Assembly (NCBI GenBank): GCA_023248855.1
Contig: JAHFDS010000004.1
Span: 27,876-91,875 of the forward strand
Direction: 5' to 3'
Source: Myxococcales bacterium
Lineage (GTDB): Bacteria > Myxococcota_A > Polyangia > JAHFDS01
Length of the DNA stretch: 64,000 nt
The notes beneath the pieces are model-generated. The model had not been told where the DNA came from, made no database searches, and saw only the letters and a program-made list of their open reading frames with translations. A program made the position numbers and the translations under genes. Positions 1 to 64,000 of this stretch are shown one piece after another (positions within the stretch are counted from its first letter, which is position 1; each line of letters starts with the position of its first letter).

Positions 1-1601
1 ATTCGCCAGCCGGGCTGCAGGCGCACGCCCCAACCGAGCGTCCAGACATCCTGGACGAACCCACCGACCTCGAGGCCATGGCCGCGGGTGGCGAACAGCC
101 CGGGCTGGAGCTTGCCCCCCGGGCCCTCGGTGCCGGTGCGTACCGCTGCTTCGCAGCCCTCGAAGCGCCCCTGCTCAGGAATGCAGCGTCCGCCCGCGTC
201 CAGCAGGGCTTCATTGCCCGGCGCGGCCTGCTCGAACAGTACGCTCGCCGTGGCCACCTCGAAGCCGGTCTTGAGCTCGTGCCGACCGAGCGCCTCGACA
301 AAGCGGGTCCAGCTGCCCTGGACGGCCAGCCGTGTCGAGCGATAGTGGCTGATATCGACGCCGTTGACCGAGAACACGCCGCTTTGGCGATCGAAGTGGC
401 CGGGCGTGTCGACATCGCCCGACATGGGGCCATTGAGCGCCTCCCGGTAGGTGCCGTTGACCGAGAGGGCGAGCACCGTGCTGTCGCCCAGCCACTTCCA
501 GGCCAGCTGGCCGGTCAGCGCGCCGATGTCGGAGCGCCCCTGCGCCTCCGGCTCCGCGAAGAGGTGAGGGTTGTTGCGCTGCAGCGACAGCGACTCGGTC
601 AGGTGCGCCGTGATCTGGTGCGAAGGCGCGGGCTCCCATTTCAGCTTCGTGAACACGATCGGCGAGTGCACGATGGTGCCCTCGGCGAGCCGCGCGTTGC
701 TGTGCGCGACGATCGGCTCGAAATCGTAGGCGTAGGAAGCGCTCGTGAAGTACCACAGCCGTTGTCGGACCACCGGACCACCGGCGCGCAAGTTGAGCTC
801 GTAGCGGGTGGCGCCCGGTCCGGCGGCCAGCGTGCCCGGCGAGGCGACTGCGCGGGCCGCGAGCTCGTGCTGATTACCCCCCGAACGGGTGAGCATGTTG
901 AGCACGCCACCCATGACCTGCCCGTATTCGGCGGCGAACCCACCGGTCTGCACCTCCACCGCTTCCAGGGCGAAGAAATCGAAGCGCGTCAGCACCGAGT
1001 TCGAGATGGGATCGGCGTAATTGACGCCGTCGATGAGGATCTGGTTGTCGAGCCACGATCCGCCCTGGATGACCGGGCGCCCGGACTCGAGGGCAGGGAT
1101 TCGGTGACGGGTCACGCCCGGAGCGAGCTGGACCAGGTCGTCGAAGCCGCGACGCGTGCCCGGGAGGTCGTCGAACATCTGTCGCCCGTACTCGTTCGAC
1201 AGGCCGAGCCGGCTGGCCTCGACGGTGGGTCGCTCCGCCACCACCTCCACCACCTGCTCGGGCGCCCGCGGCAGGAGTCGCAGCATCACCTCACGACGAC
1301 CGCCGAGCGTGACCGCGACATCCAGCTCGACGGCGGAGGCGCCGTCGGCTCGCTCCGCGAGCAGCGTGTAGCTGCCGGGAGGCAGCTCCGGGAAGCGGAA
1401 GCGTCCCGTCGCGCCCGACAGGGTCCGCGCTTCTCCACGCACCAGGGCCTCTCCCGAGAGCGTCACGGGCACGCCGGGCGCAGGCCGGCCATCGAATGCG
1501 ACCACGCTCCCCTCCAGCACACCGGTCTGGCGCCCCTGACCGTAGGCCGCGCTCCCCATGCCCAGGCCCGCCAGGCAAACGATCACGCTCCCCCCCCGCA
1601 C
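1..1601 (-). CDS. TonB-dependent receptor-like outer-membrane protein (Oar-like: carboxypeptidase-regulatory-like domain + plug); 3' end lies outside the window
   Basis: Absent from the ORF track because the frame stays open to the window edge. My own minus-strand translation, in the phase of position 1601 with a GTG start, gives MRGGSVIVCLAGLGMGSAAYGQG (signal-like). It continues with VTLSGEALVRGEARTLSGATGRFRFPELPPGSYTLLAERADG (CarboxypepD_reg-like pattern). Plug-type motifs follow: LAPGV...IQGGSWLDNQILIDGVNYADP...ALEAVEVQTGGFAAEYGQVMGGVLNMLTRSG. The plus-strand ORF 78..1688 over the same DNA is Arg/Ala-rich antisense noise. Confidence 0.7.
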   Translation of the reverse strand, partial: MRGGSVIVCLAGLGMGSAAYGQGRQTGVLEGSVVAFDGRPAPGVPVTLSGEALVRGEARTLSGATGRFRFPELPPGSYTLLAERADGASAVELDVAVTLGGRREVMLRLLPRAPEQVVEVVAERPTVEASRLGLSNEYGRQMFDDLPGTRRGFDDLVQLAPGVTRHRIPALESGRPVIQGGSWLDNQILIDGVNYADPISNSVLTRFDFFALEAVEVQTGGFAAEYGQVMGGVLNMLTRSGGNQHELAARAVASPGTLAAGPGATRYELNLRAGGPVVRQRLWYFTSASYAYDFEPIVAHSNARLAEGTIVHSPIVFTKLKWEPAPSHQITAHLTESLSLQRNNPHLFAEPEAQGRSDIGALTGQLAWKWLGDSTVLALSVNGTYREALNGPMSGDVDTPGHFDRQSGVFSVNGVDISHYRSTRLAVQGSWTRFVEALGRHELKTGFEVATASVLFEQAAPGNEALLDAGGRCIPEQGRFEGCEAAVRTGTEGPGGKLQPGLFATRGHGLEVGGFVQDVWTLGWGVRLQPGWR

Positions 1602-1675
1602 ATCGGAACGGTAACACGCCCGCCAGCCATCGGTATCGGCGTTCGCTCCCGGATCGGCGGAGATCCGCCGAGAGT

Positions 1676-1690
1676 GGACTTTGGTTGATT
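1676..1690 (+). promoter_or_regulatory. GGACT-TT-GGTTGATT box, copy 1, 45 nt upstream of the activator ATG
   Basis: Sequence ggactttggttgatt. Same orientation as the downstream gene. One of five oriented copies (see findings). Confidence 0.4.
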
Positions 1691-1735
1691 GACCGCGGGG
1701 GCGTGCCGGGCGATGGATGGAGACAGGAGGCCACA

Positions 1736-3493
1736 ATGGACGCGGCCGATTCGCACATCACGGTTCAGGCCTCCGGGGACGAGGCGACGGTGTGCGCAGG
1801 AGAGCCACACCTGCTGGTGTTCGGGTCCGAGCGAGCCCCCCTCTTTCGGCTCGCGATGGATGGCTCGTATGTCATCGGTCGAGCGGCGGAGGCGGACATC
1901 GTCGTGACCGATCACTCGGTGTCCCGCAAGCACGCCGTGCTCGCGCTCGCGGCTGGGCGCGCGCGCCTGCGCGACCTCGGCAGCGTCAACGGTACCCGGG
2001 TCAACGGACAGCGCGTCACCGAGCCGCTCGATCTGCGGGTCGGGGACGTCATCAGCGTCGGCAGCGTGCAGATCGTCTTCCAGCGCATGGGGCGCGAACG
2101 CGGGCGCCCCGATCTCCTGACCTGGCAGGCCTTCGAGCAATGCCTGCGCGCCGAGGTCGAACGCTCCCTGCCGGCGCTGCGGCCCCTGAGCCTGCTGCTC
2201 GCGCACGTCTCGGAGCCCTGGACGAAGGATCTCTGGGGGCCCTTCGTATCGTCGTTGCGGACCATGGACGCCCTGGCGCTGCACGACGACCACACGCTGG
2301 CCATCCTGCTGCCGGAGATCTCGGTGATGGAGGCCCGGCTGCCGGCCCACAGGCTGCTGCAGCTGCTCCAGGAAAAAGGGATGCCCGCGCGGGTCGGGGC
2401 CGCGGGTTTCCCGGAGGACGCGAGCGACGCGTCGGCGCTCCTTGAGGCGGCCGGCGTGGCGCTCGATCGAACGCCGGTCGGTCAGGTGTGCACGCCCGAG
2501 GACACCGTGCACGTGAGCCTCGGCAAGCACCTCGCCTCGTTCGCCGAGCCCTCGGTCAAGACGCTGCTCGCGCTGACGCGCAAGCTGGCGGTCAGCGATC
2601 TGCCGGTGCTGGTGTACGGCGAGACGGGCGTCGGCAAGGAGCTGTTCGCTGCTGCCGTGCACCACTTCTCGCCGCGGGCGCGCGGGCCGATGGTGACCAT
2701 GAACTGCGCGGCTCTGCCGGAGAACCTGGTGGAGAGCGAGCTGTTCGGCTACAACCGCGGCGCCTTCACGGGCGCGGTCGAGGCCCACGCGGGCAAGCTC
2801 GAGGCCGCCGCTGGAGGCACGCTCTTCCTCGACGAGATCGGGGAGATGCCGCTCGCGCTGCAGGCGAAGCTGCTCCGCGTCCTCGAGGAGAAAGAGCTCA
2901 CGCGGCTCGGCGACAACAAGCCCCGCAAGCTGGACCTCCGCCTGGTGGCCGCCACCAACCGCGACCTGCGCCAGGAGGCCGACTACGGGCGCTTCCGCAG
3001 CGACCTCTACTATCGCCTGAGCGCCGCCATCGTGGTGGTGCCGCCCTTACGCGAGCGCCCGCGCGACGTGCCGCTCCTGGCGCGCCACTTCGCCGAGCAG
3101 ATCGCGGCCCGGTCCGGCGCCCAGCCCCTGGAGGTGCCGCCGTCCACCCTGCGCCTCCTGAACGGCTACGCGTGGCCAGGCAACGTGCGGGAGCTGCGCA
3201 ACGTGATTGAGCGCGCGGCCGCCACCGCGACCGGACCGAGCCTCGAGCCCTGGATGCTTCCGGCCGAGATCAGGGGCGACGATCCCAGCGACGAGAGCGC
3301 GGTCCCTGCGCGGTCCCTGAGCGAGGAGCTGCGCGAGTTCGAGCGCCGCCGGATCGTGGAGGCGCTCGAGGAGGCCGGCTGGATCCAGGCGCGAGCGGCC
3401 GCCGCCATGGGCCTGCCGGTCCGCACGCTCTACGACAGGATGCGGCAGTACGGCATCGAGGGCCGGCGGCGGCGCCGGCAAGAGCGCAGCTGA
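1736..3493 (+). CDS. Sigma-54-dependent transcriptional activator (bEBP) with N-terminal FHA domain and C-terminal Fis-type HTH
   Basis: Start moved to ATG 1736, in frame with track ORF 1496..3493 and preceded by ggagacaggagg. FHA pattern: [25 protein letters not shown]...[16 protein letters not shown]+ Walker A: [14 protein letters not shown] loop: YNRGAFTGA. Walker B: TLFLDEIGE. Also [13 protein letters not shown] and [18 protein letters not shown] tail: [21 protein letters not shown]. Confidence 0.92.
2113..2475 (+). other. Degenerate GGDEF-like middle domain inside the activator
   Basis: [18 protein letters not shown]...[11 protein letters not shown]...[30 protein letters not shown]...[28 protein letters not shown] follows the spacing of a GGDEF fold. 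HDDHT replaces GGDEF and the usual catalytic acids are absent. This is a pattern-level call only. Confidence 0.4.
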
Positions 3494-3508
3494 GCTGCAA
3501 CCGGGACG

Positions 3509-3600
3509 CCTCCGTGATGACAGGGGCGCGATACGCGGTGGGTGGCCTCATGCTGGAGACGCCCAAGTATCGGTTTAGTCGGCAGCAAGCGGGCGTATGA
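3509..3600. repeat. Intergenic repeat family 1, copy A (core GGCCTCATGCTGGAGAC ... TCGGCAGCAAGCGGGCG)
   Basis: Aligns by eye with 6198..6300. Shared blocks are tccg.ga, cgatac, ggcctcatgctggagac (17/17) and tcggcagcaa.cgggcg..tga. Confidence 0.6.
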
Positions 3601-3643
3601 CTAGACAGAAACGCGTAGACCCCGCGCCAGCGCTCTGGGCCGC

Positions 3644-3749
3644 TCCCGGTCCCGGTCCCCTTCCCGGTCCCGAGCGTCCGCAGCGGCTGAGCCAGCTCGA
3701 ACACCGGACTCGGATCGGGATCGGGACCGGGATCGGGACCGGGACCGGC
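3644..3749. repeat. Hexamer microsatellite arms in inverted orientation (CCCGGT-type at 3644-3672; GGGAYC-type at 3711-3749)
   Basis: Left arm: tcccggtcccggtccccttcccggtcccg. Right arm: cggatcgggatcgggaccgggatcgggaccgggaccgg. The right arm contains the reverse complement of the left-arm core (ggggaccgggaccggg versus cccggtcccggtcccc). Confidence 0.7.
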
Positions 3750-3871
3750 TTCGGATGGCGCCGCATCAATGCGACTCTGTTTACCTTCGGCCCGGCTCGG
3801 TCCGTTGAACCGGCGTGATCTGCCGGGAGCCACGCATTGACTCGGCGACTCCTGCCGATCACCGCGCGCAA

Positions 3872-3937
3872 CCCGCGGCCTCCGTCGGAGTGCCGAGCGC
3901 GCCATCGAGCGTGTCTGCAACGCTGCAGTGCGCCTCC
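3872..3937 (+). pseudogene. Relic of the 5' end of a serine-hydrolase (beta-lactamase family) gene
   Basis: cccgcggcctccgtcggagtgccgagcgcgccatcgagcgtgtctgcaacgctgcagtgcgcctc closely matches 14955..15021, the start of the intact gene at 14937. No continuation of that reading frame follows. Confidence 0.55.
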
Positions 3938-4088
3938 CCGGCTCGTGGTCGCCCCCCAAAGGCAGTTGGTACCTGCGATGCATCGTGGCCTCATGCACGG
4001 AGGCGTCCAGCGCATGCATCCATTGAGTCATCGGTCGGTCCTGCCAATCGCGGTCATTCACCTTGCTCCTTCAGAGCAGGCAGACGAC

Positions 4089-4136
4089 ATGGTGAGCGAG
4101 AAGGCGTCTGATGTGATCCTTGACGACGCCCGATGA
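4089..4136 (+). pseudogene. Relic of the 3' end of a GMC-oxidoreductase gene
   Basis: Encodes MVSEKASDVILDDAR-stop. The intact GMC gene ends YMVSEKASDVILEDAH-stop at 59631..59678, and the DNA is also similar. Nothing GMC-like lies upstream. Its TGA overlaps the ATG of the next gene (ATGA at 4133). Confidence 0.55.
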
Positions 4137-5032
4137 CGTTGCGCGTCCTGTTGTTGGCCCTTTTGTTGTCGGCCTGCGGACGAACGCACGTCTTCAAGCG
4201 AGGAGACGCGATGCCACCACTCTCGAGCAAGACCGTGGTCTTCATCCACGGCATGTACATGACGCCGTCGTGTTGGGAGGACTGGGTCAGGCGGTTCGCC
4301 GAGCGCGGATACCAGGCCATGGCGCCGGCATGGCCTGGTCGTGAGGGCAAGACGGTGGCTGAGCTGCGTGACCAGCGCGATCCCAGGCTAGGTGAGCTCG
4401 GGTTGCCGGCGATCGTGGACCATTACGCGCGCATCCTACGCGCGCTGCCCCAGAAACCGATCATCGTGGGGCACTCGATGGGCGGGTTGGTCGTGCAGCT
4501 GCTTCTACAACAAGGCCTGGCCGAGGCGGGCGTCGCCATCGACTCGGCCCCGCCCCAGGGATTTGTGGGCCTGCTGACGAAGTGGGCTTTCAAGTGGTCA
4601 TTCGTGAAGGCCAACTGGCAGATCGGCCCCTTCAAGTCGAAGGCCACGCCCCACGTCATGACGCTCGAAGAATTCCGGTACGGTTGGGCGCACACTCTGC
4701 CGGAGGACGCCCAACGACGGTTCTACGAGCGCTACGTGGTGCCGGAGTCGCGCCGTGTCGGCGAAGGTCCGACTACGGATGCTGCACTAATCGATTTTTC
4801 GCGCGAGCATGCTCCTCTCCTGCTCATTGCGGGAGTCGAAGATCGCACGATCCCGGTGCGGCTCAACCAGGATACGTATGCGGCCTACTTGCAGAGCCCA
4901 TCCATCACCAACCTTCTGGAGGTAGAGGGGCGTACGCACCTGATCCTCAACCAGCCGGGCTGGGAAGAAGTGGCAGACGACGTTCTCGGCTGGATCGCCG
5001 GGAGAGGACATACGACGGCAAGTCAGCGGTAG
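4133..5032 (+). CDS. Alpha/beta-hydrolase lipoprotein
   Basis: Signal plus lipobox: MTLRVLLLALLLSAC. Then VVFIHGMYMTPSCW and the nucleophile elbow GHSMGG. Composition is coding-like. Confidence 0.85.
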   Translation: MTLRVLLLALLLSACGRTHVFKRGDAMPPLSSKTVVFIHGMYMTPSCWEDWVRRFAERGYQAMAPAWPGREGKTVAELRDQRDPRLGELGLPAIVDHYARILRALPQKPIIVGHSMGGLVVQLLLQQGLAEAGVAIDSAPPQGFVGLLTKWAFKWSFVKANWQIGPFKSKATPHVMTLEEFRYGWAHTLPEDAQRRFYERYVVPESRRVGEGPTTDAALIDFSREHAPLLLIAGVEDRTIPVRLNQDTYAAYLQSPSITNLLEVEGRTHLILNQPGWEEVADDVLGWIAGRGHTTASQR

Positions 5033-5132
5033 CTTGCCTGGTCGTGATCCTGAAGCCCTCATGTGCGCAAGCGCGGCGGCGCTGTCCGGCCATGTCGATG
5101 GCCGGCATGCGCCATGCTGCTTCCTGCACCAT

Positions 5133-5405
5133 CCGTTGCCGCCGTCTACCTTGTGCTTCCTGAACCGCCATGCGTGGCCAGGCAACGTGCGGGAGCTGCG
5201 CAACGTGATTGAGCGCGCGGCCGCCACCGCGACCGGACCGAGCCTCGAGGCCTGGATGCCTCCGGCCGACAGAGGCGCTCGAGGAGGCCGGCTGGATCCC
5301 AGGCGCGAGCCGCCGCCGACATGGGCCTGCCGGTTCGCACGCGCTACGACAGGATGCGGCAGTATGGCATCGAGGCCGCCGGCGGCGCCGGCAAGAGCGC
5401 AGCTG
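5133..5405 (+). pseudogene. Truncated, internally deleted and frameshifted duplicate of the 3' end of the sigma-54 activator gene
   Basis: DNA is near-identical to 3144..3491 (gcgtggccaggcaacgtgcgggagctgcgcaacgtgattgagcgcgcggccgccaccgcgaccggaccgagcctcgag...). About 75 nt are deleted after ccggccga, and the frame is broken. The pieces appear in track ORFs 5034.., 5209.. and 5321.. as [35 protein letters not shown] and [18 protein letters not shown]. Confidence 0.8.
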
Positions 5406-5558
5406 AGGCCGGAAAGCTCCAGCCCGGCGGATCGTCGTTCTTTCGTAGATTCCCGGCGCTTGTTCCAGGGTGCATGGTGCTCTCGCTGCGACTCTACCGG
5501 CACATCCGCCGCTGCTGCGGCTTGTCCTCGGGCCCATCGAGAACTTCTGGAGGATACC

Positions 5559-6152
5559 ATGCGATCAGCGTCCCTTTCGGCGACCGTTCTGGGCATTCTC
5601 GCTCTCGTCTTGGGCTGCGGAGCCGGATCCGGGACACCCGGCGGAGCTGGCATGGGTCCCGGCGGAGCGCGCGGGGGGGATCCGGCTGGCGCCGGCGCCG
5701 GTGCAGGCGGCGTCACCGGCGGGGGCGGCGGGGGCGGGGGATCGGGCGGAAGTGCGGGCCTCTCCGGTGGCGCCGACCCAAGCATGGGGAGTGGTGGCAC
5801 CGGCATGGCAGTTGCCTGCACCTCGGACGACACCTGTGCCTGCACCGAGTCGTGTCGCCTGGCGGCGAAGAATCTTCCGGGGCCGACCCGCTGCTTGCCT
5901 CGCAACGTCACCCCCTGCACTGCGGCCACCGAGGCGAGCTGTGGCGCCGGCCGCTACTGCATGGACGCGACCCGCCAGGTCGGAACGGTCCATTGTGGGC
6001 TCGAATGCGTCTGGCAGGCGGACTGCTTGCGCGCGGGTTTTGTCTGCCCGTCAGGCTGGCAATGCGTGGACGTGGGTGGCGCCGGAACCTGCCGCCGAGC
6101 GGGAACGGCCGGCGACCCCAGCGGCGGGGACGGCAGCGGCGGAAACGGCTAG
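5559..6152 (+). CDS. Gly-rich / Cys-rich lipoprotein, unknown function
   Basis: ATG 5559 is in frame with track ORF 5034..6152 and preceded by ctggagga. MRSASLSATVLGILALVLGC gives a lipobox. A poly-Gly linker and a Cys-rich C-terminal half follow (CTSDDTCACTESC...CGLECVWQADC...CPSGWQCVDVGGAGTC). Confidence 0.75.
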   Translation: MRSASLSATVLGILALVLGCGAGSGTPGGAGMGPGGARGGDPAGAGAGAGGVTGGGGGGGGSGGSAGLSGGADPSMGSGGTGMAVACTSDDTCACTESCRLAAKNLPGPTRCLPRNVTPCTAATEASCGAGRYCMDATRQVGTVHCGLECVWQADCLRAGFVCPSGWQCVDVGGAGTCRRAGTAGDPSGGDGSGGNG

Positions 6153-6916
6153 CCTCTCGGACCAGATCGATGCGCGGAATCGTATGCTGGCCGGGATGCT
6201 TCCGATAGGACCTGGGACCGATACTCAGCGGGCGGCCTCATGCTGGAGACCTCCACCGCGGTCAGGTATAGGGATTGATCGGCAGCAAACGGGCGCGTGA
6301 TCTGCCGGTACGTCCAGGGATCCTCGTCGAATCTGCGCTCGGTGAATCCGAAGGCCTGAGCCAGCGCGAGGCCGCGCTTGTTACCCCTGAGGACCACTTC
6401 GATCCCTCTCCGATAGCCGAGCAAGCGCGCGATGTCGATCATCTGGCAAACCAGGATCCGGCCGATTCCGGCGCCCTGGTGATCCTGGTGAACCACGACG
6501 CCGAGCCCGAACGACGGAATCCCGTCCTCTTGGCCCAGGTCGTTCAGATCTGCCAGCGCCACCGGACGTCCTTCGACGAACGCCATGATGCTCTTGACCG
6601 TCGGCACACGGATGAACCGACCGATGTCAATCTCGTTGACGCTGGCTCTTCCGAATCGACACTCCAGGGTCTCAGCCGACAGGCTCCTCAGGAACCGGCC
6701 CACCTGGGCCGTGCCTTCGGGCCGGCTCAGCGTCAGCGGTGGGCCATCGGCCGCCCGGGAGCGCGTCCAGGACCAGCCCAGCTCCACGGCCTGCAGGAAC
6801 GGGCCCGCGCCACTCCGTCCGGAACATGCGGGCAGGGCCGCAACTCGGTGCTCGTCGACCTGCGCCTTTGCATTCCGGCGCCAGGCACCGACTCCACCCT
6901 GGCGATGGGCATACAC
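6149..6916 (-). CDS. GNAT-family N-acetyltransferase (start uncertain)
   Basis: Acetyl-CoA site pattern: VVVHQDHQGAGIGRILVCQMIDIAR, followed by LRGNKRGLALAQAFGF. The last ~45 codons read through repeat family 1 copy B (VSSMRPPAEYRSQVLSEASR), so the C-terminal tail may not be native. Confidence 0.6.
   Translation of the reverse strand: MYAHRQGGVGAWRRNAKAQVDEHRVAALPACSGRSGAGPFLQAVELGWSWTRSRAADGPPLTLSRPEGTAQVGRFLRSLSAETLECRFGRASVNEIDIGRFIRVPTVKSIMAFVEGRPVALADLNDLGQEDGIPSFGLGVVVHQDHQGAGIGRILVCQMIDIARLLGYRRGIEVVLRGNKRGLALAQAFGFTERRFDEDPWTYRQITRPFAADQSLYLTAVEVSSMRPPAEYRSQVLSEASRPAYDSAHRSGPRG
6198..6300. repeat. Intergenic repeat family 1, copy B
   Basis: See copy A. It is preceded at 6138..6185 by ggaaacggctagc...ggaatcg, which also recurs at 14619..14665. 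Confidence 0.6.
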
Positions 6917-8188
6917 CTACCGGAGCTCCAGACGTGCTTCGTCTGCCCCATCTTCTCCGCCCTCGTACGTCATGCGTTCGACGTCAGCGCGGGGATAGAC
7001 CCGCGCCAGATCGATGCATTGGCCATCCAGTTGCGCTCCGCGCGGGATCGACGTGAACCTGACCGCGAGCGCCGATCCCGGCAAGGAAGGTCGGTCGCCC
7101 GCAGACAGGTGCAGGATTGCCGAGGTCAGGCCGCGACTGCTCGGGACGTCCCAGGGATCGTCCTCGCCCCAGCTCTGAGCGGCCCGTAAGAACATCGTCA
7201 CTTGCGTCTTCCTCTCGAGGGAGGGCATCGTCATGAAGGGAACCACCTGACCCGGTCCGGCCTGGAGGCTCGAGAAACGCGCCCAGCGTGTCGAGATGAC
7301 GTCGTCGCGGCAAAGAGCGAAGAACGACCTGGGTAAGTCCTTCTGCCTCAGGTCCAGCGCGTTCGTCCTCATCGCCTCGAGTGCCTTGTCGACGACGGCA
7401 AAGCAAGTCATGTTCGGCGCCTCCTCGAAGCCCTCGAGCTTTCCCTGATGTCCGCTGGTCCAGGCCTCCGTGGCGCCGTAGGCGTGGGCTGCTTGTGGAT
7501 GACCGAGGTACAAGGCTGCGGCTTCGATCGCATGAGGATATTGCACCCTCTTCAAGTTGACATCGGGCAATCCCACGAGCTGAAGGGAGGTCGCCACCGG
7601 GAGGGGAAGGTCCCCCGGATAGCACGAAGCCGTATCGAACGTGGTGTAGACGCGACCCCGAGACGCCCCCCCCTTCGAGCGGGAGCTCCCCACGGGGACG
7701 CTCTCGTGGTGAAGTAGACCGATGCGCAATTCGCCAGACAATGAGCACCACAGTGAGGCGATCGCGAGATGGTGAATACCGGTCGGGTAGGCGGCCTTGA
7801 AGCGCAGCACAAGTGCCAGGCCGCGGTGCTCCCCGTTCATGCCAGTGGTGCGCTCGTCGGTACCCCGACAGAGGCTCCCCAGCCAGCGTGTCACATCCTC
7901 TTCGTTCAACTCGCCGAAGGCGCGCGCAAAAAGCGGCTCGCTCGCCAGCGCGCACCTCAACTCGGAGACGCTTGGAGAGGTCCATCGTCCTGGTGAGATC
8001 ACGGGTCGCCAGTCGAGCTCCTCCTCCACGGATCCAGGGGAGGGATCCGCCGGGATGGCACCGAGGTCGTGCACTCGGTGCCAGAACCTTCCTGTTTCTA
8101 TCAACCGGCCGACGGCATCGGCCCCGACGGAGCGACTCTCCTCCATGACGACCCTCCTCATCGACCCTGCCTCCTGATCTAGCGTCAT
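6917..8188 (-). CDS. Hypothetical protein (423 aa), no family recognised
   Basis: Balanced, coding-like composition in a visibly less GC-rich stretch. It abuts the GNAT gene (stop 6917, next start 6916). The overlapping ORF 6984..8198 is Arg-rich noise. Confidence 0.6.
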   Translation of the reverse strand: MTLDQEAGSMRRVVMEESRSVGADAVGRLIETGRFWHRVHDLGAIPADPSPGSVEEELDWRPVISPGRWTSPSVSELRCALASEPLFARAFGELNEEDVTRWLGSLCRGTDERTTGMNGEHRGLALVLRFKAAYPTGIHHLAIASLWCSLSGELRIGLLHHESVPVGSSRSKGGASRGRVYTTFDTASCYPGDLPLPVATSLQLVGLPDVNLKRVQYPHAIEAAALYLGHPQAAHAYGATEAWTSGHQGKLEGFEEAPNMTCFAVVDKALEAMRTNALDLRQKDLPRSFFALCRDDVISTRWARFSSLQAGPGQVVPFMTMPSLERKTQVTMFLRAAQSWGEDDPWDVPSSRGLTSAILHLSAGDRPSLPGSALAVRFTSIPRGAQLDGQCIDLARVYPRADVERMTYEGGEDGADEARLELR

Positions 8189-8253
8189 TGGCCGACATGG
8201 ATCAGGGAACGCAGATTACGAAGGCAGGATGCGCCATTCATCCCTGAGGCGAG

Positions 8254-8269
8254 AATCAACCAAAGGACC
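8254..8269 (-). promoter_or_regulatory. GGTCC-TTT-GGTTGATT box, copy 2, 65 nt upstream of the ATG at 8188
   Basis: Plus strand reads aatcaaccaaaggacc. The reverse complement is ggtcctttggttgatt, oriented with the minus-strand gene. Confidence 0.4.
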
Positions 8270-8409
8270 ATTACGTCACTACGTCACGATCTCGTCGTCG
8301 TCCGTGGACGGACCTGGCGAGCGCCAATTTCGACGAATCGGCAGATCCCGCCGATTCGTGGCAGATCATGCCGACCGAGCCGCGATGTCGCGCCCGACCC
8401 TAGCGTCTT

Positions 8410-8425
8410 GGTCCCAAGGTTGATT
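8410..8425 (+). promoter_or_regulatory. GGTCC-CAA-GGTTGATT box, copy 3, 35 nt upstream of ATG 8461
   Basis: Sequence ggtcccaaggttgatt, oriented with the plus-strand ORF. Confidence 0.4.
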
Positions 8426-8432
8426 CTTCAAG

Positions 8433-8448
8433 CGGCATCATTGCTGCA
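8433..8448 (+). promoter_or_regulatory. Weak sigma-54-type -24/-12 candidate (cGGCAT-N5-cTGCA)
   Basis: GG at 8434-35 and GC at 8446-47 have the GG-N10-GC spacing of TGGCAC-N5-TTGCA. The flanking bases fit only partly. Confidence 0.2.
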
Positions 8449-8460
8449 CAGTTCACTGGT

Positions 8461-9264
8461 ATGCGGGGTCGCGGGTTTTCGGGTGGCTGTATCCGAGGGA
8501 GCCAGAGCGCGCCAAGGAGAGGGAGCCCAAGGTCGCCGAGCGAGTGGAAGAAGCCACTCGCCATCATCCGCTGCCTGGCGAACGCCGCGGTCACCCTTGC
8601 CGTCCACATCTCGAAGGGGTCTGGGCTGCCGAGCGCCGCGCTCATCGGTCTGCTCGCGGGCGCATGGTCAGCGGCGATGCAGTACTACAACCACGAATAC
8701 CTTTCGTGGCTGACGGGCAAGCATTGGCTACGTGTCCACGACACGGAACAGGCGTCGGTCCGACGCCTGTTCCTCAAGAAGTCTGCAAGCACAGCCGTCT
8801 ACGCCCTGATGATGACTACTGCCTTCTCGGTGACCCATCTGAACCATGATCCGCTGATCTCGCTCGGCTCGGCGTGGCGAATGGGGATCATGGTCGCGGA
8901 GAGCCTCTTCACGCAGACTTGCTGGCAGGCGCTCAATCAGCAATGGACCGCGGACGCGATCGTGAGGGATCCGGAGCAGGCCTGGTACCACAAGCGCCTC
9001 TCGGGAATTGGTTCCCTGGTCCAGTCGATCATCAATGTGACGTCGAATATCCTCAATCTCGGTGGCAGCGGCATTGGCACGTGCATCTCGGGCGTCGTGG
9101 GCACCACGGGGGTGGCAACGTACTATTGGCGCGTATTCGCGATCACGTACCGAAAGCTCGAGCACAGGGCCAGGGCCGGCGCGGCCGCTCCGACGCGTTC
9201 CGCCGGTGGACGTTGCCCACAGGAAGTAGACCGGACGCAATTCTCTCCGACCTTGCCTTCTTGA
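8461..9264 (+). CDS. Hypothetical membrane protein (start uncertain)
   Basis: Hydrophobic segments: AAVTLAVHISKGSGLPSAALIGLLAGAWSAAM, AVYALMMTTAFSV, LGSAWRMGIMVAESLF, GIGTCISGVVGTTGVATYYW. GC is lower than the surroundings. The first ~18 nt lie inside repeat family 2, so the true start may be downstream. Confidence 0.45.
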   Translation: MRGRGFSGGCIRGSQSAPRRGSPRSPSEWKKPLAIIRCLANAAVTLAVHISKGSGLPSAALIGLLAGAWSAAMQYYNHEYLSWLTGKHWLRVHDTEQASVRRLFLKKSASTAVYALMMTTAFSVTHLNHDPLISLGSAWRMGIMVAESLFTQTCWQALNQQWTADAIVRDPEQAWYHKRLSGIGSLVQSIINVTSNILNLGGSGIGTCISGVVGTTGVATYYWRVFAITYRKLEHRARAGAAAPTRSAGGRCPQEVDRTQFSPTLPS

Positions 9265-9271
9265 TCAATGG

Positions 9272-10738
9272 TCAGTGGGAGGTCCCAGCCAGCGCCACCG
9301 CACAGTGCTCCGCCACCATGAGGACGGTCAGATGGATGTTCGCGGACGGAATGGTCGGAAGGATGGAGGCGTCGATCACCGAGAGGGCGTCGAGTCCGTG
9401 CACTTCGCCGGATGCGTTCACTACCGCATCGGCGCCTCGCCCCATCCGACAGGTGCCACACGCATGGTGATAGGTCGTGACGTGGCGCCGGAGGACCGCC
9501 GCGAGCTGTGCGCGGGTTTGGACCGGGTCCCCGGGAAATACTTCCCGGAGAACCAGCTCCGATAGTGGCGCGGCAGCCGCGAGCCTCCGCGCCTCGAGGA
9601 CCGCCTCCAGCATGACCTCCAGATCCTCGGCGCACGCGAGGTGGTCGAAGTGGATGCGGGGCGCAACGGTCGGGTCCTTCGAGACCAGTGTGACGCTGCC
9701 GGTGGACCTTGGCTTTCGCGCCGCCGTGTTGAGCGACAGCAGGCCCCCGGTCGACACCTTCAGGATCCCTACGGGGACGACCGAGGTCGGAAAGATCTGC
9801 GCGCTGGACAGGACGAGCATGGTCTGGAACAGGGGGACGCGGTGCGAAGGCGTCGGGCGCCGTGCCGCGTAGTGCAGCGTGAACAGGGGATGGTCTGCGA
9901 GACCTGCGCCGACGCCGGGCAGCTCCTGCCGGAGCGTGATGCCGAGCTGCCGGAGGGGCTCTGCGGGCCCGACGCCGGAGCGCCACAGGATGGCTGGGCT
10001 GCCAAAGGCGCCAGCGGACAGCACGACCCGCGCCGCGTGAATCATCTCGCCGCCGGCCGCGAGGCGCACGCCGACCGCGCGACGGCCCTCGAGCACGACG
10101 TGATCCACCTCCGCCTGTGGACGGATGGTCAGGTTGACCCGTGCGCGCGCGGCGGCGAGATAGGTCAGCGCGGCGCTCTTGCGAATGCCGCCCTCGGTGT
10201 TCATGGGAATCGTGCCCGCGCCCAGCGCGTCCGGCGCATTGAGATCCTGGGCGCACGCGTGGGTCGTCCGCGCGGCCGCCAGGAACGCGGCCTGCGCGGG
10301 CGCGAGCTCCTCGAGGCGATAGCGGCGAATCGGCAGGGGCCCATCGGCGCCGTGCCACTCGTCCGCGAAGTCGTGGTCGGACTCGAGCTTCCTGAAGCAG
10401 GGCAGGATGTCGCGGAACGACCAGCCGACGAGGCCCCATCCATCGTAGTCGGACGGCTGCCCGCGCAACGCCATGGTCGCGTTGGTCGCGGAGCTGCCGC
10501 CTACGATCCGCGGCCGCGGCACGCGGATCGCGCGACCGCTGTCGCCAGAGTAACCCCAGTCGTGCGACAGGGCGAGCGAGTGGCCGTCGAGAATCTCCGG
10601 GGGCGTCTGGTGCTCGGAGACATGATCTGGGCCCGCCTCGAGCAGGAGCACCGTCCGGCGCGGATCCTCGCTCAGGCGCGCGGCCAGGACGCAACCCGCC
10701 GAGCCTCCACCCACGATGAGGACGTCCGCGGCGTTCAT
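9272..10738 (-). CDS. GMC-family FAD oxidoreductase (choline-dehydrogenase-like), cytoplasmic
   Basis: N-terminus DVLIVGGGSAGCVLAARLSEDP...LLLEAG (ADP-binding fold). C-terminus HHACGTCRMG...VHGLDALSVIDASILP...HLTVLMVAE. Confidence 0.9.
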   Translation of the reverse strand: MNAADVLIVGGGSAGCVLAARLSEDPRRTVLLLEAGPDHVSEHQTPPEILDGHSLALSHDWGYSGDSGRAIRVPRPRIVGGSSATNATMALRGQPSDYDGWGLVGWSFRDILPCFRKLESDHDFADEWHGADGPLPIRRYRLEELAPAQAAFLAAARTTHACAQDLNAPDALGAGTIPMNTEGGIRKSAALTYLAAARARVNLTIRPQAEVDHVVLEGRRAVGVRLAAGGEMIHAARVVLSAGAFGSPAILWRSGVGPAEPLRQLGITLRQELPGVGAGLADHPLFTLHYAARRPTPSHRVPLFQTMLVLSSAQIFPTSVVPVGILKVSTGGLLSLNTAARKPRSTGSVTLVSKDPTVAPRIHFDHLACAEDLEVMLEAVLEARRLAAAAPLSELVLREVFPGDPVQTRAQLAAVLRRHVTTYHHACGTCRMGRGADAVVNASGEVHGLDALSVIDASILPTIPSANIHLTVLMVAEHCAVALAGTSH

Positions 10739-12042
10739 CCCGGGTAGACGACCGGACGCATCAGCTCGAGCGCGAGATGCATCCCCTGGTGCATCTCCAA
10801 GTGATCGACGTCGGAGGTCGGCGCATTGCGCTGGAGCTTGAATGCGCGCAGCGAGGCGGCTCTGCCGTAGCCCTCCTCGCTCGAGGTGAAGACCGCCATG
10901 ACGAGGGCGCGTCCGGAAGGGGTCGAGCGAACCGTGCGATTGGCCAGCTCGACGGGGTCCTCCCCATCGTCCCAGTAGCGGACGCCCACGATGGGGTAGG
11001 GGGTCTCCTCGAGCAAGAGCGGTGAGGCGTCGTGCGCCTCGGCCAGCACGAGGTCCCGATCATAGAACACGCGGGAGCCCGCCAGGTTTCCTTCGGCCAT
11101 CCGGCGCGCCGCGGGATCGAGGCGCCCGATCCCGGTGCCCTCCCAGAGCGGGCTGCCCCGGCAGAGCCCATCGGCCTCCGACACCAGCCTCTGCTCGAGC
11201 GCTCCCTGCAGCGCGCGCGGCGCGAAGACCTTCTTGGTGCTGTTGCACAGGTTGCCGCGATCGAGGGTCGCCCCCACGATGATGCATCGTGCGGCGAGGG
11301 AGAGGTCCGCGTCAGGCAGGACCAGCGCACCCGAGCGTCCGGTCCAGTACGGAATGGGCTTGTGCATGGGCGAGAGGGGAAACGACCCGTAGACTGCCAG
11401 GACCGTCGCGTCCTCACCGTAGACGACGCTTTGCGCCGAGCCCTGGAGCGCCTTCCGGATGAGGTCACGCTCTGCCTCGACGGAGCTGTCGAGGAAAAGC
11501 AGGTTCGGCGCGCGCACGCCCTTGTCGAGCACCGCACGGCAGAAAAGGAACGCCGATAGCGGCTCGACGTTGCTGGGTTTGACGAGGAGCGGACATCCGG
11601 ACACAAGCGCCTGGCCGAGCGCCCACGCCGTGAGCGCGCTCGAGTCCCCAGCGAGGAGCATCGTGGTCGGTGGTCCACCCTGGAAGAGCAGACCGGTACC
11701 GCGAATCCCGGCGCTCCCGAAGGGCCGTCCGAATCGAGCCACGTACTCGTCGAGCGAGGCCAACCAGGCGTTCACTCGGCCGATCGCCTGGCGCAAGAAA
11801 GACACCGGGCTACCCGTCTTGCTCGCAAGCTCCGACAGCTGCTCGGGGCCGATCCACCGGCCCTCCCTGCCGATGGCGGTGAGGGCTGCGAGGGTGTCAC
11901 CGAAGTCGCAAGGCTTCGCGCTGCGACACGCCTTGAGCGCGAGGCTCAGATCGTCGGGCGAGGTCCGCGGCACCTTCCAGCCGTTGATCTCCCGGTACTC
12001 GGTGGCGCCTCTCAGCGTATTGCGAATGATGTTCTGCAGCAT
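10735..12042 (-). CDS. Aldehyde-dehydrogenase-superfamily protein, LuxC-like acyl-CoA/acyl-protein reductase candidate
   Basis: Motifs LLVKPSNVEP and a catalytic-Cys-type block DRGNLCNSTKK. About 435 aa. It lies directly downstream of an ANL adenylating enzyme, and its start overlaps the GMC gene junction by 4 nt. Confidence 0.6.
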   Translation of the reverse strand: MLQNIIRNTLRGATEYREINGWKVPRTSPDDLSLALKACRSAKPCDFGDTLAALTAIGREGRWIGPEQLSELASKTGSPVSFLRQAIGRVNAWLASLDEYVARFGRPFGSAGIRGTGLLFQGGPPTTMLLAGDSSALTAWALGQALVSGCPLLVKPSNVEPLSAFLFCRAVLDKGVRAPNLLFLDSSVEAERDLIRKALQGSAQSVVYGEDATVLAVYGSFPLSPMHKPIPYWTGRSGALVLPDADLSLAARCIIVGATLDRGNLCNSTKKVFAPRALQGALEQRLVSEADGLCRGSPLWEGTGIGRLDPAARRMAEGNLAGSRVFYDRDLVLAEAHDASPLLLEETPYPIVGVRYWDDGEDPVELANRTVRSTPSGRALVMAVFTSSEEGYGRAASLRAFKLQRNAPTSDVDHLEMHQGMHLALELMRPVVYPG

Positions 12043-12045
12043 CCG

Positions 12046-13194
12046 TCAATATCCTCCAGCCGCGCAGCCCGCCAAGAGCCTCTCCTTTTCCAGCACGCGC
12101 TCGATGTCGCGGATCCGTGGCGATGAGCGCCCGCAGGCGCACGCCTCGGCGATGAAGGTGGCCTGATCGCCCACGATGTAGCGCAGGAAGCGGCTGCCGT
12201 GCTTGAGGCCGGTGAACACCACGAGGCCCGCCTCCCCGCTCTCAACGTGCTCACCGGTGTGCTCGTCGATGATCTCGGTGTAGATGGCCCCTTGCAGCAG
12301 GTGGAGGCCGTCGCCATCATGTCTGCAACTCGCGGCTGCGATGCCCACCTCCGCAGACCCGTAGGTATGCAGGAAGCGCGCATGCGGCTTCCCAGCTAGC
12401 TCGTTGGCCTCCCAGGTTCGGTCCTTGATGCGGTGATCCGGCGAGAACGGAGCACCACCCGTCACCAGCGTCTCGATGCGATCGCCGATCAGGTTGTCGA
12501 CGTCCTCGTTCAGGAGCACGTCGAGCGTGGTGCCCTTGTGGCCGGCGACCTGGGCGGGCCGCCAGGGGGGCAGCGCGATCGCATTGAACCCGCCCATCGC
12601 CGCGAGGCCCAAGGAGAGCTGCCGGAGGAGGGCCTCGGTGCTCGTGTTGGTGTGATGGTTGTTCTCCACGAAGCAGCCCTGCCGCGCGAAGATGTCCTCG
12701 AAGAGCTTGCCCGCGACGTGTCCGGCGTGAAAGCAGTTGAGCAGCCTCGCGAAGCGGGGCAGCTCATCTGGCTCGGTCAACCGGCTCCCGAAGCACGTGG
12801 CGGCCATCCAGTCCGAACGTGTGTAATAGGCTCCCTTGGGCACACCCGTGGAGCTGCTGGTGAGAAACTTGCGCGCGATCCGATCCTCTTCGGGCAATCG
12901 CGTCAGCCCGTCGCGCAACGAGAGGGCCTCCGGCAGGAGGAACACATCCGGGACCGCATTGACCTCCGCGGGGCCGAGGAAGGGGATCCTTGCGAAATGG
13001 TCAAACGACTCCACGACACCGGCGTCGATGCCTGCCCGGTCGAGGCGATCCCGGTGAAAGGCACAGGTCGCGTGGGTGTCGGCGACGAAGGCGCGCAGGA
13101 GCGCGAAGTAGCGCTCGCCGAGCGGCTCTCGATCGATGCCCGAGTCGCCTATCTCGAAGGCGGCCTCACCGAACCTGAGCAGATGGCTCGTCAT
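12046..13194 (-). CDS. PaaK / LuxE-like adenylate-forming enzyme (ANL superfamily)
   Basis: Start taken at MTSHLLRF (13194), in frame with track ORF 12046..13284. P-loop-like TSSSTGVPKGAYYTRSDW. Size and layout resemble the phenylacetate-CoA ligase / acyl-protein synthetase type. Confidence 0.65.
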   Translation of the reverse strand: MTSHLLRFGEAAFEIGDSGIDREPLGERYFALLRAFVADTHATCAFHRDRLDRAGIDAGVVESFDHFARIPFLGPAEVNAVPDVFLLPEALSLRDGLTRLPEEDRIARKFLTSSSTGVPKGAYYTRSDWMAATCFGSRLTEPDELPRFARLLNCFHAGHVAGKLFEDIFARQGCFVENNHHTNTSTEALLRQLSLGLAAMGGFNAIALPPWRPAQVAGHKGTTLDVLLNEDVDNLIGDRIETLVTGGAPFSPDHRIKDRTWEANELAGKPHARFLHTYGSAEVGIAAASCRHDGDGLHLLQGAIYTEIIDEHTGEHVESGEAGLVVFTGLKHGSRFLRYIVGDQATFIAEACACGRSSPRIRDIERVLEKERLLAGCAAGGY

Positions 13195-14416
13195 GGTCCG
13201 CTGCCCGTCGGCGGTTTGCAATGCAGCTGAAGGCGTTCCGGAGCCGCTCCAGGCCCGCTTCGAGAACCTCATCCGGGGCCGCATAGGTCAGTCGGATGTG
13301 GCCTTCTCCGAGGCTACCGAATGCAGTCCCCGCGACCACAGCCACCGAGTGCTCACCGACGAGGTAATCCGCCAGCGCCTGGGCGGTCATCCCGGTCCCG
13401 CGGATGTCGGGGAAGACGTAGAAGGAGCCGTCCGGGATCGGGCACTCGACCCCGGGCATCGCATTGAGCGCGGCACAGACCTTGTCGCGCTTACGCTCAA
13501 GCAGCGCCGTCGTCTGGTGATTGTGGTCCTGCGGGCCCGTGATCGCGGCGAGGGCCGCTAACTGCACGAATGCGGGGACGTTGGTCACGGAGTTCTGCTG
13601 GAAGATGTCGAGCGCGGTGGTGATCTCCGCGCTGGCGACGCTCCAGCCGATGCGGAAGCCCGTCATGATCAAAGTCTTGCTGAACGTGTCGACCAGGATC
13701 GTTCGCTCGGCCATGCCAGGCTCGGCCGCGATGGTCCGATGCTGCGAGGGAGGGTAGACCCGCTTGCTGAAGATCTCGTCGCTCAGGACGAGGGTGCCAT
13801 GTCGTTGGCAGAGCCGCGCGATCCGATCGAGGTGGCCGACGACCATGCCATTCGGGCGCTGTGGGGTGTTGATGATGAGCAGCTTCGGCTTGCGGCCGTG
13901 CGCCGCCGCGCCCGCGCCGCTGAGCAGGCGCTCCAGAGCGTCGAGGTCCCATTCGAAGCGGGCGCCTCTGAGCGGCGCGTGGAGCACGCGTCCCCCCGCG
14001 TACGTGATCCAGAACTCATCCGGGGGATAGCCCGGGTTCGGGAAGACGACCGAGTCGCCCTCGTCCACGACCGAGAGCAGCGCCTGGGTCAACGCGTGCT
14101 TGGCTCCCATGGTGACGAGGACCTCCTCGCGCCGAGTGGGGCGACCCTTGCGCGTGATCTCGCCGGCGATCGCGTCTCGTAGCTCGGGGAGCCCGGGGCC
14201 TGGCACGTAACGAACAAAGCCGTCGCGAAGCCCTCGCTCGCACGCCTCCATGACATGTGGCGCCGGCATGAACTCCTCGCCCTGGAAGTCGCCCTTCTCG
14301 AAGTGAATGATCTGCTTGCCGCACTCCTTCTCGAGCGTCTCCGCGGTCCGCATGGAGGCCCATTGCTTTGGCAGCACGAAATGGCGGGTGCGATCGGACA
14401 GGTGGGTTGTGGTCAT
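13166..14416 (-). CDS. Class I/II PLP-dependent aminotransferase
   Basis: Start at ATG 14416 (MTTTHLSD) with gggggagag upstream. Motifs PNPGYP and the PLP-lysine block DTFSKTLIMTGFRIGW. The tail RLTYAAPDEVLEAGLERL is typical. Confidence 0.88.
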   Translation of the reverse strand: MTTTHLSDRTRHFVLPKQWASMRTAETLEKECGKQIIHFEKGDFQGEEFMPAPHVMEACERGLRDGFVRYVPGPGLPELRDAIAGEITRKGRPTRREEVLVTMGAKHALTQALLSVVDEGDSVVFPNPGYPPDEFWITYAGGRVLHAPLRGARFEWDLDALERLLSGAGAAAHGRKPKLLIINTPQRPNGMVVGHLDRIARLCQRHGTLVLSDEIFSKRVYPPSQHRTIAAEPGMAERTILVDTFSKTLIMTGFRIGWSVASAEITTALDIFQQNSVTNVPAFVQLAALAAITGPQDHNHQTTALLERKRDKVCAALNAMPGVECPIPDGSFYVFPDIRGTGMTAQALADYLVGEHSVAVVAGTAFGSLGEGHIRLTYAAPDEVLEAGLERLRNAFSCIANRRRAADHDEPSAQVR

Positions 14417-14472
14417 CGTGCTCTCCCCCAATCGGCAATGACTCAGGATGGGCCCCGCATGCCTCGATCCAC

Positions 14473-14488
14473 AATCAACCAAGGATGG
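14473..14488 (-). promoter_or_regulatory. CCATCC-TT-GGTTGATT box, copy 4, 56 nt upstream of the ATG at 14416
   Basis: Plus strand reads aatcaaccaaggatgg. It is oriented with the minus-strand operon. Confidence 0.35.
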
Positions 14489-14760
14489 TCGGTCGCTGAC
14501 TTCATGGGGCGGCGCCGCATGGCCCCCTGCGACCCTCCGGTACCTGTTCCGCGCCGAGCCGGAACGGCTGGCCACGGTGACCGCAGCTGTGCGGGGCGCA
14601 CGCGCGGGCGCTACCCACGGAAACGGCTAGCGTCCCTTCGACCATGTGGAATCGGCGACCGCAAGATGGCCATGATCGGCAGGTGTCGCCGATTCGTGAA
14701 GTGGTCTCGGCAGATCAGGCCGACCGATCGGCGAAGTCGAGCCCGAATCGTGGCGCCTTG

Positions 14761-14776
14761 GGTCCTCTGGTTGATT
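14761..14776 (+). promoter_or_regulatory. GGTCC-TCT-GGTTGATT box, copy 5, 160 nt upstream of GTG 14937
   Basis: Sequence ggtcctctggttgatt. Confidence 0.35.
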
Positions 14777-14780
14777 CCTA

Positions 14781-14797
14781 AGGCCGCATCATTGCTG
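14781..14797 (+). promoter_or_regulatory. Weak sigma-54-type -24/-12 candidate (aGGCCG-N5-TTGCT)
   Basis: GG at 14782-83 and GC at 14794-95 (GG-N10-GC), with a TTGCT -12 element. The register differs by one base from the copy at 8433. Confidence 0.2.
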
Positions 14798-14826
14798 CAC
14801 GGTCCACTCGTCTGCGGGGACGCGGT

Positions 14827-14900
14827 CTCGACGGAGCAGGCTGCGGTCCAACGCCTCTTCCTCGCTCCGGCATCGTTCCTGCAGGCTCCTGTCAGACGGT
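14827..14900 (+). pseudogene. Decayed remnant of a paralogue of the 8461..9264 gene
   Basis: ctcgacggagcaggctgcggtccaacgcctcttcctc (14827-14863) matches cacgacacggaacaggcgtcggtccgacgcctgttcctc (8737-8775; TEQASVRRLFL versus TEQAAVQRLFL). About 260 nt present in copy A between the repeat and this block are missing here. Confidence 0.35.
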
Positions 14901-14936
14901 GACGCGCAGGGCTCTGCCCCTCAGACCAGTCTGCTA

Positions 14937-16124
14937 GTGCCGAACGACGAGCAGCCCGCGGCCTCTGTCGGTGTGCCCCAGCGCGCCATCGAGCGTGTCT
15001 GGAACGCCGCGGTGCGCCTGCACCAGACCGGCCTTCATCCCGCCCTCGCGCTCTGCATTCGATGCAAGGGCGAGGTGGTCCTGGACCGCGCCATCGGGCG
15101 GCTGCGCGGCAGCTCGCGCGACGGCCCTCCGGATGCCACGGTTCCGGCCCGCCCCGACACCCTCTTCCTGCTGTGGTCGGCCTCGAAGCCGGTCACGGCG
15201 ATGGTCATGCACCTGCTCGAGGAGCGGGGCCACCTGCGGCTCGACGATCCGGTCGCACGCTACGTGCCCGAGTTCGCGCGCCACGGCAAAGAACGCATCA
15301 CGCTGCGCCACCTCATGACGCACCGAGCGGGCATCCCGAACGGCGTCCCGCTCGATCCGGACACACTGGCGGATGGCCGGCGCATGGTCGCGCACGTCTG
15401 CGATCTCCGGCCACGATGGCCAGCTGGGACGCGCCTCGCCTATCACGCGCTGACGGCCGGCTACCTGCTCGCGGAGATCGCCTTGCGCGTGACGGGCCGT
15501 GACCTGCGTGGGCTGCTGACGAGCGAGATCCTGGAACCGCTCGGCCTCCGGAGCCTGAGCTACGGCGTGCCCGCGCATCGACTGGCCGACGTGGCCGAGA
15601 ACGTGCTGACGGGGCTGCGCATGCGGCCCCCAATCTCCACTGTGTTCGAGCGCGGGATGGGTACGAGCCTCGACCGAATGGTCGAGCTCTGCAACCAGCC
15701 CCAGCTGCTGGGGGCCATCGTGCCATCGGTCAACGTGATCGGGACGGCGAATGACGGGTCGCGCTTCTTCGAGCTCTTGCTGCGCGGTGGAACCCTCGAC
15801 GGCAAACGCATCTTCCGACAGGACACGGTGGTGCGCGCGCGCATCGAGCAGGTGCGCTGGGAGGCGGACGCCCTCTACGGGCTGCCAATTCGCTACGCGA
15901 CGGGGTTCATGCTCGGCCGCGAGCGTCTCGGCCCGTTCGGTCCGGGAACGCCACGGGCGTTCGGTCATGTCGGGTTCACGAGCAACCTCCTGTTCGCAGA
16001 TCCTGAGCGCGACATCAGCGTCTGCCTCCTCACCAATGGCAAGCCCCTGCTCTCGCCCGGTCAGCTGCGCTGGCTCGGTCTGGCGCGGCTCATAGCACAG
16101 GCCTTTCCCCGGCGTCCGTTGTAG
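14937..16124 (+). CDS. Serine hydrolase, beta-lactamase / esterase (class C-like) family
   Basis: S-x-x-K motif in LFLLWSASKPVTAMVMHLL. About 395 aa, GTG start. The overlapping minus ORF 14934..16439 is noise. Confidence 0.85.
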   Translation: MPNDEQPAASVGVPQRAIERVWNAAVRLHQTGLHPALALCIRCKGEVVLDRAIGRLRGSSRDGPPDATVPARPDTLFLLWSASKPVTAMVMHLLEERGHLRLDDPVARYVPEFARHGKERITLRHLMTHRAGIPNGVPLDPDTLADGRRMVAHVCDLRPRWPAGTRLAYHALTAGYLLAEIALRVTGRDLRGLLTSEILEPLGLRSLSYGVPAHRLADVAENVLTGLRMRPPISTVFERGMGTSLDRMVELCNQPQLLGAIVPSVNVIGTANDGSRFFELLLRGGTLDGKRIFRQDTVVRARIEQVRWEADALYGLPIRYATGFMLGRERLGPFGPGTPRAFGHVGFTSNLLFADPERDISVCLLTNGKPLLSPGQLRWLGLARLIAQAFPRRPL

Positions 16125-16159
16125 GCGTGAGCTCGCGCGGCCTGAGCCGCCCCGCTTGA

Positions 16160-16273
16160 TCAACCACGCCAGGGCCACACAAGGGCTTGCGCGATGCGCG
16201 ACGGAAGACCCCAGCACAAATGTACAACTTGCGCGGCCAGGCCCGGCTTCAGGTACTCGACGGTAGATGACAT
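16160..16273 (-). CDS. Candidate 37-aa small ORF with a canonical Shine-Dalgarno sequence
   Basis: Minus strand reads aggagg-tcgttg-ATG. Product MSSTVEYLKPGLAAQVVHLCWGLPSRIAQALVWPWRG-stop. It is below the track's 60-aa cut-off and lies just downstream of the permease pair. There is no homology evidence. Confidence 0.25.
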   Translation of the reverse strand: MSSTVEYLKPGLAAQVVHLCWGLPSRIAQALVWPWRG

Positions 16274-16384
16274 CAACGACCTCCTGTCGTGAGCACATGC
16301 AAGCAACAAGCCTCTCTGCGCGATGCGTCTGCTCGTCGACGGTGCCGATATGGAGCGCCGCAGACTCTTGGTGCGCTCGACGGG

Positions 16385-17539
16385 CTATGCGCGTAGCTGG
16401 ACGGAGAGCGGGACGCGCGCGGCCCGAGTGGCGGGCCACAATCCCCCAAGGACCCCGATCAGGAAGGCGAAGACCATTGCGGAGGCGAGGACGGCCGCGG
16501 TGACCCTGGGCTGGAAAGCGACCGTCGAGAAGGTCCAGAGGTTGGCCATCGACATCGACTGTGAGGTGATGGGCAGCGCCATCAGGCAGCCCAGGGCGCC
16601 GGCCGGCAGGGCCAGGCAGAGTGCCTCGGTCACGAATGTCGCGGCGATGCTCGCCTGGGGGAACCCGAGGGCCCGCAATGCGGCCACCTCGCGCGTGCGG
16701 CCCGCCAGCGACGCCATCATCGTGTTCAGGGCACCGAAGATCGCCCCGAGGCCCATGAGGAAGGCCACGATCCCCGTGACGACCCGCAGCGGCTCGGCGC
16801 TGCCGGCCTGGCTCCGGTAGTAGGCGCTCTCGAGCTGCGCGTGCAACGCGAAGCGGCGGTCGCTCTCGATGCGCCCGATCAGGGCCTCCGCCGAGGCACC
16901 TGTCGCAAGCGGCAGCAGCACGGACGAAAATGCCTCCCGGCCATCGTCGTCGAGCGCACCCGCCAAGTCTGTCCAGATCTCGCTCGAGAGCGGCCCGGCC
17001 CCGTCGAACACCCCCACCACGCGCCAGGTGCGCCTGCCGAAGCGGAAGCTCCCGCCGATGAGGAGGCCCTCGACCCGTCCGACCAGCGCCTTGCCGATCA
17101 TGGCCTCGTCGCTGCCGGCCATCGGCCGCCGCCCCTCGATCACGCGCACCCGGGGGCGTGCCAGGTAGGACGCGGCCGTCACCCCCCGCATCGCCAGGGA
17201 GATCTCGCCCCCGGCAGAGAGTGGCGTGACCCAGAGAATGACCGCCTCGGGCGATGCCAGCGAATTGCCACCCTGCTGGGCGACGCCGTCGAGGTCACGC
17301 AGGCTCGCCAGTGCGTCCCGTGGCACCGAGCTCATGGATTCCGCGAGGGCGCCACGTCGCGTGACGACGACATTGCGCTCCGATCCGCTCTCCGTGAAAG
17401 TGGCTGCCAGACCCTCCGCGAGGGCCCCCATGGCGACGAAGAGCGCGACGACGAGCGCGATACCCAGCGCGGTCATGGTCACCGAGACCGGTCGCCGGGC
17501 CAGGCTGCGCAGGCTGTAGCGCAGCGGAAGCAGGATCAA
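16385..17539 (-). CDS. ABC-transporter permease, MacB/FtsX family (second of pair)
   Basis: TTG start at 17539 overlaps the upstream stop (cTTGA). M-ILLPLRYSLRSLARRPVSVTMTALGIALVVALFVAM, then a periplasmic core, then an FtsX block REVAALRALGF...TEALCLALPAGALG. Confidence 0.85.
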   Translation of the reverse strand: MILLPLRYSLRSLARRPVSVTMTALGIALVVALFVAMGALAEGLAATFTESGSERNVVVTRRGALAESMSSVPRDALASLRDLDGVAQQGGNSLASPEAVILWVTPLSAGGEISLAMRGVTAASYLARPRVRVIEGRRPMAGSDEAMIGKALVGRVEGLLIGGSFRFGRRTWRVVGVFDGAGPLSSEIWTDLAGALDDDGREAFSSVLLPLATGASAEALIGRIESDRRFALHAQLESAYYRSQAGSAEPLRVVTGIVAFLMGLGAIFGALNTMMASLAGRTREVAALRALGFPQASIAATFVTEALCLALPAGALGCLMALPITSQSMSMANLWTFSTVAFQPRVTAAVLASAMVFAFLIGVLGGLWPATRAARVPLSVQLRA

Positions 17540-18681
17540 GTCGAGTGCCTCAAGCCTTCGGCAACCCGGAGCCCGAGGACCCTCCAGGCCGGCACCACAG
17601 ACGCGGCCATCGAGACGAGGACGGATACGCACAGTCCGTAGGCCAGCGTCGTGGGCCTGACCGCAAGGCCCGACAACATCCCGATGCCGAGGGAGAAGCC
17701 CGTGCCGCCAAAGGCGGCGTAGGCGCCGCCACAACCGCCGAGCGCCCCGAGCGCCCCGAGCGTCGCTGCCTCGCCGAGGATCAACGCCACGACATGCCGC
17801 GGCTGAAAGCCGATGGCCTTGAGGAGGGCGAGCTCCCGCGTACGGTCGCGCGTGGTCATGGCGATGCTGTTGGCCACCAGCAGCAGCACGACGACCAGGA
17901 CGAGCAGGACGACGCCGGACACCATGCCCTGGATGTTCCCCATCACGCTCATGAAGCCCTCGATGAAGGCCCGCTGCGACACCGCACGGACCGGCGCCGG
18001 TGAGGTGGCGAACTCCTCGTGGATTCGCCGCGCCACGGCCGGGATATCGGCCACCGAGCGCACCTGCACGGCGAACATCGTGATGAGCCCGGTCTGGAGC
18101 CCGGCGCTGCCGAGCGCGGCCTCGAGGTACTCGCGGTGGAACACGAAGGACGCCTTGTCGGTGGCGAAGTTCGCGGCGCCGCACAGAGTCAACGTGAGAT
18201 CCACCGGCCAGACGGCTCCCGAGAGCGTGACCTGCTGGCCGATCCGCCAGCGGTGCTTCTCGATGAGCTGCGAGCCGACCAGGGCGCCGGCGCGGGTTCG
18301 CTCGAAGCACGCGAACGCCCCCGGAGCGATCACGAGCTGGTCACCCCAGATCTTGCGCGGGTCGTCGCCGTCGGTGCCCATCGAGGCGAAGCTGTCCTGC
18401 GGACCCCTCGATTGGCCGTAGGAGCCCCCATAGAAGAGGCTGCGCCCAATCCGCACGACTCCAGGAATGCGCCGGATGCGTGCCGTGTAGCGTTCCGGCA
18501 TCACATGCGCCCATCCGGACTTGTGGGTGACCACGATGAGCGGATTCTGGCCGGCGCGCTCCATCTCCCCGTCGAGCGAGGTCACGACCGCGATGAGGGA
18601 CGTGAACAGAAAGAGCGACACCGAAAGGCCGAAGGTCGTGAGCGACGTTCGCAGCGGATTGCGCCGCGCGTTCTTGACCAT
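17536..18681 (-). CDS. ABC-transporter permease, MacB/FtsX family (first of pair)
   Basis: Start at ATG 18681 (MVKNARRNPLRTSLTTFGLSVSLFLF). FtsX block RELALLKAIGFQPRHVVALILGEA. In frame with track ORF 17536..18885. Confidence 0.85.
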   Translation of the reverse strand: MVKNARRNPLRTSLTTFGLSVSLFLFTSLIAVVTSLDGEMERAGQNPLIVVTHKSGWAHVMPERYTARIRRIPGVVRIGRSLFYGGSYGQSRGPQDSFASMGTDGDDPRKIWGDQLVIAPGAFACFERTRAGALVGSQLIEKHRWRIGQQVTLSGAVWPVDLTLTLCGAANFATDKASFVFHREYLEAALGSAGLQTGLITMFAVQVRSVADIPAVARRIHEEFATSPAPVRAVSQRAFIEGFMSVMGNIQGMVSGVVLLVLVVVLLLVANSIAMTTRDRTRELALLKAIGFQPRHVVALILGEAATLGALGALGGCGGAYAAFGGTGFSLGIGMLSGLAVRPTTLAYGLCVSVLVSMAASVVPAWRVLGLRVAEGLRHST

Positions 18682-18920
18682 CAGTGAAAGCAGACCACGC
18701 AGCACTTCTCTGCCCCGCTGGTCCTGTGCGAGCGCCGTGCCAGCCGCGGTACGGGCTCCATCGGTGTCACCCGAGCGACCGACTTCTGCGTGTGCGCCGA
18801 GCATGCGGCAGATCTCGCCGATCCGCGCGCCCTCTTCGGCAACTTCCGCCGCTCGGCCGGTCGCCACGCGCCGGCCCGCCCACAATCCAGACGGCCCGCC
18901 TCTTGCCTCTCGACTCCTTG

Positions 18921-21206
18921 GTGAGCGCAGAGACGCTGGTTTCTATCCTGAAGGGGCATGCCGATCGCACACCCGAGGCTCCCTTCATCGAGCACCTGGC
19001 TTCCGGATCGACGATCTCTTATCGAGCCGCCTGGCGGACCGCCCAGCAACTGTCAATGCTCCTCGGCCGACTCGGCGTCGGCAGGAGGGCGCGCGTCGTG
19101 TTCGCGGTCCGGAATCACTGGCTCCTCCTGCCAATGCTGGTCGCCTGCAGTGGGCGCCGCGCCACCCTGGTGCCGATGGATCCGGATCTCCATCGCGACG
19201 AGCGTCGGTTCATCCTGTCGAGCTGCGCCCCGGCGCTGGTGATCACCGCGGACGCAGATTCTTTCCCCGTGGCGCCGGGCCATGCGCCCACCACCCTGAC
19301 GATCTCGCGTCTGCTGGAATCCCTCGAGGCCGAGGGCGCGGCCTCCGAAGACCTCCTCGACCCGGACCCCGGAGCTCCCGACGACGTCGTGCTCTTCATC
19401 TACACGTCCGGCACCACCGGCAGCAGCAAAGCCGCCATGCTGACCAATGCCAACCTCCTCGCCAATGCCGCGGCGCTGGTCGAGCGGTATGCGGTCGGAG
19501 ATCGGGATCGCGTCCTCTGCATCCTGCCCACGCACCACATGAACGCGATCATGATCACGGGCATCGTTCCGCTCGCGGCAGGGGCCAGCATCTGTCTCTC
19601 CGAAGCTCTGAGCTTCCGAAACGCCAAGCTCTTCTGGCGCAATGTGGCGCAGCAACGGATCACGATCTGCAGCCTCGTGCCCTCGATCATGGCGCTCCTA
19701 CTCAAGCTGTTTCCGAACGGCCCGGACGTGCCCGTCTCGGCGCTTCGCTTCGCCTTCTGCGGCGCGGCCCCGTTGCCCGCCGAGACCTGGCGACAGTTCG
19801 AGGACGTCTTCGCTCGTCCGGTCCATCAGGGGTACGGGCTGACCGAATCCACGTGCTGGGCCGTGAGCAGCCCGGTGCGAGGACCGCGCAGCCTGCACAG
19901 CGTCGGAGCGCCGCTGTCGTGCTGTGAGGTGCGGATCGGCCCGCCGGTCCGAGAGGCGGAGATCTTCCTGCTCGAACGGGACGCCCCGGCCCCGGTGGCT
20001 CCGAGCGTCCCGGGCGAGATCCTCCTGCGGGGTCCCATCGTGGGCCCCGGCTACTACAAGAACCCGCGTCTGACCCGGGAGACCACGACGGAGGACGGCT
20101 TCTTCCGGACGGGCGATCTGGGCTTCTTCGACGCCGATGGCTACTTGCACGTCATCGGGCGGATCAAGGAGATCATCATCCGGAACGGCGCGAACGTGGT
20201 CGCGGGCGACCTGGATCGCGTGCTCTTGCAACACGATGCGATCCAGGCCTGCAAGACCATCGGTATCCCGGACCCGCTCGTCGGCGAGCGGATTCACTGC
20301 GTGTGCGTGTCCGACCAGCACGGCGCGATCAAGCCGGGCACTGTGCGCGCCTGGGTTCAGGACCGGATCTCGCCCCGCCTGTGGCCCGATGCGCTCACCC
20401 TCATGGGTTATCTCCCCACCGGCGCCACCGGCAAGGTCTCGATCAACCTGCTGCGCAAGATCGTCACGGGTGAGCTGTCCGAAGAGATCCTTTCCTGCCT
20501 CTGCAGCCCGAAGTACAGGCGTGCCCCGCCTTCAGATCCTGACGCCACAAGAAAGGTCGTGCAGCGCTCCCTGATCCAGGGCCAGCCGATCCATTTCCTG
20601 GCCTACTGGGGCTGCGGTCCGCGCCATTCGATGGCGCCGGTCGACTTGCTGGCCCTCGAGCGATTGCGGGACCTCATCGATGGCGCGCGCCGGATCCCCG
20701 AGGCTCCTCCCCGGCTGACTCTCATCTTCACGGACGTCCACGCGAGGAACAACCGCGTCCCCGAGGAGCGGCTTCGGCGCTATTTCGAAGAGATTCGCCT
20801 GGCCGCCGAGGGCCTCGGCATGAACGCCCTGTATCTGAGCGAGATCTGGGACGAAGCAGGGCTGACGAGCTCGAGGATCCAGGCCGCAGTGTACGATCCG
20901 GACTCCGAATACGCCTGGCGAGGGCTCTCGCTCCGGGATCGCCTGGTCGATCAGGCGGGCAAGCACCTGGAGGAGAGCACGGGCGCGGAGGAGGCTGCCC
21001 GGTTCTACTACCTGGCCTGTCGGCACGAGGGTCCCCTGATTGCCAGTCGATATCCGGAGAGCCTCTTCATCACGTACAACCATCCGGATTTCGATGGCCT
21101 GTTGCCGGCGCTGCCCAAGCTCTATCTGTACTCCTACAAGATGGGAAGCTCGGCCAAACCCTGGTTTCTGGGAGCAGAAGCGGCCGACCGGCGTGCCACT
21201 GGCTGA
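18921..21206 (+). CDS. Acyl/aminoacyl-adenylate-forming enzyme (ANL, DltA/FadD-like) fused to an unassigned ~220-aa C-terminal domain
   Basis: Start taken at GTG 18921 (SAETLVSILKGHADRTPEAPFIEH), in frame with track ORF 18684... ANL cores: LFIYTSGTTGSSKAAML, YGLTEST, GEILLRGPIVGPGYY, FRTGDLGFFDADGYLHVIGRIKEIIIRNG, TGKVS. Confidence 0.8.
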   Translation: MSAETLVSILKGHADRTPEAPFIEHLASGSTISYRAAWRTAQQLSMLLGRLGVGRRARVVFAVRNHWLLLPMLVACSGRRATLVPMDPDLHRDERRFILSSCAPALVITADADSFPVAPGHAPTTLTISRLLESLEAEGAASEDLLDPDPGAPDDVVLFIYTSGTTGSSKAAMLTNANLLANAAALVERYAVGDRDRVLCILPTHHMNAIMITGIVPLAAGASICLSEALSFRNAKLFWRNVAQQRITICSLVPSIMALLLKLFPNGPDVPVSALRFAFCGAAPLPAETWRQFEDVFARPVHQGYGLTESTCWAVSSPVRGPRSLHSVGAPLSCCEVRIGPPVREAEIFLLERDAPAPVAPSVPGEILLRGPIVGPGYYKNPRLTRETTTEDGFFRTGDLGFFDADGYLHVIGRIKEIIIRNGANVVAGDLDRVLLQHDAIQACKTIGIPDPLVGERIHCVCVSDQHGAIKPGTVRAWVQDRISPRLWPDALTLMGYLPTGATGKVSINLLRKIVTGELSEEILSCLCSPKYRRAPPSDPDATRKVVQRSLIQGQPIHFLAYWGCGPRHSMAPVDLLALERLRDLIDGARRIPEAPPRLTLIFTDVHARNNRVPEERLRRYFEEIRLAAEGLGMNALYLSEIWDEAGLTSSRIQAAVYDPDSEYAWRGLSLRDRLVDQAGKHLEESTGAEEAARFYYLACRHEGPLIASRYPESLFITYNHPDFDGLLPALPKLYLYSYKMGSSAKPWFLGAEAADRRATG
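20548..21206 (+). other. Unassigned C-terminal domain of the ANL fusion protein
   Basis: Sequence: QPIHFLAYWGCGPRHSMAPVDLLALERLRDLI...RLTLIFTDVHARNNRVPEERLRRYFEEIRL...FYYLACRHEG...LFITYNHPDFDG...KLYLYSYKMGSSAKPWF. Composition is coding-like. I recognise no family with confidence. Confidence 0.5.
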
Positions 21207-21251
21207 CGCCCCGCGAAGCGCCGCATCGACGATGAGCCCCGGGAGGTCGAT

Positions 21252-21515
21252 ATGCAGCGGGTGACGATCCTGACGACGGTGAACGAGGTCCTTCGGCGCG
21301 AGCTCCCGAGCCTTGGCGACACGGAGCTCGTGCAGGACACGCCTTTGCTGTCCACGGGCCTGCTCGATTCGTTCGCCATGGTGACCCTGCTGGCGGCGCT
21401 CGAGCAGGCCTTCGCGATCAGCCTGGACGTGGAGCGCATCTCGCTCGGGCAGCTCGAGACACCGAGCGCGATTGCCGATCTCTGTCGAGACGCGCTCTCG
21501 TTCCAGCCAGGATGA
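21252..21515 (+). CDS. Stand-alone carrier protein (DltC/ACP-like)
   Basis: 87 aa with gggagg upstream. Phosphopantetheine-site pattern TGLLDSFAMVTLLAALE. Confidence 0.8.
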   Translation: MQRVTILTTVNEVLRRELPSLGDTELVQDTPLLSTGLLDSFAMVTLLAALEQAFAISLDVERISLGQLETPSAIADLCRDALSFQPG

Positions 21516-24436
21516 TGGAAACTCATGTCGAGCCATGCTGGCCCGATCCGTTGGTGCAGCGCCTGGCTCTTCACGCGCGTGCGCGCCCGGACCGGCCCGC
21601 TTTGATCTTCCCGTCGCCGACCGGCGCGACGGTGGTGCTCGGCTGGCGTGAGCTCTTCGAGACCGTCCGTAAGCTGGGCGCCCATCTCGCTTGCGCCGGA
21701 GTCGCTCCCGGCGAGGCCGTCGCGGTCCTGTCCTCGTCGCAGCGCGAGCAGATCCTCGGGTTTCTGGCGGTGCTGGCCTGTGGCGGTGTGCCCACCATCC
21801 TCTCGCATCCCTCGATCAAGCAGAGCGCCGCCCAATTCCTGGACACGTTCCGTCACGTCCTCTCGAGCGGTGGCATTGGCTGGCTATTGCACGGAAGCGA
21901 CGGGGTCGGCAATATTCGAGGCGAATCGCAGAGCGGCGGCGCGCCGGCAGCCCGCTCGATCGAGTTTCCGGATGTGGCCTCGCTCACCGAGCGAGCCGAG
22001 CCAAGACCGATGGTCCCCGATCGACCGATGTTCCTCCAGTTCTCGTCGGGAACGACGGGGCTCCGGAAGGGGATCGCGATCAGTGGGGCAGCCTACCAGG
22101 CCCACGTGAGCGCCTATTCGACGCTGCTCGAGCTCCGGCCCGACCGTGACGTGGTGGCGAGCTGGCTTCCCCTTTACCATGACATGGGCCTCATAGCCGC
22201 CTTCCTGGTCCAGATCGATTGCGGTGTAACGTCGGTTCACATCTCACCCTTCGACTGGCTCAGCCGGCCGGTCTGGCTGTTTCGGCTCGCCACGCACCAT
22301 CGCGCGACCTTCCTCTGGATGCCGAACTTCGCCTTTCAGCTCTGCGCGGCGCGGATCTCGAGCGACGACCTGGCCCACGACGTCGATCTGCGGGACGTCA
22401 GAGGCTTCATCAGCGCAGGCGAGCCGGTGCGCGATCTGGCCCTGACGAGCTTCTGCGCCCGGATGGCGCCTGTGGGCGTGCGGCCCGATCAACTGCAAGT
22501 CTCCTATGGCATGGCCGAGAACGTCTTCGCGATCACGCAGACGCCGCTCGGCAGGGAGCCGGTACTCGACGTGGTGGAGCGGGAGCCGCTCCAGCGCGCG
22601 CGGCTCGCCATGATAGCGGCCCCCGGCAAGACGACCATCACCTACGTCTCGTGCGGCCAGGCAATCGCGGGCACGTCCGTCCGGATCTCGGGCACTACCG
22701 TCGAGCGGGTCGTGGGCGAGATCGAGATCAAGGGCGACAGTCTCTTCGACGGCTACTGGAGACGAGACAGGTCGGTCGACCAGGATGGCTGGTTTGCGAC
22801 GGGCGACCTCGGATACCTGGCCGACGGCGAGCTCTACGTCACCGGCCGCGCCAAGGACCTCATCATTCACAATGGGGTCAACCTGCCTCCCAATGAGATC
22901 GAGGAGGTCATCGAGCAGGTCGCCGGCGTCAAGGTCGGACGTGTCGTCGTCTTCGGCGTCTTCAACGAGGGAGCTGGCACCGAGGACGTCGTCGCGATGC
23001 TGGAGGTCACCGACGACGCCCCCTGTGCAAGAGACGTCAAGCGTGCGGTGCGCGAACAGGTGCAGCTGCAACTCGGGCTGTCTCTTTCGGAGGTGGCCGT
23101 GTGGGGGCCAGGGGCACTAGCCAAGAGCACGTCCGGCAAGCTCTCGCGGGCTCGCAACCGCGAGCTCCTTCTCGAGCATCGCGCAAGCCTCGCGACCCAG
23201 CGGGCCGAAGAGGCCCCCGCCGGCCCCACGAGTCCCACCGAGGCCCGGCTCGTGCAGCTATGGGAGGCTGCTCTCGCCGGCAGGTATCCGGGACAGCGGA
23301 TCGGCATCCGAGATCTGCTCTTCTCGGAGCTCGGCGCAGACTCGCTTGCTGCGATGGAGGTGCTGGCGGGCATCCAGACGCATCTCGGCAGGGACCTCAG
23401 CCCGGCCCTGTTGTTCCAGCACGAGACCATCGAGGCCCAGGCGTCCCTGATCCAGGGCCGCGCGAAGCCGAGCCCATTGCTGGTCACGATGCGGCGGGGC
23501 CAGGCCGGCCGCAGCCTGTTTCTGGTGCACGACGCGAGTGGCGATACGCTGTCCTACCTCCCGCTCGCTCGACACATCCCGAACGGCTGGTCGATTCACG
23601 CGCTCCAGAACCCGCATGCGTTCGGGCGCGACGGCATGTACGACAGTGTGCAGTCGATGGCCGCGGACTACCTGCGCGCTCTACAAACCGTGCAGCCCAC
23701 CGGACCCTACTACCTCGGCGGTCATTCTTGCGGTGGCACGATCGCGTACGAGCTGGCGTCGCAGCTGGAGCGCGCGGGCCAGACCGTCGGTGCGGTCATC
23801 CTCATCGATTCGTTTCCGCCGCGATCGCCGAACCTCTTCGACGGTAGGGTCGTGCTCGAGCGCTGCCGGTCGAGGATCCAGGAACAGCTGGCCGAGCCGC
23901 CGCACCGGCGCACGCACACGAAGATAAGAGGCCTGCTCGACCGACGCCCTGAAATCCAGCTGCTCGATCTGGTGTATCTGTTCGAGGATCTGGGCACCCT
24001 CTGTGACGCCATCGAGCTGTGCCTGCCCGAGGCGGCCGGAGAGCCCTCCGTGCGGTTCCCGTCTGTGGAGGATCGCTGGAGGTCCCTTTACGGGCGCCTG
24101 ACTCCACTCCTCGTGGAGTGGGCCTGGCGACCGCGGCTCTACCGAGACAAGACGCGAGCCGCGCTCCGCAGGGCTAGCGTCGTCGCGCGCTCGCTGGTCA
24201 TCTTGACCGACTACCGGCCGGCCCGGCCCATGGAGGCGCCCGTCGTGCTGATCAAGGCCGCCGACTCGGATCAGAGCCTGGGCTGGGATGAGCACACTGT
24301 CTGGCCCATGACCGTCCACGCGGTCGAGGTGGTCGACCTCCCTGCCGCTGGGACTTCGCACACGCACATCATCACGGGCCGGAACGCGCTGGCGGTAGGC
24401 CGCACGATCGCGGCGGCGCTGGAGGCCGCGCCGTGA
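21512..24436 (+). CDS. Tri-domain FAAL-type adenylation - carrier (T) - thioesterase protein
   Basis: ATGA overlap with the carrier gene. FAAL-type cores: FSSGTTGLRKGIAIS, WLPLYHDMGLI, MPNFAFQLC, TGDLGYLADGELYVTGRAKDLIIHNGVNLPPNEIE. Carrier motif LGADSLAAME (Ser codon 23342-44). TE motifs LFLVHDASGD and GGHSCGG (Ser codon 23726-28). Confidence 0.88.
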   Translation: MMETHVEPCWPDPLVQRLALHARARPDRPALIFPSPTGATVVLGWRELFETVRKLGAHLACAGVAPGEAVAVLSSSQREQILGFLAVLACGGVPTILSHPSIKQSAAQFLDTFRHVLSSGGIGWLLHGSDGVGNIRGESQSGGAPAARSIEFPDVASLTERAEPRPMVPDRPMFLQFSSGTTGLRKGIAISGAAYQAHVSAYSTLLELRPDRDVVASWLPLYHDMGLIAAFLVQIDCGVTSVHISPFDWLSRPVWLFRLATHHRATFLWMPNFAFQLCAARISSDDLAHDVDLRDVRGFISAGEPVRDLALTSFCARMAPVGVRPDQLQVSYGMAENVFAITQTPLGREPVLDVVEREPLQRARLAMIAAPGKTTITYVSCGQAIAGTSVRISGTTVERVVGEIEIKGDSLFDGYWRRDRSVDQDGWFATGDLGYLADGELYVTGRAKDLIIHNGVNLPPNEIEEVIEQVAGVKVGRVVVFGVFNEGAGTEDVVAMLEVTDDAPCARDVKRAVREQVQLQLGLSLSEVAVWGPGALAKSTSGKLSRARNRELLLEHRASLATQRAEEAPAGPTSPTEARLVQLWEAALAGRYPGQRIGIRDLLFSELGADSLAAMEVLAGIQTHLGRDLSPALLFQHETIEAQASLIQGRAKPSPLLVTMRRGQAGRSLFLVHDASGDTLSYLPLARHIPNGWSIHALQNPHAFGRDGMYDSVQSMAADYLRALQTVQPTGPYYLGGHSCGGTIAYELASQLERAGQTVGAVILIDSFPPRSPNLFDGRVVLERCRSRIQEQLAEPPHRRTHTKIRGLLDRRPEIQLLDLVYLFEDLGTLCDAIELCLPEAAGEPSVRFPSVEDRWRSLYGRLTPLLVEWAWRPRLYRDKTRAALRRASVVARSLVILTDYRPARPMEAPVVLIKAADSDQSLGWDEHTVWPMTVHAVEVVDLPAAGTSHTHIITGRNALAVGRTIAAALEAAP

Positions 24437-25184
24437 CCACACCGATCCGCTCCAGCACCCAGGGCCGGTGCGTGTCGAGGAAGAAGTGGCCCGCGTCTAC
24501 TTCGTTGGTGGCCACGGCGGCGCTCGTCAGAGCGGCCCACGCCGCTGTATCGGAAGCAGAGACCGAGGTGTCTCGCCGTCCCGTCAGGACCGTGACGGGT
24601 ACGGAAAGCAGCGGGCCAGGCTCGTAGCGGTAGGCGGCGAGCGCCGCGAGGTCCGATCGAAGCGACGGCAGCGCGAGCGCCATCATCGCGGCATCCTGCA
24701 GCACCGCCAGAGGCGTGCCGTAGCAACGATGAAGCGCCTCGACGAGGGCTCGGTCTGGCAGGTGGTGGATGTGCGCGCCCCGCTGCGGCACCTGCGGCGC
24801 CGGTCGGGCGCCGACGACGAGGGCCTGCAACGGCGCCTGCTCGGCCTGCAGACGCCGCGCCAGCTCGAAGGCGATGAGCCCGCCCATGCTGTGGCCGTAG
24901 ATCACGAGCGGCAGCGTCGGCAGTGTGGACAGCGCGGCCGCCACACGCTCGACGATGCTACCGATGCTCGCCAACGCGGGCTCCCTCCACCGGTCCTGAC
25001 GGCCCGGAAGCTGTACGGCGCGGAGCTCGACGTGTGCAGGTAGCTTCGCCGGCCAGCTGTGGAAGACGGTGGCGCCGCCACCCGCATAGGGGACGCACAG
25101 GAGCCGGAGGCCCGGTGCGGCGGGCGGCGCACGGGTGCGCAGCCACAATGCGGCCTCGCCGTGCTCCATGCGGGCCGTCTGCAT
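24372..25184 (-). CDS. Type II (editing) thioesterase
   Basis: LLCVPYAGGGATVFHSWP..., GHSMGGLIAFE, ...DAGHFFL. Its last 65 nt overlap the 3' end of the convergent gene 21512..24436. Confidence 0.85.
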   Translation of the reverse strand: MQTARMEHGEAALWLRTRAPPAAPGLRLLCVPYAGGGATVFHSWPAKLPAHVELRAVQLPGRQDRWREPALASIGSIVERVAAALSTLPTLPLVIYGHSMGGLIAFELARRLQAEQAPLQALVVGARPAPQVPQRGAHIHHLPDRALVEALHRCYGTPLAVLQDAAMMALALPSLRSDLAALAAYRYEPGPLLSVPVTVLTGRRDTSVSASDTAAWAALTSAAVATNEVDAGHFFLDTHRPWVLERIGVVTARPPAPPRSCGLPPARSGP

Positions 25185-26392
25185 CAGCGCGCCGCCCGCT
25201 CTGTAGAGCCGTGGGCGAGCTCGTGCTCGACCCGGTCCGCTACTTCCGCCAGGCGGTCCTCGTCGAGCAGGGCGCCGGGCGCGCTGATGGTGACCTCCAC
25301 CGAATCGGCGAGACTGACGATCGCCACATGGAGAGGGAGATCATCCGTCCGCTGCGGCAGGGCGTGGACCGATCGACACGCAAATCCCCCGCCGCTCAGG
25401 GATCCGGCGTTCGGGATGTGCACGTGCGACACGACCGCGGAGAAGGGAAAGCGCCCCCGCCGCCGGTGCCCGCCCGACCAGAGCGCATACACCAGGCGCA
25501 GCACCAGCATCGGGAGCCAGCGCACGATGCAGTCGGCAGGATCGAGGCGAAGCGCCTCTTTCGCGGCCAGGCTGCGCAGCATCGTGCCATGAACTTCCTG
25601 CCAGGTCGGCTCGGCGGCGACGTCGAGGAAGATCGGGTAGGTCAGGTTGCCGGACGCGCGCAAGCCCTTCTGGTAGCGTCGCAGGTCGACCGGAATCATG
25701 ATGCGGGTCGGCATCGCATGCTGCCGGTAGGCCAGGCGCGCCAGCGCGGCCGCCACCCTGGCCACCATGGCCGGAATACGGCCGGCGAGCGAGATCCGCC
25801 GGCTCACGACCCTTCGCCGTCGTGACCCTGCGGGCCCACGGATGGGCGCGTAGCGGGCCGCCAGCGCGGCGCGCGTCCGCCGGCCCACCAGGGACCGGAC
25901 GAGCTCCCCGTCGTTGACCGTGCAGTCGGCGCCGACGGGGGGCTCACCGCGCAGCACCCGGAACACATCCTCCGCGAAGCCCAGCAAGCCCTGCGCATCC
26001 ATGACGCCGTGGAAGCACCGGAACAGGATCCGTGGCTCCGGCGAGCGTACGAGCACCAACTCGCAGGTGGGCCCGTGGAGCGGCGACAAGGGTCGCGCAA
26101 TCCCCACGCGGGCGGAGCCGTCGGGCCACGACTCCAGCACCCGGACGGGCGGCAAGGGGCCACACGCGACCCAGCGCGACCAGCCGAGCACTCCGCGCAA
26201 GACGAGGCGGCACCCTGGATTGACCGCCGCGGCTCGCTCGACCGCGGTCTGGACGCGCTCCACGGACAGGTCGCCGCTACCCTCGAGCACGATCTCGATC
26301 GAAAAGCCGGCGCGGGGCCGCTCCGCCGCCAGGTAGACCCGCTCGGTGAACGAGATCTTGCGCGATTGCACCGTGGGGCGCGCCTCAGGCAT
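25184..26392 (-). CDS. Stand-alone condensation-domain-like acyltransferase (PapA5 / WS-DGAT / NRPS C superfamily)
   Basis: Start at ATG 26392 (MPEARPTV), overlapping the upstream stop (ATGCCTGA). Active-site block CFHGVMDAQG at 25990..26019, a variant of HHxxxDG that keeps the second His and the Asp. About 400 aa. Confidence 0.65.
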   Translation of the reverse strand: MPEARPTVQSRKISFTERVYLAAERPRAGFSIEIVLEGSGDLSVERVQTAVERAAAVNPGCRLVLRGVLGWSRWVACGPLPPVRVLESWPDGSARVGIARPLSPLHGPTCELVLVRSPEPRILFRCFHGVMDAQGLLGFAEDVFRVLRGEPPVGADCTVNDGELVRSLVGRRTRAALAARYAPIRGPAGSRRRRVVSRRISLAGRIPAMVARVAAALARLAYRQHAMPTRIMIPVDLRRYQKGLRASGNLTYPIFLDVAAEPTWQEVHGTMLRSLAAKEALRLDPADCIVRWLPMLVLRLVYALWSGGHRRRGRFPFSAVVSHVHIPNAGSLSGGGFACRSVHALPQRTDDLPLHVAIVSLADSVEVTISAPGALLDEDRLAEVADRVEHELAHGSTERAAR

Positions 26393-27440
26393 GGTCGCTC
26401 CCACGGCTTCCAAGCAGCGGACGAACCAGCTCACGGACCCCGCCGATCTCGTTGACCCAGGAATGCAGCCGCCGCATCCCGGTGTCACGGTCGACGATCG
26501 GTACGTAGCCGAGATCGCGCTCCGCGGCGGTCAGGTCGTAGGTGCTCGTCAGGGTGAGGAGGCTGACCCCGTAGCGCGAGATCGGGGGGGCCACGCGGCG
26601 AGCCAGGTACGGTAGCTTCCAGATCCAGTCCACCACCGTGGCAATGGCGCTGGCGAGCCGCGGGCTCAAACGCCGTCGCGGAGGGGGCGCCGAGAACGCC
26701 GTGGCGAGCTGCGCGATGAAGGCCCAGACGTCGGTCTGTTCCCGGTCCGTCACGAAGTACGCGTGGCCCCCCACCCGCGGGGCCGTCCCCGCCGCGACGA
26801 TCGCGGCCGCCGCGTTTTCGCAGTAGCAGATCGCCGCCCGGACCGCTCGCCCGCCGGACAGATCGGGGAGCTTGCCCTCGATCAGCTTGGCGAGCAGCCT
26901 CGGCAGCGGCCCCATGCGATCACGAGGCCCCCACACCGCGCGCGGGCGAATGGCACAGGTCGCGATTCCACGGCCGTTTTCACCGAGGACGAGCTTTTCC
27001 GCGGCCGCCTTGGTCTCGCAATAGAGGTTCAGGTGGCGCCGGGGATAGGGATAGCGCTCGTCGATGTCCACGTGCGGCTTGCCGTCCGCGACCACGCTCG
27101 GACTGCTCACGAAGACGAAGCGTTCCACCCCGTTTCCGCGGCTGGCCGAGAGCAGGTTTCGGGTTGCGTGGACGTTGGCCGCGTAGAACTGCCGCCGGCT
27201 GCCGAGATCCGTGACGCGTGCCGCGGCGTGGTAGACGATCTGCACGCCGCGCGTGGCACGCTCGGCCGTGTCCTCGGTTTCGAGATCGCCGACGGCCAGG
27301 TCGATTCCAGGGAGCCGGCGCAGATGGCTGAGGTCGCTCGAGGGTCGCACCAGCACGCGCACCTGGTATCCAAGGGCGAAGCAGCGGTCCACGACGTGGC
27401 TGCCGAGGAACCCCGACGCCCCGGTGACGAGGACCTTCAC
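26385..27440 (-). CDS. NAD(P)-dependent 3-beta-HSD / epimerase-family reductase (OleD / LstD-like by context)
   Basis: GTG start 27440 overlaps the upstream stop (GTGA). Rossmann motif VLVTGASGFLGSHVV and YxxxK in LYCETKAAAE. This is the only believable part of the 1041-aa track ORF 26385..29510. Confidence 0.85.
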   Translation of the reverse strand: MKVLVTGASGFLGSHVVDRCFALGYQVRVLVRPSSDLSHLRRLPGIDLAVGDLETEDTAERATRGVQIVYHAAARVTDLGSRRQFYAANVHATRNLLSASRGNGVERFVFVSSPSVVADGKPHVDIDERYPYPRRHLNLYCETKAAAEKLVLGENGRGIATCAIRPRAVWGPRDRMGPLPRLLAKLIEGKLPDLSGGRAVRAAICYCENAAAAIVAAGTAPRVGGHAYFVTDREQTDVWAFIAQLATAFSAPPPRRRLSPRLASAIATVVDWIWKLPYLARRVAPPISRYGVSLLTLTSTYDLTAAERDLGYVPIVDRDTGMRRLHSWVNEIGGVRELVRPLLGSRGSDHA

Positions 27441-29380
27441 GGGCGCGGGCTCCGGGCCGCGCGGGCGAGGGGGCCCCACCACGTCGCGCCGAGCAGGAAC
27501 GTGCAGGCGACGGCTCGCAGGTCCGAGAAGCCCGCACGCCGGGCGTGTGGGAGCGCGATGAATACCTGCAGGCCGTGGACGACGATGCTGAAGAAGGCGT
27601 CGATCCACCACAGCGCGCGCAGCGTCGGGCTCGCGAGCGGCCATGCGAGGCCCACAAGGAGGAAGATCCAGCCCGCAATGGGGACCAGCTGAAGCACTCC
27701 GACGGATGCGACGCGACCTTCGCGTGGCAGCCGCGAGGCGGCCCACAGGGCGAGCTCCTCGCGCTTGATCTTCGCGTTGTGGCGAACGTCGACCGGAAAC
27801 GATGGGTGGAATAGAAACGTCTCGAGGCCCGCGGTCAGGCTGTGCCGCGCGGCCAGGTGGCAGAGCTCTCCGCGGATGCGCGCGCGCACCGCTCGGCGGA
27901 CGCGCTGGCGCAGCTCGATGCAGACCACGGGTACCGGCGCGCCGGGGGAGCCGACGCCCACCAGCGCGCTGCGGTACACATCGGGATGGGCGTTGAAGAC
28001 CCCCTCGACCTGCACGGAGTACAGCGGGCCCCGCTTCGTGTTGACCCGATGGCTCTTGCGGCCACAGAACCAGAGGCGGCCCCGCTCGTCTACCCATCCG
28101 AGATCGCCCGTGCGATGCCAGCGCCGTCCCTGGTCGGGGATCTTGAAGAGCGCGTTGGCCTCCGGGTTGCGGTGATAGCTGCGGCTGACGACGGCGCCGG
28201 AGATGACGATCTCGCCGACCTCGCCGGGTGGTGCCCGGAGGGCGTTCGACCAGGCCGCGATCGGCCCGTCCGAGATCTGCACGATTCGCGCGTCGAGCTC
28301 GTCGGTGGGCTGTCCCACGCAGGTGCCCTGACCGGCGTGAGTGCGCGCGGCGGTCTCCCCGAGGATCTGGGAGGATTCGATGGAGGAGATCGGCGTCGCC
28401 TCGGTGGCGCCGTACGTGGTCTCGAGCCGGGCGTCGGCGGACAAGAGCGCACGAAAGCGCTCCACGATCGCGGGCGTCACGGGCGCCCCCCCGCATACCA
28501 CCGTGCGCAGGCTCGGCAGGCTGGTGTCCCGCGCCTGTGCGCAGTGCGCGACTCGGTGCAACAGCGCCGGAGAGGCGAACATGTGGGCCACACGAAACGC
28601 CGCGATGGCCTCGAGGATCTTTCGCCCATCGACGGACGCTGGGCGCGAGGGATCCATCGGCGCCAGCACCGCGGTGAAGCCGAGCAGCAGATCCAGGATC
28701 GCCATGAACGGCAGCGTCACGAGTGTGACCTCGTCCTCGGCGGGCGTTGGCAAGGCGCGAACCAGCGCACGCACGCGCCGTAGCATCGCCTCGACGGCGC
28801 CGTGCGTGACCTCGACGCCCTTGGCGGGGCCGGTGCTGCCGGTGGTGAAGCTGATGAGCAGGAGATCCTCGACCGTGGTCCTTGCGAGCGGGAGATCGCC
28901 GCTTGTGGAGCGTGCGATCCGGGCCAGCGAGGCCCCACCCCAGCACCAGCGCGGACCGACGGTGACGAGGGTCCGGAGCGTGGAAAACGTGCCGGGCCGC
29001 AGCACGCGCACCAGGTGGGCGAGGGGGATCCCCACGAAGGCGTCCGCACCCACCGCGGCGTAGCAGTGGAGCATGCGTCGGACCCCCATACCCGGATCGA
29101 CCACCACCGGAACCGCTCCGAGCTTGAAGAGAGCGAAGAGGATCGCGAACAGCTCCGAGCCGGGCTTGACCATGACGATGGTCCTCGTGCCTCGTCCGAT
29201 CCCATGCGACGCGAAGCCGCGCGCGCACGCATCCGACTCCGCGTCGATCTCGCGGTAGGTGCGCTGCGCCCAGCGGGTGGCGCCGCCGGCGCGAGCGGGA
29301 AACACGAGCGCGCGGCGATCGGGGAACCGCCGGGCGTTCTCGCGCAGGTGCTCGGCAACGTTCAGGGGCGCGTTCAGCAT
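27437..29380 (-). CDS. ANL-superfamily ligase of the OleC / LstC (beta-lactone synthetase) type, with a C-terminal membrane extension
   Basis: Cores ISFTTGSTGPAKGVEVTH, YGATEA, HRTGDLGWVDERGRLWFCGRKSHRV and tail FPVDVRHNAKIKREELALWA. The assignment to the OleC type rests on gene context (thiolase pair upstream, 3-beta-HSD downstream) and is not verified by search. Confidence 0.7.
   Translation of the reverse strand: MLNAPLNVAEHLRENARRFPDRRALVFPARAGGATRWAQRTYREIDAESDACARGFASHGIGRGTRTIVMVKPGSELFAILFALFKLGAVPVVVDPGMGVRRMLHCYAAVGADAFVGIPLAHLVRVLRPGTFSTLRTLVTVGPRWCWGGASLARIARSTSGDLPLARTTVEDLLLISFTTGSTGPAKGVEVTHGAVEAMLRRVRALVRALPTPAEDEVTLVTLPFMAILDLLLGFTAVLAPMDPSRPASVDGRKILEAIAAFRVAHMFASPALLHRVAHCAQARDTSLPSLRTVVCGGAPVTPAIVERFRALLSADARLETTYGATEATPISSIESSQILGETAARTHAGQGTCVGQPTDELDARIVQISDGPIAAWSNALRAPPGEVGEIVISGAVVSRSYHRNPEANALFKIPDQGRRWHRTGDLGWVDERGRLWFCGRKSHRVNTKRGPLYSVQVEGVFNAHPDVYRSALVGVGSPGAPVPVVCIELRQRVRRAVRARIRGELCHLAARHSLTAGLETFLFHPSFPVDVRHNAKIKREELALWAASRLPREGRVASVGVLQLVPIAGWIFLLVGLAWPLASPTLRALWWIDAFFSIVVHGLQVFIALPHARRAGFSDLRAVACTFLLGATWWGPLARAARSPRP
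27440..27725 (-). other. Hydrophobic C-terminal extension (about 3 predicted TM helices) on the OleC-like ligase
   Basis: Sequence: VGVLQLVPIAGWIFLLVGLAWPL...LRALWWIDAFFSIVVHGLQVFIAL...LRAVACTFLLGATWWGPL. Confidence 0.6.
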
Positions 29381-30255
29381 CGGTACACCGCGCAGGCGCT
29401 CGTGAGCCCGGCACCGGCGACGGCAAACAGGACCTCGACGTGATCGCCCAGGCGACGCTCCGCGAGCGCGCGATGGTAGCCGAGCGCGAGCGCAGAAGAG
29501 TGCGGCTCACCGTGGCCGGGGGCGGTGACGACGCTTCGTGCCGCTACCCCGAGCGCCGTCGCGAGGCGGTCTGCGAAACCCAGCGAGATCCGAGAGGTGA
29601 CGAAGAGGGTTTGCGACAGGTCGATCTGGTGCGACGCCGCGTGCCCGCGGATCGAGGTCACCAGGAGATCGAGGACGCGCTCCTCGTAATCGGGATCGCG
29701 TCGCAACGTCAGGCATTCGCGGCCGCGGTGGCCGCTGTCGCCGATCGCCAGGTAGCCTTCGCTGCCCGCCGAGTCGCGCGCTGCATCGTACGTGGTCACC
29801 GGGCCGAAACCGCGGCCAGGGTGATCGTCGTGGCCGAGCAGGACGGCCGCGCCGAGCGCGCGGATCGGGAAGCCGTGGGCGACTCGCTTCGACGGGTGGG
29901 CATCGCTCGAGACGATGAGGACCTTGCGCGTCTCGCCGAGCGCGAGGAACGCGCTCGCGACCTGCACGGCGTTGAGGAACCCGCACGCACCGTTCATGAG
30001 ATCGAAGGAGAAGGCAGCCTTCGGGTGCGCCACGTAGTCGAGGCTGATCCCGAGCTCGCGTTGGATGAGCGCTGCGATCCCGGGTTCCGTGAGGTTGTCG
30101 TCGCGATAGATCCCGACATGGATCAGGAGGTCAATCTCGTCGGGACCGAGTCCGGCCGTCTCGAGGCAGGCCCGAGAGGCCGCCGTGGCGTGGGTGAGCG
30201 CGCTCGCGATTTCCGGAGCGCAGCTCGATCCTGTGGCGAGGATGATGGCGCCCAT
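29374..30255 (-). CDS. KAS-III/thiolase-fold protein lacking the His-Asn pair (non-catalytic partner; LstB / NltB / PqsB-like)
   Basis: 293 aa. FDLMNGACGFLNAV keeps a Cys, but the His and Asn positions read FVTSRISLGF and GEPHSSALALG. It carries TEP (NLTEPGIAALIQRELG) at the position where FabH has F-P. Confidence 0.7.
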   Translation of the reverse strand: MGAIILATGSSCAPEIASALTHATAASRACLETAGLGPDEIDLLIHVGIYRDDNLTEPGIAALIQRELGISLDYVAHPKAAFSFDLMNGACGFLNAVQVASAFLALGETRKVLIVSSDAHPSKRVAHGFPIRALGAAVLLGHDDHPGRGFGPVTTYDAARDSAGSEGYLAIGDSGHRGRECLTLRRDPDYEERVLDLLVTSIRGHAASHQIDLSQTLFVTSRISLGFADRLATALGVAARSVVTAPGHGEPHSSALALGYHRALAERRLGDHVEVLFAVAGAGLTSACAVYRC

Positions 30256-30256
30256 G

Positions 30257-31315
30257 TCACACCTCGAGCGACGAGATGGTGGCGGAGACGCACCCGGTGA
30301 CGATCCCCGACGCCGCCGGAACGAACAGGATCTTGTTGCCTCGCTGGATGCGCCCTTGCCGGAGGTGATGGTCGAGCACCACGAAGTGGGACGTCGTGGC
30401 GGTGTTGCCGTACTCCTCCACGCAGCTCAGGGATCTCGGGACCTCGTGTCCTAGCTCCGGGCCGGCCACCTTGGAGAAGAGGTGCATCGCGAGCGTCCCG
30501 ACCTGGTGGTGAATGACGTGGTCGAAGCGTTCCGAAGCGAACGTGGCACCCCTTCGAGCCAGGACGTCGGCGAGAAAGGCGGGCCACAGCTTGATCCGAT
30601 GCCGGCTGTGCAGCTCCAGGTTGTTCGCGTACATGGCCATGCCCGGTTGCTGATCGCTCGGCATGCCGAGGCACATGAGGGCGTACTCGGCACAGGTCAC
30701 GAGCTCGATGTAGTGGATCCGATCGCGCTCGTCCTCCGATCGGTCGATGATCACCGCTGCCCCGGAGTCCCCCACGGTGAGTGAAGCCAGCTGTGGGTCG
30801 CGCGCATCCCTGACCTCCCGAGTGGCGGTCTCGGCGATGGGCGTGATGCACTCTCCACTGACGACCATCCCGGATCGGACGATCCCCGCCTTGATCATCC
30901 GATCGAGGAGCATGACGCCGGTCATCATTCCGGCGCAGGCGTTGGAGAGATCGAAGTGGAGCGCGCCATGCGCCCCGATGGCGCGCTTGATCCAGAGGGA
31001 GAACGCCGGTTCGAAGTAGATCCGGTAGCCGCCCACCTCGTCATTGCGGGCACGCGAGATGGAGGTCGACACGATGACGTCGAGCTGCTCGGCCCGGTAC
31101 CGAGATCGCGCCAGGCAGTTCTTCGCCGCGAGCAACGCGAGGGCCAGCGAGTCCTGGTCTGCGTCGCGGACTCGACGGTTCCGGATCCCGGTGAATCCCT
31201 CCAGGTCATCGGCTGACGCGGCGGTCATGCCGGCCATGAGCTCAGCGGTCGCCTGGACCGTCGCCGGTAGGTAGGCGCCGAGCGCCTCGAATCGTGTGAA
31301 GCGCGCGGTCGTCAT
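30257..31315 (-). CDS. KAS-III/thiolase-fold condensing enzyme with a complete Cys-His-Asn triad (OleA / LstA-like by context)
   Basis: FDLSNACAGMMTG (Cys codon ~30935-37), VIHHQVG, YGNTATTSH. FEP (RIYFEPAFSLWIKRAIG) occupies the FabH F-P position. Its ATG overlaps the PKS stop (ATGA at 31312-31315). Confidence 0.8.
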   Translation of the reverse strand: MTTARFTRFEALGAYLPATVQATAELMAGMTAASADDLEGFTGIRNRRVRDADQDSLALALLAAKNCLARSRYRAEQLDVIVSTSISRARNDEVGGYRIYFEPAFSLWIKRAIGAHGALHFDLSNACAGMMTGVMLLDRMIKAGIVRSGMVVSGECITPIAETATREVRDARDPQLASLTVGDSGAAVIIDRSEDERDRIHYIELVTCAEYALMCLGMPSDQQPGMAMYANNLELHSRHRIKLWPAFLADVLARRGATFASERFDHVIHHQVGTLAMHLFSKVAGPELGHEVPRSLSCVEEYGNTATTSHFVVLDHHLRQGRIQRGNKILFVPAASGIVTGCVSATISSLEV

Positions 31316-34300
31316 GCGGCCTCGGTTCGACGCGGGATGGTGGACATCCCGAGCCGCTCGAGCAGGTGGGCGGCCAGTGTCTCCACGGTCGCGTGGTCAT
31401 ACAGCTCGTGGACCTCGATCCGGGGCTCCAGCGAGAGCTCGTGCTGCGCCCGGCTACGGACCTCCACCGCCATGAGGGAATCCAGGCCGAGATCCATGAA
31501 CGTCTCGCTGCCCGGCGCCAAGGGCGAGTCGAGGCCCAGCACCCGCGCCACCTCGACCGCGATCCAGGTCTGCAGGAGCGGACCGCGGCGCTCCTGCGCC
31601 GCCGCCGCGAGCTCCGCGCGCAGCTGTCCGGCCGGCGCGCGATCGTCGGGGCCATCCCCGATCGTCGGGCTCATGCCCAGATCGGACACGAGCGGGCGTG
31701 GCCCCCGCGCCTCGTAGCTGCGGCGGAACCGCGGCCAGTCCACATCTGCCACGATCGGAGCCGGGGCTCCCGCCTGCAGGGCGGCGCCGATCGAGCGCAG
31801 CGCCACGTCCGGATCGAGCTTGCGGATCCCGCGCTCCTCGAGCGCGACGCCGGTCTCGCCGGCGGCCATTCCGTCTCCGGCCCAGGGGCCGAAGGCCACG
31901 GTGGTGGCGGGGATCCCACGGGCCCGGGCGCTTCGGGCCCACACCTCGAGGAAGGCGTTGGCGGCTGCGTAGGCGGCCTGACCACCGCTGCCCCAGACCC
32001 CGGCGATGGATCCGAAGCAGACGAACGCGTCGAGCGGCTGGCCCACAATCAGGGCTTCGAGCGCGCGGGTCCCGGCGACCTTGGGTGCCAGCGTGGCCGC
32101 CCAGCTCTCCGCGTCGAGCGGGCCCACGGTCGCCGTGCGGGGCGCTGCCGCGCAGTGCACGACGGTACGCAGCGGCATTCCTGCGGGCAGGCGTCGAGCT
32201 GCGGCGCGCAGGGACTCCACGTCCGCCACGTCGGCGTCGGCCACGGTAATGCCCACGCCGCGAACCTCGAGCGCCGCCACCGTCGCGGCCGCACCGGGCG
32301 TCTGGAGGCCACGCCGGCCGACGAGGAGGAGATGCTGGGCGCCCCGTTCCGCCAGCCAGCCGGCGATGCGCCGGCCGAGCGCGCCGAGCCCGCCCGTGAC
32401 CAGCGCGGCGCCCGTGGTGCGAAAGCCTCGTGCCGCCCCGGGCACGGCGGCAGGAACCACGCGCGGCACCCAGGCCCCGCCGGCGCGCAGCGCGAGCTGG
32501 TCGTCCACAGCGCGGGCGATGAGCACCTGGCCGAGTTGCCGCGCCAGGGCAACATCGAGCGGCCCCGGAAGGTCGACCAGGCCGCCCCAGGCCGATGGCT
32601 CCTCGAGCGCGAGCGTGCGCCCGAGCCCCCACGCCACCGCCTGCTCTGGGTTCGACGGAACGTCGCCGGCTCCAATCGATACCGCGCCTCGTGTGACCAG
32701 CCACAGGGGGATTCGTGCCGTGATCGCGGTGGTGGTCATGCCGAGCAGCACCCCCGAAGCGATCGGGCTCTGTTCGAGCAGGAGGACGAGGGCGGTGGCG
32801 CCGCTCGCATCCTGCGTCACCTCGCCGGGCGTGATCAGCTCCGTTTCGGCCCCGGCTTGCCGGAGGGCGGATGCCAGCAGCGAGCCATCCCCGGCTGTCG
32901 CCATCACGCGAAAGCGACCGGCACCTCGGGCGCGGCGCACGGGCGGCACGGAAGCCTGCCGCTGCCAGGCCAGCTCGTAGAACGGTCCCGTCGGGCCGTC
33001 CTCGCTCACAAGGTTCTGGTCGCCGGCGGCGATGGCTGCCCTCGCCTTGCCGAGCCAGTAGCGCTGGCGTTGCCAGGGATACGTGGGCAAGTCGACGACC
33101 GGGCCCCCGACCGGGAACACACCGCGCCAGTCGACCTCCGCGCCGCGCGCGTGGAGTGCCCCGAGGACCTCGAGCATCGCAACGCTGGCCGGCACGTCGG
33201 CACGCAGGGCTTCCAGATCCAGGACGACCTCGGGGCCCGAGGCTCCTAGAGCACCTGGTACGACGGCCGGGATCTCGAGCGCCCGATGGACCCGTGGATC
33301 CTTGATCCGGTGGCCGTCGGGTTGCGCGCTCGCGACCACGAGCCGGGCGGCCTCCGCGAGCGAGAGCACGCCGCCGATTTGGGCTGCGACGATCTCGCCG
33401 ACGCCTGCGCCACCGAGGCGATTGGGCACGATGCCCCACGAGCGCCAAAGGGCCCCGAGCGCGACCCCTGCTGCGAAGGCCACGCGCTCGGCTGGCCGCT
33501 CATCCGTTGCGTCCTCCCGGCTGGCTCGGGCGAGCGCCCCGATGGCTGCTGCGAGCGCTTGCCGGAACACGGGCCAGGTCTCGCCGAGCTCCTGGGCCGT
33601 CCGCTCCAGATCGCCGCCGCCGCCCGGGAACCACAAGGCCAGCGAGGGTGCATTTCCCGCGGTGCCGCGCGCCACGCCGTCGGGCGTCTGGCCGCCGCCG
33701 ACGGCGATCAGGGTGTGGCGCAGCGCATCGAGGGAGCTCGCCGTGATCGCCAGCCTGCAAGCGAACGATGTTCGCGAGGTGGCCAGCGTCCGCGCGAGAT
33801 CGCCGAGGGCGAGCTCCGGATGGGCATCGAGATGCGCGGCCAGCCGGGTGGTGGCCTCGGCGAGCGACGTCTCATCGCGTCCGGACAGGACCACGAGCTC
33901 GGCCGGCCGGCGCGTCGTCGCTGCGGTCACCGGCGTCTCCGGCGCCGCGGACAGCACGACGTGGGCGTTGGTGCCGCTGAAGCCGAAGCTGCTCACGCCG
34001 GCCACGCGGGGACCGTCCGGAAACGGCATGGCCTGCCGGGCCACGGCGACGGGCCACTGGTCCCATGCGATCATCGGGTTGAGCGCCTCGGCGTGGAGCG
34101 TCGCGGGGATGCGGCCGCGTTGCACGCACAGCGCCGCCTTGATGAGGCCGGCCACGCCCGCGGCCCCTTCGGTGTGCCCGACGTTGCTCTTGACCGAGCC
34201 GATCACGACCGGGCGATCCGCCGGGCGCCCCGCCCCGATCGCCGCTCCGATCGCCTGAACCTCGATCGGATCCCCGAGCGAGGTGCCGGTTCCGTGGCAT

Positions 34301-37300
34301 TCGACGTAGCCCACCTCCGCCGGAGCGAGGCCAGCGTTCGCGAGGGCGCGGACGATCACGTCCTGTTGCGAGGGCCCGTTCGGCGCCGTGAAGCCGTTGC
34401 TGCGGCCGTCCTGGTTGACCGCCGAGCCGCGGATGACCGCGACGACCGGATCGCCGTCGCGGAGGGCGTCGGACAGGCGCTTTAGCACCAGCACGCCGCA
34501 GCCCTCCGCGCGCACGTAGCCATCGGCGCCAGCCGAGAAGCTACGGCAACGTCCGGTCGGCGACAGCGCCCGGAGCCTGCTGAAGTAGACCGTGCACTCG
34601 GGGGCGAGGGTGAGGTTGACGCCGCCGGAGAGCGCGAGGTCGCACTCCCTGAGGCGTAATCCCTGGCAGGCCAGGTGAATCGCCACGAGCGCCGACGAGC
34701 AGGCCGTATCGATCGGGAGGTTCGGCCCCTTGAGCCCGAGCCAGTAAGAGAGGCGCCCTACCGTGGCGCTGTGGGCCGTGCCGAGATACGAGTAGCCGTC
34801 GATGCGACCGGGATCGCCCATGGCCCAGTACTGGTAGTCGTTGGCACTGATGCCGACATAGACCCCCGTGTTGCTACCCATGAGCGACCCCGGGACGATC
34901 CCTGAGCGCTCGAGGGCCTCCCAGGTGCACTCGAGCAGCAATCGCTGCTGCGGGTCGATGGCGACCGCTTCGCGCGGAGCGATGCCGAAGAAAGCCGCGT
35001 CGAAGCGGTCGGGCAGCTCGACGAAGCCGCCCCAGCGGCTGCTCATCTTGCCGGCAGCACTCGGGTCGGGGTCGTACCAGTCGTCGATTGCCCAGCGATC
35101 GCTCGGCACCTCCGTGATCGCGTCCACGCCATCCTCGAGTAGCCGCCACAGCGCGTCCGGACCCTGGACGCCCCCCGGAAAACGGCAGCCGATGCCGACG
35201 ATGGCCACGGGCTCGTCCGTGGCAGCGCGCCGCGACCGCCCGGGTGCCGACACCGTCGAATCCTGACCCTCGACGCGTGTCAGCAGGTGATCGCAGAGCG
35301 CACCCAGGCTGGGGTAGTCGAAGGCGATCGTCGCCGGCAGTGAGGTGCCCAGGCGCTCGATGAGGGCGCTGCGCAGCTCGACCGCCATCAGGGAATCCAG
35401 GCCGAGCTCCTGGAACGGAGCCTCGAGCGGCACGTCGGCCGGCGATGGCAGCGCCAGGATCCGCGCCAGCTCCGTGCGCACGATCGCCTCGAGGTTGCCA
35501 GCCGTGGCCGGCGGCCTCCGGCCGAGCTGGGTGGAGGGATGGGCCGCACGGCCCTCGATCGTGGACCAGTCCACGGGCGCACCGGCGACGTGCAGCCGCG
35601 CCATCGCTTCGAGCGCGCTCGCATGCTCGTCGCGCCCCCGCGTGAGCGACGCCACCCGTACGACCGGCGCGTCCGGTCGCGCCAGGGCGTCCATGCCCAG
35701 CAGCACGGATTGGGGGCCGATCTCGACGCAGATCTCGGCGCCCACCTGATCGAGCGCGATGAGCCCCTCTGCGAAGCGAACCGAGGATCGGACCTGGCGG
35801 GCCCAGTAGGCTGGATCCATCATGAGCGCCGCGCCGGCGCGAGCGCCCGTGACGTTCGAGATGAGCGCGAGCCGCGGAGGTCGCAGCGCGAGCGTGGTGG
35901 CCAGCTCCGTCAGCCCCTCGAGCATCGGATCCACGAGCGGCGAGTGAGCGGCCAGGGAGATCGCGAGCCGCTTCGTGCGGACGCCGCGGGCCGCAAACCA
36001 GGCCGCGACGGCCCTCGCATCGGCCGCAGGGCCCGAGATCACGACCGCTTCGGGGCCGTTGACCGCCGCGACGGCGACCCGCTCTCGCAACGGGGCGAGG
36101 GCGTCCAAGACAACCGCCTCGGAGGCCGCGATCGCGATCATCTCGCCCCCCGGTGGCAAGGCCTCCATGGCGCGCGCCCGTGCAACCACGAGCCGGCAAC
36201 AGTCGGCCAGGCCGACGACGTCCGCCACGCAGGCGGCGACGAGCTCGCCGAGGCTGTGCCCGAGGACGACGTCGGGACAAATGCCGCGCGTACGCCACAG
36301 CGCGACCAGCGCCCATTCGAACGCGAAGAGCGCGGGCTGGGTCGTGCCCGTGCGATCGAGCAGGGCTGCGCGGGGTGTGCCTGCGGCAGCCCACATGATC
36401 TCGCGGAGCGGGTGCTCCAGATGGCGATCGAGCTCGGCGACTGCCTCGTCGAATGCGGCGCGGAACGCGGGCTCGGTCTCGTGGAGGCGGCGCCCCATGC
36501 CCGCGACCTGGGCGCCCTGGCCGGCAAAGAGAAACGCGACCCGGGGGTGGGTACGCGCCTCTCCGACGAAGACACCTTCGGCGAAGAGGCCCGCAGCATG
36601 AGCATCCAGGGAGCGAGCGGCGGCAGCGGCATCGGCCGTGATCACGCACAGGCGATGCGGCTCGTCCGGCGCGGAGGTGCTGCAGGAGGCGACCACGTCG
36701 CAGAGCCCATCCTGGGGACGGTCACGGAGCCGGGCGCCAAGGCGCGCCGCTGCCTCCTGCAAGGCCTCGGTGCTGGGACCCGAGATACGCAGCACGTGCA
36801 ATGGACGCGGGTCGTCGGCAGCGGCGACCGTGGTCGATGTTCGGGGGCGGGGTTCGATCCAGTACCGTTCGCGCTGCCAGGCGGTGGTGGGCAGCGCGAC
36901 CCGCCGGGCGCCAGGTGCCACGACGCCGCGCCAGTCGACCTGACCACCCATCGCGTACCAGCTTCCCAGCGCTTGCAGCAACGCCTCCGGCTCCGGGCGC
37001 CCGGTCCCGAGCGAGCCGAGCAGCACCCCCGGCGCCTGCAGGCCCGCGCGCACGAGCTCGAGCAGCGTCGGCCGAGGACCGATCTCGATGAACGTCTTTG
37101 CGCCGGCCGCTTGCAACGCGCGAGCACTCGCCGAGAACCGGACGTCGTCGCGCGCGAGGCGCATCCAGTAGGCTGGCGTGGCGATCTCGGTGCCGGCGAG
37201 GGCGCCGGTGAAGCTCGACACGATCCCGAGGGACGGGGCCTGATAGCGCACCGATGCGGCCACGCGCGCGAGGCTCTCCGTCGCGCAAGACAGCGTAGCC

Positions 37301-40300
37301 CCGCCTGCGGGCAGCGCCTCGGTCAGCCGGCTCCACGCGGTGACGAGTCGCGCCGCGTCCTCGAGTGGGAACACGCCTGCGACGCACGCTGCGGCGATCT
37401 CCCCGACCGACTGGCCGGCCACGAGATCCGGTGCCACGCCGAAGGAGCGCCACTGTGCGGCCAGCGCCCACTCGAGCGCGAACAGCGCCGGCTGTGACCA
37501 GCCCGGCTGATCCAGAAGCCCGGCGTCGGCAGGGCTCGGCCACATCACGTCGCGCAGTGGACGCTCGAGGTCGGGATCGAGAGCGGCAAGGGCGGCATCG
37601 AGCGCATCCCTGAAGACGGGCCACGCCGCGTGGAGCTGCCGTCCCATGTCAGCGGTGTGCGCGCCTTGCCCGGTGAACAGGAATGCCAGCTTGCCGCGCC
37701 GGCTCGCCGCGTGGGCTTCGCGGCAGGCGACCCCGACCGGGGTCTCACCGCGCGCGACGGAATGGAGCACCGATCGGAGCGCGATCCGAGACTCGACCGC
37801 CAGCGCGAGGCGGTGACCGAGGTGGGGCCGGAGCGCAGTGCTGGCGGCGAGATCCGCGAGGGTCATGTCCGGATGAGCGTCGAGGTGCTCCCGAAATCGA
37901 CCCACCGAGTCGAGGAGCGCCGCCCGCGACTTGGCCGACAGCACCACGAGCTCCGCTGGGCGGGCCGCGGGCACGGCTCGATCAGCGGCCGCAGCCCCCT
38001 CCTCCAGCACCACGTGCGCGTTCGTACCGCCAAAGCCGAACGCACTCACACCGGCGCGCCGCGGCGTTGCGCCTCGCGGCCATTCGATCGACTCGCTCGC
38101 CACGCGGATCGGAAGGGTCTCCCATCGGATGTGCGGGTTCGGCCTCGAGAGGTGCAGGTTCCGCGGAATTCGGCCCCGCCCGAGCGCCAGCACGGTCTTG
38201 ATGAGGCCGGCGATCCCCGCTGCGGACTCGGTATGCCCGATGTTCGTCTTCACCGAGCCGAGGACGAGAGGCCAGGCCGGATCGCGCCCTTCGCAGAGCA
38301 CCGCCGCCGCGGCCTGCACCTCGATCGGATCGCCGAGCGGCGTTCCCGCACCGTGGCATTCGAGGTAGCCGACGCTGTTCGGGGCCACGGCTGCGCGCCG
38401 CACGGCCTCCCGGATCACGGCCTCTTGAGCGGGCCGGCTCGGCGCGGCGAGCCCGTTGCTGCGGCCGTCCTGGTTCACCGCCGATCCCCTGACCAGCGCG
38501 AGCACGGTGTGCCCGAGACGCCGCGCGTCGGACAGCCGCTCGAGCACGATGATCCCGGCGCCCTCGGCGCGGACGTAGCCATCGGCGTCCGCAGAGAACG
38601 TCCGACAGCGACCCGTGGGAGACAGGGCCCGAAGCCGGCTGAAGTAGATCGAGGTCTCTGGCTCGAGCACGGTGTTGGCTCCACCAGCGATCGCGAGGTT
38701 GCAATCGCCGGAGCAGAGCGCCTGGCAGGCGAGATGGACCGCGACCAGCGAGGACGAGCACGCGGTGTCGATGGGGACGCTCGGCCCCTGCAGCCCGAGC
38801 CAGTACGACAGCCGTCCGGCCATGGTGCTGTGCATCGTCCCGAGCAGGGTGTAGGCGTCGATCGCGCCACCGAGCGCGCGCGCCTGGTACTCGGTCTGGC
38901 TCAGTCCCAGGTAGACGCCGGTCTTCGATCCCACGAGCGCCGCCGGATCGATGCCCGCTCGCTCGAATGCCTCCCAGGTGGTCTCGAGCAGCAGGCGCGC
39001 CTGCGGGTCGATGCTCGGAGCCTCACGCGCGGAGATGCCGAAGAAGCCAGGCTCGAAGCGATCGAGGCCGGACAAGAAGCCGCCCCACCGAGACGTCATC
39101 TTGCCCAACGCCGACGGATCAGGATCGTGGTAGGCGTCCACGTCCCAGCGCTCGCACGGTACTTCGCTGATGGCGTCACGGCCCTCGTCGAGCAGCGTCC
39201 AGAACGCCTCCGGATCGCTCGCCCCGCCGGGGAAGCGACAGCCGATGCCGACGATGGCGATCGGTTCTTGGGCGGAACCGGAATCGACCGACTGGGCGCT
39301 GGGCGCCGGAGCGCCGGGGCCACTGCCCAGCGCCACGACGTGCGCGGCCAGCGACATCACCGTGGGGCAGCTCCAGACCGCGGTGGCGTCGATCCGATGG
39401 CCGGTCCAGGTCTCGATGGCGGCGGCCAGCTCGAGGGCGCGCAGGGAATCGACCCCGAGGTCGTGGAAGGCTGCATCATCGTCTGGTGCAGCGCCCCCCG
39501 TCGCCTCGTGTCCGCGCGAGACGAAGGCCCGGATGCGATCCGCCACCGCCGTCACCGTGACCGCGGCAAGGCCGGTCGGCGCCGGCGAAAGCTCGCCGTC
39601 GCGCTCGGCGTCCGCCGAGCGCCAGGTGTGCAGGAGCTCGAGCCGGCCTTCCCGCCTGGCCTGCCGGCACGCCAGTCGTTGGATCTTTCCACTGCTGGTC
39701 TTGGGGATCGTGCGGGGCTCGAGCAGCAGGAGCTCTTCGAGGCGCACTCCGCAGGTCTCCAGGACGGCACGCGCCGCCACCCGCGCGAGCTCGCCGAACC
39801 CCTGCTCCCCGGAATCATGGAGGCGGCCGGTCTCTACCTCGGCCGCCACGATCAGCTGCTCCTCGGTACCCGAGTCGACCGAGAAAGCCGCACAGCACCC
39901 CGCGCGCAGCGCCGGGTGACTCTCCTCGATGGCCCGCTCGACATCCTGCGGATAGAGGTTGCGCCCCCGGAGGATGAGGAGGTCCTTGCGCCGGCCGGTC
40001 AGGAACAGCTCGCCGTCGTGCAGAAAGCCCAGATCGCCCGTACGGAGGAACGGACCCTCGTCACTGGACAGCAGCCGGGCCGCAAACGTCTCCTGGCTCT
40101 GCTCAGGTCGACGAAAGTAGCCTTTGGCCACACTCGGCCCGCAGAGCCAGATCTCGCCGAGCTGCTGCTCCCCGAGCGCCTGGCACGCCTCCGGATCGAC
40201 GATGCGGAGATCCATGTCGTGCCAGGGGCAACCTTGCGACGCGAAGCGTTGCGTTCGCCCGGTGCCCGGCGCGGCGAGCACGACCTGCCCTCGCTCGAGC

Positions 40301-41370
40301 GCGTCAGCGCACAGGGTCAGCGTGCGTGGACCGCGACCGATCCCTCGGGTCGTGACGAGCACGGTGGCCTCCGCGAGACCCCAGGCGGGCTGCAGCGCCT
40401 CGGCCGAGAACCCGAGCGGCGCGAGCTTCTGCGCGAATCGCTCCATCGTGTCGGGGCGCGTGGGCTCGGCCGCGTTGACCGCGACCCGCCAGGAGGACAG
40501 GTCGAGTCCCGCCAGGGCGGCCAGCGGGACCCTCGCGACGGTGAGATCGTAGGCGAAGTTCGGCGCCATGCTCACGGTACCGCGGAAGCGCGAGATGGCG
40601 CGCAGCCACTCGGCTGGATTTCGGGCGAAGTCCGAGGGACGCATCAGCGTGCAGGTCGCGCCGAGCCAGGCCGTCGCCAGCAGGTTCATCACGAGCCCCA
40701 TGTCGTGAAACAGCGGCGCCCAGCACACGAAGGAGGTCTCGGCGCCGAGCCGCCAGGCCGCCTCCATCATGGTGAGGTTGTGTGTCAGGTTGGCGTGGGT
40801 GACGACGATGCCCTTCGGATCTCCGGTCGAGCCCGACGTGTACTGGAGAAACGCGGTGTCCTGCCGGTCCGACGGCTTCAGGTCGGCGAGCTCTTCGTCC
40901 GCGACCGCGTTCAGATCGAGCCAGGTTGCCCCGTCGAGCCGGGCAACGGGCTCGACGAGCGTGCGTACTTCTGCCGCGGCGAGGATGAATTGCGCCTGGG
41001 CGTCCCGAACGATGGCCGCCATGCGCGGCAATGAGCGAGCCAGTCGGCTCGGATCCGGCGGTGTAACCGGTACCGCGACCGCGCCGGCGTAGAGGCATCC
41101 GAAGAAGGCCGAAACGAAGTCGAGCCCGGTCTGAAACAGCAGGAGCACCCTCTGGCCAGCCGCACCGGATCGCACGAGCCGAGCGGCCACGGCACGCGCG
41201 GACCGGTCGAGCTCCTGCCAGGTCATCTCATCGACCTCCCCATGCGCCGTCCCGGATACGAGGAACCGAAACGCGAGGCGCGATCGCGCGCTGGAATCCC
41301 CGTAAGCGCGCACGCGCTCGAGGAGCGTGGCCCCGGCTGCTGCTTGCACGGTCGAAGAGATCTCGCTCAT
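31312..41370 (-). CDS. Type I modular polyketide synthase, 3352 aa: FAAL-ACP-KS-AT(dead)-AT-ACP-KS-AT(relic)-KR-ACP, no TE
   Basis: Continuous ORF with all the domain motifs listed in the sub-features. Every long ORF on the opposite strand (e.g. 37630..41034, 1134 aa) is Arg/Gly/Pro-rich noise. Confidence 0.95.
   Translation of the reverse strand: [3352 protein letters not shown]
31380..31590 (-). other. PKS domain: ACP3 (terminal; no TE follows)
   Basis: [16 protein letters not shown]. Ser codon at 31477-79. About 55 residues remain before the stop. Confidence 0.85.
31865..32983 (-). other. PKS domain: ketoreductase
   Basis: [55 protein letters not shown] (Ser/Tyr/Asn). Confidence 0.85.
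33055..33642 (-). other. PKS domain: AT relic (~195 aa; GGAGVGE replaces GHSxGE)
   Basis: [11 protein letters not shown] replaces FxGQGxQ. [14 protein letters not shown] (33391-33420) lacks both the His and the Ser. The rest of the fold is missing, but the post-AT linker YPWQRQRYW is kept. Confidence 0.7.
33950..35214 (-). other. PKS domain: KS2 (Cys-His-His intact)
   Basis: [27 protein letters not shown] (Cys codon 34699-701); [26 protein letters not shown]. Confidence 0.9.
35290..35500 (-). other. PKS domain: ACP2
   Basis: [16 protein letters not shown]. Ser codon at 35392-94. Confidence 0.85.
35551..36540 (-). other. PKS domain: AT2, the only intact acyltransferase
   Basis: [17 protein letters not shown] (Ser codon 36253-55) and the His block [11 protein letters not shown]. 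LAAH is neither the HAFH nor the YASH specificity motif. It is preceded by a second KS-AT-linker-like segment ([21 protein letters not shown]...). Confidence 0.85.
36856..37689 (-). other. PKS domain: AT1, predicted inactive (GQSVG plus ~65-75 aa internal deletion removing the catalytic His block)
   Basis: [11 protein letters not shown]...[12 protein letters not shown] (Ser codon 37408-10). Alignment with the neighbouring AT2 shows loss of the segment equivalent to [13 protein letters not shown]...[12 protein letters not shown]. The distance from FLF to VDW is ~253 aa, versus ~328 aa in AT2. Confidence 0.7.
38000..39267 (-). other. PKS domain: KS1 (Cys-His-His intact)
   Basis: [27 protein letters not shown] (Cys codon 38758-60, residue 871); [26 protein letters not shown]. 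Confidence 0.9.
39340..39560 (-). other. PKS domain: ACP1
   Basis: [14 protein letters not shown]. Ser codon at 39445-39447 (residue 642). Confidence 0.85.
39640..41370 (-). other. PKS domain: fatty acyl-AMP ligase (FAAL) loading domain
   Basis: [84 protein letters not shown]. Confidence 0.85.
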
Positions 41371-41550
41371 ATGGCCTCTCCCGTGCCCCGGAAACAGTGC
41401 AAGGGACGCGCCTCGGGTGCTCGATCTGTCGAGTCATGCGGCGGCGCATGGAAGGTGAGCCAAGGCGCAGGAGGGGCTGGCAGCGCGGGCGCCCAGAGCG
41501 GCGAGTCCTGCCGGAACAGGTAATCGATCCGGCGGACGGTCGCCGGTTGA

Positions 41551-41766
41551 TCAGGGGCCCTCCACCACCTGACCGTGTTGGTCCACGCACAACAGGTCCT
41601 CGGTGCGCATGCTCCCGAAGTAGACGCCGAGCGGGTTGACCCAGAACCGGTCCGAATGCTCCGGGTCGCGCACCGTGATGTGCCCGGCGAGGCCCTCGTC
41701 GAACCCGAAACGCGCGAACAGCCGGAAGGCCGCCGCCAGGTGCTGCTTACGCTGTCTGCGTTCCAC
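41551..41766 (-). pseudogene. N-terminal fragment of a class II aldolase / adducin-family gene
   Basis: HLAAAFRLFARFGFDEGLAGHITVRDPEHSDRFWVNPLGVYFGSMRTEDLLCVDQHGQVVEGP-stop. The frame ends after ~70 residues of a fold that normally runs ~220-250 aa. None of the three frames downstream continues the family pattern. Confidence 0.45.
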
Positions 41767-42529
41767 CGTGAGCCTTCTCCTCGAGCGCTGCCAGGCGGTC
41801 GCCCAGCTTCTCCGCGAGCAGGTACGCGTCGCCCGGCCAGCGTCCCGAGACGTACACGCCGTCCTCGACCACGAACGCCGCGCGGTGGTCGTCGCGCGTG
41901 CCACGGGCGAACAGCGCCCGCGGGCCGCGCTCGAAGTCCTCCGGGACCGCGAGCGCCGCCTTGACCTCGTCCTCGACGTAGGTGGGGTAGGTGCGGAAGT
42001 ACTGACCTCGACGCCAGACGGTCGCCAGCCAGGCCGACCGCTCCATGTACTTGGGCAGGCAGGTCGTACGTCGCCCGTGCAGGAGCGAGCGGCCGGTCGT
42101 GGGGTCGGCGGCGCGCGCCAGCACGAGGGCTCCGTGGCAGATGGCGGCGACCGGGGCCCCCCGCGCGAAGAAGGCGATCGCGAGTCGCGCCACGAGGTCG
42201 CTCTCGAGGTACGGCTTCATGCCCTGCGCGTGGCCGCCCGCCAGATACAGCGCGTGGTACGCGGCTGGGTCGGCGTCGGACCAGCGCAGCGGGCGCCGAA
42301 ACGCGGGGGCCTGTTCGAGCTCCCGGTAGAAGCGGATCGGCTCCGCCCGGGCACCGAGGGTGCCGAACACCACGCCGGTCAAGAGCAGCGGGTCGGCGGC
42401 CGGCGTGGTGCCGGTCTCGGTCGCGAAAACCACCCGATGGCCGGCCTCGGTGAGGAGCTTCCAGGGCACCGCCACCTCGGTGACGTCGAAGTCGCGGTCG
42501 GGCAGCGGAAACAGGATCGTGCGAGGCAT
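41747..42529 (-). CDS. DJ-1/PfpI (class I glutamine-amidotransferase-like) family protein
   Basis: LYLAGGHAQG and the nucleophile-elbow pattern PVAAICHGALVL. 260 aa. Confidence 0.8.
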   Translation of the reverse strand: MPRTILFPLPDRDFDVTEVAVPWKLLTEAGHRVVFATETGTTPAADPLLLTGVVFGTLGARAEPIRFYRELEQAPAFRRPLRWSDADPAAYHALYLAGGHAQGMKPYLESDLVARLAIAFFARGAPVAAICHGALVLARAADPTTGRSLLHGRRTTCLPKYMERSAWLATVWRRGQYFRTYPTYVEDEVKAALAVPEDFERGPRALFARGTRDDHRAAFVVEDGVYVSGRWPGDAYLLAEKLGDRLAALEEKAHGGTQTA

Positions 42530-42625
42530 GATCTACCAGTACCGTCAACCCGCCCATGACGCCATGACCGGGTGCGCCACCGTCGCTGACCGGACGCGCC
42601 AATGCGATCCGGTTCCGACGGATCT

Positions 42626-43618
42626 TCAGCGGGCGCCGCGCAGCTCGCTCGGGGTCTGGCCGGTCCACCTGCGGAAGGCGCGCAGGAATGCGCTGAGCTC
42701 GGCATAGCCGCACAGGTACGCGATCTCGCCGAGCGGCAGTGCGCACTCCATCACACGCGCGCGCGCCAGCTCCTCGCGTACGTCGTCGATCAGCCCCTGC
42801 CAGCTCGTGCCCTCCTCGGCCAGCCGACGCTGGAACGTGCGCGGGCTCATGCGAAGGGCCGCCGCGGTCTCGACCAGCGTCGGCACGCCGCCCGGGAGAC
42901 GCGCCTGTACCCAGCTCCGAACGCGGCCCAGGAAGCGGCTCGGCGCGGTGCGCGACGCCAGCTCGACCTCCGCGTGGCGATCGAGGATGGAGAGCAGGTG
43001 CGGGTCGGCGGTGACGAGCGGTGCGTCGAGCGCCAGGCGCGGCAGCGCGACGCCGTTCCTGCCCGCGCCAAACTCCAGGCGGGTCGTGCCGAACACGCGC
43101 TCGAGCTCGTCCACGCGCGCTGGCCGGTGGTGCGCGAGCCACACCTGCTCCGGCACGCAGGCCTCGCCGGACAGCTGCCGGGCGTGATGGAGCAAGAGCG
43201 CGACGAAGAACTCGTTGGCCTGCCGGCCCAGGCACCCGGGCCAACCGGGGATGCTCTGCTGGACCACGCCCGTACCGTCGCCCTCCTCGAACGTCACGAC
43301 GACGACCTCGTTCAGGAGCGAGATGTAGCGCACGATTCGACGCATGGCCTCGCGCAGCGTGGGTGCGCTGCGGCACGCAAACTCGACGACGCCGTAGGTG
43401 CCACGATCGAGGCCCATCGCCACATGGGCACCCAGGAACGGATCGCCCGCGGCGTCGGCGGCCGCGGCCAGCAACACGTCCAGCCTGCCGAGCGGCAGCG
43501 TCACCTCGGGGGCCTCCAGCACCTCGACGGGTAGCCCGAAGCGCTCGATCAGGGTGTCCGGCTCGCCGCCGGCGGATCGCACGGCGAGCAGAAACGGACG
43601 CACCAGCTGTGAGCGCAT
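42626..43618 (-). CDS. AraC-family transcriptional regulator
   Basis: C-terminal double HTH: TLVETAAALRMSPRTFQRRLAEEGTSWQGLIDDVR...IAYLCGYAELSAFLRAFRRWTGQTPSELR. Start taken at MRSQLVRP (43618); an upstream ATG at 43708 is also possible. Confidence 0.85.
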   Translation of the reverse strand: MRSQLVRPFLLAVRSAGGEPDTLIERFGLPVEVLEAPEVTLPLGRLDVLLAAAADAAGDPFLGAHVAMGLDRGTYGVVEFACRSAPTLREAMRRIVRYISLLNEVVVVTFEEGDGTGVVQQSIPGWPGCLGRQANEFFVALLLHHARQLSGEACVPEQVWLAHHRPARVDELERVFGTTRLEFGAGRNGVALPRLALDAPLVTADPHLLSILDRHAEVELASRTAPSRFLGRVRSWVQARLPGGVPTLVETAAALRMSPRTFQRRLAEEGTSWQGLIDDVREELARARVMECALPLGEIAYLCGYAELSAFLRAFRRWTGQTPSELRGAR

Positions 43619-43743
43619 CGCGGGTTCGGCGGGACGGCGCGGCATGGCGATCGCTGCGGCTCGGAGGGGACCGGATCGTATCATGCGAGCTCGGCGCGCC
43701 AGCGCCACGGACGTCCGGTGGGATCCACGGTACTCTACGACCA

Positions 43744-44520
43744 GTGGCGCTGGACGAGCTTTATCGGGACGGGTGCGCGGCCTGGCAGACGGTGACGCTC
43801 CCGTTCGATCGCTACGCCACCTTCGTGCTCGAGCGCTTTCCAGCCGAGCTGCCGCCGCCGGAACGGGGCCCCGACCTCTTCATCGCCTGCGCTTGCGCGG
43901 GCGGAGACCAGCGCGCGATTGCAGAGCTCGACCGTCGCTGTGCCGGCAAGCTGGTCGCCTCGGTCGGGTTCCTCGCGCTCGCCCGGGCCCAGGTCGATGA
44001 GGCCATGCAAGAGCTACGGTGCAAGCTCTTCACCGGCGACGGGGAGATGGGACCTCGCATCGCGGACTATGCAGGTCGAGGCGACCTCGAGCGCTGGCTG
44101 CACGCGGCGATGGTGCGCACGACCCTGAGCCTATTGCGCAAGACACGCCACGAGGTCCTCGTGGGCGAGGTCTTCCCAGAGGACGTCGTGGACGACGCGG
44201 AGCTGCGGATCCTCAAGCAGCGCTACGGGAGCCAGTTCCGCGTGGCGGTCGGCGAGGCGTTCGCGCGGCTCCGGTTGCGCGAACGCAATCTCTTGCGCCA
44301 TCACGTGCTCGATCGATTGAGCATCGACGAGCTCGGGACCCTCTACGCCGTCCACCGGTCGACCGCCGCGCGCTGGCTCGAGCGCGCCCGCGAGTCGTTG
44401 AAGCAGGAGACGCTCGCCATCCTGCTCGATCGCCTGGGCGTGACCGACACCGAGCTCCAGAGCATCTTGCGGCTCATCCAGAGCCAGCTCGACGTGACGC
44501 TCGCGGAGGGCCCCCTCTAG
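43744..44520 (+). CDS. ECF-like sigma-70-family factor (kinase-associated type)
   Basis: GTG 43744 is in frame with track ORF 43021..44520, whose first 240 aa are Arg/Pro noise. Region-2-like GDQRAIAELDRRC...RWLHAAMVRTTLSLLRK. Region-4-like RERNLLRHHVLDRLSIDELGTLYAVHRSTAARWLERARESL. Confidence 0.7.
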   Translation: MALDELYRDGCAAWQTVTLPFDRYATFVLERFPAELPPPERGPDLFIACACAGGDQRAIAELDRRCAGKLVASVGFLALARAQVDEAMQELRCKLFTGDGEMGPRIADYAGRGDLERWLHAAMVRTTLSLLRKTRHEVLVGEVFPEDVVDDAELRILKQRYGSQFRVAVGEAFARLRLRERNLLRHHVLDRLSIDELGTLYAVHRSTAARWLERARESLKQETLAILLDRLGVTDTELQSILRLIQSQLDVTLAEGPL

Positions 44521-47500
44521 TCACGTCGGTATCAGCGCGCGCGTGAGCGCCGCCGGGTGCTCGACTCCGAGACCCGCGAGCGCGTGATCCGCCTCCGCGA
44601 TCGGGCAGGGGCCGAGGTCCAACAGCGCGCAGCGGTGGCGCCTCGCCAGTAGCGCGTGCAACGGCATCTCGTGCGCCGAGAAGCCCTCCTCCGCCCCCTC
44701 GAGCTCGGCGGCTGCGCACGCCCGGTCACCACGGCGAGACGCCAGCCCGGCGCGCACGCAGGCGGACATGGCGGCGCTGCCAGGGAAGGCCATTCGCTCG
44801 AGCGTCCGGCCGTCGCGCGCGGCATGCCGGTGGTCGCCCGCCGCCAGGAGGGCGCACGCGCGCAGGGCGAGGAGCTCGTACCGGACGAACGCGATTCGCA
44901 GCGCACCGGCGCTCCGCAGCGCGGGCCAGCGGCGCATGAGCGCGCTCCGGGCGGCGCTGGCGCGCCCGGCGTGGAGCAGCGCACGCACGACCGATAGATC
45001 GCCGACGTGTTGCGTCGCCATGCCCGGCCACCGCTCCTGCGCCTCGCGCGCGTCCTCCAGCACCTCGTCGGGTCGATCGCGCATCAGCTGCAGCACGCTC
45101 GCGTTGCCCGTCAAGAGAGCCGCGATGGAGGCCTGATTGCCGCGCGCGCGCGCGTCCTCCAGCATGGGCGGCACGCGGCGGGCGATCTCGGGCAAATCGC
45201 CGCCGTGGAACAGGCACAGAAACAGGTAGACACGGTTGGCGGACAGCTCCCAGCCCGACGTGACCTCGAGCAGAATGCGCTCGCCGCGCTCCCCGTCGGC
45301 TCGCCCGCGTCGCCACTCGCCCTGCAGGGTCGCGGCGATTCCCGCGATGGTCCACACGGTGCCCAGAGTACGCCGGTCCCCGGACTGCTCGGCGATTGCG
45401 ACGGCTCGCTCGAGGATCGGGCGCACCCGCGGACCGCGACCCGGCGCCCAAAGGGACCGGAACGCGCCCTCGAGGGCCAGCGCGTGCGCGACGTGGCGCG
45501 CGTCGCCGAGGTCGAGAGCCCGGCGCAGGTGCTCGCTCTGTAGCGCGGCGCCGGTCATCGCGTCGGCGCGCGTGAAGGCGGTGGTCGCCGTCAGGCAGAC
45601 CTCGAGCGCCAGGCGTTTCGCGGGACCGATTTGCTCCGGAGCGCGCAGCTCGAAATCGAGCCCGCGTAGCCGCATGCGCAGGCGGTTCCAGGCCAGATGC
45701 CAGAGTGCGGAGCGTGGCCCGGCTGGCGCCCGGATCCCCACCGCCTCGAGCGTGTCCCGCATGAGCGCGAGCCCCTCGTCGGTGCGTCCGCCATGCAGCA
45801 GCTCCTGGGCGGCGTGACCTTGGTGAGCCACGCGTTCGGCGAGCGAGCTCGCCCGCAATGCGGCCTCGCGATACGCCGCCGCGGCATCGTCCACCCGACC
45901 TTCCGAAGCCAGCGCTCGCCCGAGGTCGTCCCAGGGCCCCGCGTCGCGCTGTCCTCCCGCTTCGCGGAGATCCACCACCCGGCGGTAGAGGCGGCTCGCA
46001 CGCCCGAACGCCAGCGTGGACATGGCCTGCTGCGCCGCCTGGTCGTAGCGCAGGAGCGCATCCGCCACCTCCCCGGCCCGGTCGTGGTGCAGACCCACCG
46101 ATGCGTCGTCGGCGCCTTCCCAGGTCGCGAGCGCACGCGCCAGCGCACCATGCAACCGCGCGCGGTGCGCGCTCGCCAACCCGGCCACCACCGCCTGCCG
46201 GATCCGGTCGTGCGCCGGTTGCACCAGGCCGGACTCGGCGGCGTCTGCTGCGCGGATGAGGTGCGCGAGCTGCAGCTCGCGGAACGGATCGCGGCCGGCA
46301 TGCGGCGGGCGCGCCGCCTGCCTTGCGATGGTGCGCGGCAGCGGCTGGTCCGCGAGCGCGATGACATCGAGCACGATCCGGGCAGCCGTGGGAAGCCCTT
46401 CGATTCGCGCCTGGATGGCCGCCTCGAGCGAGATCTCGGTGACACGCTGGGGGCCCCGGGATCCGGCTCGCAGATAATGCACGAGCTGGGCCGCAAACAG
46501 CGGGCTGCCCCCGGCCTGACGGGCGATCGACGCCGCGAGGGCCCGCAGCGAGGGTGCCTCGGTGGCCAGGAGCCGGTCGACCAGGTGCGAGGTGGTCCCT
46601 GCGGTGAGCCGCCCCACACGGACGCTCGAGACGCTCGGGGCGCGCCGCAGGAAGGCTTCGACTCCTGTTCCGTCGGCCTCGGCGTCGCGGTAGCTCACCA
46701 CGCACAAGATCGGTGTCGCCGCGACCCGCAGCAGGTCACCGAGCATGGCTGCCCCGTCGTCGTCGCCCCACTGCAGATCGTCCACCCACAGGACGAGGGG
46801 CCCCTGACGAGGCAGCTCGCGTAGCAGGATGGCCAGCGCCTCGGTCGCCTGGCGCCGAAGCTCGTCCGGGTCGATCACCGTGCAGGGCGTCGCGTCGCGT
46901 GCGAACGGCGAGCGCCCGAGCACCGGGAAGAGCCGCACCAGCGCGGACACGTGCTGGGCCGGCAGGCGCGGCGCCGCTTCCGTGGGCTTGTCCGAGAGCC
47001 GCTCGGCCAGCGCGTCGATGATCCCGTCGAGGGTCCGGTGCGGGATGGTCTCGCGCGCGCAACAGCGGCCGCACAGCGCGATCACCTGGTGCAATCGCGC
47101 GGATTGCTCGAGGAAGCGCTCGATGAGCGAGGTCTTGCCGATCCCCGACTCACCGTGTACGGCCACGACACGCACGGCGCCCCGCCGGCTGTCCTCGAAT
47201 GCGTCGCTTAGCGCGGCCAGCTCGCGCTCACGCCCGACGAAGATCCCTTCCGGCCGCGGATCGACGGCGCTCCCGGTCCGCGACTCGAGCTCGCGGAGCA
47301 CCTCGCTGGCGCTCGGCCGGTCCACAGGCGTGGGCGACAGGAGGCGCACGCACAGCGCCGCCAGATCCGCCGGAAGGGCGGGGCTCCGTAGCGCGGGTAA
47401 CGGCGGCACGGCTTGCTTGCGGGCCCACATCTCCGTGGCGCCGAACGGCAGCTCCCCGCAAAGGAGCTCGTAGAGGGTCACGCCCACCGCGTAGAGGTCG

Positions 47501-48342
47501 CTCGCCGGCGTCGGGCCGCCCGTGACCTGCTCGGGTGCCATGTAGGCCAGCGTCCCGCCACGACCGGCGTCGCGGCCCTGCACGATCGACAGGCCGAAAT
47601 CGAGCAGGACCAGCCGACCCTCCGGCTCCACCATGACGTTCGCGGGCTTGATGTCGCCATGCAATCGCCCGTGGCGATGCACCTCATCGATCGCGCGCAC
47701 GAGCTGGACGAGGGCCCTTCTGAGGCGGTCGAGCTGGGCTGGCGTCCGTGGCTGTGGGAGCGACCGCCGCGGCGCCTGCACACCGATCGTGGGGTCGTCC
47801 TGCAGCGCGCCAGCGACGGTGAGCAGCGTGCTCGCCCCTGGGGCAAGGCCCGGCACAGGCGGCGCTCCGACCGGCGGCGCGCCGATGACGTAGTCTCCGA
47901 TACCGCAGCCCCTCACGAGCTCCATGGTGAAGAACCAGGTCTCGCCGAGCGACAGGAGCTCGTAGAGCGCCGCGATGTTCGGGTGCGCCAGATCGGCGAG
48001 CGCGCGGAACTCGCGCTTGAGGGCCAGCAAGTGACCGGCCTCCGGGCGGCGCAGGACCTTGAGCGCCACCTCGGCGCCGCTCGCACGGTCCACGGCCCGA
48101 TAGACGATACCCGTCGCACCCGCGCCGAGCAGCGCCGTCAGGTCAAAGCGCGCGTCGAGGTCCCCTGCCGCCTGTGGCGGTGGGGCGGGCGCCGCGCGCC
48201 CACGCGCCAGCGCGGCCACAAGGACCCGACACACTGCACACGTATCGATGTGGAGCTCGACCCTCGCGCGGGTCGTCTCGTCGCCGGCACCCTGGGCAAA
48301 CGCCTCGGCCGCGTTTTCATCGAGGCAATCGGCGCCCTCCAC
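44521..48342 (-). CDS. Ser/Thr protein kinase with N-terminal zf-HC2 (anti-sigma-like) motif, AAA/NTPase domain and long helical-repeat tail
   Basis: HIDTCAVCRVLV (H-x3-C-x2-C, 48215..48255). Kinase motifs GAGATGIVYRA, VALK, HGDIKPANVMV, DFGLS, GTLAYMAPE. P-loop VHGESGIGKTSL. Confidence 0.92.
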   Translation of the reverse strand: MEGADCLDENAAEAFAQGAGDETTRARVELHIDTCAVCRVLVAALARGRAAPAPPPQAAGDLDARFDLTALLGAGATGIVYRAVDRASGAEVALKVLRRPEAGHLLALKREFRALADLAHPNIAALYELLSLGETWFFTMELVRGCGIGDYVIGAPPVGAPPVPGLAPGASTLLTVAGALQDDPTIGVQAPRRSLPQPRTPAQLDRLRRALVQLVRAIDEVHRHGRLHGDIKPANVMVEPEGRLVLLDFGLSIVQGRDAGRGGTLAYMAPEQVTGGPTPASDLYAVGVTLYELLCGELPFGATEMWARKQAVPPLPALRSPALPADLAALCVRLLSPTPVDRPSASEVLRELESRTGSAVDPRPEGIFVGRERELAALSDAFEDSRRGAVRVVAVHGESGIGKTSLIERFLEQSARLHQVIALCGRCCARETIPHRTLDGIIDALAERLSDKPTEAAPRLPAQHVSALVRLFPVLGRSPFARDATPCTVIDPDELRRQATEALAILLRELPRQGPLVLWVDDLQWGDDDGAAMLGDLLRVAATPILCVVSYRDAEADGTGVEAFLRRAPSVSSVRVGRLTAGTTSHLVDRLLATEAPSLRALAASIARQAGGSPLFAAQLVHYLRAGSRGPQRVTEISLEAAIQARIEGLPTAARIVLDVIALADQPLPRTIARQAARPPHAGRDPFRELQLAHLIRAADAAESGLVQPAHDRIRQAVVAGLASAHRARLHGALARALATWEGADDASVGLHHDRAGEVADALLRYDQAAQQAMSTLAFGRASRLYRRVVDLREAGGQRDAGPWDDLGRALASEGRVDDAAAAYREAALRASSLAERVAHQGHAAQELLHGGRTDEGLALMRDTLEAVGIRAPAGPRSALWHLAWNRLRMRLRGLDFELRAPEQIGPAKRLALEVCLTATTAFTRADAMTGAALQSEHLRRALDLGDARHVAHALALEGAFRSLWAPGRGPRVRPILERAVAIAEQSGDRRTLGTVWTIAGIAATLQGEWRRGRADGERGERILLEVTSGWELSANRVYLFLCLFHGGDLPEIARRVPPMLEDARARGNQASIAALLTGNASVLQLMRDRPDEVLEDAREAQERWPGMATQHVGDLSVVRALLHAGRASAARSALMRRWPALRSAGALRIAFVRYELLALRACALLAAGDHRHAARDGRTLERMAFPGSAAMSACVRAGLASRRGDRACAAAELEGAEEGFSAHEMPLHALLARRHRCALLDLGPCPIAEADHALAGLGVEHPAALTRALIPT

Positions 48343-48387
48343 GCTCCTCGATGATAGCCGCGCGGAGCCACGTTCGCGCTGGGGCCG

Positions 48388-49524
48388 CTACGCATCCAGG
48401 CGGCGCAGCACCTCGAGCAGGAAGGTCACGGTGTCGTCGAGCGCCGCCTCGGCAATGCGGGATCGGTTGTCCCTCGCGGAGTGCAGGTGGCGTGTGAACG
48501 AGTGGTCCGGGGTGTCACCCATCACGGTCAGCGCAGGGATCTCGTGCGCCAGGAACGAGCGGGCGTCCGTCACGCCGGAGTACCAGGTGACGTGGATGGG
48601 TAGCTGCGTGCGAGCGCGGTGGGCCTCGTCCGCGCGGGCCAGGAGGAAGGGATCCGGGGGGTACCTCCGGAAGGTCGACTGCTCGGCGCCGAACACAGCG
48701 AATCGGCTCGCGGCGCCCATGCCCTCGAGGTTGATGACCCGGATGGGCAGCGATCGCGCCGCCAGCGCCTGCTCGGCGTAGCGCCAGGAGCCCTGCACAC
48801 CCTCCTCCTCGCCCGACAGCCAAACGAAGCGCACAGCCGTGTGCGCAAGGGGCGCAGCGGCCAGTCGCTTTGCCAGCTGGACCAGGACCGCGCACGAGCC
48901 GCCATTGTCCAGGGCACCGTGGCTGCGCCCGGACGCCACGACGCCGCCGCACAGCACGACGAAGCCGCCGATGCCCTGCACGACCACGATGCGGCCCACC
49001 CATCGTGCCAGCTTGCCGCCGGGGCGGCGGCGGGCCCACAACGCGCCCCCGAGCGCGAGCAGGGCGACGGGCAACGCCAGAATGGCGATCGGGGCGCGCT
49101 CGACGTGATCGAGAAGGTCCGTCTTGGTATCGTAGTGAGCGGTAACTAGCAGGAGGCTCTTCGGCTGGGCGGGCCCGATCTCGGCGATCACATGCTGCGC
49201 GGGGGCAGAGCCGCCCATCCAGCCCAGGACGGGGATGCACCAATCGAGCTCGACGATCACCATGCCCGGCACCAGCACCGCCAGGGCCAGCGCCACCGTG
49301 GACCAATGACGGCGGAGCGCGACCGCGTACGCGATGGCCTGCAAGAGCGCCACGACTCCGATGACGCCGAGTCGGTGGGGATACGCCACGTACTCGAAGG
49401 TCCGGGACTCGATTCCGGCGTGGGACAGCACCTCGCGTAGGAACGTGGCCGTGTCGTACAGCGCCGCCGTGCCGTTCTCTCGCGGCCGATCGGCCAGCAT
49501 CCGCAGGAGCTCGTCCCACCCCAT
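48388..49524 (-). CDS. Membrane-embedded M28-family metallopeptidase
   Basis: Motifs LLVTAHYDT, HGALDNGGSCAV, WLSGEEEGVQGS and a late His. Hydrophobic segments are interspersed. Confidence 0.8.
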   Translation of the reverse strand: MGWDELLRMLADRPRENGTAALYDTATFLREVLSHAGIESRTFEYVAYPHRLGVIGVVALLQAIAYAVALRRHWSTVALALAVLVPGMVIVELDWCIPVLGWMGGSAPAQHVIAEIGPAQPKSLLLVTAHYDTKTDLLDHVERAPIAILALPVALLALGGALWARRRPGGKLARWVGRIVVVQGIGGFVVLCGGVVASGRSHGALDNGGSCAVLVQLAKRLAAAPLAHTAVRFVWLSGEEEGVQGSWRYAEQALAARSLPIRVINLEGMGAASRFAVFGAEQSTFRRYPPDPFLLARADEAHRARTQLPIHVTWYSGVTDARSFLAHEIPALTVMGDTPDHSFTRHLHSARDNRSRIAEAALDDTVTFLLEVLRRLDA

Positions 49525-49769
49525 CGTGCGCCCTCCGCCTACATCATAGGACGATGCAGCCGAGGCCGCGAGGTCCGGCAGGCTTCGCCGGGTCTACCTG
49601 CGCGATCGGCGGCCCGCTGCCTTCTCGGCCGACGTGAAATCCACTGCTTTGGAAATCTCCGAGCCGTTGCCGACGTGGCACAGCGTCTGCACCGGGTGTG
49701 TTCGTTCCCTAACCGTTGCGACAATCGGCAACTCGCGGCGTCTTAGGTTCACGGACCGGAGGGACTCAA

Positions 49770-50744
49770 ATGGCGCAACCCGCAGCGATGACGATGGACT
49801 GGCCCGCGCCGACGACGGCGAGACCGCGGGCGGCTCATCTTCGTGAAGTGCCCCCCGACCCCGCGCCGGCGCCCGGCCGCGCGGGCCTGCTCCTGGTCGA
49901 GGACGACCCGTGTCTTCGCGAGATGCTCGAGTACGCGCTCACCATCCAGGGCCACGACGTGCGCACCGCGGGGGACGGCGCCGCTGCGCTGACCCTGCTC
50001 GAACAAGGCCTGCCGGAGCTGGTCCTCACCGACCTCCAGATGCCCCGGATGGACGGGCTGTCGTTATTGTCCGAGCTGCGGAGCCGGGACGCCACCCGGC
50101 ATCTGCCGGTGATCATGCTGTCTGGCTGCGGGGAGGTCGCGCTCAGAGTGGCCGCCCTCGACCTCGGCGCCAACGACTTTCTCGACAAGCCGCCGCGGCT
50201 CGAGGAGCTCTTCGCCCGCGTGCGGAGCCTCCTGCGTTCCGCTCGCGAGACCCGGGCGTGGCGCGAGGCGTCGGTGCGCGACGCGCTGACGGGGCTCGCC
50301 AATCGGCGCGCGCTGCTCGACCATCTTCAGCGCGAGCTGGCGCGCTCAGGCCGCGAGGAAATGCCGATCTCGCTGCTGTTGATCGACGTCGACCGCTTCA
50401 AGTCCATCAATGACAGGTATGGCCACATCACCGGGGATCGCGTGCTACGCGCCTGCGCGGACACGCTGGCGCGATGTGTGCGCCCATACGACCTGGTGGC
50501 ACGGCTGGCCGGCGACGAGTTCGTGGTGGTCTTGCCCGGAGCCAACCGGCTGGATGCGGAGAGGGTGGCGGCGCGCATCCGACTGGCTTGCCACCTGATG
50601 GCGCCCGACGGCATACCCGAGCCCATCGGCCTTTCCATTGGCGCGGCGACCGCGCCGGCACGCGATCGCTCGGAGCCAGGCATCGACCCCGCATTCCTGC
50701 TCGAGGAGGCCGACCAGGCCATGTACGCCCACAAGTCTCGGTGA
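49770..50744 (+). CDS. Response regulator - GGDEF diguanylate-cyclase-type protein (A-site reads AGDEF)
   Basis: ATG 49770 with ggaggga upstream. Receiver LLLVEDD...LVLTDLQMPRMDG. GGDEF domain DALTGLANRR...LLLIDVDRFKSINDRYGH.GD...RPYDLVARLAGDEFVVVLPG (RxxD-x5 I-site pattern present). Confidence 0.88.
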   Translation: MAQPAAMTMDWPAPTTARPRAAHLREVPPDPAPAPGRAGLLLVEDDPCLREMLEYALTIQGHDVRTAGDGAAALTLLEQGLPELVLTDLQMPRMDGLSLLSELRSRDATRHLPVIMLSGCGEVALRVAALDLGANDFLDKPPRLEELFARVRSLLRSARETRAWREASVRDALTGLANRRALLDHLQRELARSGREEMPISLLLIDVDRFKSINDRYGHITGDRVLRACADTLARCVRPYDLVARLAGDEFVVVLPGANRLDAERVAARIRLACHLMAPDGIPEPIGLSIGAATAPARDRSEPGIDPAFLLEEADQAMYAHKSR

Positions 50745-50931
50745 CCCGCCCCTCGGCGGTCGCCACGCGTACGCGTCACCGCTGCCCCGCGACAATGGCA
50801 CTCCTCACAATCCTGCTCGCAGCGCCGCCCCGTGGGCCGGCTCCGCGCTGATCTCCTTTGGCCGACTGCAACCCATCGAGTTTGCAGGGCCGCCGCGACA
50901 TTTGTTCGCTCGCGGCGTCTTGTCGATCGAG

Positions 50932-51552
50932 ATGGATAACGGTGTACCGCTTGACCGATCCGACCCGGGCCGGCGCTTGCTCGGGAAACCGGACCCGCAC
51001 GATGAGCGAACGGACCTTGCGGCTGGGGGCTTGCTGCGGGTGCTCGAGGCGCTCGATCGCGGCGTCCTCCTTGTGGAGGCCGGTGGCAGGGTACGATTCG
51101 CAAATGCGCTGGCCCGACAGGCCATGGACCAGCTCGGCGGAACGGGGTCCCTGATCCCTGCCGCGCTGGCCCGTGCCATCGAAGAGGAGGCGGAGGCGCC
51201 CCCCGAGGGCTTCAGCCAAACCGTCAAGGTGGAGGCCACCCGGACGGCGCAGTACGACATGCGCTGGAGATCGATGCCAGGGGGACATCGGCTCGTCGTG
51301 CTGTCTCCGGCCAGGGCGAGCCGCGCCGCGCTCATCGAGCAGCTGCGCCAGCAGTTCGGCGCGACCCTGCAGGAGGCCAGGATCGCGCTCCTGATCCGGG
51401 AGGGCCTGTCGAACCAGGAGATCGCCGATCACCTCGGGCTCTCCCAGTCGACCGTGAAGACCTATGTCAGCCGCCTATTCGTCGCCTGCAACATCCGCAC
51501 GCGCACCAGGCTCATCGTGCTGCTCGATCAGATCTCGCCCCGAGCCGCGTGA
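50932..51552 (+). CDS. LuxR-family transcriptional regulator
   Basis: ATG 50932 is in frame with track ORF 50638... C-terminal HTH LQEARIALLIREGLSNQEIADHLGLSQSTVKTYVSRLF. Confidence 0.8.
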   Translation: MDNGVPLDRSDPGRRLLGKPDPHDERTDLAAGGLLRVLEALDRGVLLVEAGGRVRFANALARQAMDQLGGTGSLIPAALARAIEEEAEAPPEGFSQTVKVEATRTAQYDMRWRSMPGGHRLVVLSPARASRAALIEQLRQQFGATLQEARIALLIREGLSNQEIADHLGLSQSTVKTYVSRLFVACNIRTRTRLIVLLDQISPRAA

Positions 51553-53150
51553 CGCCTGCTGCCGTCGCGAGCGGGCAGCGTCGCGGCGCGCCAGCGCCGC
51601 CTGAACCCGGCGGCCACGAGGATCAAGAGGAGCAACCCGGTCGGAGATCTGACCGCACGGAGCCCGGTCGCACAACCCGAGGCCACCGTCGGGGTGGCCG
51701 GCGGGAGTGCGGCGCCCGACGCACGCGTGCCGGCGGCTCCGGCCTCGTTCGGCGGGCCTCCGCGGCTGCCGCCAGGAGCCGCGGTGGAGCCGCCACCGGA
51801 GGGCCCGACACCGCCACCGGCGGCCGGCACACAGCTCCCCTGTCGGCAGATCAGCCCGCCCTGGCAGAGCAACTCGAGCTCGTTCGTCGCGACGTCCACT
51901 TGACCGTCGCAGTCGTTGTCGATCCCGTCACACACCTCCGGCGTGGGTTGTCGGGCGCTGCACGCCCCCCAGGTTCCTGCCGCGCAGGCTTCGGTCCCCT
52001 CTCCGCAGGCACTCCGGCAGGGGCGCGTGAGGTCCTCGTCGACGCTGCCGTCGCAGTCATTGTCGATCCCGTCGCACACCTCGGGCGCCGGCCCGACACC
52101 TCCCACGCAGGGACCCCAGGTGCCATCGAGCCCGCAGGTCTGCGTCCCCGGGGCGCACTGCCCAGCGGAAGGGCCGCATGGCATTTGGGCCCCACGCGTG
52201 CAGCCGCAGCCTGGATCCACTCGACCGTCGCAGTCATTGTCGATTCCGTCGCACACCTCCGGTGCCGGTGCGGGGGCCGTGCAGCCGATCCAGGCGCCGT
52301 GGCTGCAGTGTTCCTCGCCCGATCCGCAGGCGCTCACACAGCGCCGCACGAGGTCCTCGTCCACCCGTCCATCGCAATTGTTGTCCACGCCGTCACAGAC
52401 CTCGTCGCCGACGACGGTGCCGACGATCCCGGACAGGGCGCCCAGCAGCTCGCCCGGATTGTCGGCCTGATAATAGCAGGGCCGCGGTGACGAGGGCAGG
52501 CTCCCCGTCGCGTCGCAACCGGGTCGCGCGGTGCGCGCGGCCACGGCCACCTGATTCAGGGTGAGCGCATCCACCTCGCCGCCGAACCCCACGACGTAGG
52601 TCACGATACCGGCCGCGTTGAGCCGGGCGACCGCCGCGACGGGATCGCTGCGCGTATCGGGATTGTACGGTGAGCACCATTGCCAGCCGTCGGTAATGAG
52701 AATGGCATACCGCCGCCGGCCAGCCTCCCGGAGCGACCCCACCTCGGCCGCCGCCTCCAGCGTCTGGGCGATGGGCGTCCAGTTGCCGGATACCGGGGGT
52801 GGCGACGCGAGCTGGCCGAGAATCGTGGCTCCTGCGCGCAGCGTCGGCGCCACCGCCACGACCCCTGGGCCGCACCGGCTGGGCGACGGGAACAGCATGA
52901 GGCCCAGCTCTACCTGCCGGTCGAACCGGGTGGCGAGCTGGTCGATGGCGCCCACCGCAATGCTCCATTTGGTCTCGCCTCCTATGGAGCCCGTGATCAT
53001 CGAGCTCGACTTGTCGAGCACCAGCATGACGCGCGCTGGGGTGCAGTCCTGCGCGTGGGCATGCAGCGAGACCGCCAGGACCAATGGGATCACGACCAGC
53101 GAGACGGGGGCTCGCCGAACACGCCACCAGGAGGGACTCGAGATCGTCAT
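51528..53150 (-). CDS. Secreted VWA-domain protein with four Cys-rich EVCDGxDNxCDG modules and a MYXO-CTERM-like tail
   Basis: Signal MTISSPSWWRVRRAPVSLVVIPLVLAVSLHAHA (an upstream start at 53168 is possible). VWA MIDAS start VMLVLDKSSSM. Tail SGCATG...TGLLLLILVAAGFRRRWR. Confidence 0.85.
   Translation of the reverse strand: MTISSPSWWRVRRAPVSLVVIPLVLAVSLHAHAQDCTPARVMLVLDKSSSMITGSIGGETKWSIAVGAIDQLATRFDRQVELGLMLFPSPSRCGPGVVAVAPTLRAGATILGQLASPPPVSGNWTPIAQTLEAAAEVGSLREAGRRRYAILITDGWQWCSPYNPDTRSDPVAAVARLNAAGIVTYVVGFGGEVDALTLNQVAVAARTARPGCDATGSLPSSPRPCYYQADNPGELLGALSGIVGTVVGDEVCDGVDNNCDGRVDEDLVRRCVSACGSGEEHCSHGAWIGCTAPAPAPEVCDGIDNDCDGRVDPGCGCTRGAQMPCGPSAGQCAPGTQTCGLDGTWGPCVGGVGPAPEVCDGIDNDCDGSVDEDLTRPCRSACGEGTEACAAGTWGACSARQPTPEVCDGIDNDCDGQVDVATNELELLCQGGLICRQGSCVPAAGGGVGPSGGGSTAAPGGSRGGPPNEAGAAGTRASGAALPPATPTVASGCATGLRAVRSPTGLLLLILVAAGFRRRWRAATLPARDGSRRHAARGEI
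51830..52412 (-). repeat. Four tandem coding repeats (EVCDG(I/V)DN(D/N)CDG... modules)
   Basis: gaggtgtgcgacgg.atcgacaa.gactgcgacgg recurs four times, about 150 nt apart. Confidence 0.8.
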
Positions 53151-53424
53151 GCGTACGACCACCAGCAACTGTCGGGCCGGGCCGCGAATGAGCGCCCTGG
53201 TGCCACAAGCCCCGCTCCTTCGCGTGCCGTGGCGGTGACCACCCGGTCGAGTCAGCAGGGTGTGCCGATCTCACGTGACGGATCGGCTGTCCTTGCCGGA
53301 TCGGGGGCTCGGGCCACCCCGAGCCGCGAGCTCTCCGCGCCTGAACCGCGTCGGCGCACGTCTTGCTTCCGCCTCCGGACAGTCGATTAGCCGCCGCGAC
53401 TGTCTCTCAGCACACGGAGAATCA

Positions 53425-55512
53425 ATGCCCCCATGGAACGAATCGCAGGTGCGCGCAGGATCCCCCGGCCACAGGTCTGCGCGAAGGCGCGCGCTCGGGA
53501 TGGTGCCCAGGTGGGGCCTCGTCGCCCTAGGTCTGGTCCCGCTCGGTCACCTCGGCTGTGGTTCCGACAGCGGGTCCATCATGCCAGCGTCGGAGTCCGA
53601 GCCAACCTGCGGGGCCAGCAAGTGCGATTCCACGCTGGCCGACGTCAGTCTCACGTTCTCCGAGAAGCTGACCGGTCGATTCCGTCCAGGGGATGCAGAC
53701 AGCTCGCCCGCCCATCTCGACGCTCTCGACGCCGATTCTGGCGTGGCCTGCGAAATCAGCGCGGTTCACGCAATCGACAGCGTGGCTGGATTCCTCGCTG
53801 ATCGCAATCACACGGCCAAGCTCTCCGGCGAGATCAGGATCGCCCGGCTCGGAGGGAACGAGGGTGTCGTCGCAGGGATAGAGGACGGCAGTACGTTCGA
53901 CTATCTCCGTGTCAACCCGGCCACCGGGGTGCGAGAGACCAGGTATTTGATCCGCTTTAGCCACCAGGATGTGCGGTACGTGCTGCGGGCCGACCGGCAG
54001 CTGCGGAGAGACACGGCGAAGGACAAGTCGATCGATGATTTCCGTTCGCTCATTCCGGAGGTCGTCAAGGACGCCACGGTGGCCTATGGAACGCTCGCCA
54101 AGGAGGAGCCAGGTGGGGACCTTGGTTCGTTGCGCATTGTCTCGGTGGGTGACATGCGCTCGTGGGACGACCTGGTGGACGTGGCCCGATTCTTCTTGAA
54201 GATGGAGGCTCGCGGCGGGAGCGCGATCGGTCGACTCCTGGCTCGAACCACGCTCCTGGCGTTCACGACCGGTATCCTGACGGATGAGTATTTCCCGTCG
54301 GTCACGAACCCCATCGGAATCGATCGGGTCGGGCTCGAGGCGGCTCTGACCCAGCCCAGCTCCGCCGAGATCTGCCAGACACGCGACGACGAATCCTGCC
54401 AGGCCCTGCGCGCGATCGATGCGAGCCCCCCAGAACACACGGCGGCCAGGGTGGCCGAGCTCGCGAACATCATCTCGCGGCGTCTTCAGGGAGGCGGACG
54501 GTCAGAGGCCCTGCGGGACCCCGTAGTGCATTACTTCCTGCGGGAGCGCGGGCCGGCGCTGTTTGCCTACAATCACCTCACGCAATTCGGAGAGCGCCAG
54601 GTTGCCGATTACTCCGCCGAGGCGACGCGACTCCTGTCCACGCACTACCCAGCGTACCCTGCGGCAGCCTTCGCCCTGGCGCGACCGAAGCGCCCACCCG
54701 CGCCGACCCCCGCCAGCTGCTCGAAACGCGAGGCATTGATCCTCTCTCCCGGTCTCTTCCGAGCGACGGGCGGTGAGGAGCTCCGCGAGGTCTTCGAGGC
54801 CCTCCAGCGGTATTTCCCGTGCCTCGAGGTCGTACGCGCCGATCCGGCCACCTACGCCACCACCCGGGACGCTGCTCGGACGTTCTACGAGGCCGCGATG
54901 AGCGTAGACGCGTCCCTCCCGCTGCACCTGGTCGCCCACAGCGCAGGCGCCAACAGGGTTCTCGAGGCGCTGGTCGAGCACCCTGACCTCGCCGCCAGGA
55001 CCCGCACCGTGGTGTCTCTACAGCCCACTGCCCACGGCACCGCCGTCGCTGGTCTACTCGACACCGTCTTGCACGGGATCCCCGGTGAGGCGGTCGCAGA
55101 TCTGACCCCCGAGGCTGGCGCGAGCTTCTGGGCGTCGCAGGGCTCCAAGCTGCCCACTGACGTTCTGTACCTCACCTTGCGTGCCGTCGCCATCTACCCC
55201 GAGGAGAACATTCCGACGAGCAATCGCATCAACTATCGCTACCTCCGTAGCGTGGATGGCGTGCGAATTCCCTACAACGACATGCAGGCGCTCCTCACCG
55301 CTCAGTATCTCGGCGGCCCGGTCGGCGACGTCGAGGTCCTCAGCAAGGTGGTGGAGGGCAATCACTATCAGTGGGGGCTCGCGCGCGGCGACTGCCCCAA
55401 CTGGGTCATGCCGCCCGAGATGTCCGACCGTATCCCTCGAGCGGCCTACTTTCTCGGCTACTACCAGGCCCTTCATGAGGTCGGGCTATTCCTGCCCGAC
55501 CCACCGCGCTGA
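53425..55512 (+). CDS. Lipoprotein, unknown function; C-terminal part has an alpha/beta-hydrolase-like AHSAG elbow
   Basis: ATG 53425 is in frame with track ORF 53260... Lipobox LVPLGHLGC. LHLVAHSAGANRVLE. Composition is coding-like. Confidence 0.7.
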   Translation: MPPWNESQVRAGSPGHRSARRRALGMVPRWGLVALGLVPLGHLGCGSDSGSIMPASESEPTCGASKCDSTLADVSLTFSEKLTGRFRPGDADSSPAHLDALDADSGVACEISAVHAIDSVAGFLADRNHTAKLSGEIRIARLGGNEGVVAGIEDGSTFDYLRVNPATGVRETRYLIRFSHQDVRYVLRADRQLRRDTAKDKSIDDFRSLIPEVVKDATVAYGTLAKEEPGGDLGSLRIVSVGDMRSWDDLVDVARFFLKMEARGGSAIGRLLARTTLLAFTTGILTDEYFPSVTNPIGIDRVGLEAALTQPSSAEICQTRDDESCQALRAIDASPPEHTAARVAELANIISRRLQGGGRSEALRDPVVHYFLRERGPALFAYNHLTQFGERQVADYSAEATRLLSTHYPAYPAAAFALARPKRPPAPTPASCSKREALILSPGLFRATGGEELREVFEALQRYFPCLEVVRADPATYATTRDAARTFYEAAMSVDASLPLHLVAHSAGANRVLEALVEHPDLAARTRTVVSLQPTAHGTAVAGLLDTVLHGIPGEAVADLTPEAGASFWASQGSKLPTDVLYLTLRAVAIYPEENIPTSNRINYRYLRSVDGVRIPYNDMQALLTAQYLGGPVGDVEVLSKVVEGNHYQWGLARGDCPNWVMPPEMSDRIPRAAYFLGYYQALHEVGLFLPDPPR

Positions 55513-55569
55513 CGGATTCGCAGCGCTCGGCTGGGCTCTTTGTCGACGCACGTCACAGGTGAGAGGAGG

Positions 55570-57681
55570 ATGGCAATGCGATACGGACATCTCGGAGGGA
55601 TCTGGGCTCTTGCGGCCCTCACGCTGGGCTGCAGCTCCGCGCCGGACGGGGAGGCGGCCACGAGCGGGCCTGCCTGCGTCGGCAAGTGCGATGACCCGGG
55701 CGACTCGAGCGGCGAGCAATACGATCGGTTCCGCTCCTTCTCCGAGACCATCGGCGGCATCCCTGGCCACCTGCCGCCGAATTCAGAGCTCGCGAGCGCA
55801 TACTACGGCATGACGGACTCGCAACGCATCGGCCTCGCCACGTGGGACCTGTTCGCCTCTGACGGCAAGTTCTTCCGCACGACCCAGTTGGCCACGCAAG
55901 GAGGCGCCAACATGCTCCGTGTCCTCGATTCCCGCCGTCGCAAGGGGAGATTTTCTCGGTTCGGGGGCCTGAACGATCCGGGGTGCCGGGCGCGCACGAC
56001 GCCCGACGCATTTGGCCTGTACCTCGATGATTGTCCCGATGATCCCTACGCGAGCGGCGTGATCGGCCTACGCCTGCGCCCGAATCCGGCCTTCGACCGC
56101 CGGTCCTGGGACAAGGCAGGCGGCGCGAAGGGGCACCTGGATCCCAAGGGGGACGGGTGGAAGGTCGAGCCGCCCTACCTCGTCGCGATGGCATGCACGA
56201 TCTGCCATGCGTCCCCGAACCCGCACAGCCCCCCGCGCGATATCGACAATCCGACCTGGAAGGAGATCGTGTTCGGCTTCGGCAACCAATACTTCCGCGA
56301 GGGCATGGCCTTCTCGGATGGGCTGGCGGATGACGACTTCGTCCGGCAGATCACGCAGGCGCAGCGCCCGGGCACCTCCGATACCTCGCGGGTTGCGGCC
56401 GATCACATCTTCAATCCGACGGCCATCAACAGCATCGCCAACCTGCACTTCCGGCCGACCTTCGAGGAGCGCGTCGCACCGGACGACGATAACCTCGACA
56501 AGCGGCCTTGCTCGGACGGCCGCGGAACCTGTGCCCAGACCTACCACATCCTCATTGACGGTGCGGACTCGAGCGGCCCCACAGGAGCCGCATTGCGGGT
56601 CTTCATCAACGTCGGATCCTGCGCGGACCAGTTCTTCAGCCGGATCGATGCGGTCTGGGGCCGCAAGACCCAGGGGGTCTTGTCGCGACGCGAGCTGACG
56701 GAGAAATGCAAGGAGTACCAACAACTGACCGGCCTGGTGGGACCGCTGGTCGACTTCCTGGGCATCCTCAAGCCCTTCAAGCTCGCGGACGCGCCTGGAG
56801 GCCCATCGCACCTGACCGCGGACGAGGCGACCCTGAGCAGGGGAAGGCTCGCGTTCGCGGAGCGGTGTGCCACCTGCCACTCGAGCAAGCAGCCCGATGA
56901 CCCCGACTTCAAGGCCGGCGATCCGAGTACGTGGTTCTCCGAGAAGCGGCTGGCCTTCTTCAGGTCCGCCGTCGGCGCACCGGATTTTCTCGAGGGGAAT
57001 TTCCTCTCCAGCGACGTTCGGTTCCCGGCCAATGCCATTGGGACCAACCTGGCGCGCGCCTTCGGAACGAATGCGAGCTCCGGGCACATCTGGCAGGAGT
57101 ACGCTTCGCTCGACTACCGCCAGCTGCCGGCGATCGACGCCATCCCCGAGCTCGACGGCGCCTCCGGCGAGTCGCACCTGCTGCCAGCGCCCGCCGGGGG
57201 GCTTGGCTACTACCGGCCGCCTTCCCTCATTCACATCTGGGCGACCGCGCCGTTCCTCCACAACAATGCCCTCGGGAAATTCGTCCAGGATCCATCGGTG
57301 GCGGGCCGCCTGGAGGCATTCGACGATGCGGCGAGGAAGCTCTTGTACCCGGAAGAGCGCGACGGGATGGTCATGCGCACGGATCGGTTGAGCTGGTACC
57401 ACCTGGACGTGCTGGGACTGCTGACCCTGCCAATGCCGGTACCGAAGGGGCTGGCAGTGTCGATGATAGCCAACCTCGACCTCGCGAGGGACGTCGTCAA
57501 CCGGCTGCGCGAGGTCGTGAGCTTGCGAGATCTCCTCACGGGACCGGTCCAGGCGCTCTACGAGGCGCTCCAGTCCGGCCTCACGGTCTACGACCCGGTC
57601 GAGGACCGCGGTCACACCTTCGGCGCCGACCTGTCGGATGCCGACAAGCAGGCGCTCATTGCCTACATGAAGACCTTCTGA
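55570..57681 (+). CDS. Di-haem c-type cytochrome lipoprotein
   Basis: ATG 55570 with gagaggagga upstream. Lipobox LAALTLGC. Two CxxCH motifs: MACTICHAS and ERCATCHSS. Confidence 0.75.
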   Translation: MAMRYGHLGGIWALAALTLGCSSAPDGEAATSGPACVGKCDDPGDSSGEQYDRFRSFSETIGGIPGHLPPNSELASAYYGMTDSQRIGLATWDLFASDGKFFRTTQLATQGGANMLRVLDSRRRKGRFSRFGGLNDPGCRARTTPDAFGLYLDDCPDDPYASGVIGLRLRPNPAFDRRSWDKAGGAKGHLDPKGDGWKVEPPYLVAMACTICHASPNPHSPPRDIDNPTWKEIVFGFGNQYFREGMAFSDGLADDDFVRQITQAQRPGTSDTSRVAADHIFNPTAINSIANLHFRPTFEERVAPDDDNLDKRPCSDGRGTCAQTYHILIDGADSSGPTGAALRVFINVGSCADQFFSRIDAVWGRKTQGVLSRRELTEKCKEYQQLTGLVGPLVDFLGILKPFKLADAPGGPSHLTADEATLSRGRLAFAERCATCHSSKQPDDPDFKAGDPSTWFSEKRLAFFRSAVGAPDFLEGNFLSSDVRFPANAIGTNLARAFGTNASSGHIWQEYASLDYRQLPAIDAIPELDGASGESHLLPAPAGGLGYYRPPSLIHIWATAPFLHNNALGKFVQDPSVAGRLEAFDDAARKLLYPEERDGMVMRTDRLSWYHLDVLGLLTLPMPVPKGLAVSMIANLDLARDVVNRLREVVSLRDLLTGPVQALYEALQSGLTVYDPVEDRGHTFGADLSDADKQALIAYMKTF

Positions 57682-59678
57682 TGCGTGCGAGGAAGCGAGA
57701 GATGTGGCTGGGAACGGGGGCTCGCGCAGTCACGGTGAGCATTGGCTTCGTCCTGGGTGCCGGGTGCCAGGGCGCACCGCCGGGTGAGGCGCGTCCGGAC
57801 CCCGATGCGCAGGGGCCGAGCTGCCTGGGGTCGAAGTGCGACAGCTTCGCTGACGGGGATTTCGAGTACGTCGTGGTCGGCTCGGGCGCCGGCGGAGGTC
57901 CCCTGGCGGCGAACCTGGCTCGCGCCGGCCACCGCGTGCTGCTGCTGGAGGCCGGCGCCGACGCGGGGGATCGCCTCGCCTACCAGATCCCCGCGTGGCA
58001 CACCATCTCGACCGAGGATCCAGCGCTCGCCTGGAGCTATTTCGTGAGCCATCACGAGGACGCCACGCAGGCCCGCCGGGACAGCAAGATGACCCTGGAT
58101 CCGCAGGGGCGCCCGCGTGGAGTTCTCTATCCCCGTGGAGGCACGCTCGGTGGCTCCACGGCGGTCAACGCCATGATCGCGGTGTACCCCCACCGGAGCG
58201 ACTGGGACCGGATCGCCAGCACGACCGGCGACGCGAGCTGGAGCTCGGGCGCCATGCGCGACTACTTCGCCCGACTGGAGCGGAACCTGCATCTGGGGCC
58301 GGCGGCCGGGCACGGCGTGAAGGGATGGCTGCCGGTCGAGCTCGCCAGCGTGGCCCTGGCGCTCAAGGACACAACGCTGGTGCGAATTCTGGTGTCCGCG
58401 GTGGCTGCCGTGACGGACGCGGTCGATACGGGTTCCCTGCTCGACCTTGCGCACGACGTTCGGCATCTGCTCGAGCTCCTCACCGTGGACGCCAATGCCG
58501 ACACGCCAGGGCGCGACACGCAGGAGGGCCTCGTGCGCATTCCACAGTCGACCGACCGTGGACACCGCAAGGGCACGCGAGAGCGCATCCTCGACACCAT
58601 CGCCGAGGGATTCCCGCTCACCTTGCGCACGCGCACCCTCGTGACGCGGGTGCTGTTCGACGATGCGGTGGCCGGGCCGCCGCGGGCTGTGGGCGTCGAA
58701 TGGCGCACGGGGGCTCACCTCTACGGCGCCGATCCCGCCGCCCTCCCTGGCGCGACCGGACACGTCGGTCGCATCCGCGTCACGCGCGAGGTGATCCTGT
58801 CGGCGGGTGCGTTCAACACGCCGCAGCTGCTGGCCCTGTCGGGCCTCGGGCCGCGCGCCGAGCTCGAGCGGCACGGCATCCCGGTTCGCGTCGACCTGCC
58901 GGGCATGGGCAAGAACCTGCAGGATCGTTACGAGATCGGCGTGGTCGCCGAGGCCTCCAGCGACCTGTCCGCGCTGGCAGGCTGCAGCTTCGACGGCAGT
59001 GACGACGATCGCTGCTACGCCGAATGGATGGCGGGCAGCGGGACCTACACGACCAATGGCGGCGTGGTTGGCCTGGTGCGTCGCTCCCGGCCAGACCTGG
59101 AGCTGCCAGACCTGTTCCTCTTCGGCCTGCCTGGTTATTTCAAGGGCTATTTCCCGGGCTACGGCAAGGGCGCGGTGGTCGATCATCGGCACTTTACCTG
59201 GACCATCCTCAAGGCACACACGAAGAACCACGCCGGCACCGTCTCGCTGCGCTCGGCTGACCCTCGTGATCCCCCCGACATTCGTTTCCGCTACTTCGAA
59301 GAGGGCGGCGACGAGGATCTGGCGGCGGTGGTCGCCGGGGTCAAGCTCGCTCGCGAGCTGGTCGAGCGAACCAACCAGCTCATGCTGGTCGGGACGTTTC
59401 GCGAGGTGCTCCCCGGGCCTACCGTCCGCACGGATGCGGACATTGCGGCCTTCGTGCGCAACGAAGCCTGGGGCCACCATGCCTGCTGCACCGCCAAGAT
59501 CGGCGCCGACGCCGATCCCATGGCCGTCCTCGATGCACGGTTCCGCGTCCGCGGCACCCAGGGGCTCAGGGTGGTCGACGCCTCGGTCTTCCCCGACATC
59601 CCCGGCTTCTTCCTGGTCGTCCCCACGTACATGGTCAGCGAGAAGGCCTCCGACGTGATTCTCGAGGACGCTCATTGA
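57681..59678 (+). CDS. GMC-family FAD oxidoreductase with lipoprotein signal
   Basis: ATG 57681 shares one base with the upstream TGA. Lipobox FVLGAGC. YVVVGSGAGGGPLAANLARAGHRVLLLEAG. C-terminus HHACCTAKIG...RVVDASVFP. Confidence 0.88.
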   Translation: MRARKREMWLGTGARAVTVSIGFVLGAGCQGAPPGEARPDPDAQGPSCLGSKCDSFADGDFEYVVVGSGAGGGPLAANLARAGHRVLLLEAGADAGDRLAYQIPAWHTISTEDPALAWSYFVSHHEDATQARRDSKMTLDPQGRPRGVLYPRGGTLGGSTAVNAMIAVYPHRSDWDRIASTTGDASWSSGAMRDYFARLERNLHLGPAAGHGVKGWLPVELASVALALKDTTLVRILVSAVAAVTDAVDTGSLLDLAHDVRHLLELLTVDANADTPGRDTQEGLVRIPQSTDRGHRKGTRERILDTIAEGFPLTLRTRTLVTRVLFDDAVAGPPRAVGVEWRTGAHLYGADPAALPGATGHVGRIRVTREVILSAGAFNTPQLLALSGLGPRAELERHGIPVRVDLPGMGKNLQDRYEIGVVAEASSDLSALAGCSFDGSDDDRCYAEWMAGSGTYTTNGGVVGLVRRSRPDLELPDLFLFGLPGYFKGYFPGYGKGAVVDHRHFTWTILKAHTKNHAGTVSLRSADPRDPPDIRFRYFEEGGDEDLAAVVAGVKLARELVERTNQLMLVGTFREVLPGPTVRTDADIAAFVRNEAWGHHACCTAKIGADADPMAVLDARFRVRGTQGLRVVDASVFPDIPGFFLVVPTYMVSEKASDVILEDAH

Positions 59679-59754
59679 GGCGTACGCCCCTGCATGGGGT
59701 TCGGCTCGAATGGACCGAGCAGGCTCAGACTCATTTCCTCAAGGAGGAACGAGA

Positions 59755-60333
59755 ATGCTCAAGTGGAGTGCAAGGCTACTCGTCGTTGGCTGGCTGGCGG
59801 CTTCGATTGGCTGCGGCGGCGGCGAGGCCCTCGTCGACGACGGCGAGATCGACGACGTCGAAGCGAATGGCAGGCAGGATGGGGTGGGCGTGCCGATTGG
59901 CGCCTACGTGGAGTCGGTGCCGCAGGTCACCCACATCATCCAGCTGGATCTGGGTGCGGACCGGAGGTTCACGAGCAGGACGATGGTCGCCTGCATGGCG
60001 GCCACGTGTCAGCCGCTGCACGATGGCGGATCCTACCGGCTCACGAGGTCCGGCGACCTCCGGTACCTCCGCCTCGCACGCCAGTCGAGCCGCACGGTCG
60101 ATCGCTTCGAGTACAGGCTCGTGCGCCAGTCGGGAGGTCGGTCCATCCTCTCCCTGCGCAAGGTCGACGACGCAGGGTGGTACGATCTAAGGCCTTCCGA
60201 CGGAGCTGCGCTGTGCGGCGGCATTGCGAACCTCACGTGCGCGCCCGGGCAAGAGTGCCAGCTCGACGGCGCGTCCCCGGACGCCGGAGGCCACTGTGTT
60301 CCGGGGGCCTCCGGACCGGCTGCAAGGACTTGA
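59755..60333 (+). CDS. Small lipoprotein, unknown function
   Basis: ATG 59755 with aaggagga upstream. Lipobox WLAASIGC. Cys-rich end: CGGIANLTCAPGQECQLDG...GGHC. Confidence 0.7.
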   Translation: MLKWSARLLVVGWLAASIGCGGGEALVDDGEIDDVEANGRQDGVGVPIGAYVESVPQVTHIIQLDLGADRRFTSRTMVACMAATCQPLHDGGSYRLTRSGDLRYLRLARQSSRTVDRFEYRLVRQSGGRSILSLRKVDDAGWYDLRPSDGAALCGGIANLTCAPGQECQLDGASPDAGGHCVPGASGPAART

Positions 60334-60434
60334 GAATACCCCGTCAGCCAGCCTGCAGAAAGATCATCCCGGAGGCGCCAATGTGACAGACCCGCACAGG
60401 GCGCGAATGGGTGCCTGAGATCTCCTCGCTGTGA

Positions 60435-60689
60435 TTTCAACCCCATCGGTCAATCAGCCTGGTCGCGGCGGGCATCTACGTCGCCACCGGGTTGGCGAGT
60501 GACAAGCCCCTGCCGGAGTACTCTCTGGGATTCGTCTACCTGCCGGCGTTCGTCGGTTGTGTCGTTGGCGGCCTGTGGACCACCAAGCACGGCGCTTCGC
60601 TCGCCAAGAGGTTGAATCTTCGCCGGCTGAAGCTAGCCTTTGCGCTGGTCCTGCTCACCGCGGCCGGGAAGATGCTGTTTCGCACCTGA
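60435..60689 (+). pseudogene. C-terminal fragment of a TauE/SafE (DUF81)-type membrane-transporter gene
   Basis: The frame opens right after a TGA at 60432. ISLVAAGIYVATGLAS...FVGCVVGGLWTTKHGASLAKRLNLRRLKLAFALVLLTAAGKMLF resembles the last two helices of that family. There is no upstream part. Confidence 0.35.
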
Positions 60690-60749
60690 TGGTGTCTGCG
60701 GTGCCGAGGTCGCCGAGGAGTCGCAGACGGCCACTCTCGAGGGTGGCGC

Positions 60750-63029
60750 CTAACGCCAGACCGGGCCGTCGGCGGTGACGACCATCTCCTGCACGTCGCT
60801 GCGGAAGGGCGTCGTCGATCCGCCGAGGGTGATCGACCCGCCCGACGAGGCCATGCCCTTCTCGAAGGCGACGCGGATCTGCGCGTCGAGCGTGACCGTC
60901 ATGGACGAGCCTGTCTCGGCGATCGTGGGCTGGAGGCTCGGTGCGCTCGCGTCCTTGGCCTGCAGGACCGTGAGGATGTAGCTCTGTGCCGCCCCGGGCG
61001 TGGTGTCCACCTCGATGCGGTGCTGGCTGTGCACGGTGGTGCCCTCGCGCACCACACGGTAGGCACGCTGCGGCGGCAGGAGCGTGGTCATGACGAGAGC
61101 CTGGTCGCCGATCGTGCAGGTCGCGCGGTCGTTGCCCGACAGGACCGGGGCGGTCTCGCAGTGATTGAGGAAGGTCCTGGTGGCGCCGGCGGCGGGCGTC
61201 TGCAATCGATCGAGAATGACGAATACCTCGAGGCGCCGGATGAAGACGACCTCGCGGCGCCACTCCTGCAACCGGGTCGCCGGCGGGACCAGATCGGCCA
61301 CCGCGTACGCGTAGCCGGGCTGCGATTCCAGACGCTCGACCACCGCGGCGCCTGGCGAGTACTGCGGCCCCGGGCTCTGGCCGTCGACGAGGACGATGTT
61401 GTGCGCGATCCCGAGCGCGCCGTCGACGCTGCCTGTGCCCGCGTATCCGGCGACCTCGGCAGAGGCGTCCCCCGCATACCCCACGGACTCGTGGGACAGG
61501 AAGCGGCCGCCGCGCCAGATCTGGAAGCTGCCGTAGTCCCCGTGCTGGTGGCCGATGGTGTTCCCGTCCGCGTCGCCGAGCTGGAGCAGAAACGAGGTGG
61601 ATCTCGCGCCCCAGGCGTTGCGCCCGTAGAGATAGCGCGGCCCCGAGGCAAAGAAATCGAGCGGAATCGAGTCGAACCCGAGGGGCGTCACCGCCTCATC
61701 CACGGCCTGGACGTGCCGCAGCGGTCGCGCTCCGACCATCTCGAGCCACCTTCGAGCATGTCGGCCCACCGGAGAGGTCGGCCAGATCTGTGCAATGCTC
61801 GCCATGAAATCCGGGAAATAATGTGTCTCCGCCTGGAATCGCTCGTTCCAGCGCTCCTCGTCGGAGAAGGGGAACACGGTGTAGCCGGTCGCGGGCACGC
61901 CCGGGATCGTGGTGGGCCCGGGCGTCGTCTGGTGGATGACGCCGTAGACGAATTCGCGCCAGTAGTCCGTCTCCTCGTAGAGGTTGCGGCCGAGGAAGCT
62001 CGCGGTGACGAACGGGATCGAGGGGTAGGCGCCGACGACTGGGCCGTACTCGGAGCCTTCGTACGCGATGCCGCCGCGGCTGTGGCCGCCGGGGCGCGTC
62101 GATGGATTGAACCCGCGGGTGAGCCGCTCATTGAAGACCGAGTCGAGCAGCGATTCCGCTGCGGCAGCGTTCTCCGAGTAGGACGTGATCGCCCATTCGA
62201 GCTCGTTGCGCAGGTAGCCCCAGAAGTAGTTGTTCTGGTACATGCCCGGGCCGCCCCAGTCGTTTCGGCTCCACGCGCCGAGACCCGCGTTCATTGCGGT
62301 AATGTAGGCGCTGCGGTCGACCGGGGTCATGAACGTGTGGCACCAGTCGAAGATCAGGATGAGCTGCTCGCCGGTCCAGCGGCAGGGATCGCAGGCCACA
62401 CCGCCCGTGTCACGCACATCGCCGAGGCGTGAGACGCCCCAGGTGATGGCGGTCGTGCAGGACCCGGTCGCGTTGTCGGTGAGCAGCCCGTGCAGCGCCA
62501 CGTCGGCGTAACCGCCGGCCGTGTCCTCGTCGCCGGGCGGCGTGAACGGATGCGCCGCGAGCCACGCGCGTGCCCGCTCGAGCCGCGCCGGGTTGAACCA
62601 TAGGCGCGGATGTCCTTCCGGGATGGTGAAGCCGTGGGTCGTCGCGGCGCCGAGGCCACCGCAGCGGTTCGGGATGCCCGCTCCGCCGCAGAAGGTGGGC
62701 GCCGCGCAGCTGCCGCAGTCGAGCATGCCGCCGCAACCGTCGGCCCGCGGTCCGCAATCGAGCGCGAGCCCCTGACAGGTGGCGGGTGTGCACGGTCCGT
62801 CGGCCGCGCCGTCCCGCGGTGGCCCGTCGCGGGTGGCGCCGTCCGAGTGAGTGGCGCCGTCCGAGTGGGTGGCGCCGTCCGCGACCATGGTGGCGGCGTC
62901 GCCTTGCGCCGAGCCGTCTCGGTGAGTGGCGGCGTCACCGGCTGGGCCGCCGGCGCCTACCACGCCGGCCTTGCTCCCGCACGCCGCAAGGAACCCCGCT
63001 AGAACCGCATGCCTGACCCGTCCCGTCAT
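60750..63029 (-). CDS. Heparinase II/III-like (polysaccharide-lyase-fold) lipoprotein
   Basis: Lipobox LAGFLAAC. The Cys-rich CGPRADGCGGMLDCGSC module follows. C-terminal pattern GHQHGDYGSFQIWRGGRFLSHE. Confidence 0.75.
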   Translation of the reverse strand: MTGRVRHAVLAGFLAACGSKAGVVGAGGPAGDAATHRDGSAQGDAATMVADGATHSDGATHSDGATRDGPPRDGAADGPCTPATCQGLALDCGPRADGCGGMLDCGSCAAPTFCGGAGIPNRCGGLGAATTHGFTIPEGHPRLWFNPARLERARAWLAAHPFTPPGDEDTAGGYADVALHGLLTDNATGSCTTAITWGVSRLGDVRDTGGVACDPCRWTGEQLILIFDWCHTFMTPVDRSAYITAMNAGLGAWSRNDWGGPGMYQNNYFWGYLRNELEWAITSYSENAAAAESLLDSVFNERLTRGFNPSTRPGGHSRGGIAYEGSEYGPVVGAYPSIPFVTASFLGRNLYEETDYWREFVYGVIHQTTPGPTTIPGVPATGYTVFPFSDEERWNERFQAETHYFPDFMASIAQIWPTSPVGRHARRWLEMVGARPLRHVQAVDEAVTPLGFDSIPLDFFASGPRYLYGRNAWGARSTSFLLQLGDADGNTIGHQHGDYGSFQIWRGGRFLSHESVGYAGDASAEVAGYAGTGSVDGALGIAHNIVLVDGQSPGPQYSPGAAVVERLESQPGYAYAVADLVPPATRLQEWRREVVFIRRLEVFVILDRLQTPAAGATRTFLNHCETAPVLSGNDRATCTIGDQALVMTTLLPPQRAYRVVREGTTVHSQHRIEVDTTPGAAQSYILTVLQAKDASAPSLQPTIAETGSSMTVTLDAQIRVAFEKGMASSGGSITLGGSTTPFRSDVQEMVVTADGPVWR
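62833..62880 (-). repeat. 2.7 tandem copies of an 18-nt coding repeat (DGATHS)
   Basis: gtggcgccgtccgagtga / gtggcgccgtccgagtgg / gtggcgccgtcc. Confidence 0.8.
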
Positions 63030-63215
63030 GTGAGCTCCCGGTGATGCACGTCGTGGGCCCGCGCAACCCCGCGGTGGCGCGTGCCTGGCGTGGCTGTTCG
63101 ACAGTCCACTGTTGCCTGCAGCCTACGCACCCACGAGCCAGCAGAGAGGGGCGATTGGTAGAGCGTCCCCACATTCCGTGGTTGACGCGTTCGCCATCGC
63201 ACTGCACGGTGCGCA

Positions 63216-64000
63216 TCAGCGCTCGGTCACGGGCAACAGCATGTAGGCGATACGGTCTGGTCGGGCAAACCCATCCGCAGCCAGTTGCGCGTCGAGCGCC
63301 CCGATGCCGGCGCCGCCTCGGAGCAGCTCTCGCTGCCGCTCGAGCGGGAACGCGAAGAGCCCCTGGCCGGTCGCGCGCAAGGCCTTGACCGCCTCGCCGA
63401 GCGTCTCCAGCGACACCTTGCCCTCCTGGAGCAGGAGGCCCACGCGGAGGAATTCGCCGAGCGCGCGGGCGTGTGTGTGGGGCTCGCGAGTGAGCCAGCG
63501 CACCGCGTGCGCCACCAGATCGCGCGCTCGCCGTCGCGGCCCGCTGCGCATGACCCCGAGGGCACATCGTCCTCGTAACCACATGAGGTAGACGGCGACC
63601 CGTCGCACCCGCAGGAAGTTGGATCGCTTCTCCTGGGTCCAGGCCTCCTCCACGCGCTCGAAGGCCTGCGGGGCGTCACCGGTGTACAGGTCTGCATGCG
63701 TGCGGCAGAACAGGGCCCAGAAGTCCTCCAGGCGGTAGCGCGACCGGCCAGGGATCAGCGCGAGCGCTTGACTTGCTTGTCGCCGGACCTCCTCCGGCGC
63801 GTCCACCGCGAGCCATCGAAAGCCCATGGTGTCGAGGCGCGCGTGCAGCTCGAGAAATCGGTCGCCGCGCTCGAGAGCTTCGGCCAGCATCCGGTCGGTC
63901 AGCTGCGTGGCCTCGCGGATCCGACAGGTCGGCGAGAGGATCATGAGGCGAAGGGCCTGGGCCAGAGCGAGCTCCCACCAGGTGCCCTGACATCGGCTGC
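63216..64000 (-). CDS. C-terminal part of a protein paralogous to the helical tail of the kinase at 44521..48342; 5' end outside the window
   Basis: The frame of track ORF 63216..63944 stays open to position 64000 (…SRCQGTWWELALAQALRLMILSPT…). The helical-repeat composition resembles the kinase tail. No catalytic motif is visible in the window. Confidence 0.5.
   Translation of the reverse strand, partial: SRCQGTWWELALAQALRLMILSPTCRIREATQLTDRMLAEALERGDRFLELHARLDTMGFRWLAVDAPEEVRRQASQALALIPGRSRYRLEDFWALFCRTHADLYTGDAPQAFERVEEAWTQEKRSNFLRVRRVAVYLMWLRGRCALGVMRSGPRRRARDLVAHAVRWLTREPHTHARALGEFLRVGLLLQEGKVSLETLGEAVKALRATGQGLFAFPLERQRELLRGGAGIGALDAQLAADGFARPDRIAYMLLPVTER

What the first reader, a model, noticed from the sequence alone, without database searches (positions are those of the whole stretch)
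18921..41370. About 22.5-kb convergent two-operon biosynthetic locus combining FAAL/PKS chemistry with an OleA-OleC-OleD-type cassette
The plus operon (18921->24436) encodes an ANL-unknown-domain fusion, a free carrier protein and a FAAL-T-TE protein, with an ATGA overlap between the last two. The minus operon (41370->24372) encodes a PKS, a KAS-III, a KAS-III partner, an OleC-like ligase, an OleD-like reductase, a C-like acyltransferase and a TEII. Every junction in the minus operon is an overlap or a 1-nt gap: ATGA, 1-nt gap, 7 nt, GTGA, ATGCCTGA, TGATG. The locus therefore contains three fatty-acyl-type activating domains plus the OleC-like ligase. It has five carrier domains and two thioesterases. 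It has no amino-acid-type NRPS A domain that I can see. I do not know a characterised cluster with this composition, and certainly not from a myxobacterium-like genome. A multi-chain lipid carrying a beta-lactone, or a derivative of one, is the most economical prediction.
Basis: partly seen in the sequence, partly recalled or inferred. Interest (0 to 1): 0.85.

Follow-up and report, generated by a model that had tools for sequence, protein, structure and literature searches.

The report
Lipstatin-like beta-lactone lipid gene cluster
This is a real, uncharacterised biosynthetic gene cluster from a myxobacterium-like genome that most likely makes a lipstatin-type beta-lactone lipid, built with a dedicated polyketide synthase and a previously undescribed three-protein module for attaching the side chain.

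Summary
All eleven genes, their domains, the five carrier domains, the two thioesterases and every overlap junction are at the stated coordinates.

The minus operon contains a lipstatin/nocardiolactone-type cassette:
- a LstA-like KAS-III with an intact Cys127/His270/Asn304 triad;
- a truncated, triad-less LstB-like partner that keeps the essential Glu (E57);
- an OleC-like beta-lactone synthetase;
- an OleD-like reductase.

No OleB was found. The cassette is preceded by a FAAL-ACP-KS-AT-ACP-KS-KR-ACP synthase that should supply a 3-hydroxyacyl chain.

The 'C-like' protein has no Pfam family, but its predicted structure is a condensation-domain fold. Its homologues follow the OleD gene in about 30 actinomycete genomes, and in Streptomyces inhibens one is fused to A-T.

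The 'unknown domain' on the ANL enzyme is a remote relative of the DIT1/PvcA family (N-formyl-tyrosine and isonitrile synthases).

In a related metagenomic locus, ANL-X, the carrier protein and the C-like gene sit in one operon with the Ole-type genes. This ties the two convergent operons together.

Best reading: a two-chain beta-lactone lipid carrying an N-formyl (or isocyano) acyl ester. It is a new variant of a known kind. The product and the role of the X domain are inferred, not shown.

The parts
16385..17650 (-). MacB-type permease (MacB_PCD + FtsX); probable exporter. The start coordinate is approximate.
   Evidence: Pfam PF12704 and PF02687. MacA/MacB/ABC genes follow the C-like gene in relatives L002 and L007.
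17536..18885 (-). Second FtsX-family permease, divergent from the ANL-X gene.
   Evidence: Pfam PF02687; high third-position GC in this frame.
18921..21206 (+). ANL-X fusion. An adenylate-forming enzyme (to about 20470) is joined to a 240-aa C-terminal domain X (about 20472..21203) that is remotely related to DIT1/PvcA.
   Evidence: - ANL: Pfam AMP-binding 250.9 bits.
- Start at GTG 18921 fits the N-termini of homologues.
- AF2 model pLDDT 92.4.
- The ANL is nearest to MatB and oxalyl-CoA synthetases.
- X: 15 of 28 family members hit PF05141. The top PDB profile hits are isonitrile synthase family proteins. hhalign gives probability 95%.
21252..21515 (+). Free carrier protein (87 aa, LLDSF serine motif).
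   Evidence: Pfam PP-binding, E 1.4e-6. A carrier gene always accompanies ANL-X in relatives.
21512..24436 (+). FAAL-T-TE tridomain protein (974 aa).
   Evidence: Pfam AMP-binding, PP-binding and Thioesterase. NCBIfam fatty acyl-AMP ligase models score best. Motifs GADSL and GHSCG.
24372..25184 (-). Type II thioesterase (270 aa).
   Evidence: Pfam Thioesterase 149.4 bits over the full length; GHSMG motif.
25184..26392 (-). C-like acyltransferase (402 aa) with a condensation-domain fold. It has no Pfam family.
   Evidence: - No Pfam, NCBIfam or PDB sequence hit.
- AF2 pLDDT 86.9.
- Foldseek top hits are AzeD, the RzmA starter C domain, the SrfA-C C domain and WS/DGAT, E 2e-19 and below.
- Invariant H128-x3-D132-x2-G135 and PVDLR motifs.
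26385..27440 (-). OleD/LstD/NltD-like 2-alkyl-3-oxoalkanoate reductase (351 aa).
   Evidence: NCBIfam NF042422 213.6 bits over the full length, below the equivalog cut-off of 580. Pfam 3Beta_HSD. GASGFLG and Y140-x3-K motifs.
27437..29380 (-). OleC/LstC/NltC-like beta-lactone synthetase (647 aa) with a hydrophobic C-terminal extension of about 95 aa (27437..27740).
   Evidence: NCBIfam NF045786 olefin beta-lactone synthetase 546.6 bits over the full length (cut-off 900), and PRK09274 638 bits, above its cut-off. The extension gives a weak TMEM254 hit.
29374..30255 (-). LstB/NltB-like KAS-III partner (293 aa). It is N-truncated, the catalytic triad is lost and the Glu is retained.
   Evidence: In the alignment to X. 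campestris OleA, E57 aligns with the YLEPS glutamate. The Cys, His and Asn positions are Ala, Ser and Glu.
30257..31315 (-). LstA/NltA/OleA-like KAS-III condensing subunit (352 aa).
   Evidence: Pfam ACP_syn_III and ACP_syn_III_C. Triad C127/H270/N304 from the alignment to FabH. LstA has C128/H271/N305 (PMC12141560).
31312..41370 (-). Type I PKS (3352 aa): FAAL-ACP-KS-AT(partial)-AT-ACP-KS-AT(vestigial)-KR-ACP. It has no TE.
   Evidence: Pfam domains. The N-terminus scores best with FAAL models.
42626..43708 (-). AraC-family regulator; a possible cluster regulator (adjacency only).
   Evidence: Pfam Arabinose_bd and HTH_18.

Best explanation
The locus is a lipstatin-type beta-lactone lipid pathway that has been rebuilt around carrier-bound substrates.

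Proposed steps. The domain assignments are shown by homology; the chemistry is inferred.
1. The PKS FAAL loads a fatty acid. Two KS modules extend it, using the single complete AT. The terminal KR leaves a 3-hydroxyacyl chain on the last ACP. The PKS has no TE.
2. The KAS-III heterodimer carries out a non-decarboxylative head-to-head Claisen condensation. The catalytic LstA-like subunit works with a triad-less LstB-like subunit that donates Glu57. The reaction joins the PKS chain to a second acyl chain, probably the one activated and held by FAAL-T-TE. This releases the PKS product as a 2-alkyl-3-oxo-5-hydroxy acid or thioester.
3. The OleD-like reductase makes the 3-hydroxy acid.
4. The OleC-like enzyme adenylates the carboxylate and closes the beta-lactone.
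5. The side chain is added. Domain X (DIT1/PvcA-like) converts the amino group of an amino acid to a formamide or isonitrile. The fused ANL activates the resulting acid and loads it on the free carrier protein. The C-like acyltransferase then esterifies it to the chain hydroxyl, as N-formyl-leucine is esterified in lipstatin.
6. TEII edits the carriers, and the MacB/FtsX permeases export the product.
For: - Cassette identity. KASa has the triad C127/H270/N304. KASb is truncated and triad-less, and its E57 aligns with the catalytic Glu of OleA. This matches the published LstAB and NltAB features: LstA C128/H271/N305, and the essential LstB E60 and NltB E57 (PMC12141560, 10.1101/856955).
- OleC and OleD. 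The NCBIfam OleC and OleD models match over the full length.
- No OleB. No OleB-like gene was found in the cluster. The only stand-alone alpha/beta hydrolase in the window (4124..5032) hit only a BchO model, and weakly.
- C-like protein. The predicted structure is a condensation-domain fold with an invariant HxxxD motif. Homologues follow KASa-KASb-OleC-OleD directly in about 30 Nocardia, Rhodococcus, Kitasatospora and Streptomyces loci. In S. inhibens the homologue is the N-terminal domain of a C-like-A-T protein.
- The triad. ANL-X, carrier protein and C-like gene recur together in relatives L002, L007, L008, L012 and L168. In L002 they sit inside the Ole-type operon.
- Domain X. It is related to DIT1/PvcA. 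Dit1 makes N-formyl-tyrosine (PMC7345447), and lipstatin carries an N-formyl-leucine ester (10.1101/856955).
- The ANL. It has LPTHHMNA where amino-acid A domains have FDxS, and it resembles malonyl/oxalyl-CoA synthetases. That fits an N-blocked small acid as substrate.
- The PKS. It ends in KR-ACP with no TE, so it needs off-loading by another enzyme.
Against: - No product or enzyme activity is known for any protein of this locus or of its close relatives.
- The OleC and OleD matches fall below NCBIfam's equivalog cut-offs.
- The window's own X domain does not hit PF05141 directly. The link comes through family profiles and covers only about 70-100 residues. X is also fused to AsnB-like, NMT1-like and CT_C_D domains elsewhere, so its chemistry could be different.
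- The triad also occurs without any Ole genes within 10 kb (L007, L008, L168). The C-like acceptor is therefore not always a beta-lactone lipid.
- In Nocardia the C-like gene has no adjacent A domain or carrier.
- Known OleA-type enzymes use acyl-CoA substrates, not carrier-bound ones (PMC7064751).
- PKS module 1 has no KR, so the chain may carry an extra keto group.
- FAAL-T-TE has no conserved syntenic partner.
Confidence: 0.55

Rival explanations
1. This is the reader's reading: a three-chain lipid. ANL-X activates a third fatty acid, and the C-like enzyme esterifies that fatty acyl group to the hydroxyl of the dialkyl beta-lactone. Domain X has a structural or unrelated role.
For: - The best NCBIfam hit of the ANL is a 'long-chain-fatty-acid--CoA ligase' subfamily model (262 bits).
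- Structural neighbours of the C-like protein include a lipid-starter C domain (RzmA) and WS/DGAT.
- MacB-type exporters are adjacent.
Against: - That NCBIfam score is far below its cut-off of 476.
- The nearest solved structures are malonyl- and oxalyl-CoA synthetases.
- The conserved fusion to a DIT1/PvcA-like domain would be left unexplained.
- The locus already has two FAALs for fatty acids.
Confidence: 0.15
2. The beta-lactone is not the end product. Either the OleC-like product is only an intermediate or activated form, or the 2-alkyl-3-hydroxy acid itself is the building block. In both cases the C-like enzyme produces an ester or amide of a mycolate-like branched hydroxy acid, which is exported to the envelope. 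Alternatively, an unlinked OleB converts the lactone to an olefin.
For: - In Nocardia the C-like gene follows nltABCD-like genes and is followed by an MMPL lipid transporter, with no donor-activating enzyme nearby.
- Permease genes flank the window cluster and its relatives.
- The OleC-like protein has a membrane-like C-terminal extension.
- FAAL plus PKS plus TE recalls FadD32/Pks13 (general knowledge).
Against: - No OleB-like gene was found in the cluster.
- oleACD-type clusters that lack oleB are associated with beta-lactone products (PMC7064751, 10.1101/856955).
- The carrier gene overlaps or abuts the C-like gene in relatives, which points to a carrier-bound donor rather than the lactone.
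Confidence: 0.15
3. These are two unrelated neighbours. The plus operon (ANL-X, carrier protein, FAAL-T-TE) makes its own small acylated product, and it merely abuts an independent PKS/Ole-type cluster.
For: - The ANL-X/carrier/C-like triad occurs without Ole genes in L007, L008 and L168.
- The operons are convergent and so are transcribed separately.
- FAAL-T-TE has no syntenic relatives.
Against: - The C-like partner of ANL-X and the carrier protein is encoded in the minus operon, translationally coupled to the OleD and TEII genes.
- In L002 all seven core genes form one operon.
- The C-like family is tied to OleD in about 30 actinomycete loci.
Confidence: 0.08

Closest known systems
Lipstatin cluster lstABCDEF (Streptomyces toxytricini)
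   Same: - An adjacent KAS-III pair, with a catalytic A subunit and a triad-less B subunit that supplies an essential Glu.
- An OleC-type ligase and a 3beta-HSD-type reductase, in the same gene order.
- A 3-hydroxyacyl partner, so the product keeps a hydroxyl for esterification.
- A module that esterifies an N-blocked amino acid.
- A C-like domain encoded directly after the reductase gene, seen here in the S. inhibens homologue.
   Different: - Here the 3-hydroxyacyl chain is made by a dedicated FAAL-PKS rather than taken as an acyl-CoA.
- A second FAAL-T-TE is present.
- The NRPS is split into ANL-X, a free carrier protein and a stand-alone C-like protein.
- The ANL is not an amino-acid-type A domain.
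- No Fmt-type formyltransferase is present. A DIT1/PvcA-like domain is fused to the ANL instead.
- The host is myxobacterium-like, not an actinomycete.
- Identity to actinomycete homologues is only about 34-57%.
Nocardiolactone cluster nltABCD (Nocardia)
   Same: The core is the same four enzymes. NltB is truncated, lacks the triad and needs E57, and the window's KASb Glu is also residue 57 (10.1101/856955). Nocardia loci of this type also carry a C-like homologue directly downstream.
   Different: The nlt clusters have no PKS, FAAL-T-TE, ANL-X or carrier protein, and nocardiolactone has no ester side chain.
OleABCD olefin pathway (Xanthomonas, Shewanella)
   Same: It uses a head-to-head Claisen condensation (OleA), reduction (OleD) and ATP-dependent beta-lactone formation (OleC). 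The NCBIfam OleC and OleD models match over the full length.
   Different: - No OleB decarboxylase was found here.
- OleA is a homodimer, whereas this locus has a heterodimer-type pair.
- Scores are below the equivalog cut-offs.
- The cassette is embedded in a PKS cluster.
FadD32/Pks13 mycolic acid condensation
   Same: FAAL-activated fatty acids are held on carriers and condensed head-to-head to an alpha-alkyl beta-keto product. A TE is present on the carrier-bearing protein. This comparison rests on general knowledge and is by analogy only.
   Different: The condensing enzyme here is a KAS-III heterodimer, not a type I KS, and OleC/OleD-type tailoring follows.
DIT1/PvcA/IsnA family (PF05141)
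   Same: Domain X shares the central (S/T)D-x-H motif region. hhalign gives probability 95% to an isonitrile synthase family structure (9DHM), and 15 of 28 X-family members hit PF05141.
   Different: - The window's own X domain scores below detection against PF05141.
- X is fused to adenylating enzymes (ANL or AsnB-like).
- No PvcB/IsnB-type dioxygenase was seen nearby.
- The X family has its own invariant residues: WG, D-x-H-x3-N, Y, Y, E and PWF.

Membership tests
LstAB/NltAB-type heterodimeric OleA thiolase | Two adjacent KAS-III genes. | tested here: met
   30257..31315 and 29374..30255 are separated by a 1-nt gap. The two proteins are 25% identical over 108 aa, compared with 23% for LstA/LstB (PMC12141560).
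LstAB/NltAB-type heterodimeric OleA thiolase | The A subunit keeps the Cys-His-Asn triad. | tested here: met
   C127, H270 and N304 align with the FabH triad. LstA has C128/H271/N305 (PMC12141560).
LstAB/NltAB-type heterodimeric OleA thiolase | The B subunit is truncated, lacks the triad and keeps the catalytic Glu. | tested here: met
   KASb begins at about OleA residue 60. E57 aligns with the OleA YLEPS Glu. The triad positions are Ala, Ser and Glu. LstB E60 and NltB E57 are essential (10.1101/856955).
LstAB/NltAB-type heterodimeric OleA thiolase | Forms a heterodimer and catalyses a non-decarboxylative Claisen condensation. | not testable with these tools
   This needs co-expression and an enzyme assay.
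Beta-lactone synthetase (OleC/LstC/NltC) | An ANL enzyme matching OleC-specific models over the full length. | tested here: inconclusive
   NF045786 scores 546.6 bits over residues 7-549, below the equivalog cut-off of 900. PRK09274 scores 638 bits, above its cut-off of 478.
Beta-lactone synthetase (OleC/LstC/NltC) | Encoded next to OleA-type and OleD-type genes, with no OleB. | tested here: met
   The gene order is KASa-KASb-OleC-OleD with overlapping junctions. No OleB-like gene was found in the cluster.
Beta-lactone synthetase (OleC/LstC/NltC) | [quoted passage not shown] | not testable with these tools
   This needs an enzyme assay.
OleD/LstD/NltD reductase | An extended SDR with a Rossmann motif and a YxxxK motif that matches the OleD model. 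| tested here: inconclusive
   NF042422 scores 213.6 bits over the full length, below the cut-off of 580. GASGFLG and Y140-x3-K are present.
Condensation-domain (CAT-like) acyltransferase superfamily | A two-lobed C-domain fold. | tested here: met
   AF2 pLDDT is 86.9 and pTM 0.89. Foldseek matches AzeD, the RzmA starter C domain, the SrfA-C C domain and WS/DGAT, with E 2e-19 to 1e-15 and query-normalised TM-scores (TMq) of about 0.55 to 0.72.
Condensation-domain (CAT-like) acyltransferase superfamily | The HHxxxDG catalytic motif. | tested here: met
   F-H128-G-V-M-D132-A-Q-G135 is present. H, D and G are invariant in all 17 family members, but the first His of HHxxxDG is Phe or His.
Condensation-domain (CAT-like) acyltransferase superfamily | Sequence membership in Pfam Condensation (PF00668) or related families. 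| tested here: not met
   There is no Pfam or NCBIfam hit even at E up to 10. It is a distinct family without a Pfam or NCBIfam model.
DIT1/PvcA (PF05141) isonitrile / N-formyl-amino-acid synthases | A significant match to PF05141. | tested here: inconclusive
   - The window's X domain gives no hit at E up to 10.
- 15 of 28 family members hit PF05141, best E 5.9e-8.
- The family profile against PDB gives 9DHM at E 1.4e-3 and PvcA at E 0.22.
- hhalign gives probability 95% over 68 columns.
DIT1/PvcA (PF05141) isonitrile / N-formyl-amino-acid synthases | Converts an alpha-amino group to an isonitrile or formamide. | not testable with these tools
   This needs an enzyme assay.
Fatty acyl-AMP ligase (FAAL) | The best matches are to FAAL-specific models, and a cognate carrier is fused downstream. 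| tested here: met
   - PKS N-terminus: PRK05850 409 bits, PRK09192 390 bits, FadD32 361 bits, followed by an ACP.
- FAAL-T-TE: PRK09192 300 bits, followed by a T domain.
- All scores are below the equivalog or subfamily cut-offs.
- The ANL of ANL-X does not fit this family.

The most novel reading that the evidence does not exclude
ANL-X, the carrier protein and the C-like protein form a previously undescribed and widespread three-protein acylation module. Domain X is a new branch of the DIT1/PvcA superfamily, with 673 representative clusters, often fused to carboxylate-adenylating enzymes. It generates an isocyano or N-formyl acid that is channelled to the fused ANL. In this locus the module would decorate a PKS-derived beta-lactone lipid. 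That could give a compound with two reactive groups (beta-lactone plus isonitrile) from an uncultured myxobacterium. The same unannotated C-like enzyme family would also be the missing esterifying catalyst of lipstatin-type and Nocardia nlt-type clusters.
Probability: 0.2. Interest if true: 0.85.

Novelty: new variant of a known kind. Interest (0 to 1): 0.62.

Why it matters
- **Drug-relevant chemistry.** Beta-lactone lipids such as lipstatin are covalent lipase and hydrolase inhibitors of medical value. All characterised OleA/OleC/OleD-type natural-product clusters that I found are actinomycete clusters fed by acyl-CoAs.
- **A new way to feed OleA-type condensation.** This locus would show that the same head-to-head condensation and lactonisation chemistry can be coupled to a modular PKS and to FAAL-loaded carriers. 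That opens a route to engineered chain diversity.
- **Two unannotated protein families.** One is a C-like acyltransferase that is invisible to Pfam yet conserved after the OleD gene in many Nocardia, Rhodococcus, Kitasatospora and Streptomyces genomes. The other is a DIT1/PvcA-like domain fused to adenylating enzymes. Their characterisation would improve genome-mining rules.

Tried and rejected
- **Sequence searches for the two unknown domains.** Pfam, NCBIfam and PDB sequence searches of the C-like protein and of the window's X domain found nothing. Only structure prediction (C-like) and family profiles (X) gave answers.
- **Foldseek with full-length ANL-X.** It returned only ANL structures, so it could not test the fold of X.
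- **Metagenome scan with FAAL-T-TE.** It returned only generic FAALs at 31-40% identity, with no synteny.
- **Word-indexed homologue search with X alone.** It found only 2 proteins, whereas the exhaustive search found 673.
- **Promoter and terminator scan.** It was no better than shuffled sequence.
- **Upstream ORF.** ORF 41367..43376(-), which would have extended the minus operon, was rejected as a wrong-frame artefact. Its product is Arg/Ala/Gly/Pro-rich, and third-position GC favours other frames.
- **Rival chemistries.** Olefin biosynthesis was rejected for lack of OleB. An alpha-pyrone (MxnB/CorB-type) reading was rejected because OleC and OleD are present and CorB is only a marginal hit.
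- **Literature.** The lipstatin cluster paper (PMC4249243) is not held. The domain order of LstE itself could therefore not be verified.
- **Contexts of stand-alone X proteins.** They lie on contigs too short to be informative.


Full report

Yes.

On the plus strand:
- An ANL enzyme with a 240-residue C-terminal extension that has no Pfam match.
- An 87-aa carrier protein (21252..21515).
- A FAAL-T-TE protein (21512..24436).

The long ORF holding the ANL gene starts at 18684. Alignment to five homologues begins at ORF residues 83-101, which correspond to their residues 3-25.

On the minus strand:
- A 3352-aa PKS (31312..41370).
- A 352-aa KAS-III.
- A 293-aa KAS-III-like partner.
- A 647-aa OleC-like ligase.
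- A 351-aa OleD-like reductase.
- A 402-aa protein with no family hit.
- A 270-aa type II thioesterase.

I read the junctions directly from the sequence. They are ATGA, a 1-nt gap, a 7-nt overlap, GTGA, ATGCCTGA and TGATG, plus ATGA between the carrier gene and the FAAL-T-TE gene, exactly as reported. The five carrier serine motifs and the two GxSxG thioesterase motifs are present. Third-position GC of 0.83-0.88 marks these frames as coding.

**2. Corrections to the anatomy.**

- **The PKS.** Its order is FAAL-ACP-KS-AT-AT-ACP-KS-AT-KR-ACP, but only the second AT is complete (profile 2-317 of 319, GHSLG). The first is partial: 122 bits in two stretches, the better covering profile positions 2-129, with motif GQSVG. 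The third is vestigial: 18.7 bits, with the active-site Ser replaced by Gly in GAGVG. There is no TE. The N-terminal domain scores best with FAAL models.
- **Upstream of the PKS.** The 669-aa ORF that overlaps the PKS start (41367..43376) is a wrong-frame artefact. The genes there are a 117-aa remnant of a class II aldolase, a ThiJ/DJ-1-like gene and an AraC-type regulator.
- **Left of the ANL gene.** Two divergent MacB/FtsX-type permease genes lie at 16385..18885. Relatives of the cluster carry MacA/MacB/ABC genes directly after the C-like gene. Export genes are thus a recurrent accessory, and the locus probably extends to about 16.4 kb.

**3. The Ole-type cassette is of the lipstatin/nocardiolactone kind.**

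KASa aligns with FabH across its whole length and keeps the triad as C127, H270 and N304.

KASb aligns with Xanthomonas OleA only from about OleA residue 60 onward:
- Its E57 falls on the Glu of the OleA YLEPS motif.
- The positions of the OleA Cys, His and Asn are Ala, Ser and Glu.

This is the published signature of LstAB and NltAB:
- An A subunit with the triad (LstA C128/H271/N305).
- A truncated B subunit without the triad, whose Glu (LstB E60, NltB E57) is essential.
- The two subunits are soluble and active only together (PMC12141560; 10.1101/856955).

The OleC-like protein matches the NCBIfam olefin beta-lactone synthetase model over residues 7-549 (546.6 bits). The OleD-like protein matches the 2-alkyl-3-oxoalkanoate reductase model end to end (213.6 bits). 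Both scores are below the equivalog cut-offs, as expected for natural-product paralogues rather than olefin enzymes.

I found no OleB. The only stand-alone alpha/beta hydrolase in the window (4124..5032) lies 14 kb away and hits only a BchO model weakly. Clusters of oleACD type without oleB are taken to make beta-lactones (PMC7064751).

**4. The 'C-like' protein.**

It has no Pfam, NCBIfam or PDB sequence match. The word-indexed search of 5.8 billion protein clusters found only 17 relatives.

An AlphaFold2 model built on these relatives is confident (pLDDT 86.9, pTM 0.89). Foldseek places it in the condensation-domain superfamily:
- AzeD: E 2e-19, query-normalised TM-score 0.72.
- The RzmA lipid-starter C domain.
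- The SrfA-C C domain.
- WS/DGAT.
- A BAHD enzyme.

H128, D132 and G135 (FHGVMDAQG) and a PVDLR motif are invariant.

A pattern scan of one genome per GTDB species found 160 relatives. A local tblastn of all window proteins against the 78 loci kept gave two results:
- In about 30 loci from Nocardia, Rhodococcus, Kitasatospora, Streptomyces, Longimycelium and Wenjunlia, the C-like homologue (33-38% identity) lies directly downstream of KASa-KASb-OleC-OleD homologues (about 40-57% identity).
- Many of these loci have an adenylation enzyme immediately after it.

In Streptomyces inhibens the C-like region is the N-terminal domain of a 1011-aa C-like-A-T protein. Pfam sees only the A and T parts. 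In Nocardia abscessus the C-like protein is stand-alone and is followed by an MMPL transporter.

It is the dissociated counterpart of the domain that precedes the A-T of lipstatin-type NRPS genes. I could not verify the domain order of LstE itself, because the original paper is not held.

**5. The 'unknown domain' X.**

The ANL-X architecture is conserved. More than 55 full-length homologues of 710-790 aa come from Polyangiaceae, Bdellovibrionota, Planctomycetota and other MAGs. A model built on them is very confident (pLDDT 92.4).

An exhaustive profile search found 673 representative proteins with the domain. Among the 137 best hits that cover the domain, the architectures are:
- stand-alone: 64;
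- ANL-fused: 50;
- other fusions: the remainder, which include AsnB-like plus NMT1/THI5-like, and CT_C_D.

The family-wide invariant residues are WG, D-x-H-x3-N, two Tyr, a Glu and a C-terminal PWF.

The window's own domain gives no Pfam hit. The family, however, links to DIT1/PvcA through three results:
- 15 of 28 diverse members hit PF05141, best E 5.9e-8.
- The best PDB hits of the family profile are two isonitrile synthase family structures (9DHM and 9DH4, E about 1e-3), followed by PvcA at E 0.22.
- hhalign of the profile against the matched 9DHM segment gives probability 95% and E 3.5e-8 over 68 columns. The X motif LTDxHAxxN aligns with CSDGHVFGD.

I regard this remote homology as likely, though not proven for the whole domain.

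Members of that family turn the amino group of tyrosine or tryptophan into an isonitrile (PvcA, IsnA) or a formamide (Dit1 makes N-formyl-tyrosine; PMC7345447).

The ANL half is closest to malonyl- and oxalyl-CoA synthetases in both sequence and predicted structure. It carries LPTHHMNA where amino-acid A domains have the Asp-containing FDxS motif. It is neither a FAAL nor a standard amino-acid A domain.

**6. Are the two operons one system?**

The best evidence is comparative.
- **L002.** In this metagenomic locus (50-59% identity), one operon reads KASa-KASb-OleC-OleD-ANL-X-carrier-C-like, followed by MacA/MacB/ABC genes. It has no PKS, FAAL-T-TE or TEII.
- **The triad elsewhere.** ANL-X, carrier protein and C-like gene recur in L007, L008/L009, L012 and L168, sometimes without Ole genes.
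- **More distant ANL-X proteins.** L169 has a carrier-domain protein next to ANL-X, and L170 has an unannotated 84-aa ORF just upstream.

So ANL-X and the carrier protein (plus operon) work with the C-like protein (minus operon). The conserved core is seven genes. The PKS, FAAL-T-TE and TEII are additions specific to this genome. For FAAL-T-TE the link is only its ATGA coupling to the carrier gene, and a metagenome scan found no syntenic relative.

**7. Most likely mechanism.**

The domain assignments are shown by homology. The chemistry is inferred.

1. The PKS loads a fatty acid through its FAAL and extends it twice. The terminal KR leaves a 3-hydroxyacyl-ACP. This is the same kind of partner that LstAB uses as a CoA ester, (3S)-3-hydroxytetradecadienoyl-CoA (PMC12141560). 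The KR lacks an LDD motif and has the Trp typical of A-type reductases. By the usual rule this gives the L-configured alcohol. That is a weak inference.
2. With no TE on the PKS, the KAS-III heterodimer is the natural off-loading enzyme. It would condense this chain head-to-head with a second acyl chain, plausibly the one held by FAAL-T-TE. The TE of that protein could release the 2-alkyl-3-oxo (or 3-hydroxy) product, by analogy with Pks13.
3. The OleD-like reductase reduces C3.
4. The OleC-like enzyme closes the beta-lactone.
5. X formylates or isocyanates an amino acid. The fused ANL activates the N-blocked acid and loads it on the carrier protein. The C-like enzyme esterifies it to the remaining hydroxyl, which parallels the N-formyl-leucine ester of lipstatin (10.1101/856955).
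6. TEII edits the carriers, and the MacB/FtsX proteins export the product.

I put about 0.55 on the overall picture, a beta-lactone lipid with a small esterified side chain. I put much less on the exact role of X.

**8. Rival explanations.**

- A third fatty chain instead of a small acid (0.15).
- A ring-opened or mycolate-like ester, or an olefin, as the end product (0.15).
- Two unrelated neighbouring clusters (0.08).

The Nocardia arrangement (C-like plus MMPL with no donor enzyme) and the Ole-less triads show that the acceptor and donor of the C-like family are not fixed. This is the main weakness of the favoured model.

**9. Novelty.**

Full-text searches found no paper describing a myxobacterial beta-lactone cluster, or a FAAL/PKS cluster joined to OleC-type genes.

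No cultured organism among the GTDB species representatives carries a close homologue of the C-like protein. The best matches are 39-49% identical and come from MAGs.

The window's contig is known only from a Logan assembly of SRR14366783. The nearest named homologues are from Polyangiaceae MAGs. The flanking genes include an FHA-sigma54 activator, a Ser/Thr kinase with an AAA_16 domain and a MopE-like protein. These fit Myxococcota.

The core chemistry is known, so this is a new variant of a known kind rather than a new class. The variant features are:
- a PKS and FAAL-loaded carriers feeding an OleA-type condensation;
- a split side-chain module with a DIT1/PvcA-like fusion;
- an unannotated C-like family.

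These features make it a good target for expression and for enzyme characterisation.

Noticed in passing
window 14937..16124 (+): A beta-lactamase-family esterase lies beside the cluster. It is most similar to lipase LipE (NF038269, 342 bits, cut-off 750; Pfam Beta-lactamase 215 bits). It could be a self-protection hydrolase or a resistant target copy for a lipase-inhibitor-like beta-lactone. This is speculation.
   Followed up: partly
window 9272..14575 (-): A tightly packed four-gene set encodes a GMC oxidoreductase, an aldehyde-dehydrogenase-like protein, a PaaK-like ANL and a class I/II aminotransferase. It is absent next to the related locus L002, so its link to the cluster is unknown.
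   Followed up: partly
window 41551..41904 (-): A 117-aa ORF matches only positions 1-61 of the 183-position class II aldolase profile. It appears to be a gene remnant between the PKS start and the ThiJ-like gene, and it overlaps the end of that gene.
   Followed up: no
window 27437..27740 (-): The OleC-like ligase has a hydrophobic C-terminal extension of about 95 aa (weak TMEM254 hit, E 0.012). The homologues in L002 (667 aa) and S. inhibens L048 (662 aa) are similarly long. The N. abscessus homologue is not (557 aa). It may be a membrane anchor.
   Followed up: partly
window 24372..24436: The convergent FAAL-T-TE and TEII genes overlap by 65 nt at their 3' ends. No terminator-like structure lies between the operons.
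   Followed up: partly
L086 9998..13290 and about 30 other loci (e.g. L037, L048, L069, L075): Nocardia, Rhodococcus and Kitasatospora loci of nltABCD/lstABCD type carry a C-like gene with no Pfam hit directly after the OleD homologue. In N. abscessus it is followed by an MMPL transporter. This gene is not mentioned in the parts of the nocardiolactone paper that I read.
   Followed up: partly
P0189, P0225, P0162, P0165; L171: The X (DIT1/PvcA-like) domain also occurs fused to AsnB-like plus NMT1/THI5-like domains (about 1030 aa) and to the CT_C_D carboxyltransferase domain. It is repeatedly partnered with carboxylate-activating enzymes.
   Followed up: partly
L008 2464..8672: In this relative the ANL-X gene is co-oriented with a 681-aa protein of no known family and a carbamoyltransferase. 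The carrier and C-like genes lie divergently from them, and no Ole genes are nearby.
   Followed up: no
L065 (Dactylosporangium), L076 (Nonomuraea): C-like homologues followed by an adenylation enzyme sit next to type I PKS genes whose KS is 51% identical to the window's KS1. No OleC or OleD is nearby. This suggests that the C-like family is also used in other PKS contexts.
   Followed up: no
window 31312..41370 (-), PKS residues about 1227-1480 and 2578-2740: Two degenerate AT domains follow the two KS domains. One is partial with motif GQSVG, and one is vestigial with the Ser replaced by Gly. A full AT is inserted after the first. This unusual KS-AT(partial)-AT arrangement suggests that one AT serves both modules.
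   Followed up: partly
window 1496..3493 (+), 44521..48342 (-), 51528..53168 (-): An FHA-sigma54 activator, a Ser/Thr kinase with an AAA_16 domain, and a VWA protein with MopE-like repeats flank the locus.
   Followed up: no

Follow-up and report, generated by a model that had tools for sequence, protein, structure and literature searches.

The four genes at positions 26385-31315 of the window (the whole 64-kb stretch of DNA that was analysed) encode a pair of thiolase-fold proteins, a ligase and a reductase, and they are a member of the known lipstatin/nocardiolactone-type four-gene family rather than a new system. Cassettes of this kind are common, being present in hundreds of bacterial genomes; what is unusual at this locus, and constitutes its new part, is the placement of the cassette behind an ATGA-coupled polyketide synthase (PKS) that lacks a thioesterase (TE) domain. 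Tentatively, and with a confidence somewhat short of even, it is proposed here that a lipstatin-type α-alkyl-β-lactone core has been linked with a small modular PKS of its own, with the thiolases releasing the chain from the terminal ACP.

Gene organization of the locus

All four predicted genes are indeed present in the interval, on the minus strand, with coding-type base composition (GC3 0.81-0.86) and clear family matches. They are thiA (30257-31315), for a 352-aa LstA/NltA-like KAS-III subunit (Pfam/NCBIfam, PDB alignments and motif positions); thiB (29374-30255), for a truncated LstB/NltB-like KAS-III-fold partner of 293 aa (Pfam/NCBIfam, alignments with PDB chains and relatives); a gene for a 647-aa ANL ligase of the OleC/LstC family, a putative β-lactone synthetase (27437-29380; NCBIfam, adenylation motifs and hydropathy); and one, starting with GTG, for a 351-aa 3-β-HSD-type reductase of the OleD/LstD family (26385-27440; Pfam, NCBIfam and motifs). 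Upstream of them lies the gene of a type I PKS of 3352 aa (31312-41370, minus strand), whose stop overlaps the thiA start as ATGA; a single nucleotide separates the thiA stop from the thiB ATG, thiB and the ligase gene overlap as ATGCTGA, and the ligase stop and the GTG start of the reductase as GTGA.

The original prediction had this operon ending at 26385, but it runs on into two further overlapping genes on the same strand. One encodes C*, a stand-alone condensation-fold acyltransferase of 402 aa (25184-26392; AF2 model, Foldseek and alignment), whose ATG start at 26392 overlaps the reductase stop; the other, the last gene of the operon, encodes a type II thioesterase of 270 aa (24372-25184; Pfam Thioesterase, 2e-43; motif GHSMG). 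Starts and stops overlap or abut in an unbroken minus-strand series that begins with the PKS gene and closes with that of the type II TE. Facing it on the plus strand is a second operon, which comprises the genes for A840, a stand-alone adenylating enzyme of 840 aa (18684-21206; Pfam/NCBIfam), a small carrier protein (PCP/ACP; 21207-21515, probable start near 21252; Pfam PP-binding, sequence) and a FAAL-ACP-TE tridomain protein of 974 aa (21512-24436; Pfam, NCBIfam and the TE motif GHSCG). The latter matches fatty acyl-AMP ligase families with 300-321 bits in NCBIfam, and the 3' end of its gene overlaps that of the type II TE by 65 bp (24372-24436). The two genes downstream of the reductase and the three of the facing operon had been missed earlier.

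The thiolase pair

By homology, ThiA and ThiB are a putative heterodimeric thiolase of the OleA type. The full Cys-His-Asn triad that had been read in the first thiolase was found at Cys127/His270/Asn304, to be compared with the catalytic residues C128/H271/N305 of LstA (PMC12141560; bioRxiv 10.1101/856955). These three residues are invariant in 133 distinct family members, and Glu102, which together with Pro103 falls in the column of OleA Glu117 in the PDB alignments, is kept in 129 of the 133. The partner had been described as devoid of His and Asn, which is correct (Ser and Glu stand there) but incomplete, since the triad Cys is missing too (Ala90, with Cys91 next to it), so that ThiB has no triad. 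Its Glu57-Pro58 pair is invariant across 18 aligned relatives and aligns with YLEP of OleA; accordingly, the Glu-Pro claimed for both thiolases at the Phe-Pro position of FabH holds, with YFEP of ThiA, LTEP of ThiB, YLEP of OleA (Glu117) and HAFP of FabH in one alignment column. This Glu is reported to be essential in the second subunit of the characterised pairs (NltB E57, LstB E60; bioRxiv 10.1101/856955; PMC12141560).

Against the solved FabH, OleA, PqsC/D and CorB/MxnB chains, ThiA and ThiB score 20-63 bits. ThiA lies at much the same distance from FabH (63 bits) as from OleA (58 bits), and it has no match to the solved CorB/MxnB structures at E<=0.001, to which ThiB scores 19-21 bits. Both subunits are 46-53% identical to the pair of a Streptomyces locus with the lipstatin layout. 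The identity of ThiA to thiB-adjacent genes is mostly 50-61% for the closer relatives, which comprise the GTDB loci and the best of the metagenome loci, and drops to about 35-40% for the remotest metagenome loci.

The ligase, the reductase and the search for OleB

The ligase exceeds the NCBIfam cutoff of PRK09274 (638 bits, cutoff 478) and matches the entire length of the OleC models with 547 and 468 bits, below their equivalog cutoffs (900/850); the next family that is not OleC-type, and the best among acyl-CoA ligases, is PRK06187 with 180 bits. The adenylation motifs A3, A5, A7, A8 and A10 are present, and hydropathy reveals that the C-terminus is prolonged by an extra hydrophobic stretch of about 95 aa (residues 553-647), which 94 of 107 related loci retain. 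The reductase (Pfam 3Beta_HSD, 1e-39; motifs TGASGFLG and YCETK) scores highest of all NCBIfam families with the OleD models (214 and 194 bits, below their cutoff of 580), the next one reaching 136 bits. These margins (547 versus 180 and 214 versus 136 bits) favour the predicted OleC and OleD families and speak against an ordinary acyl-CoA synthetase. Given the scores under the OleC/OleD equivalog cutoffs, the functions of both enzymes are putative and are assigned from family and synteny.

No OleB-like (haloalkane-dehalogenase-like) gene occurs within the 64-kb window, and the ligase has no hydrolase fused to it. The α/β hydrolases of the window are thioesterases (the type II TE and the TE domain) and a lipoprotein with a Ser nucleophile (GHSMG; 4133-5032), in line with the earlier claim that OleB is missing beside the cassette. 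An OleB-like gene was not seen in the annotated gene contexts of relatives either.

Distribution of the cassette

Relatives of ThiB were found in 372 GTDB species genomes and 122 metagenome loci. All four cassette genes are present in 100 of the 166 loci inspected, 82 of which keep the order thiolase A, thiolase B, ligase, reductase, and this recurrence puts the association far beyond chance. The predicted homology to lst/nlt-type clusters holds gene for gene. The Streptomyces locus mentioned above (L017) reads thiA-thiB-lig-red-(C*-A-T)-formyltransferase, matching the layout published for lipstatin, and its proteins are 46-54% identical to those of the window. Nocardia loci are absent from the 80 best GTDB matches, and are therefore more distant than the Streptomyces and Myxococcota-type ones.

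A split LstE-like set

C* has no sequence match in Pfam, NCBIfam or the PDB. Its AF2 model (pLDDT 86.9), however, matches condensation domains in Foldseek (AzeD, the starter C domain of RzmA and SrfA-C; E-values from 1e-19 to 1e-15), and the alignment shows an invariant HxxxD motif (His128-x3-Asp132-x2-Gly135). In related loci, its homologue is the N-terminal domain of LstE-like NRPSs; in fact, C*, A840 and the PCP are separate proteins homologous to the fused LstE-like proteins found there. Relatives of A840 that are 51-57% identical stand beside a PCP and C* in four loci (L085, L087, L088 and L098), and in the closest relatives the A-PCP-C* trio adjoins the cassette (L085). No Formyl_trans match, as expected for LstF, was obtained among the window ORFs scanned, while a formyltransferase is present in L017. 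The classification as a lipstatin/nocardiolactone-like cluster stands as far as gene-for-gene homology goes, but the downstream and facing genes make it lipstatin-like rather than nocardiolactone-like.

The upstream PKS

The domain order of the PKS is FAAL-ACP-KS1-AT(GQSVG, short)-AT(GHSLG)-ACP-KS2-dead AT remnant (GAGVG)-KR-ACP. Pfam searches with the whole protein and with its segments returned no TE domain, and the stop/start overlap was read directly, so the TE-less PKS joined to the cassette by ATGA is as had been described. The real product of the PKS is uncertain because of its odd AT content (one GQSVG, one GHSLG and one dead remnant). Of the related loci whose upstream flank extends for at least 5 kb, 102 in all, none has a type I PKS, so the coupling has no comparative support beyond this single locus.

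Comparison with known systems

The lipstatin operon lstABCDEF of Streptomyces toxytricini encodes the KAS-III heterodimer LstA/LstB, the ligase LstC, the reductase LstD, the NRPS LstE and the formyltransferase LstF. The order of the first four genes is shared with the window, and so are the published residues (C128/H271/N305 of LstA versus C127/H270/N304 of ThiA, and E60 of LstB versus E57 of ThiB), the condensation-like, A and carrier components for acylating the skeleton, and, over the 64 kb of the window, the lack of OleB. Unlike in lipstatin, the three acylation components of the window are separate proteins and a formyltransferase was not found; in turn, the window adds a FAAL-primed two-module PKS, the FAAL-ACP-TE protein and a type II TE. 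The 3-hydroxyacyl partner of lipstatin comes from linoleate β-oxidation, whereas that of the window is probably made by the PKS. With the nocardiolactone cluster nltABCD of Nocardia brasiliensis the window shares the minimal set of thiolase pair, ligase and reductase, including a truncated, triad-less second subunit (NltB) whose essential Glu57 even has the residue number of that in ThiB (bioRxiv 10.1101/856955). The nlt cluster has neither acylating NRPS-like genes nor a PKS, both present in the window, and NltC was purified as a 60-kDa monomer, while the ligase of the window has 647 aa and a hydrophobic tail.

OleABCD pathways rely on the same kind of chemistry that homology predicts for the window, i.e., a non-decarboxylative Claisen condensation of the OleA type with a Glu base from the partner subunit, followed by OleD reduction and OleC lactonisation. 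They differ in having a homodimeric OleA and an OleB and in yielding a hydrocarbon, as opposed to the heterodimer-type pair and the absence of OleB in 64 kb observed here. In Shewanella and Photobacterium they are linked to the Pfa (PUFA) synthase, and OleA takes acyl groups from the ACPs of the latter (PMC6463001); Pfa is, however, an iterative PUFA synthase, in contrast to the modular, TE-less PKS translationally coupled to a thiolase. The stand-alone KAS-III-fold enzymes CorB and MxnB (corallopyronin and myxopyronin) end two assembly lines by fusing two PKS-bound chains head to head (cited in PMC12304814). They form an α-pyrone and act without OleC/OleD partners, which the window does have, and they are not detectably close to ThiA or ThiB by the scores given above.

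Furthermore, there are NRPS/PKS megasynthases (e.g., P0355, P0290, P0283 and P0295) that end in an LstA-LstB-like didomain located directly behind a PCP/ACP, for which no description was found in the literature searched. The first half of the didomain has the FEP motif and Cys-His-Asn, the second lacks the triad and retains the Glu of YRxDxxxEP, and they are 35-40% identical to ThiA and 27-38% to ThiB, respectively. The position behind a carrier protein implies that the substrates would be tethered. In these proteins, both subunits are part of one polypeptide with the assembly line, while the window thiolases are encoded by separate genes. OleC/OleD-family genes do not adjoin the megasynthases, which are therefore probably not β-lactone makers. 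In view of these didomains, Pfa-ACP/OleA and CorB/MxnB, the original statement that an ACP-bound partner has no described precedent was overstated.

Proposed pathway and alternatives

The proposal derives from the sequence and gene organization of one locus. The FAAL would load a fatty acid onto the PKS, which would carry out two extensions; as the first is unreduced and the second has a KR, the last ACP would carry a 3-hydroxy-5-oxoacyl thioester, a 3-hydroxyacyl electrophile of the same type that lipstatin biosynthesis takes from β-oxidation. From gene coupling, it is plausible that the terminal ACP hands this chain straight to ThiA/ThiB. An acyl chain on Cys127 of ThiA, supplied by an acyl-CoA or by the FAAL-ACP-TE protein, would be deprotonated by Glu57 of ThiB and the enolate would attack the ACP thioester, in which case the Claisen condensation would double as the release step of the PKS. 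This head-to-head joining of two acyl thioesters, with no decarboxylation, would give a 2-alkyl-3-oxo acid, to be reduced by the OleD-family enzyme to the 3-hydroxy acid, whose carboxylate the OleC-family ligase would adenylate to close the β-lactone; since none of the neighbouring genes is for an OleB-type decarboxylase, the lactone would be left intact. The A840/PCP/C* trio, as a split LstE, may attach an acyl or aminoacyl group to the side-chain hydroxyl as an ester. Pumps of the MacB type are encoded near the cluster and could export the product. On the other hand, the type II TE and the TE domain could hydrolyse the chain off the PKS, which counts against direct release.

That hydrolysis is the starting point of another reading, rather unlikely in our view, in which the freed chain (released by the type II TE or by the TE of the FAAL-ACP-TE protein) would be re-activated to a CoA thioester and used by ThiA/ThiB in the manner of LstAB. 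The characterised LstAB and NltAB do act on acyl-CoAs (PMC12141560; bioRxiv 10.1101/856955), and the cluster offers two thioesterase functions as well as two additional adenylating enzymes. Nonetheless, the usual role of type II TEs is editing, and the ATGA overlap between thiA and a PKS devoid of a TE suggests a direct hand-over, as do the LstAB-like didomains naturally fused behind carrier proteins and the data on OleA and Pfa ACPs (PMC6463001). It is improbable that the two systems make separate products, with the cassette condensing a pair of ordinary fatty acyl-CoAs, as happens for nocardiolactone or lipstatin, and the polyketide being released for use elsewhere: the related loci inspected have no PKS, which would fit, but the stop/start overlap within an unbroken co-directional operon, a PKS without a release domain of its own and the match of its predicted 3-hydroxyacyl product to the LstAB substrate type argue for a common one.

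Even less probable is a hydrocarbon end product, for which an OleB-type decarboxylase encoded elsewhere would turn the lactone into an olefin and make the cassette a variant of the Ole pathway. The OleB search covered the 64-kb window, so the gene could lie elsewhere in the genome, and OleC and OleD family membership is common to olefin pathways; against this, neither the window nor the annotated contexts of relatives hold such a gene, and an LstAB-type pair accompanied by C*, A and PCP for acylation is the hallmark of lipstatin-type lactone pathways. The roughly equal distance of ThiA from FabH and OleA could, finally, be taken to mean that the pair is a FabH-type starter enzyme or a pyrone-forming ketosynthase of the CorB/MxnB type, with the ligase acting as a normal acyl-CoA synthetase. 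This is scarcely credible considering the scores with CorB/MxnB (no ThiA match at E<=0.001; 19-21 bits for ThiB), the Glu-Pro in place of the FabH Phe-Pro in both subunits, the obligate pairing with a triad-less partner and OleC/OleD-family genes, and the 547 bits of the ligase with OleC as compared to 180 with the best acyl-CoA ligase family.

If the thiolases do take the chain from the terminal ACP, the LstAB-type heterodimer would represent a new off-loading route for modular type I PKSs, and the products would be polyketide-derived acylated α-alkyl-β-lactones, a new subclass, probably of myxobacterial origin, of lipstatin-like serine-hydrolase inhibitors.

Gene organisation of the cassette and the PKS

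The four genes at 26385-31315 on the minus strand, in a window of about 70% G+C, show coding-type third-position G+C (0.81-0.86) and read, in order of transcription, thiA (30257-31315, 352 aa), thiB (29374-30255, 293 aa), an ANL ligase gene (27437-29380, 647 aa) and a reductase gene (26385-27440, 351 aa, with a GTG start). Pfam and NCBIfam assign KAS-III N- and C-terminal domains to ThiA and, weakly, to ThiB, an AMP-binding domain to the ligase and a 3-beta-HSD/epimerase domain to the reductase. Since the gene reading and these assignments agree, the coordinates and gene order of the original prediction are correct. The junctions were read directly: the stop of the PKS gene and the start of thiA share ATGA, a single nucleotide separates the thiA stop from the thiB start, the thiB stop and the ligase start overlap in ATGCTGA, and the ligase stop and the reductase start in GTGA.

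The PKS gene (31312-41370, minus strand) encodes a type I synthase of 3352 aa with the architecture FAAL-ACP-KS-AT-AT-ACP-KS-(about 400 aa)-KR-ACP, and the domain search found no TE in it, so that the cassette is indeed joined through ATGA to a TE-less PKS, as had been claimed. Both KS domains carry Cys-His-His. The AT regions (residues about 1230-1931 and 2560-2990) comprise, in module 1, tandem ATs, the first short (GQSVG) and the second canonical (GHSLG), and, after the second KS, a dead AT remnant that has lost its serine (GAGVG). Given that module 2 has only this remnant and module 1 two ATs, one of the latter may serve module 2 in trans. Read colinearly, a fatty acyl starter would be extended twice, from which we infer a 3-hydroxy-5-oxoacyl thioester on the last ACP.

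The thiolase pair

ThiA, the LstA/NltA-like KAS-III, has the complete triad Cys127 (NACAG), His270 (HHQVG) and Asn304 (GNTAT). Its truncated partner ThiB had been described as lacking His and Asn; both are missing (Ser and Glu stand in their columns), but the canonical Cys column is also occupied by Ala (Ala90, with Cys91 next to it), and ThiB is therefore devoid of the entire triad. The Glu-Pro claimed for both proteins at the Phe-Pro position of FabH, that of Glu117 in OleA, was found there: an alignment that included the FabH and OleA fragments returned by the PDB searches places YFEP of ThiA, LTEP of ThiB, YLEP of OleA and HAFP of FabH in one column. In the lipstatin enzymes, LstA C128, H271 and N305 and LstB E60 are required (PMC12141560), and E57 is needed in the nocardiolactone protein NltB, which is likewise truncated and has no triad (bioRxiv 10.1101/856955); the residues of ThiA and ThiB agree with these published positions within one residue. 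Among 133 distinct ThiA-family members encoded in related loci, Cys, His and Asn never vary and 129 have Glu102; Glu57-Pro58 is invariant in all 18 ThiB relatives aligned. The Glu102-Pro103 that ThiA retains would point into ThiB. Close relatives of ThiB share further invariant residues near the former active-site positions, namely Cys91 (directly behind the canonical Cys column), His120-Pro121 and His252, and a remodelled pocket may persist in the "inactive" subunit.

The ligase and the reductase

Against NCBIfam, the ligase scores 638 bits with PRK09274 (curated cutoff 478) and, end to end, 547 and 468 bits with the OleC models of Xanthomonas type (cutoff 900) and Shewanella type (cutoff 850), compared to 180 bits with the best ordinary acyl-CoA ligase family (cutoff 476); its adenylation motifs are intact. 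The best matches of the reductase, which carries TGASGFLG and YCETK, are two OleD models (214 and 194 bits, cutoff 580), followed by HpnA (136 bits). On these OleC- and OleD-type scores, all below the OleC and OleD cutoffs, the two proteins are assigned to the OleC and OleD families, neither as an equivalog, and their putative functions rest on family and synteny. A PDB sequence search for OleC, OleD and LstAB structures gave generic ANL and SDR matches only. The ligase also has a hydrophobic C-terminal extension of about 95 aa (residues 553-647; 27437-27724 in the window) with 2-3 predicted membrane helices, which the OleC and PRK09274 profiles (544-555 positions) lack and 94 of 107 related loci keep (36-62% identity). 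This tail suggests that LstC-type lactone synthetases are membrane-anchored.

The downstream end of the operon

The operon extends beyond 26385, where the original prediction had ended it, on to two more genes. The gene of C* (25184-26392, minus strand, 402 aa), a protein with no match in Pfam, NCBIfam or PDB sequence searches, opens with an ATG at 26392 that overlaps the stop of the reductase gene (ATGCCTGA). An AlphaFold2 model built from 17 homologues (pLDDT 86.9, pTM 0.89) retrieved with Foldseek AzeD, the RzmA starter C domain, the SrfA-C condensation domain and WS/DGAT (E 1e-19 to 1e-15), and His128-x3-Asp132-x2-Gly135 is invariant in the homologue alignment, so C* is, as judged from the model, a stand-alone condensation-type acyltransferase. 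The final gene of this operon encodes a type II thioesterase (24372-25184, minus strand).

In most related loci, the C* homologue is the N-terminal domain of an LstE-like NRPS, and in the closest relatives (L085, L087 and L088) it is a separate protein, preceded by an adenylating protein (750-840 aa) and a small PCP. The window holds this trio in split form: the stand-alone adenylating protein A840 (18684-21206) and the PCP (21207-21515), both on the plus strand, share 53-57% identity with their L085 counterparts, and a FAAL-ACP-TE protein (21512-24436, plus strand) comes directly after the PCP. This plus-strand operon and the minus-strand one, from the PKS to the type II thioesterase, are convergent, and the 3' ends of their last genes overlap by 65 bp (24372-24436).

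A widespread family and its variants

Of 5.8 billion proteins, the closest homologue of ThiB has only 55% identity, and the best match in GTDB species representatives 48%. Even so, the family is large: by pattern scan, GTDB species genomes yielded 372 loci and JGI metagenomes 122. When the window proteins were compared by tblastn with 169 fetched loci, a ThiB relative was encoded in 166 and the complete four-gene set in 100, in the order thiA-thiB-ligase-reductase in 82 of these; 72 also have a homologue of C*, the protein encoded after the reductase. The nearest relatives include Polyangiaceae and Sandaracinaceae MAGs. In Streptomyces sp. NBC_00829 (L017), thiA-thiB-ligase-reductase is followed by a 1026-aa protein (an N-terminal domain without assignment, then A-T) and a formyltransferase, with 46-54% identity between its proteins and those of the window. 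This is the layout described for lipstatin, in which an NRPS and a formyltransferase attach N-formyl-leucine (bioRxiv 10.1101/856955), and, according to a review, counterparts of LstB occur widely and in every case in a cluster with LstA (PMC12141560). Due to these counts, the L017 layout and the published distribution of LstB, the cassette is an ordinary, though new, member of the lipstatin/nocardiolactone-type family; its gene set, residues and families uphold the core of the original prediction.

There are variants of the gene order: in marine loci, of Oleispira-type and other gammaproteobacterial or metagenomic origin (L074, L079, L107, L109, L110, L113 and L122), the recurrent arrangement is ligase-reductase-(gap of about 1.5 kb)-thiA-thiB. 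The gap gene was examined in L074 and is, by Pfam, a cytochrome P450, which points to a hydroxylated lactone rather than an olefin as the product of that locus.

The PKS linkage and carrier-bound precedents

Searching the 169 loci by tblastn with the window domains (E<=1e-8) gave no KS, AT or KR match; the sequence upstream of thiA reaches 5 kb or more in 102 of them, 90 of which also extend 8 kb or more downstream. Three further related contexts had no PKS either, and the PKS linkage is therefore unique in this sample. The counterpart on the 90-kb metagenome contig L085 (thiA-thiB-ligase-reductase-A-PCP-C*-MacAB, with EF-G upstream and no PKS) looks like a PKS-less version of the window cluster. 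A literature search for a PKS-linked LstAB/OleC cluster or myxobacterial beta-lactones returned nothing relevant. A TE-less modular PKS translationally coupled to an LstAB-OleC-OleD cassette is unusual and was found nowhere else in the loci examined. The C-terminal module of the PKS was also used to look for orthologous PKSs, a search that gave generic type I PKS matches only (best full-length identity, 38%) and was uninformative on the linkage. On a 6-kb contig of an uncultured delta proteobacterium MAG (L045), an A840-like gene (55%), thiA, thiB, ligase and a FAAL follow one another, with no reductase between, and run off the contig end. This FAAL, the only one found among the loci, has 47% identity to the loading FAAL of the PKS, and L045 may be a second PKS-linked cassette.

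A carrier-bound Claisen partner had been considered to be without precedent, which is too strong. CorB and MxnB, both KAS-III enzymes, join two PKS chains head-to-head (PMC12304814). Moreover, an exhaustive HMMER search with ThiA retrieved numerous proteins of about 670 aa that match over two stretches, and megasynthases of 1000-3854 aa with the same pair at their end, such as FAAL-ACP-KS-AT-MT-ACP-C-A-PCP-KASIII-KASIII (P0355), FAAL-ACP-C-A-PCP-KASIII-KASIII (P0290) and C-A-PCP-KASIII-KASIII (P0283). The first KAS-III of the fused didomain has 35-40% identity to ThiA and keeps FEP, NACAG, HQ and GNT; the second has 27-38% identity to ThiB and keeps the glutamate of YRxDxxxEP. No OleC or OleD genes lie near these megasynthases, and no description of a KASIII-KASIII-ended NRPS or PKS-NRPS architecture was found in the literature. 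Such fused LstA-LstB-like didomains, in which Cys91 of ThiB is not conserved, were seen in P0288, P0295 and about 40 others as well, and at loci L173 and L174. The didomain looks like an uncharacterised Claisen-type release module, and in these architectures nature places LstAB-like units immediately behind carrier proteins, which makes a direct hand-over in the window more plausible, without being proof of it.

Proposed pathway and alternatives

By homology, ThiA and ThiB would form a heterodimer that catalyses a non-decarboxylative Claisen condensation, after which the reductase would give a 3-hydroxy acid and the ligase would close the beta-lactone. As gene organisation suggests, the PKS would provide the 3-hydroxyacyl electrophile; because this chain is probably still ACP-bound, the condensation would double as the release step of the PKS. 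The second chain could come from an acyl-CoA or from the FAAL-ACP-TE protein, and the side-chain hydroxyl might be acylated by A840, PCP and C*, in the manner of LstE in the lipstatin pathway. One rival explanation is that the PKS chain is released through a thioesterase and re-activated to CoA; the window encodes a type II thioesterase and a second TE domain, and the didomains behind carrier proteins argue for direct transfer. Another is that the PKS and the cassette make independent products: the related cassettes examined occur without a PKS, and in the window the two are coupled at the ATGA junction. A thiolase pair with a function not of OleA type is poorly supported, in view of the Glu-Pro motifs in both subunits, the triad-less partner and the OleC- and OleD-family genes.

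The product could also be an olefin, made with a distant OleB, the haloalkane-dehalogenase-like beta-lactone decarboxylase with an Asp nucleophile. The 64-kb window encodes three alpha/beta hydrolases (the type II thioesterase, the TE domain of the FAAL-ACP-TE protein and a 299-aa protein at 4133-5032), and none of them fits OleB, in line with the claim that the cassette is not accompanied by one, and no OleB was seen in the annotated contexts of the relatives. The 4133-5032 hydrolase was rejected as a hidden OleB because it has a lipoprotein signal, a Ser nucleophile (GHSMG serine elbow) and no OleB-type match, its sole NCBIfam match being a weak one (BchO).

Neighbourhood of the cluster

A beta-lactamase-fold esterase resembling the lipase LipE (14934-16124; 342 bits, below cutoff) is encoded beside MacB/FtsX-type permease genes (16385-18885), and MacAB-type pumps also come after the cassette in L085 and L087. 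Self-protection and export for a lipase-inhibiting lactone are possible roles of the esterase and the permeases. Four minus-strand genes at 9272-14575 encode a GMC oxidoreductase, an aldehyde-dehydrogenase-like protein, a PaaK/LuxE-like adenylating protein and a PLP enzyme closest to GntC-type aminotransferases. The window also encodes FHA-sigma54 activators and a STAND-type Ser/Thr kinase. Together with the nearest relatives, these genes suggest that the DNA probably comes from a member of the Myxococcota. An AraC regulator near the cluster was rejected as a conserved partner, since its identity to the AraC beside a related cassette is only 28%. The long ORFs at 53260-55512, 60750-63029, 6917-8188 and 8461-9264 have coding-type composition and no Pfam match at E<=0.001.

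Implications

Lipstatin-type beta-lactones inhibit lipases and other serine hydrolases covalently, and orlistat is derived from lipstatin. In the known pathways of this type, to our knowledge, both chains come from fatty-acid metabolism, and the range of structures is limited accordingly. If the proposed pathway is true, the PKS-wired cassette would be an example of natural skeleton diversification, and the known ways of off-loading a PKS would gain a Claisen-type release step; should the two be coupled through free acids or CoA esters only, the locus would simply join hundreds of other lipstatin-like clusters. The cluster is compact (about 23 kb), which makes it a candidate for heterologous expression and for the engineering of new lactone warheads. 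The locus is a good lead for genome mining and enzymology rather than a new kind of system.

What the first reader, a model, noticed from the sequence alone, without database searches (positions are those of the whole stretch)
31312..41370. PKS with tandem ATs (first one gutted), an AT relic in module 2, and no release domain
The architecture read from motifs is FAAL-ACP-KS-[linker-AT1]-[linker-AT2]-ACP-KS-[AT relic]-KR-ACP. AT1 has GQSVG and has lost ~65-75 residues, including the catalytic-His block. The module-2 AT is reduced to ~195 aa, with GGAGVGE in place of GHSxGE. Only AT2 is intact, and its specificity motif LAAH is neither the malonyl (HAFH) nor the methylmalonyl (YASH) signature. 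AT2 must therefore serve two ACPs, or a trans-AT is used. KS-AT-AT 'mixed loading/first extension' modules are, from memory, a myxobacterial speciality (soraphen, stigmatellin). Here a FAAL has apparently taken over loading and the loading AT is decaying. There is no KR in module 1 and no TE, which predicts a 3-hydroxy-5-oxo-acyl-ACP handed directly to the downstream thiolase pair.
Basis: partly seen in the sequence, partly recalled or inferred. Interest (0 to 1): 0.7.

Follow-up and report, generated by a model that had tools for sequence, protein, structure and literature searches.

The report
Polyketide synthase with two dead acyltransferases
A 3352-residue two-module polyketide synthase, probably from a myxobacterium, has lost the catalytic parts of both of its regular acyltransferase domains and carries one extra, unusual acyltransferase. 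It is translationally coupled to a lipstatin-type beta-lactone gene set, so it most likely builds the hydroxy-fatty-acid arm of a new lipase-inhibitor-like lipid.

Summary
ORF 31312-41370 (-) reads FAAL-ACP-KS-[linker-AT1-postAT linker]-[linker-AT2]-ACP-KS-[linker-AT relic-postAT linker]-KR-ACP.

- **AT1:** has GQSVG, Trp in place of the carboxylate-binding Arg, and a ~68-residue deletion that removes the small subdomain and the His motif.
- **Module-2 AT:** has GGAGVGE and has lost ~160 residues.
- **AT2:** is complete (GHSLGE, Arg, catalytic His) but carries LAAH, seen in none of ~320 other ATs inspected.
- **Release and loading:** there is no TE or R domain, no KR in module 1, and no other AT gene in the window.

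AT1 is not a decaying loading AT. It is 55-61% identical to ordinary malonyl extender ATs but 26-34% to the loading ATs of myxobacterial ACP-KS-AT-AT modules. It also sits in the canonical KS-linked position with its own post-AT linker. AT2 is the added domain.

The "thiolase pair" is an LstAB/NltAB-type heterodimer. It heads an lstABCD-like beta-lactone cassette, followed by a stand-alone condensation-fold acyltransferase and a type II TE, with a convergent A-CP-(FAAL-PCP-TE) operon. Nine related cassettes lack a PKS, and no PKS orthologue was found.

Verdict: a new variant of known kinds, of moderate interest.

The parts
31312..41370 (-). PKS gene, 3352 aa: FAAL-ACP1-KS1-AT1(dead)-AT2-ACP2-KS2-AT relic-KR-ACP3
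   Evidence: GC3 is 0.86 across the frame.
39601..41370 (-). FAAL-type adenylation domain (aa 1-590)
   Evidence: Pfam AMP-binding 39-419. The best named NCBIfam models are fatty-acid--AMP ligases (E 1e-122 to 1e-104), all below their cut-offs. The domain is fused to ACP1.
39331..39573 (-). ACP1 (Ser642 in LGVDSL)
37996..39273 (-). KS1, with Cys (DTACSS 868), HGAGT and NIGH intact
36835..37965 (-). KS-AT linker, AT1 and post-AT linker (aa 1136-1512). AT1 has GQSVG, Trp1346 for Arg117, and a ~68-aa deletion of the small subdomain and His motif. Predicted to be a folded scaffold.
   Evidence: AF2 pLDDT 89.9. TMq 0.87 to CurL KS-AT.
35551..36792 (-). Second KS-AT-type linker plus AT2 (aa 1527-1940). 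GHSLGE, Arg at Ser+25, and LAAH in the HAFH position. No post-AT linker.
35266..35493 (-). ACP2 (Ser1993)
33931..35217 (-). KS2, with Cys (DTACSS 2221), HGTGT and NVGH intact
33001..33912 (-). KS-AT linker, AT relic and post-AT linker of module 2 (aa 2487-2790). GGAGVGE; ~160 aa of the AT lost; YPWQRQRYW retained.
31681..32973 (-). KR (aa ~2800-3230). Has TGGLGALG and catalytic Tyr3134; Trp at Tyr-8 and no LDD, so A-type.
31351..31587 (-). ACP3 (Ser3298). Only 54 residues follow it to the stop.
30257..31315 (-). LstA/NltA-like KAS-III thiolase, 352 aa (SNACAG Cys, HHQVG His, GNT Asn). Its start overlaps the PKS stop (ATGA).
29374..30255 (-). LstB/NltB-like truncated KAS-III partner, 293 aa. 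No Cys-His-Asn triad; Glu57 in NLTEPG.
   Evidence: Literature.
27437..29380 (-). OleC/LstC/NltC-like beta-lactone synthetase, 647 aa
   Evidence: NCBIfam olefin beta-lactone synthetase, 546.6 bits, E 5.5e-164. 54-57% identical to the syntenic gene in L001, L003 and L084.
26385..27442 (-). OleD/LstD/NltD-like 2-alkyl-3-oxoalkanoate reductase (3beta-HSD family). The start is probably the GTG at 27440.
25184..26392 (-). Stand-alone condensation-domain-fold acyltransferase, 402 aa (FHGVMDAQG = HxxxD). No Pfam hit.
24372..25184 (-). Type II thioesterase, 270 aa
   Evidence: Pfam PF00975, E 2e-43
18684..21206 (+). Adenylating enzyme. It is the orthologue (53-57%) of the A enzyme that accompanies a carrier protein and the C-fold enzyme in L125-L127.
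21252..21515 (+). Stand-alone carrier protein, 87 aa (GLLDSF)
   Evidence: Equivalent genes occur in L084 and L125-L127.
21512..24436 (+). FAAL-like A-PCP-TE protein, 974 aa, convergent with the PKS operon

Best explanation
**Shown**
- The gene encodes a two-module type I PKS in which both ATs at the canonical KS-linked position are catalytically dead.
- AT1 keeps the alpha/beta-hydrolase large subdomain and both flanking linkers. It has lost the small subdomain, the catalytic His and the carboxylate-binding Arg.
- The module-2 AT is reduced further and has neither Ser nor His.
- One extra AT (AT2) is inserted between the post-AT linker of module 1 and ACP2. It brings its own copy of the KS-AT linker domain and is tethered on both sides by short Pro/Ala/Thr-rich stretches.
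- AT2 has the full catalytic set, is malonyl-clade by overall sequence, and carries LAAH instead of HAFH.
- The PKS stop overlaps the start of an LstA-like gene. That gene heads an lstA-lstB-lstC-lstD-like cassette, followed by a condensation-fold acyltransferase and a type II TE.

**Inferred mechanism**
1. The FAAL adenylates a fatty acid and loads it on ACP1.
2. AT2 loads a malonyl-type extender on ACP2, and KS1 condenses to give a beta-ketoacyl-ACP2.
3. ACP3 is charged in trans, most simply by the tethered AT2 and otherwise by the cell's FabD.
4. KS2 extends again, and the A-type KR gives an L-(3S)-3-hydroxy-5-oxoacyl-ACP3.
5. The dead AT1 and the relic persist because the KS-linker-AT-post-AT-linker scaffold is needed for the KS dimer architecture.
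6. With no TE domain, the chain leaves through the LstAB-like heterodimer. Transfer is either direct from ACP3 or follows TEII hydrolysis and re-activation.
7. The heterodimer condenses the chain head-to-head with a second fatty acyl thioester. The OleD-like reductase reduces the new 3-keto group, and the OleC-like synthetase closes a beta-lactone.
8. The KR-derived hydroxyl, now at the delta position as in lipstatin, is the likely site where the stand-alone C-fold enzyme attaches the acid. That acid is activated by the convergent A enzyme and carried on the 87-aa carrier protein.
For: - **Domain anatomy and dead ATs:**
- **AT1 is predicted to fold:** pLDDT 89.9, and it superposes on the CurL KS-AT didomain at TMq 0.87.
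- **AT1 is extender-type by descent:** 55-61% identity to HAFH/Arg ATs against 26-34% to loading ATs. The post-AT linker follows AT1, not AT2, unlike genuine tandem modules.
- **No other AT in 64 kb:** tblastn and Pfam on the flanking ORFs.
- **KS1 and KS2 triads are intact:**
- **The KR is A-type:** Trp at Tyr-8 and no LDD. This would give the same 3S configuration as the LstAB substrate (3S)-3-hydroxytetradecadienoyl-CoA (PMC12141560).
- **Cassette identity:**
  - Cys/His/Asn are present in the A subunit.
  - The truncated B subunit has Glu57, matching NltB E57 and LstB E60 (bioRxiv 10.1101/856955).
  - OleC and OleD NCBIfam hits have E 5.5e-164 and 2.9e-62.
  - The A, B and OleC-like genes recur in that order in L001, L003/4, L005, L082-L084, L122-L124 and L126; the OleD-like gene is also present wherever the contig runs far enough, except in L005. 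L085 has only the A-B pair.
  - L003 also has a formyltransferase and an NRPS, like lstE/F.
- **C-fold enzyme:** AF2 pLDDT 86.9, Foldseek to NRPS C domains at TM 0.6-0.72, and invariant H128/D132/G135. It is homologous to the N-terminus of the LstE-like NRPS in L003/L122 and to stand-alone genes next to A+CP in L084 and L125-L127.
- **Operon coupling:**
- **Trans-complementation is feasible:** an AT-null cis-AT module was complemented by an MCAT (PMC6164871).
Against: - No step has been tested biochemically.
- AT2 itself is divergent. It has 18 substitutions at positions >=90% conserved in relatives, including HAFH->LAAH. It could therefore have a non-malonyl specificity, or be impaired.
- Nothing shows that AT2 can reach ACP3.
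- LstAB and NltAB are known to use acyl-CoAs, not acyl-ACPs.
- No orthologue of the PKS was found, so conservation of the dead domains cannot be checked.
- AlphaFold confidence for AT1 may be inherited from intact homologues in the alignment.
- OleC- and OleD-like scores are below NCBIfam equivalog cut-offs.
- The role of the FAAL-PCP-TE protein is unassigned.
Confidence: 0.55

Rival explanations
1. The module descends from a myxobacterial mixed loading/first-extension module (ACP-KS-AT_L-AT_ext). A FAAL replaced the loading function, and AT1 is the redundant loading AT in decay.
For: - The domain order ACP-KS-AT-AT is the same as in soraphen, myxothiazol, myxalamid, chondramide and miuraenamide, where the first AT loads the starter.
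- AT1 has a non-Arg residue (Trp) at Ser+25 and GQSxG. Both features also occur in some first ATs of Sorangium and Kitasatospora tandem modules.
Against: - AT1 is 55-61% identical to ordinary Arg/HAFH extender ATs and only 26-34% to loading-type first ATs.
- Its closest BLAST hits are extender ATs.
- The post-AT linker follows AT1 rather than AT2. In 13 of the 16 tandem modules that could be read, that motif was found only after the second AT.
- The Gln and Trp changes are two of 15 substitutions at otherwise conserved positions, as expected from decay.
Confidence: 0.12
2. The architecture is as described, but module 2 (and perhaps module 1) is loaded by a discrete AT encoded elsewhere, either FabD or a trans-AT. 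AT2 serves only ACP2, or has a different job such as loading an unusual alpha-substituted extender.
For: - MCAT can complement an AT-null cis-AT module (PMC6164871).
- AT2's LAAH motif and other substitutions suggest changed specificity.
- The relic keeps both linker elements, which form the surface trans-ATs dock on in trans-AT PKSs (general knowledge).
Against: - There is no AT gene within the 64-kb window.
- No CCR or methoxymalonyl genes for unusual extenders were found in the window.
- AT2 is flexibly tethered in the same polypeptide, which makes it the nearest AT.
Confidence: 0.25
3. Module 2 does not elongate. KS2 only passes the beta-ketoacyl chain to ACP3, where the KR reduces it. The PKS then adds a single C2 unit and delivers a plain 3-hydroxyacyl thioester, the exact substrate class of LstAB.
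For: - The module-2 AT is the most degraded part (47/102 conserved positions kept).
- Module 1 has no KR and module 2 has no AT, so together they make one complete reducing module.
- LstAB's natural substrate is a simple 3-hydroxyacyl thioester.
- Non-elongating KS-containing split modules are known in trans-AT PKSs (general knowledge).
Against: KS2 retains the full Cys-His-His set (DTACSS, HGTGT, NVGH). Known non-elongating KS0 domains usually lack the HGTGT histidine.
Confidence: 0.15
4. The PKS is a decaying, non-functional gene, and the beta-lactone cassette works on ordinary acyl-CoAs as in its PKS-less relatives.
For: - Three AT regions show accumulated damage, and even AT2 is unusually divergent.
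- Nine related cassettes work without any PKS.
- No orthologue was found.
Against: - The frame is uninterrupted for 3352 codons, with GC3 0.86 throughout.
- All other catalytic motifs are intact: the two KS triads, three ACP serines, KR NADPH site and Tyr, and the AT2 Ser/Arg/His.
- The damage is confined to the two ATs that AT2 could replace.
- The ATGA coupling to lstA is kept.
Confidence: 0.08

Closest known systems
Lipstatin cluster lstABCDEF (Streptomyces toxytricini) and nocardiolactone nltABCD (Nocardia)
   Same: - Same gene order: KAS-III A (Cys-His-Asn), truncated KAS-III B with a catalytic Glu (E57 here; NltB E57, LstB E60), an OleC-type beta-lactone synthetase, and an OleD-type reductase.
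- One partner is expected to be a 3-hydroxyacyl thioester, whose hydroxyl is later esterified.
- A C-fold enzyme homologous to the N-terminus of LstE-like NRPSs is present.
   Different: - Here the 3-hydroxyacyl arm is apparently made by a dedicated FAAL-primed PKS instead of coming from beta-oxidation.
- The LstE function is split into stand-alone A, carrier protein and C proteins.
- No formyltransferase is present.
- Extra FAAL-PCP-TE and TEII genes are present.
- The A subunit is only ~54-57% identical to its actinobacterial homologues.
OleABCD olefin pathway
   Same: It shares the OleA-type head-to-head Claisen condensation, an OleD-type reductase and an OleC-type beta-lactone synthetase. 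NCBIfam E values are 5.5e-164 and 2.9e-62.
   Different: - There is no OleB decarboxylase, so the lactone is the likely end product.
- The thiolase is a heterodimer rather than an OleA homodimer.
- Scores are below the equivalog cut-offs.
Myxobacterial mixed loading/first-extension modules ACP-KS-AT-AT (soraphen SorA, myxothiazol MtaB, myxalamid, chondramide, miuraenamide MiuA)
   Same: The linear order ACP-KS-AT-AT-...-ACP is the same, and the origin is probably myxobacterial.
   Different: - The first AT here is dead, extender-like in sequence, and carries the post-AT linker.
- The second AT has no post-AT linker.
- A FAAL precedes the first ACP.
trans-AT (AT-less) PKSs
   Same: - KS domains are followed by a linker but no working AT.
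- One AT has to serve more than one ACP.
- Module 2 keeps only the linker elements and a stump.
   Different: - The relics are clearly cis-AT derived: the best PDB matches are the DEBS and CurL KS-AT didomains.
- The only AT is embedded in the megasynthase.
- There is no discrete AT gene in the window.
FadD32/Pks13 mycolic condensase
   Same: A FAAL loads a long acyl chain on an N-terminal ACP ahead of KS-AT-ACP. The pathway ends in an alpha-alkyl-beta-keto/hydroxy acid.
   Different: - Pks13 performs the head-to-head condensation itself, using an AT specific for carboxyacyl-CoA, and has a TE.
- Here the condensation is assigned to a separate LstAB-like enzyme.
- AT2 matches the Pks13 AT only at E ~1e-28, against 1e-82 for CurL.

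Membership tests
LstAB/NltAB heterodimeric KAS-III thiolase | Two adjacent KAS-III-like genes; the first has a Cys-His-Asn triad. | tested here: met
   30257-31315 and 29374-30255 both hit ACP_syn_III/ACP_syn_III_C. The A subunit has SNACAG, HHQVG and GNT.
LstAB/NltAB heterodimeric KAS-III thiolase | The second subunit is truncated, lacks the triad and has a conserved Glu (LstB E60, NltB E57). | tested here: met
   The B subunit is 293 aa. It has NGACG (Cys out of register) and PHS instead of GNT, with Glu57 in NLTEPG.
LstAB/NltAB heterodimeric KAS-III thiolase | Forms a heterodimer and catalyses non-decarboxylative head-to-head condensation. | not testable with these tools
   Requires co-expression and an assay.
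OleC/LstC/NltC beta-lactone synthetase | Sequence membership in the olefin beta-lactone synthetase family. | tested here: inconclusive
   NF045786 scores 546.6 bits, E 5.5e-164, full length, but below the equivalog cut-off of 900. PRK09274 scores 638 bits, above its cut-off of 478.
OleC/LstC/NltC beta-lactone synthetase | Synteny between the thiolase pair and an OleD-type reductase. | tested here: met
   The order A-B-C-D is found here and in L001, L003, L084, L122, L124 and L126.
OleD/LstD/NltD 2-alkyl-3-oxoalkanoate reductase | 3beta-HSD/SDR family protein matching OleD models. | tested here: inconclusive
   NF042422 scores 211 bits, E 2.9e-62, full length, against a cut-off of 580. Pfam 3Beta_HSD has E 2.5e-39.
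Myxobacterial ACP-KS-AT(L)-AT mixed loading module | The first AT is a functional starter-loading AT. | tested here: not met
   The AT1 His motif and small subdomain are deleted.
Myxobacterial ACP-KS-AT(L)-AT mixed loading module | The first AT is of the loading-AT lineage, and the post-AT linker follows the second AT. | tested here: not met
   AT1 is 55-61% identical to extender ATs against 26-34% to loading ATs. The post-AT linker follows AT1.
Canonical cis-AT modular PKS | Each module has its own active AT in the KS-linked position. | tested here: not met
   Both KS-linked ATs lack the Ser-His dyad.
trans-AT PKS | A discrete AT is encoded in the cluster, and the KSs lack AT-homologous sequence. 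| tested here: not met
   There is no further AT in the window. AT-homologous relics are present.
Fatty acyl-AMP ligase (FAAL) | Sequence membership and delivery to a fused or partner ACP. | tested here: inconclusive
   The top named NCBIfam hits are FAAL models (409-349 bits), but all are below their cut-offs. The domain is fused directly to ACP1. The FAAL-specific insertion was not examined.
A-type ketoreductase | Trp eight residues before the catalytic Tyr, and no LDD motif (Caffrey / Keatinge-Clay rules, from general knowledge). | tested here: met
   In AGVWGSGGQAAY3134, Trp is at -8. There is no LDD in 2981-3180.
NRPS condensation-domain superfamily (402-aa protein) | C-domain fold with an HxxxD motif. 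| tested here: met
   AF2 pLDDT 86.9. Foldseek to C domains gives E 1e-16 to 2e-19 and TM 0.6-0.72. H128, D132 and G135 are invariant in 17 homologues. There is no Pfam hit.

The most novel reading that the evidence does not exclude
This PKS may be a natural intermediate between cis-AT and trans-AT logic. A cis-AT-lineage assembly line has gutted both of its in-line ATs. It now relies on one flexibly tethered, embedded AT that charges two ACPs in different modules. That AT has also acquired a new extender specificity: LAAH with Arg retained, unseen in ~320 other ATs. The product would be a PKS-built, lipstatin-like esterified beta-lactone from a myxobacterium.
Probability: 0.25. Interest if true: 0.72.

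Novelty: new variant of a known kind. Interest (0 to 1): 0.55.

Why it matters
- **PKS evolution and engineering.** If AT2 really serves both modules, this is a compact natural example of in-line ATs being retired to scaffolds while an added AT takes over. That bears on how AT-less (trans-AT) architectures can arise. It also supports engineering strategies that inactivate cis ATs and complement them.
- **AT specificity.** The LAAH motif with Arg retained is an untested specificity signature.
- **Natural products.**
  - The cluster predicts a new beta-lactone lipid of the lipstatin/orlistat pharmacophore class, which inhibits serine hydrolases and lipases.
  - Its hydroxy-acyl arm would be made by a PKS rather than taken from beta-oxidation.
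  - It comes from a lineage (probably Myxococcota) with no beta-lactone of this type that I know of.
- **A wider uncharacterised family.** The work also exposes an environmental family of lstABCD + A + CP + C-fold clusters, whose C-fold enzyme has no Pfam model.

Tried and rejected
- **Whole-PKS homologue search.** It timed out. The 831-aa AT1-AT2 query returned only proteins <=1453 aa and not the window's own 3352-aa protein. Long PKS orthologues are therefore probably invisible in that database.
- **Genome and metagenome scans.** The GTDB-representative scan and the JGI metagenome scan used AT1-AT2 and AT1C-AT2-ACP2 queries. The best matches were 40-53% identical ordinary PKSs. No orthologue turned up, and the source genome was not found. 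Conservation of the dead domains could not be assessed.
- **Exact-sequence look-up of the window's KAS-III gene.** The look-up, using my ORF coordinates, found nothing.
- **Synteny check.** Nine loci (twelve contigs) carrying related A-B thiolase pairs, eight of them with the OleC-like gene as well, were checked for an adjacent PKS. None had one.
- **Literature.** A search for 'LAAH' with acyltransferase and polyketide gave zero papers. A search for inactive or remnant ATs in cis-AT PKSs gave nothing useful.
- **Spurious ORFs rejected.**
  - The 1041-aa ORF 26385-29510 is a false read-through across two real genes in other frames.
  - The 669-aa ORF 41367-43376 has no Pfam hit. Its strand and position are instead occupied by a DJ-1/ThiJ gene and an AraC gene.
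- **Assembly artefact rejected.** The deletions are in frame. The relics also carry many point substitutions, and codon bias is uniform.
- **AT1 and AT2 as recent duplicates rejected.** They are 48% identical, and each is closer to other PKS ATs than to the other.
Full report
**1. What is at the coordinates**

The minus strand of 31312-41370 is one 3352-codon ORF. Its third-position GC is 0.86, typical of real genes in this ~70% GC window. Pfam finds the following:
- an AMP-binding domain (39-419);
- three PP-binding domains;
- two complete KS domains;
- three Acyl_transf_1 stretches;
- three CurL/RhiE-type KS-AT linker stretches;
- one KR (2987-3164).

There is no TE, R, DH or ER. Motif positions are as follows:
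- KS Cys in DTACSS at 868 and 2221;
- HGAGT/HGTGT at 1006 and 2359;
- N(I/V)GH at 1043 and 2396;
- ACP serines at 642, 1993 and 3298.

The N-terminal domain scores best against fatty-acid--AMP ligase models. These scores are below their curated cut-offs. The domain is fused to ACP1.

**2. The three AT regions**

*AT1.* phmmer against PDB aligns AT1 with the CurL KS-AT didomain over CurL 489-726 and then 797-937. A MAFFT alignment with intact ATs shows a clean gap of 68 columns. The gap removes the ferredoxin-like small subdomain and the xSHAFHS block. Beyond the deletion:
- the nucleophile elbow is GQSVG;
- the residue 25 positions after the Ser (FabD Arg117) is Trp1346;
- several other near-invariant residues are changed.

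*AT2.* It aligns end to end with CurL. It has GHSLGE, Arg at Ser+25 and the catalytic His, but reads ISLAAHS where CurL reads VSHAFHS.

*Module-2 relic.* It aligns with DEBS module 5 over 450-666 and then 828-900. It has GGAGVGE opposite GHSQGE and has lost ~160 residues.

*Conserved positions kept.* The table counts 102 columns that are >=90% conserved in 22 reference linker-AT-linker regions.

| Region | Kept | Substituted | Deleted |
|---|---|---|---|
| AT1 | 69 | 15 | 18 |
| AT2 | 84 | 18 | 0 |
| Relic | 47 | 27 | 28 |
| References | 92-100% | | |

In addition, AT2 itself is unusually divergent.

**3. Is AT1 a decaying loading AT?**

The literature confirms that ACP-KS-AT-AT is a myxobacterial arrangement in which the first AT loads the starter (PMC10051162; PMC5655351). 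I extracted genuine tandem modules from Sorangium, Kitasatospora, Actinosynnema and MAG loci returned by the genome scan. In these:
- the first AT lacks Arg at Ser+25 (it has Gln, Met, His, Thr or Tyr) and carries VAAH, VAPH or YASH;
- the second AT has Arg and YAFH or VASH;
- in 13 of the 16 modules that could be read, a YPWQRxRYW post-AT linker motif is found after the second AT only; in the other three no such motif was found.

In the window the post-AT linker (TTAWQRERYW) follows AT1. AT2 runs straight into ACP2 with no such element. Over AT1's 236 retained columns:
- AT1 is 55-61% identical to ordinary malonyl-type extender ATs (GHSxG, Arg, HAFH);
- it is 26-34% identical to loading-type first ATs;
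- it is 48% identical to AT2.

AT1 is therefore the original in-line extender AT of KS1. Its Gln and Trp are decay substitutions. AT2, which brings its own copy of the KS-AT linker domain, is the added domain. The AlphaFold model of linker-AT1-post-AT linker is confident (mean pLDDT 89.9, pTM 0.90). It superposes on the CurL KS-AT didomain with TMq 0.87. This is consistent with a retained scaffold, with one caveat: the alignment used contained intact homologues.

**4. AT2 specificity**

By overall similarity AT2 belongs with malonyl ATs; it is 49-58% identical to HAFH domains. Yet LAAH was seen in none of 123 ATs in the protein hits or 201 ATs in the fetched loci. xAAH occurred only in loading-type ATs that lack the Arg.

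Replacing the Phe of HAFH by Ala should enlarge the pocket (an inference from general AT knowledge). A non-malonyl extender therefore cannot be excluded. However, the window contains no CCR or methoxymalonyl genes. It also contains no further AT gene (tblastn).

**5. Genomic context**

The PKS stop overlaps the start of the next gene (ATGA). The minus-strand operon continues through these genes:
- **KAS-III A (352 aa).** It has Cys, His and Asn.
- **KAS-III B (293 aa).** It is truncated, lacks the triad and has Glu57.
- **OleC-like adenylating enzyme (647 aa).** NCBIfam olefin beta-lactone synthetase, 546.6 bits.
- **OleD-like 3beta-HSD reductase.** 211 bits.
- **A 402-aa protein with no Pfam hit.**
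- **A type II TE**.

This matches what is published for LstAB and NltAB. They are heterodimers in which only the A subunit has the triad, and the B subunit has an essential Glu (E60 in LstB, E57 in NltB). They are followed by the beta-lactone synthetase and the reductase (PMC12141560; bioRxiv 10.1101/856955).

The A, B and OleC-like genes recur in that order in eight metagenomic or MAG loci whose A subunit is 56-64% identical; the OleD-like gene follows in six of them (in L082 the contig ends first, and L005 has none). Some also carry a formyl- or acetyl-transferase and an NRPS, as in lipstatin. A ninth locus, L085, carries only the A-B pair. None has a PKS.

The 402-aa protein shows these features:
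- It folds confidently (pLDDT 86.9).
- It matches NRPS condensation domains (TM 0.6-0.72).
- It has an invariant HxxxD...G motif.
- It is homologous to the N-terminal domain of the LstE-like NRPS in L003 and L122.
- It is also homologous to stand-alone genes that sit next to an A enzyme and a small carrier protein in L084 and L125-L127.

The window has the same A enzyme (18684-21206, 53-57% identical) and an 87-aa carrier protein (21252-21515). They lie on a convergent operon that ends in a FAAL-like A-PCP-TE gene. MacB/FtsX permease genes flank the cluster, as they do in L125 and L126.

**6. Mechanism proposed**

The following is shown:
- the anatomy of the PKS;
- the dead ATs and the single intact AT;
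- the intact KS, KR and ACP motifs;
- operon coupling to an lstABCD-type cassette;
- the C-fold enzyme and its syntenic A and CP partners.

The following steps are inferred:
1. The FAAL loads a fatty acid on ACP1.
2. AT2 charges ACP2, and most simply also ACP3.
3. Two extensions follow, with reduction only in module 2 by an A-type KR (Trp at Tyr-8 and no LDD). This gives an L-3-hydroxy-5-oxoacyl-ACP3.
4. The LstAB-like enzyme condenses this chain head-to-head with a second acyl thioester.
5. The OleD-like enzyme reduces the product, and the OleC-like enzyme lactonises it.
6. The C-fold enzyme esterifies the KR-derived hydroxyl.

The A-type KR would give the same 3S configuration as LstAB's natural substrate. 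That agreement supports the link between the PKS and the cassette.

**7. Rivals**

- **Module 2 may be loaded by FabD or a distant trans-AT.** An MCAT can complement an AT-null module.
- **Module 2 may be non-elongating**, so that the two half-modules act as one. The intact His residues of KS2 argue against this.
- **The PKS may be decaying.** Against this, the frame is intact and the damage is confined to the two ATs that AT2 could replace.

**8. Comparison and novelty**

The cassette is a member of the Lst/Nlt-type beta-lactone family by synteny and active-site pattern. The OleC and OleD equivalog cut-offs are not reached. The PKS fits none of the three obvious classes:
- It is not a mixed loading module, because the defining features were tested and not met.
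- It is not a canonical cis-AT PKS, because the in-line ATs are dead.
- It is not a trans-AT PKS, because cis-AT relics are present and there is no discrete AT.

No orthologue was found among 185,579 species-representative genomes or in the JGI metagenome collection; the best matches were 40-53% identical. These pattern-based scans find only fairly close relatives, and the protein database seems to omit very long proteins.

I rate it a new variant of known kinds. It combines a PKS-fed lipstatin-like beta-lactone cluster with an unusual solution in which the in-line ATs are retired and one AT is appended.

The organism is probably a myxobacterium. The evidence is GC ~70%, the best hits to Myxococcales, Polyangiaceae and Sorangium, and the neighbouring Ser/Thr kinase and FHA-sigma54 activator genes.

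Noticed in passing
window 25184-26392 (-): A 402-aa protein with no Pfam or NCBIfam hit has a confident condensation-domain fold and an invariant HxxxD...G motif. Its family (17 homologues, 30-54% identical) always sits beside an adenylating enzyme and a small carrier protein, and often beside lstABCD-like genes. It looks like an unmodelled family of ester-forming C-like enzymes.
   Followed up: yes
window 18684-24436 (+): A convergent operon encodes an adenylating enzyme, an 87-aa carrier protein (21252-21515, GLLDSF) and a FAAL-like A-PCP-TE protein (21512-24436, ATGA-coupled). The role of the A-PCP-TE protein is unassigned; it could supply the second acyl chain.
   Followed up: partly
window 14775-16124 (+): A PF00144 beta-lactamase-family serine hydrolase (E 2e-63) lies at the edge of the putative beta-lactone cluster. 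It could be a self-resistance decoy or hydrolase, or a tailoring esterase. This is pure speculation.
   Followed up: no
window 16385-18942 (-): Two MacB/FtsX-type permease genes lie here. The same kind of efflux genes follows the C-fold gene in L125 and L126, which suggests a conserved export module for this lipid family.
   Followed up: partly
window 9272-14626 (-): A run of four genes encodes a GMC oxidoreductase, an aldehyde-dehydrogenase-like protein, a partial AMP-binding (LuxE-like?) protein and a class I/II aminotransferase. It may be a fatty-aldehyde or fatty-amine module. Whether it belongs to the same cluster is unknown.
   Followed up: no
window 26385-29510 (-) and 41367-43376 (-): Two long mechanical ORFs (1041 aa and 669 aa) are artefacts of high GC. 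The first spans the real OleC-like and OleD-like genes in other frames. The second covers a DJ-1/ThiJ gene (41747-42529) and an AraC regulator (42626-43879).
   Followed up: yes
L039, L051, L059 (Sorangium); L071, L073 (Kitasatospora): The first (loading) AT of several genuine ACP-KS-AT-AT modules naturally carries GQSxGE with Met or His at the Arg117 position. GQS alone is therefore not evidence of inactivity.
   Followed up: partly
window aa 1610-1940 of the PKS (35551-36543): Even the 'intact' AT2 has 18 substitutions at positions >=90% conserved in its relatives. Examples are VAGVFSL->VADVVGL and HAFHSxxM->LAAHSPLV. This suggests either altered specificity or relaxed constraint.
   Followed up: partly
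L085 (Myxococcota_A UBA2385 contig): An LstA/LstB-like pair occurs here without adjacent OleC- or OleD-like genes. The thiolase heterodimer is therefore also used outside beta-lactone cassettes.
   Followed up: no
window 44521-48342 (-), 1313-3493 (+), 49713-50744 (+): Three regulatory genes lie around the cluster: a Ser/Thr kinase fused to an AAA/STAND ATPase, an FHA-sigma54 activator, and a response-regulator-GGDEF protein. These are regulators typical of myxobacteria.
   Followed up: no
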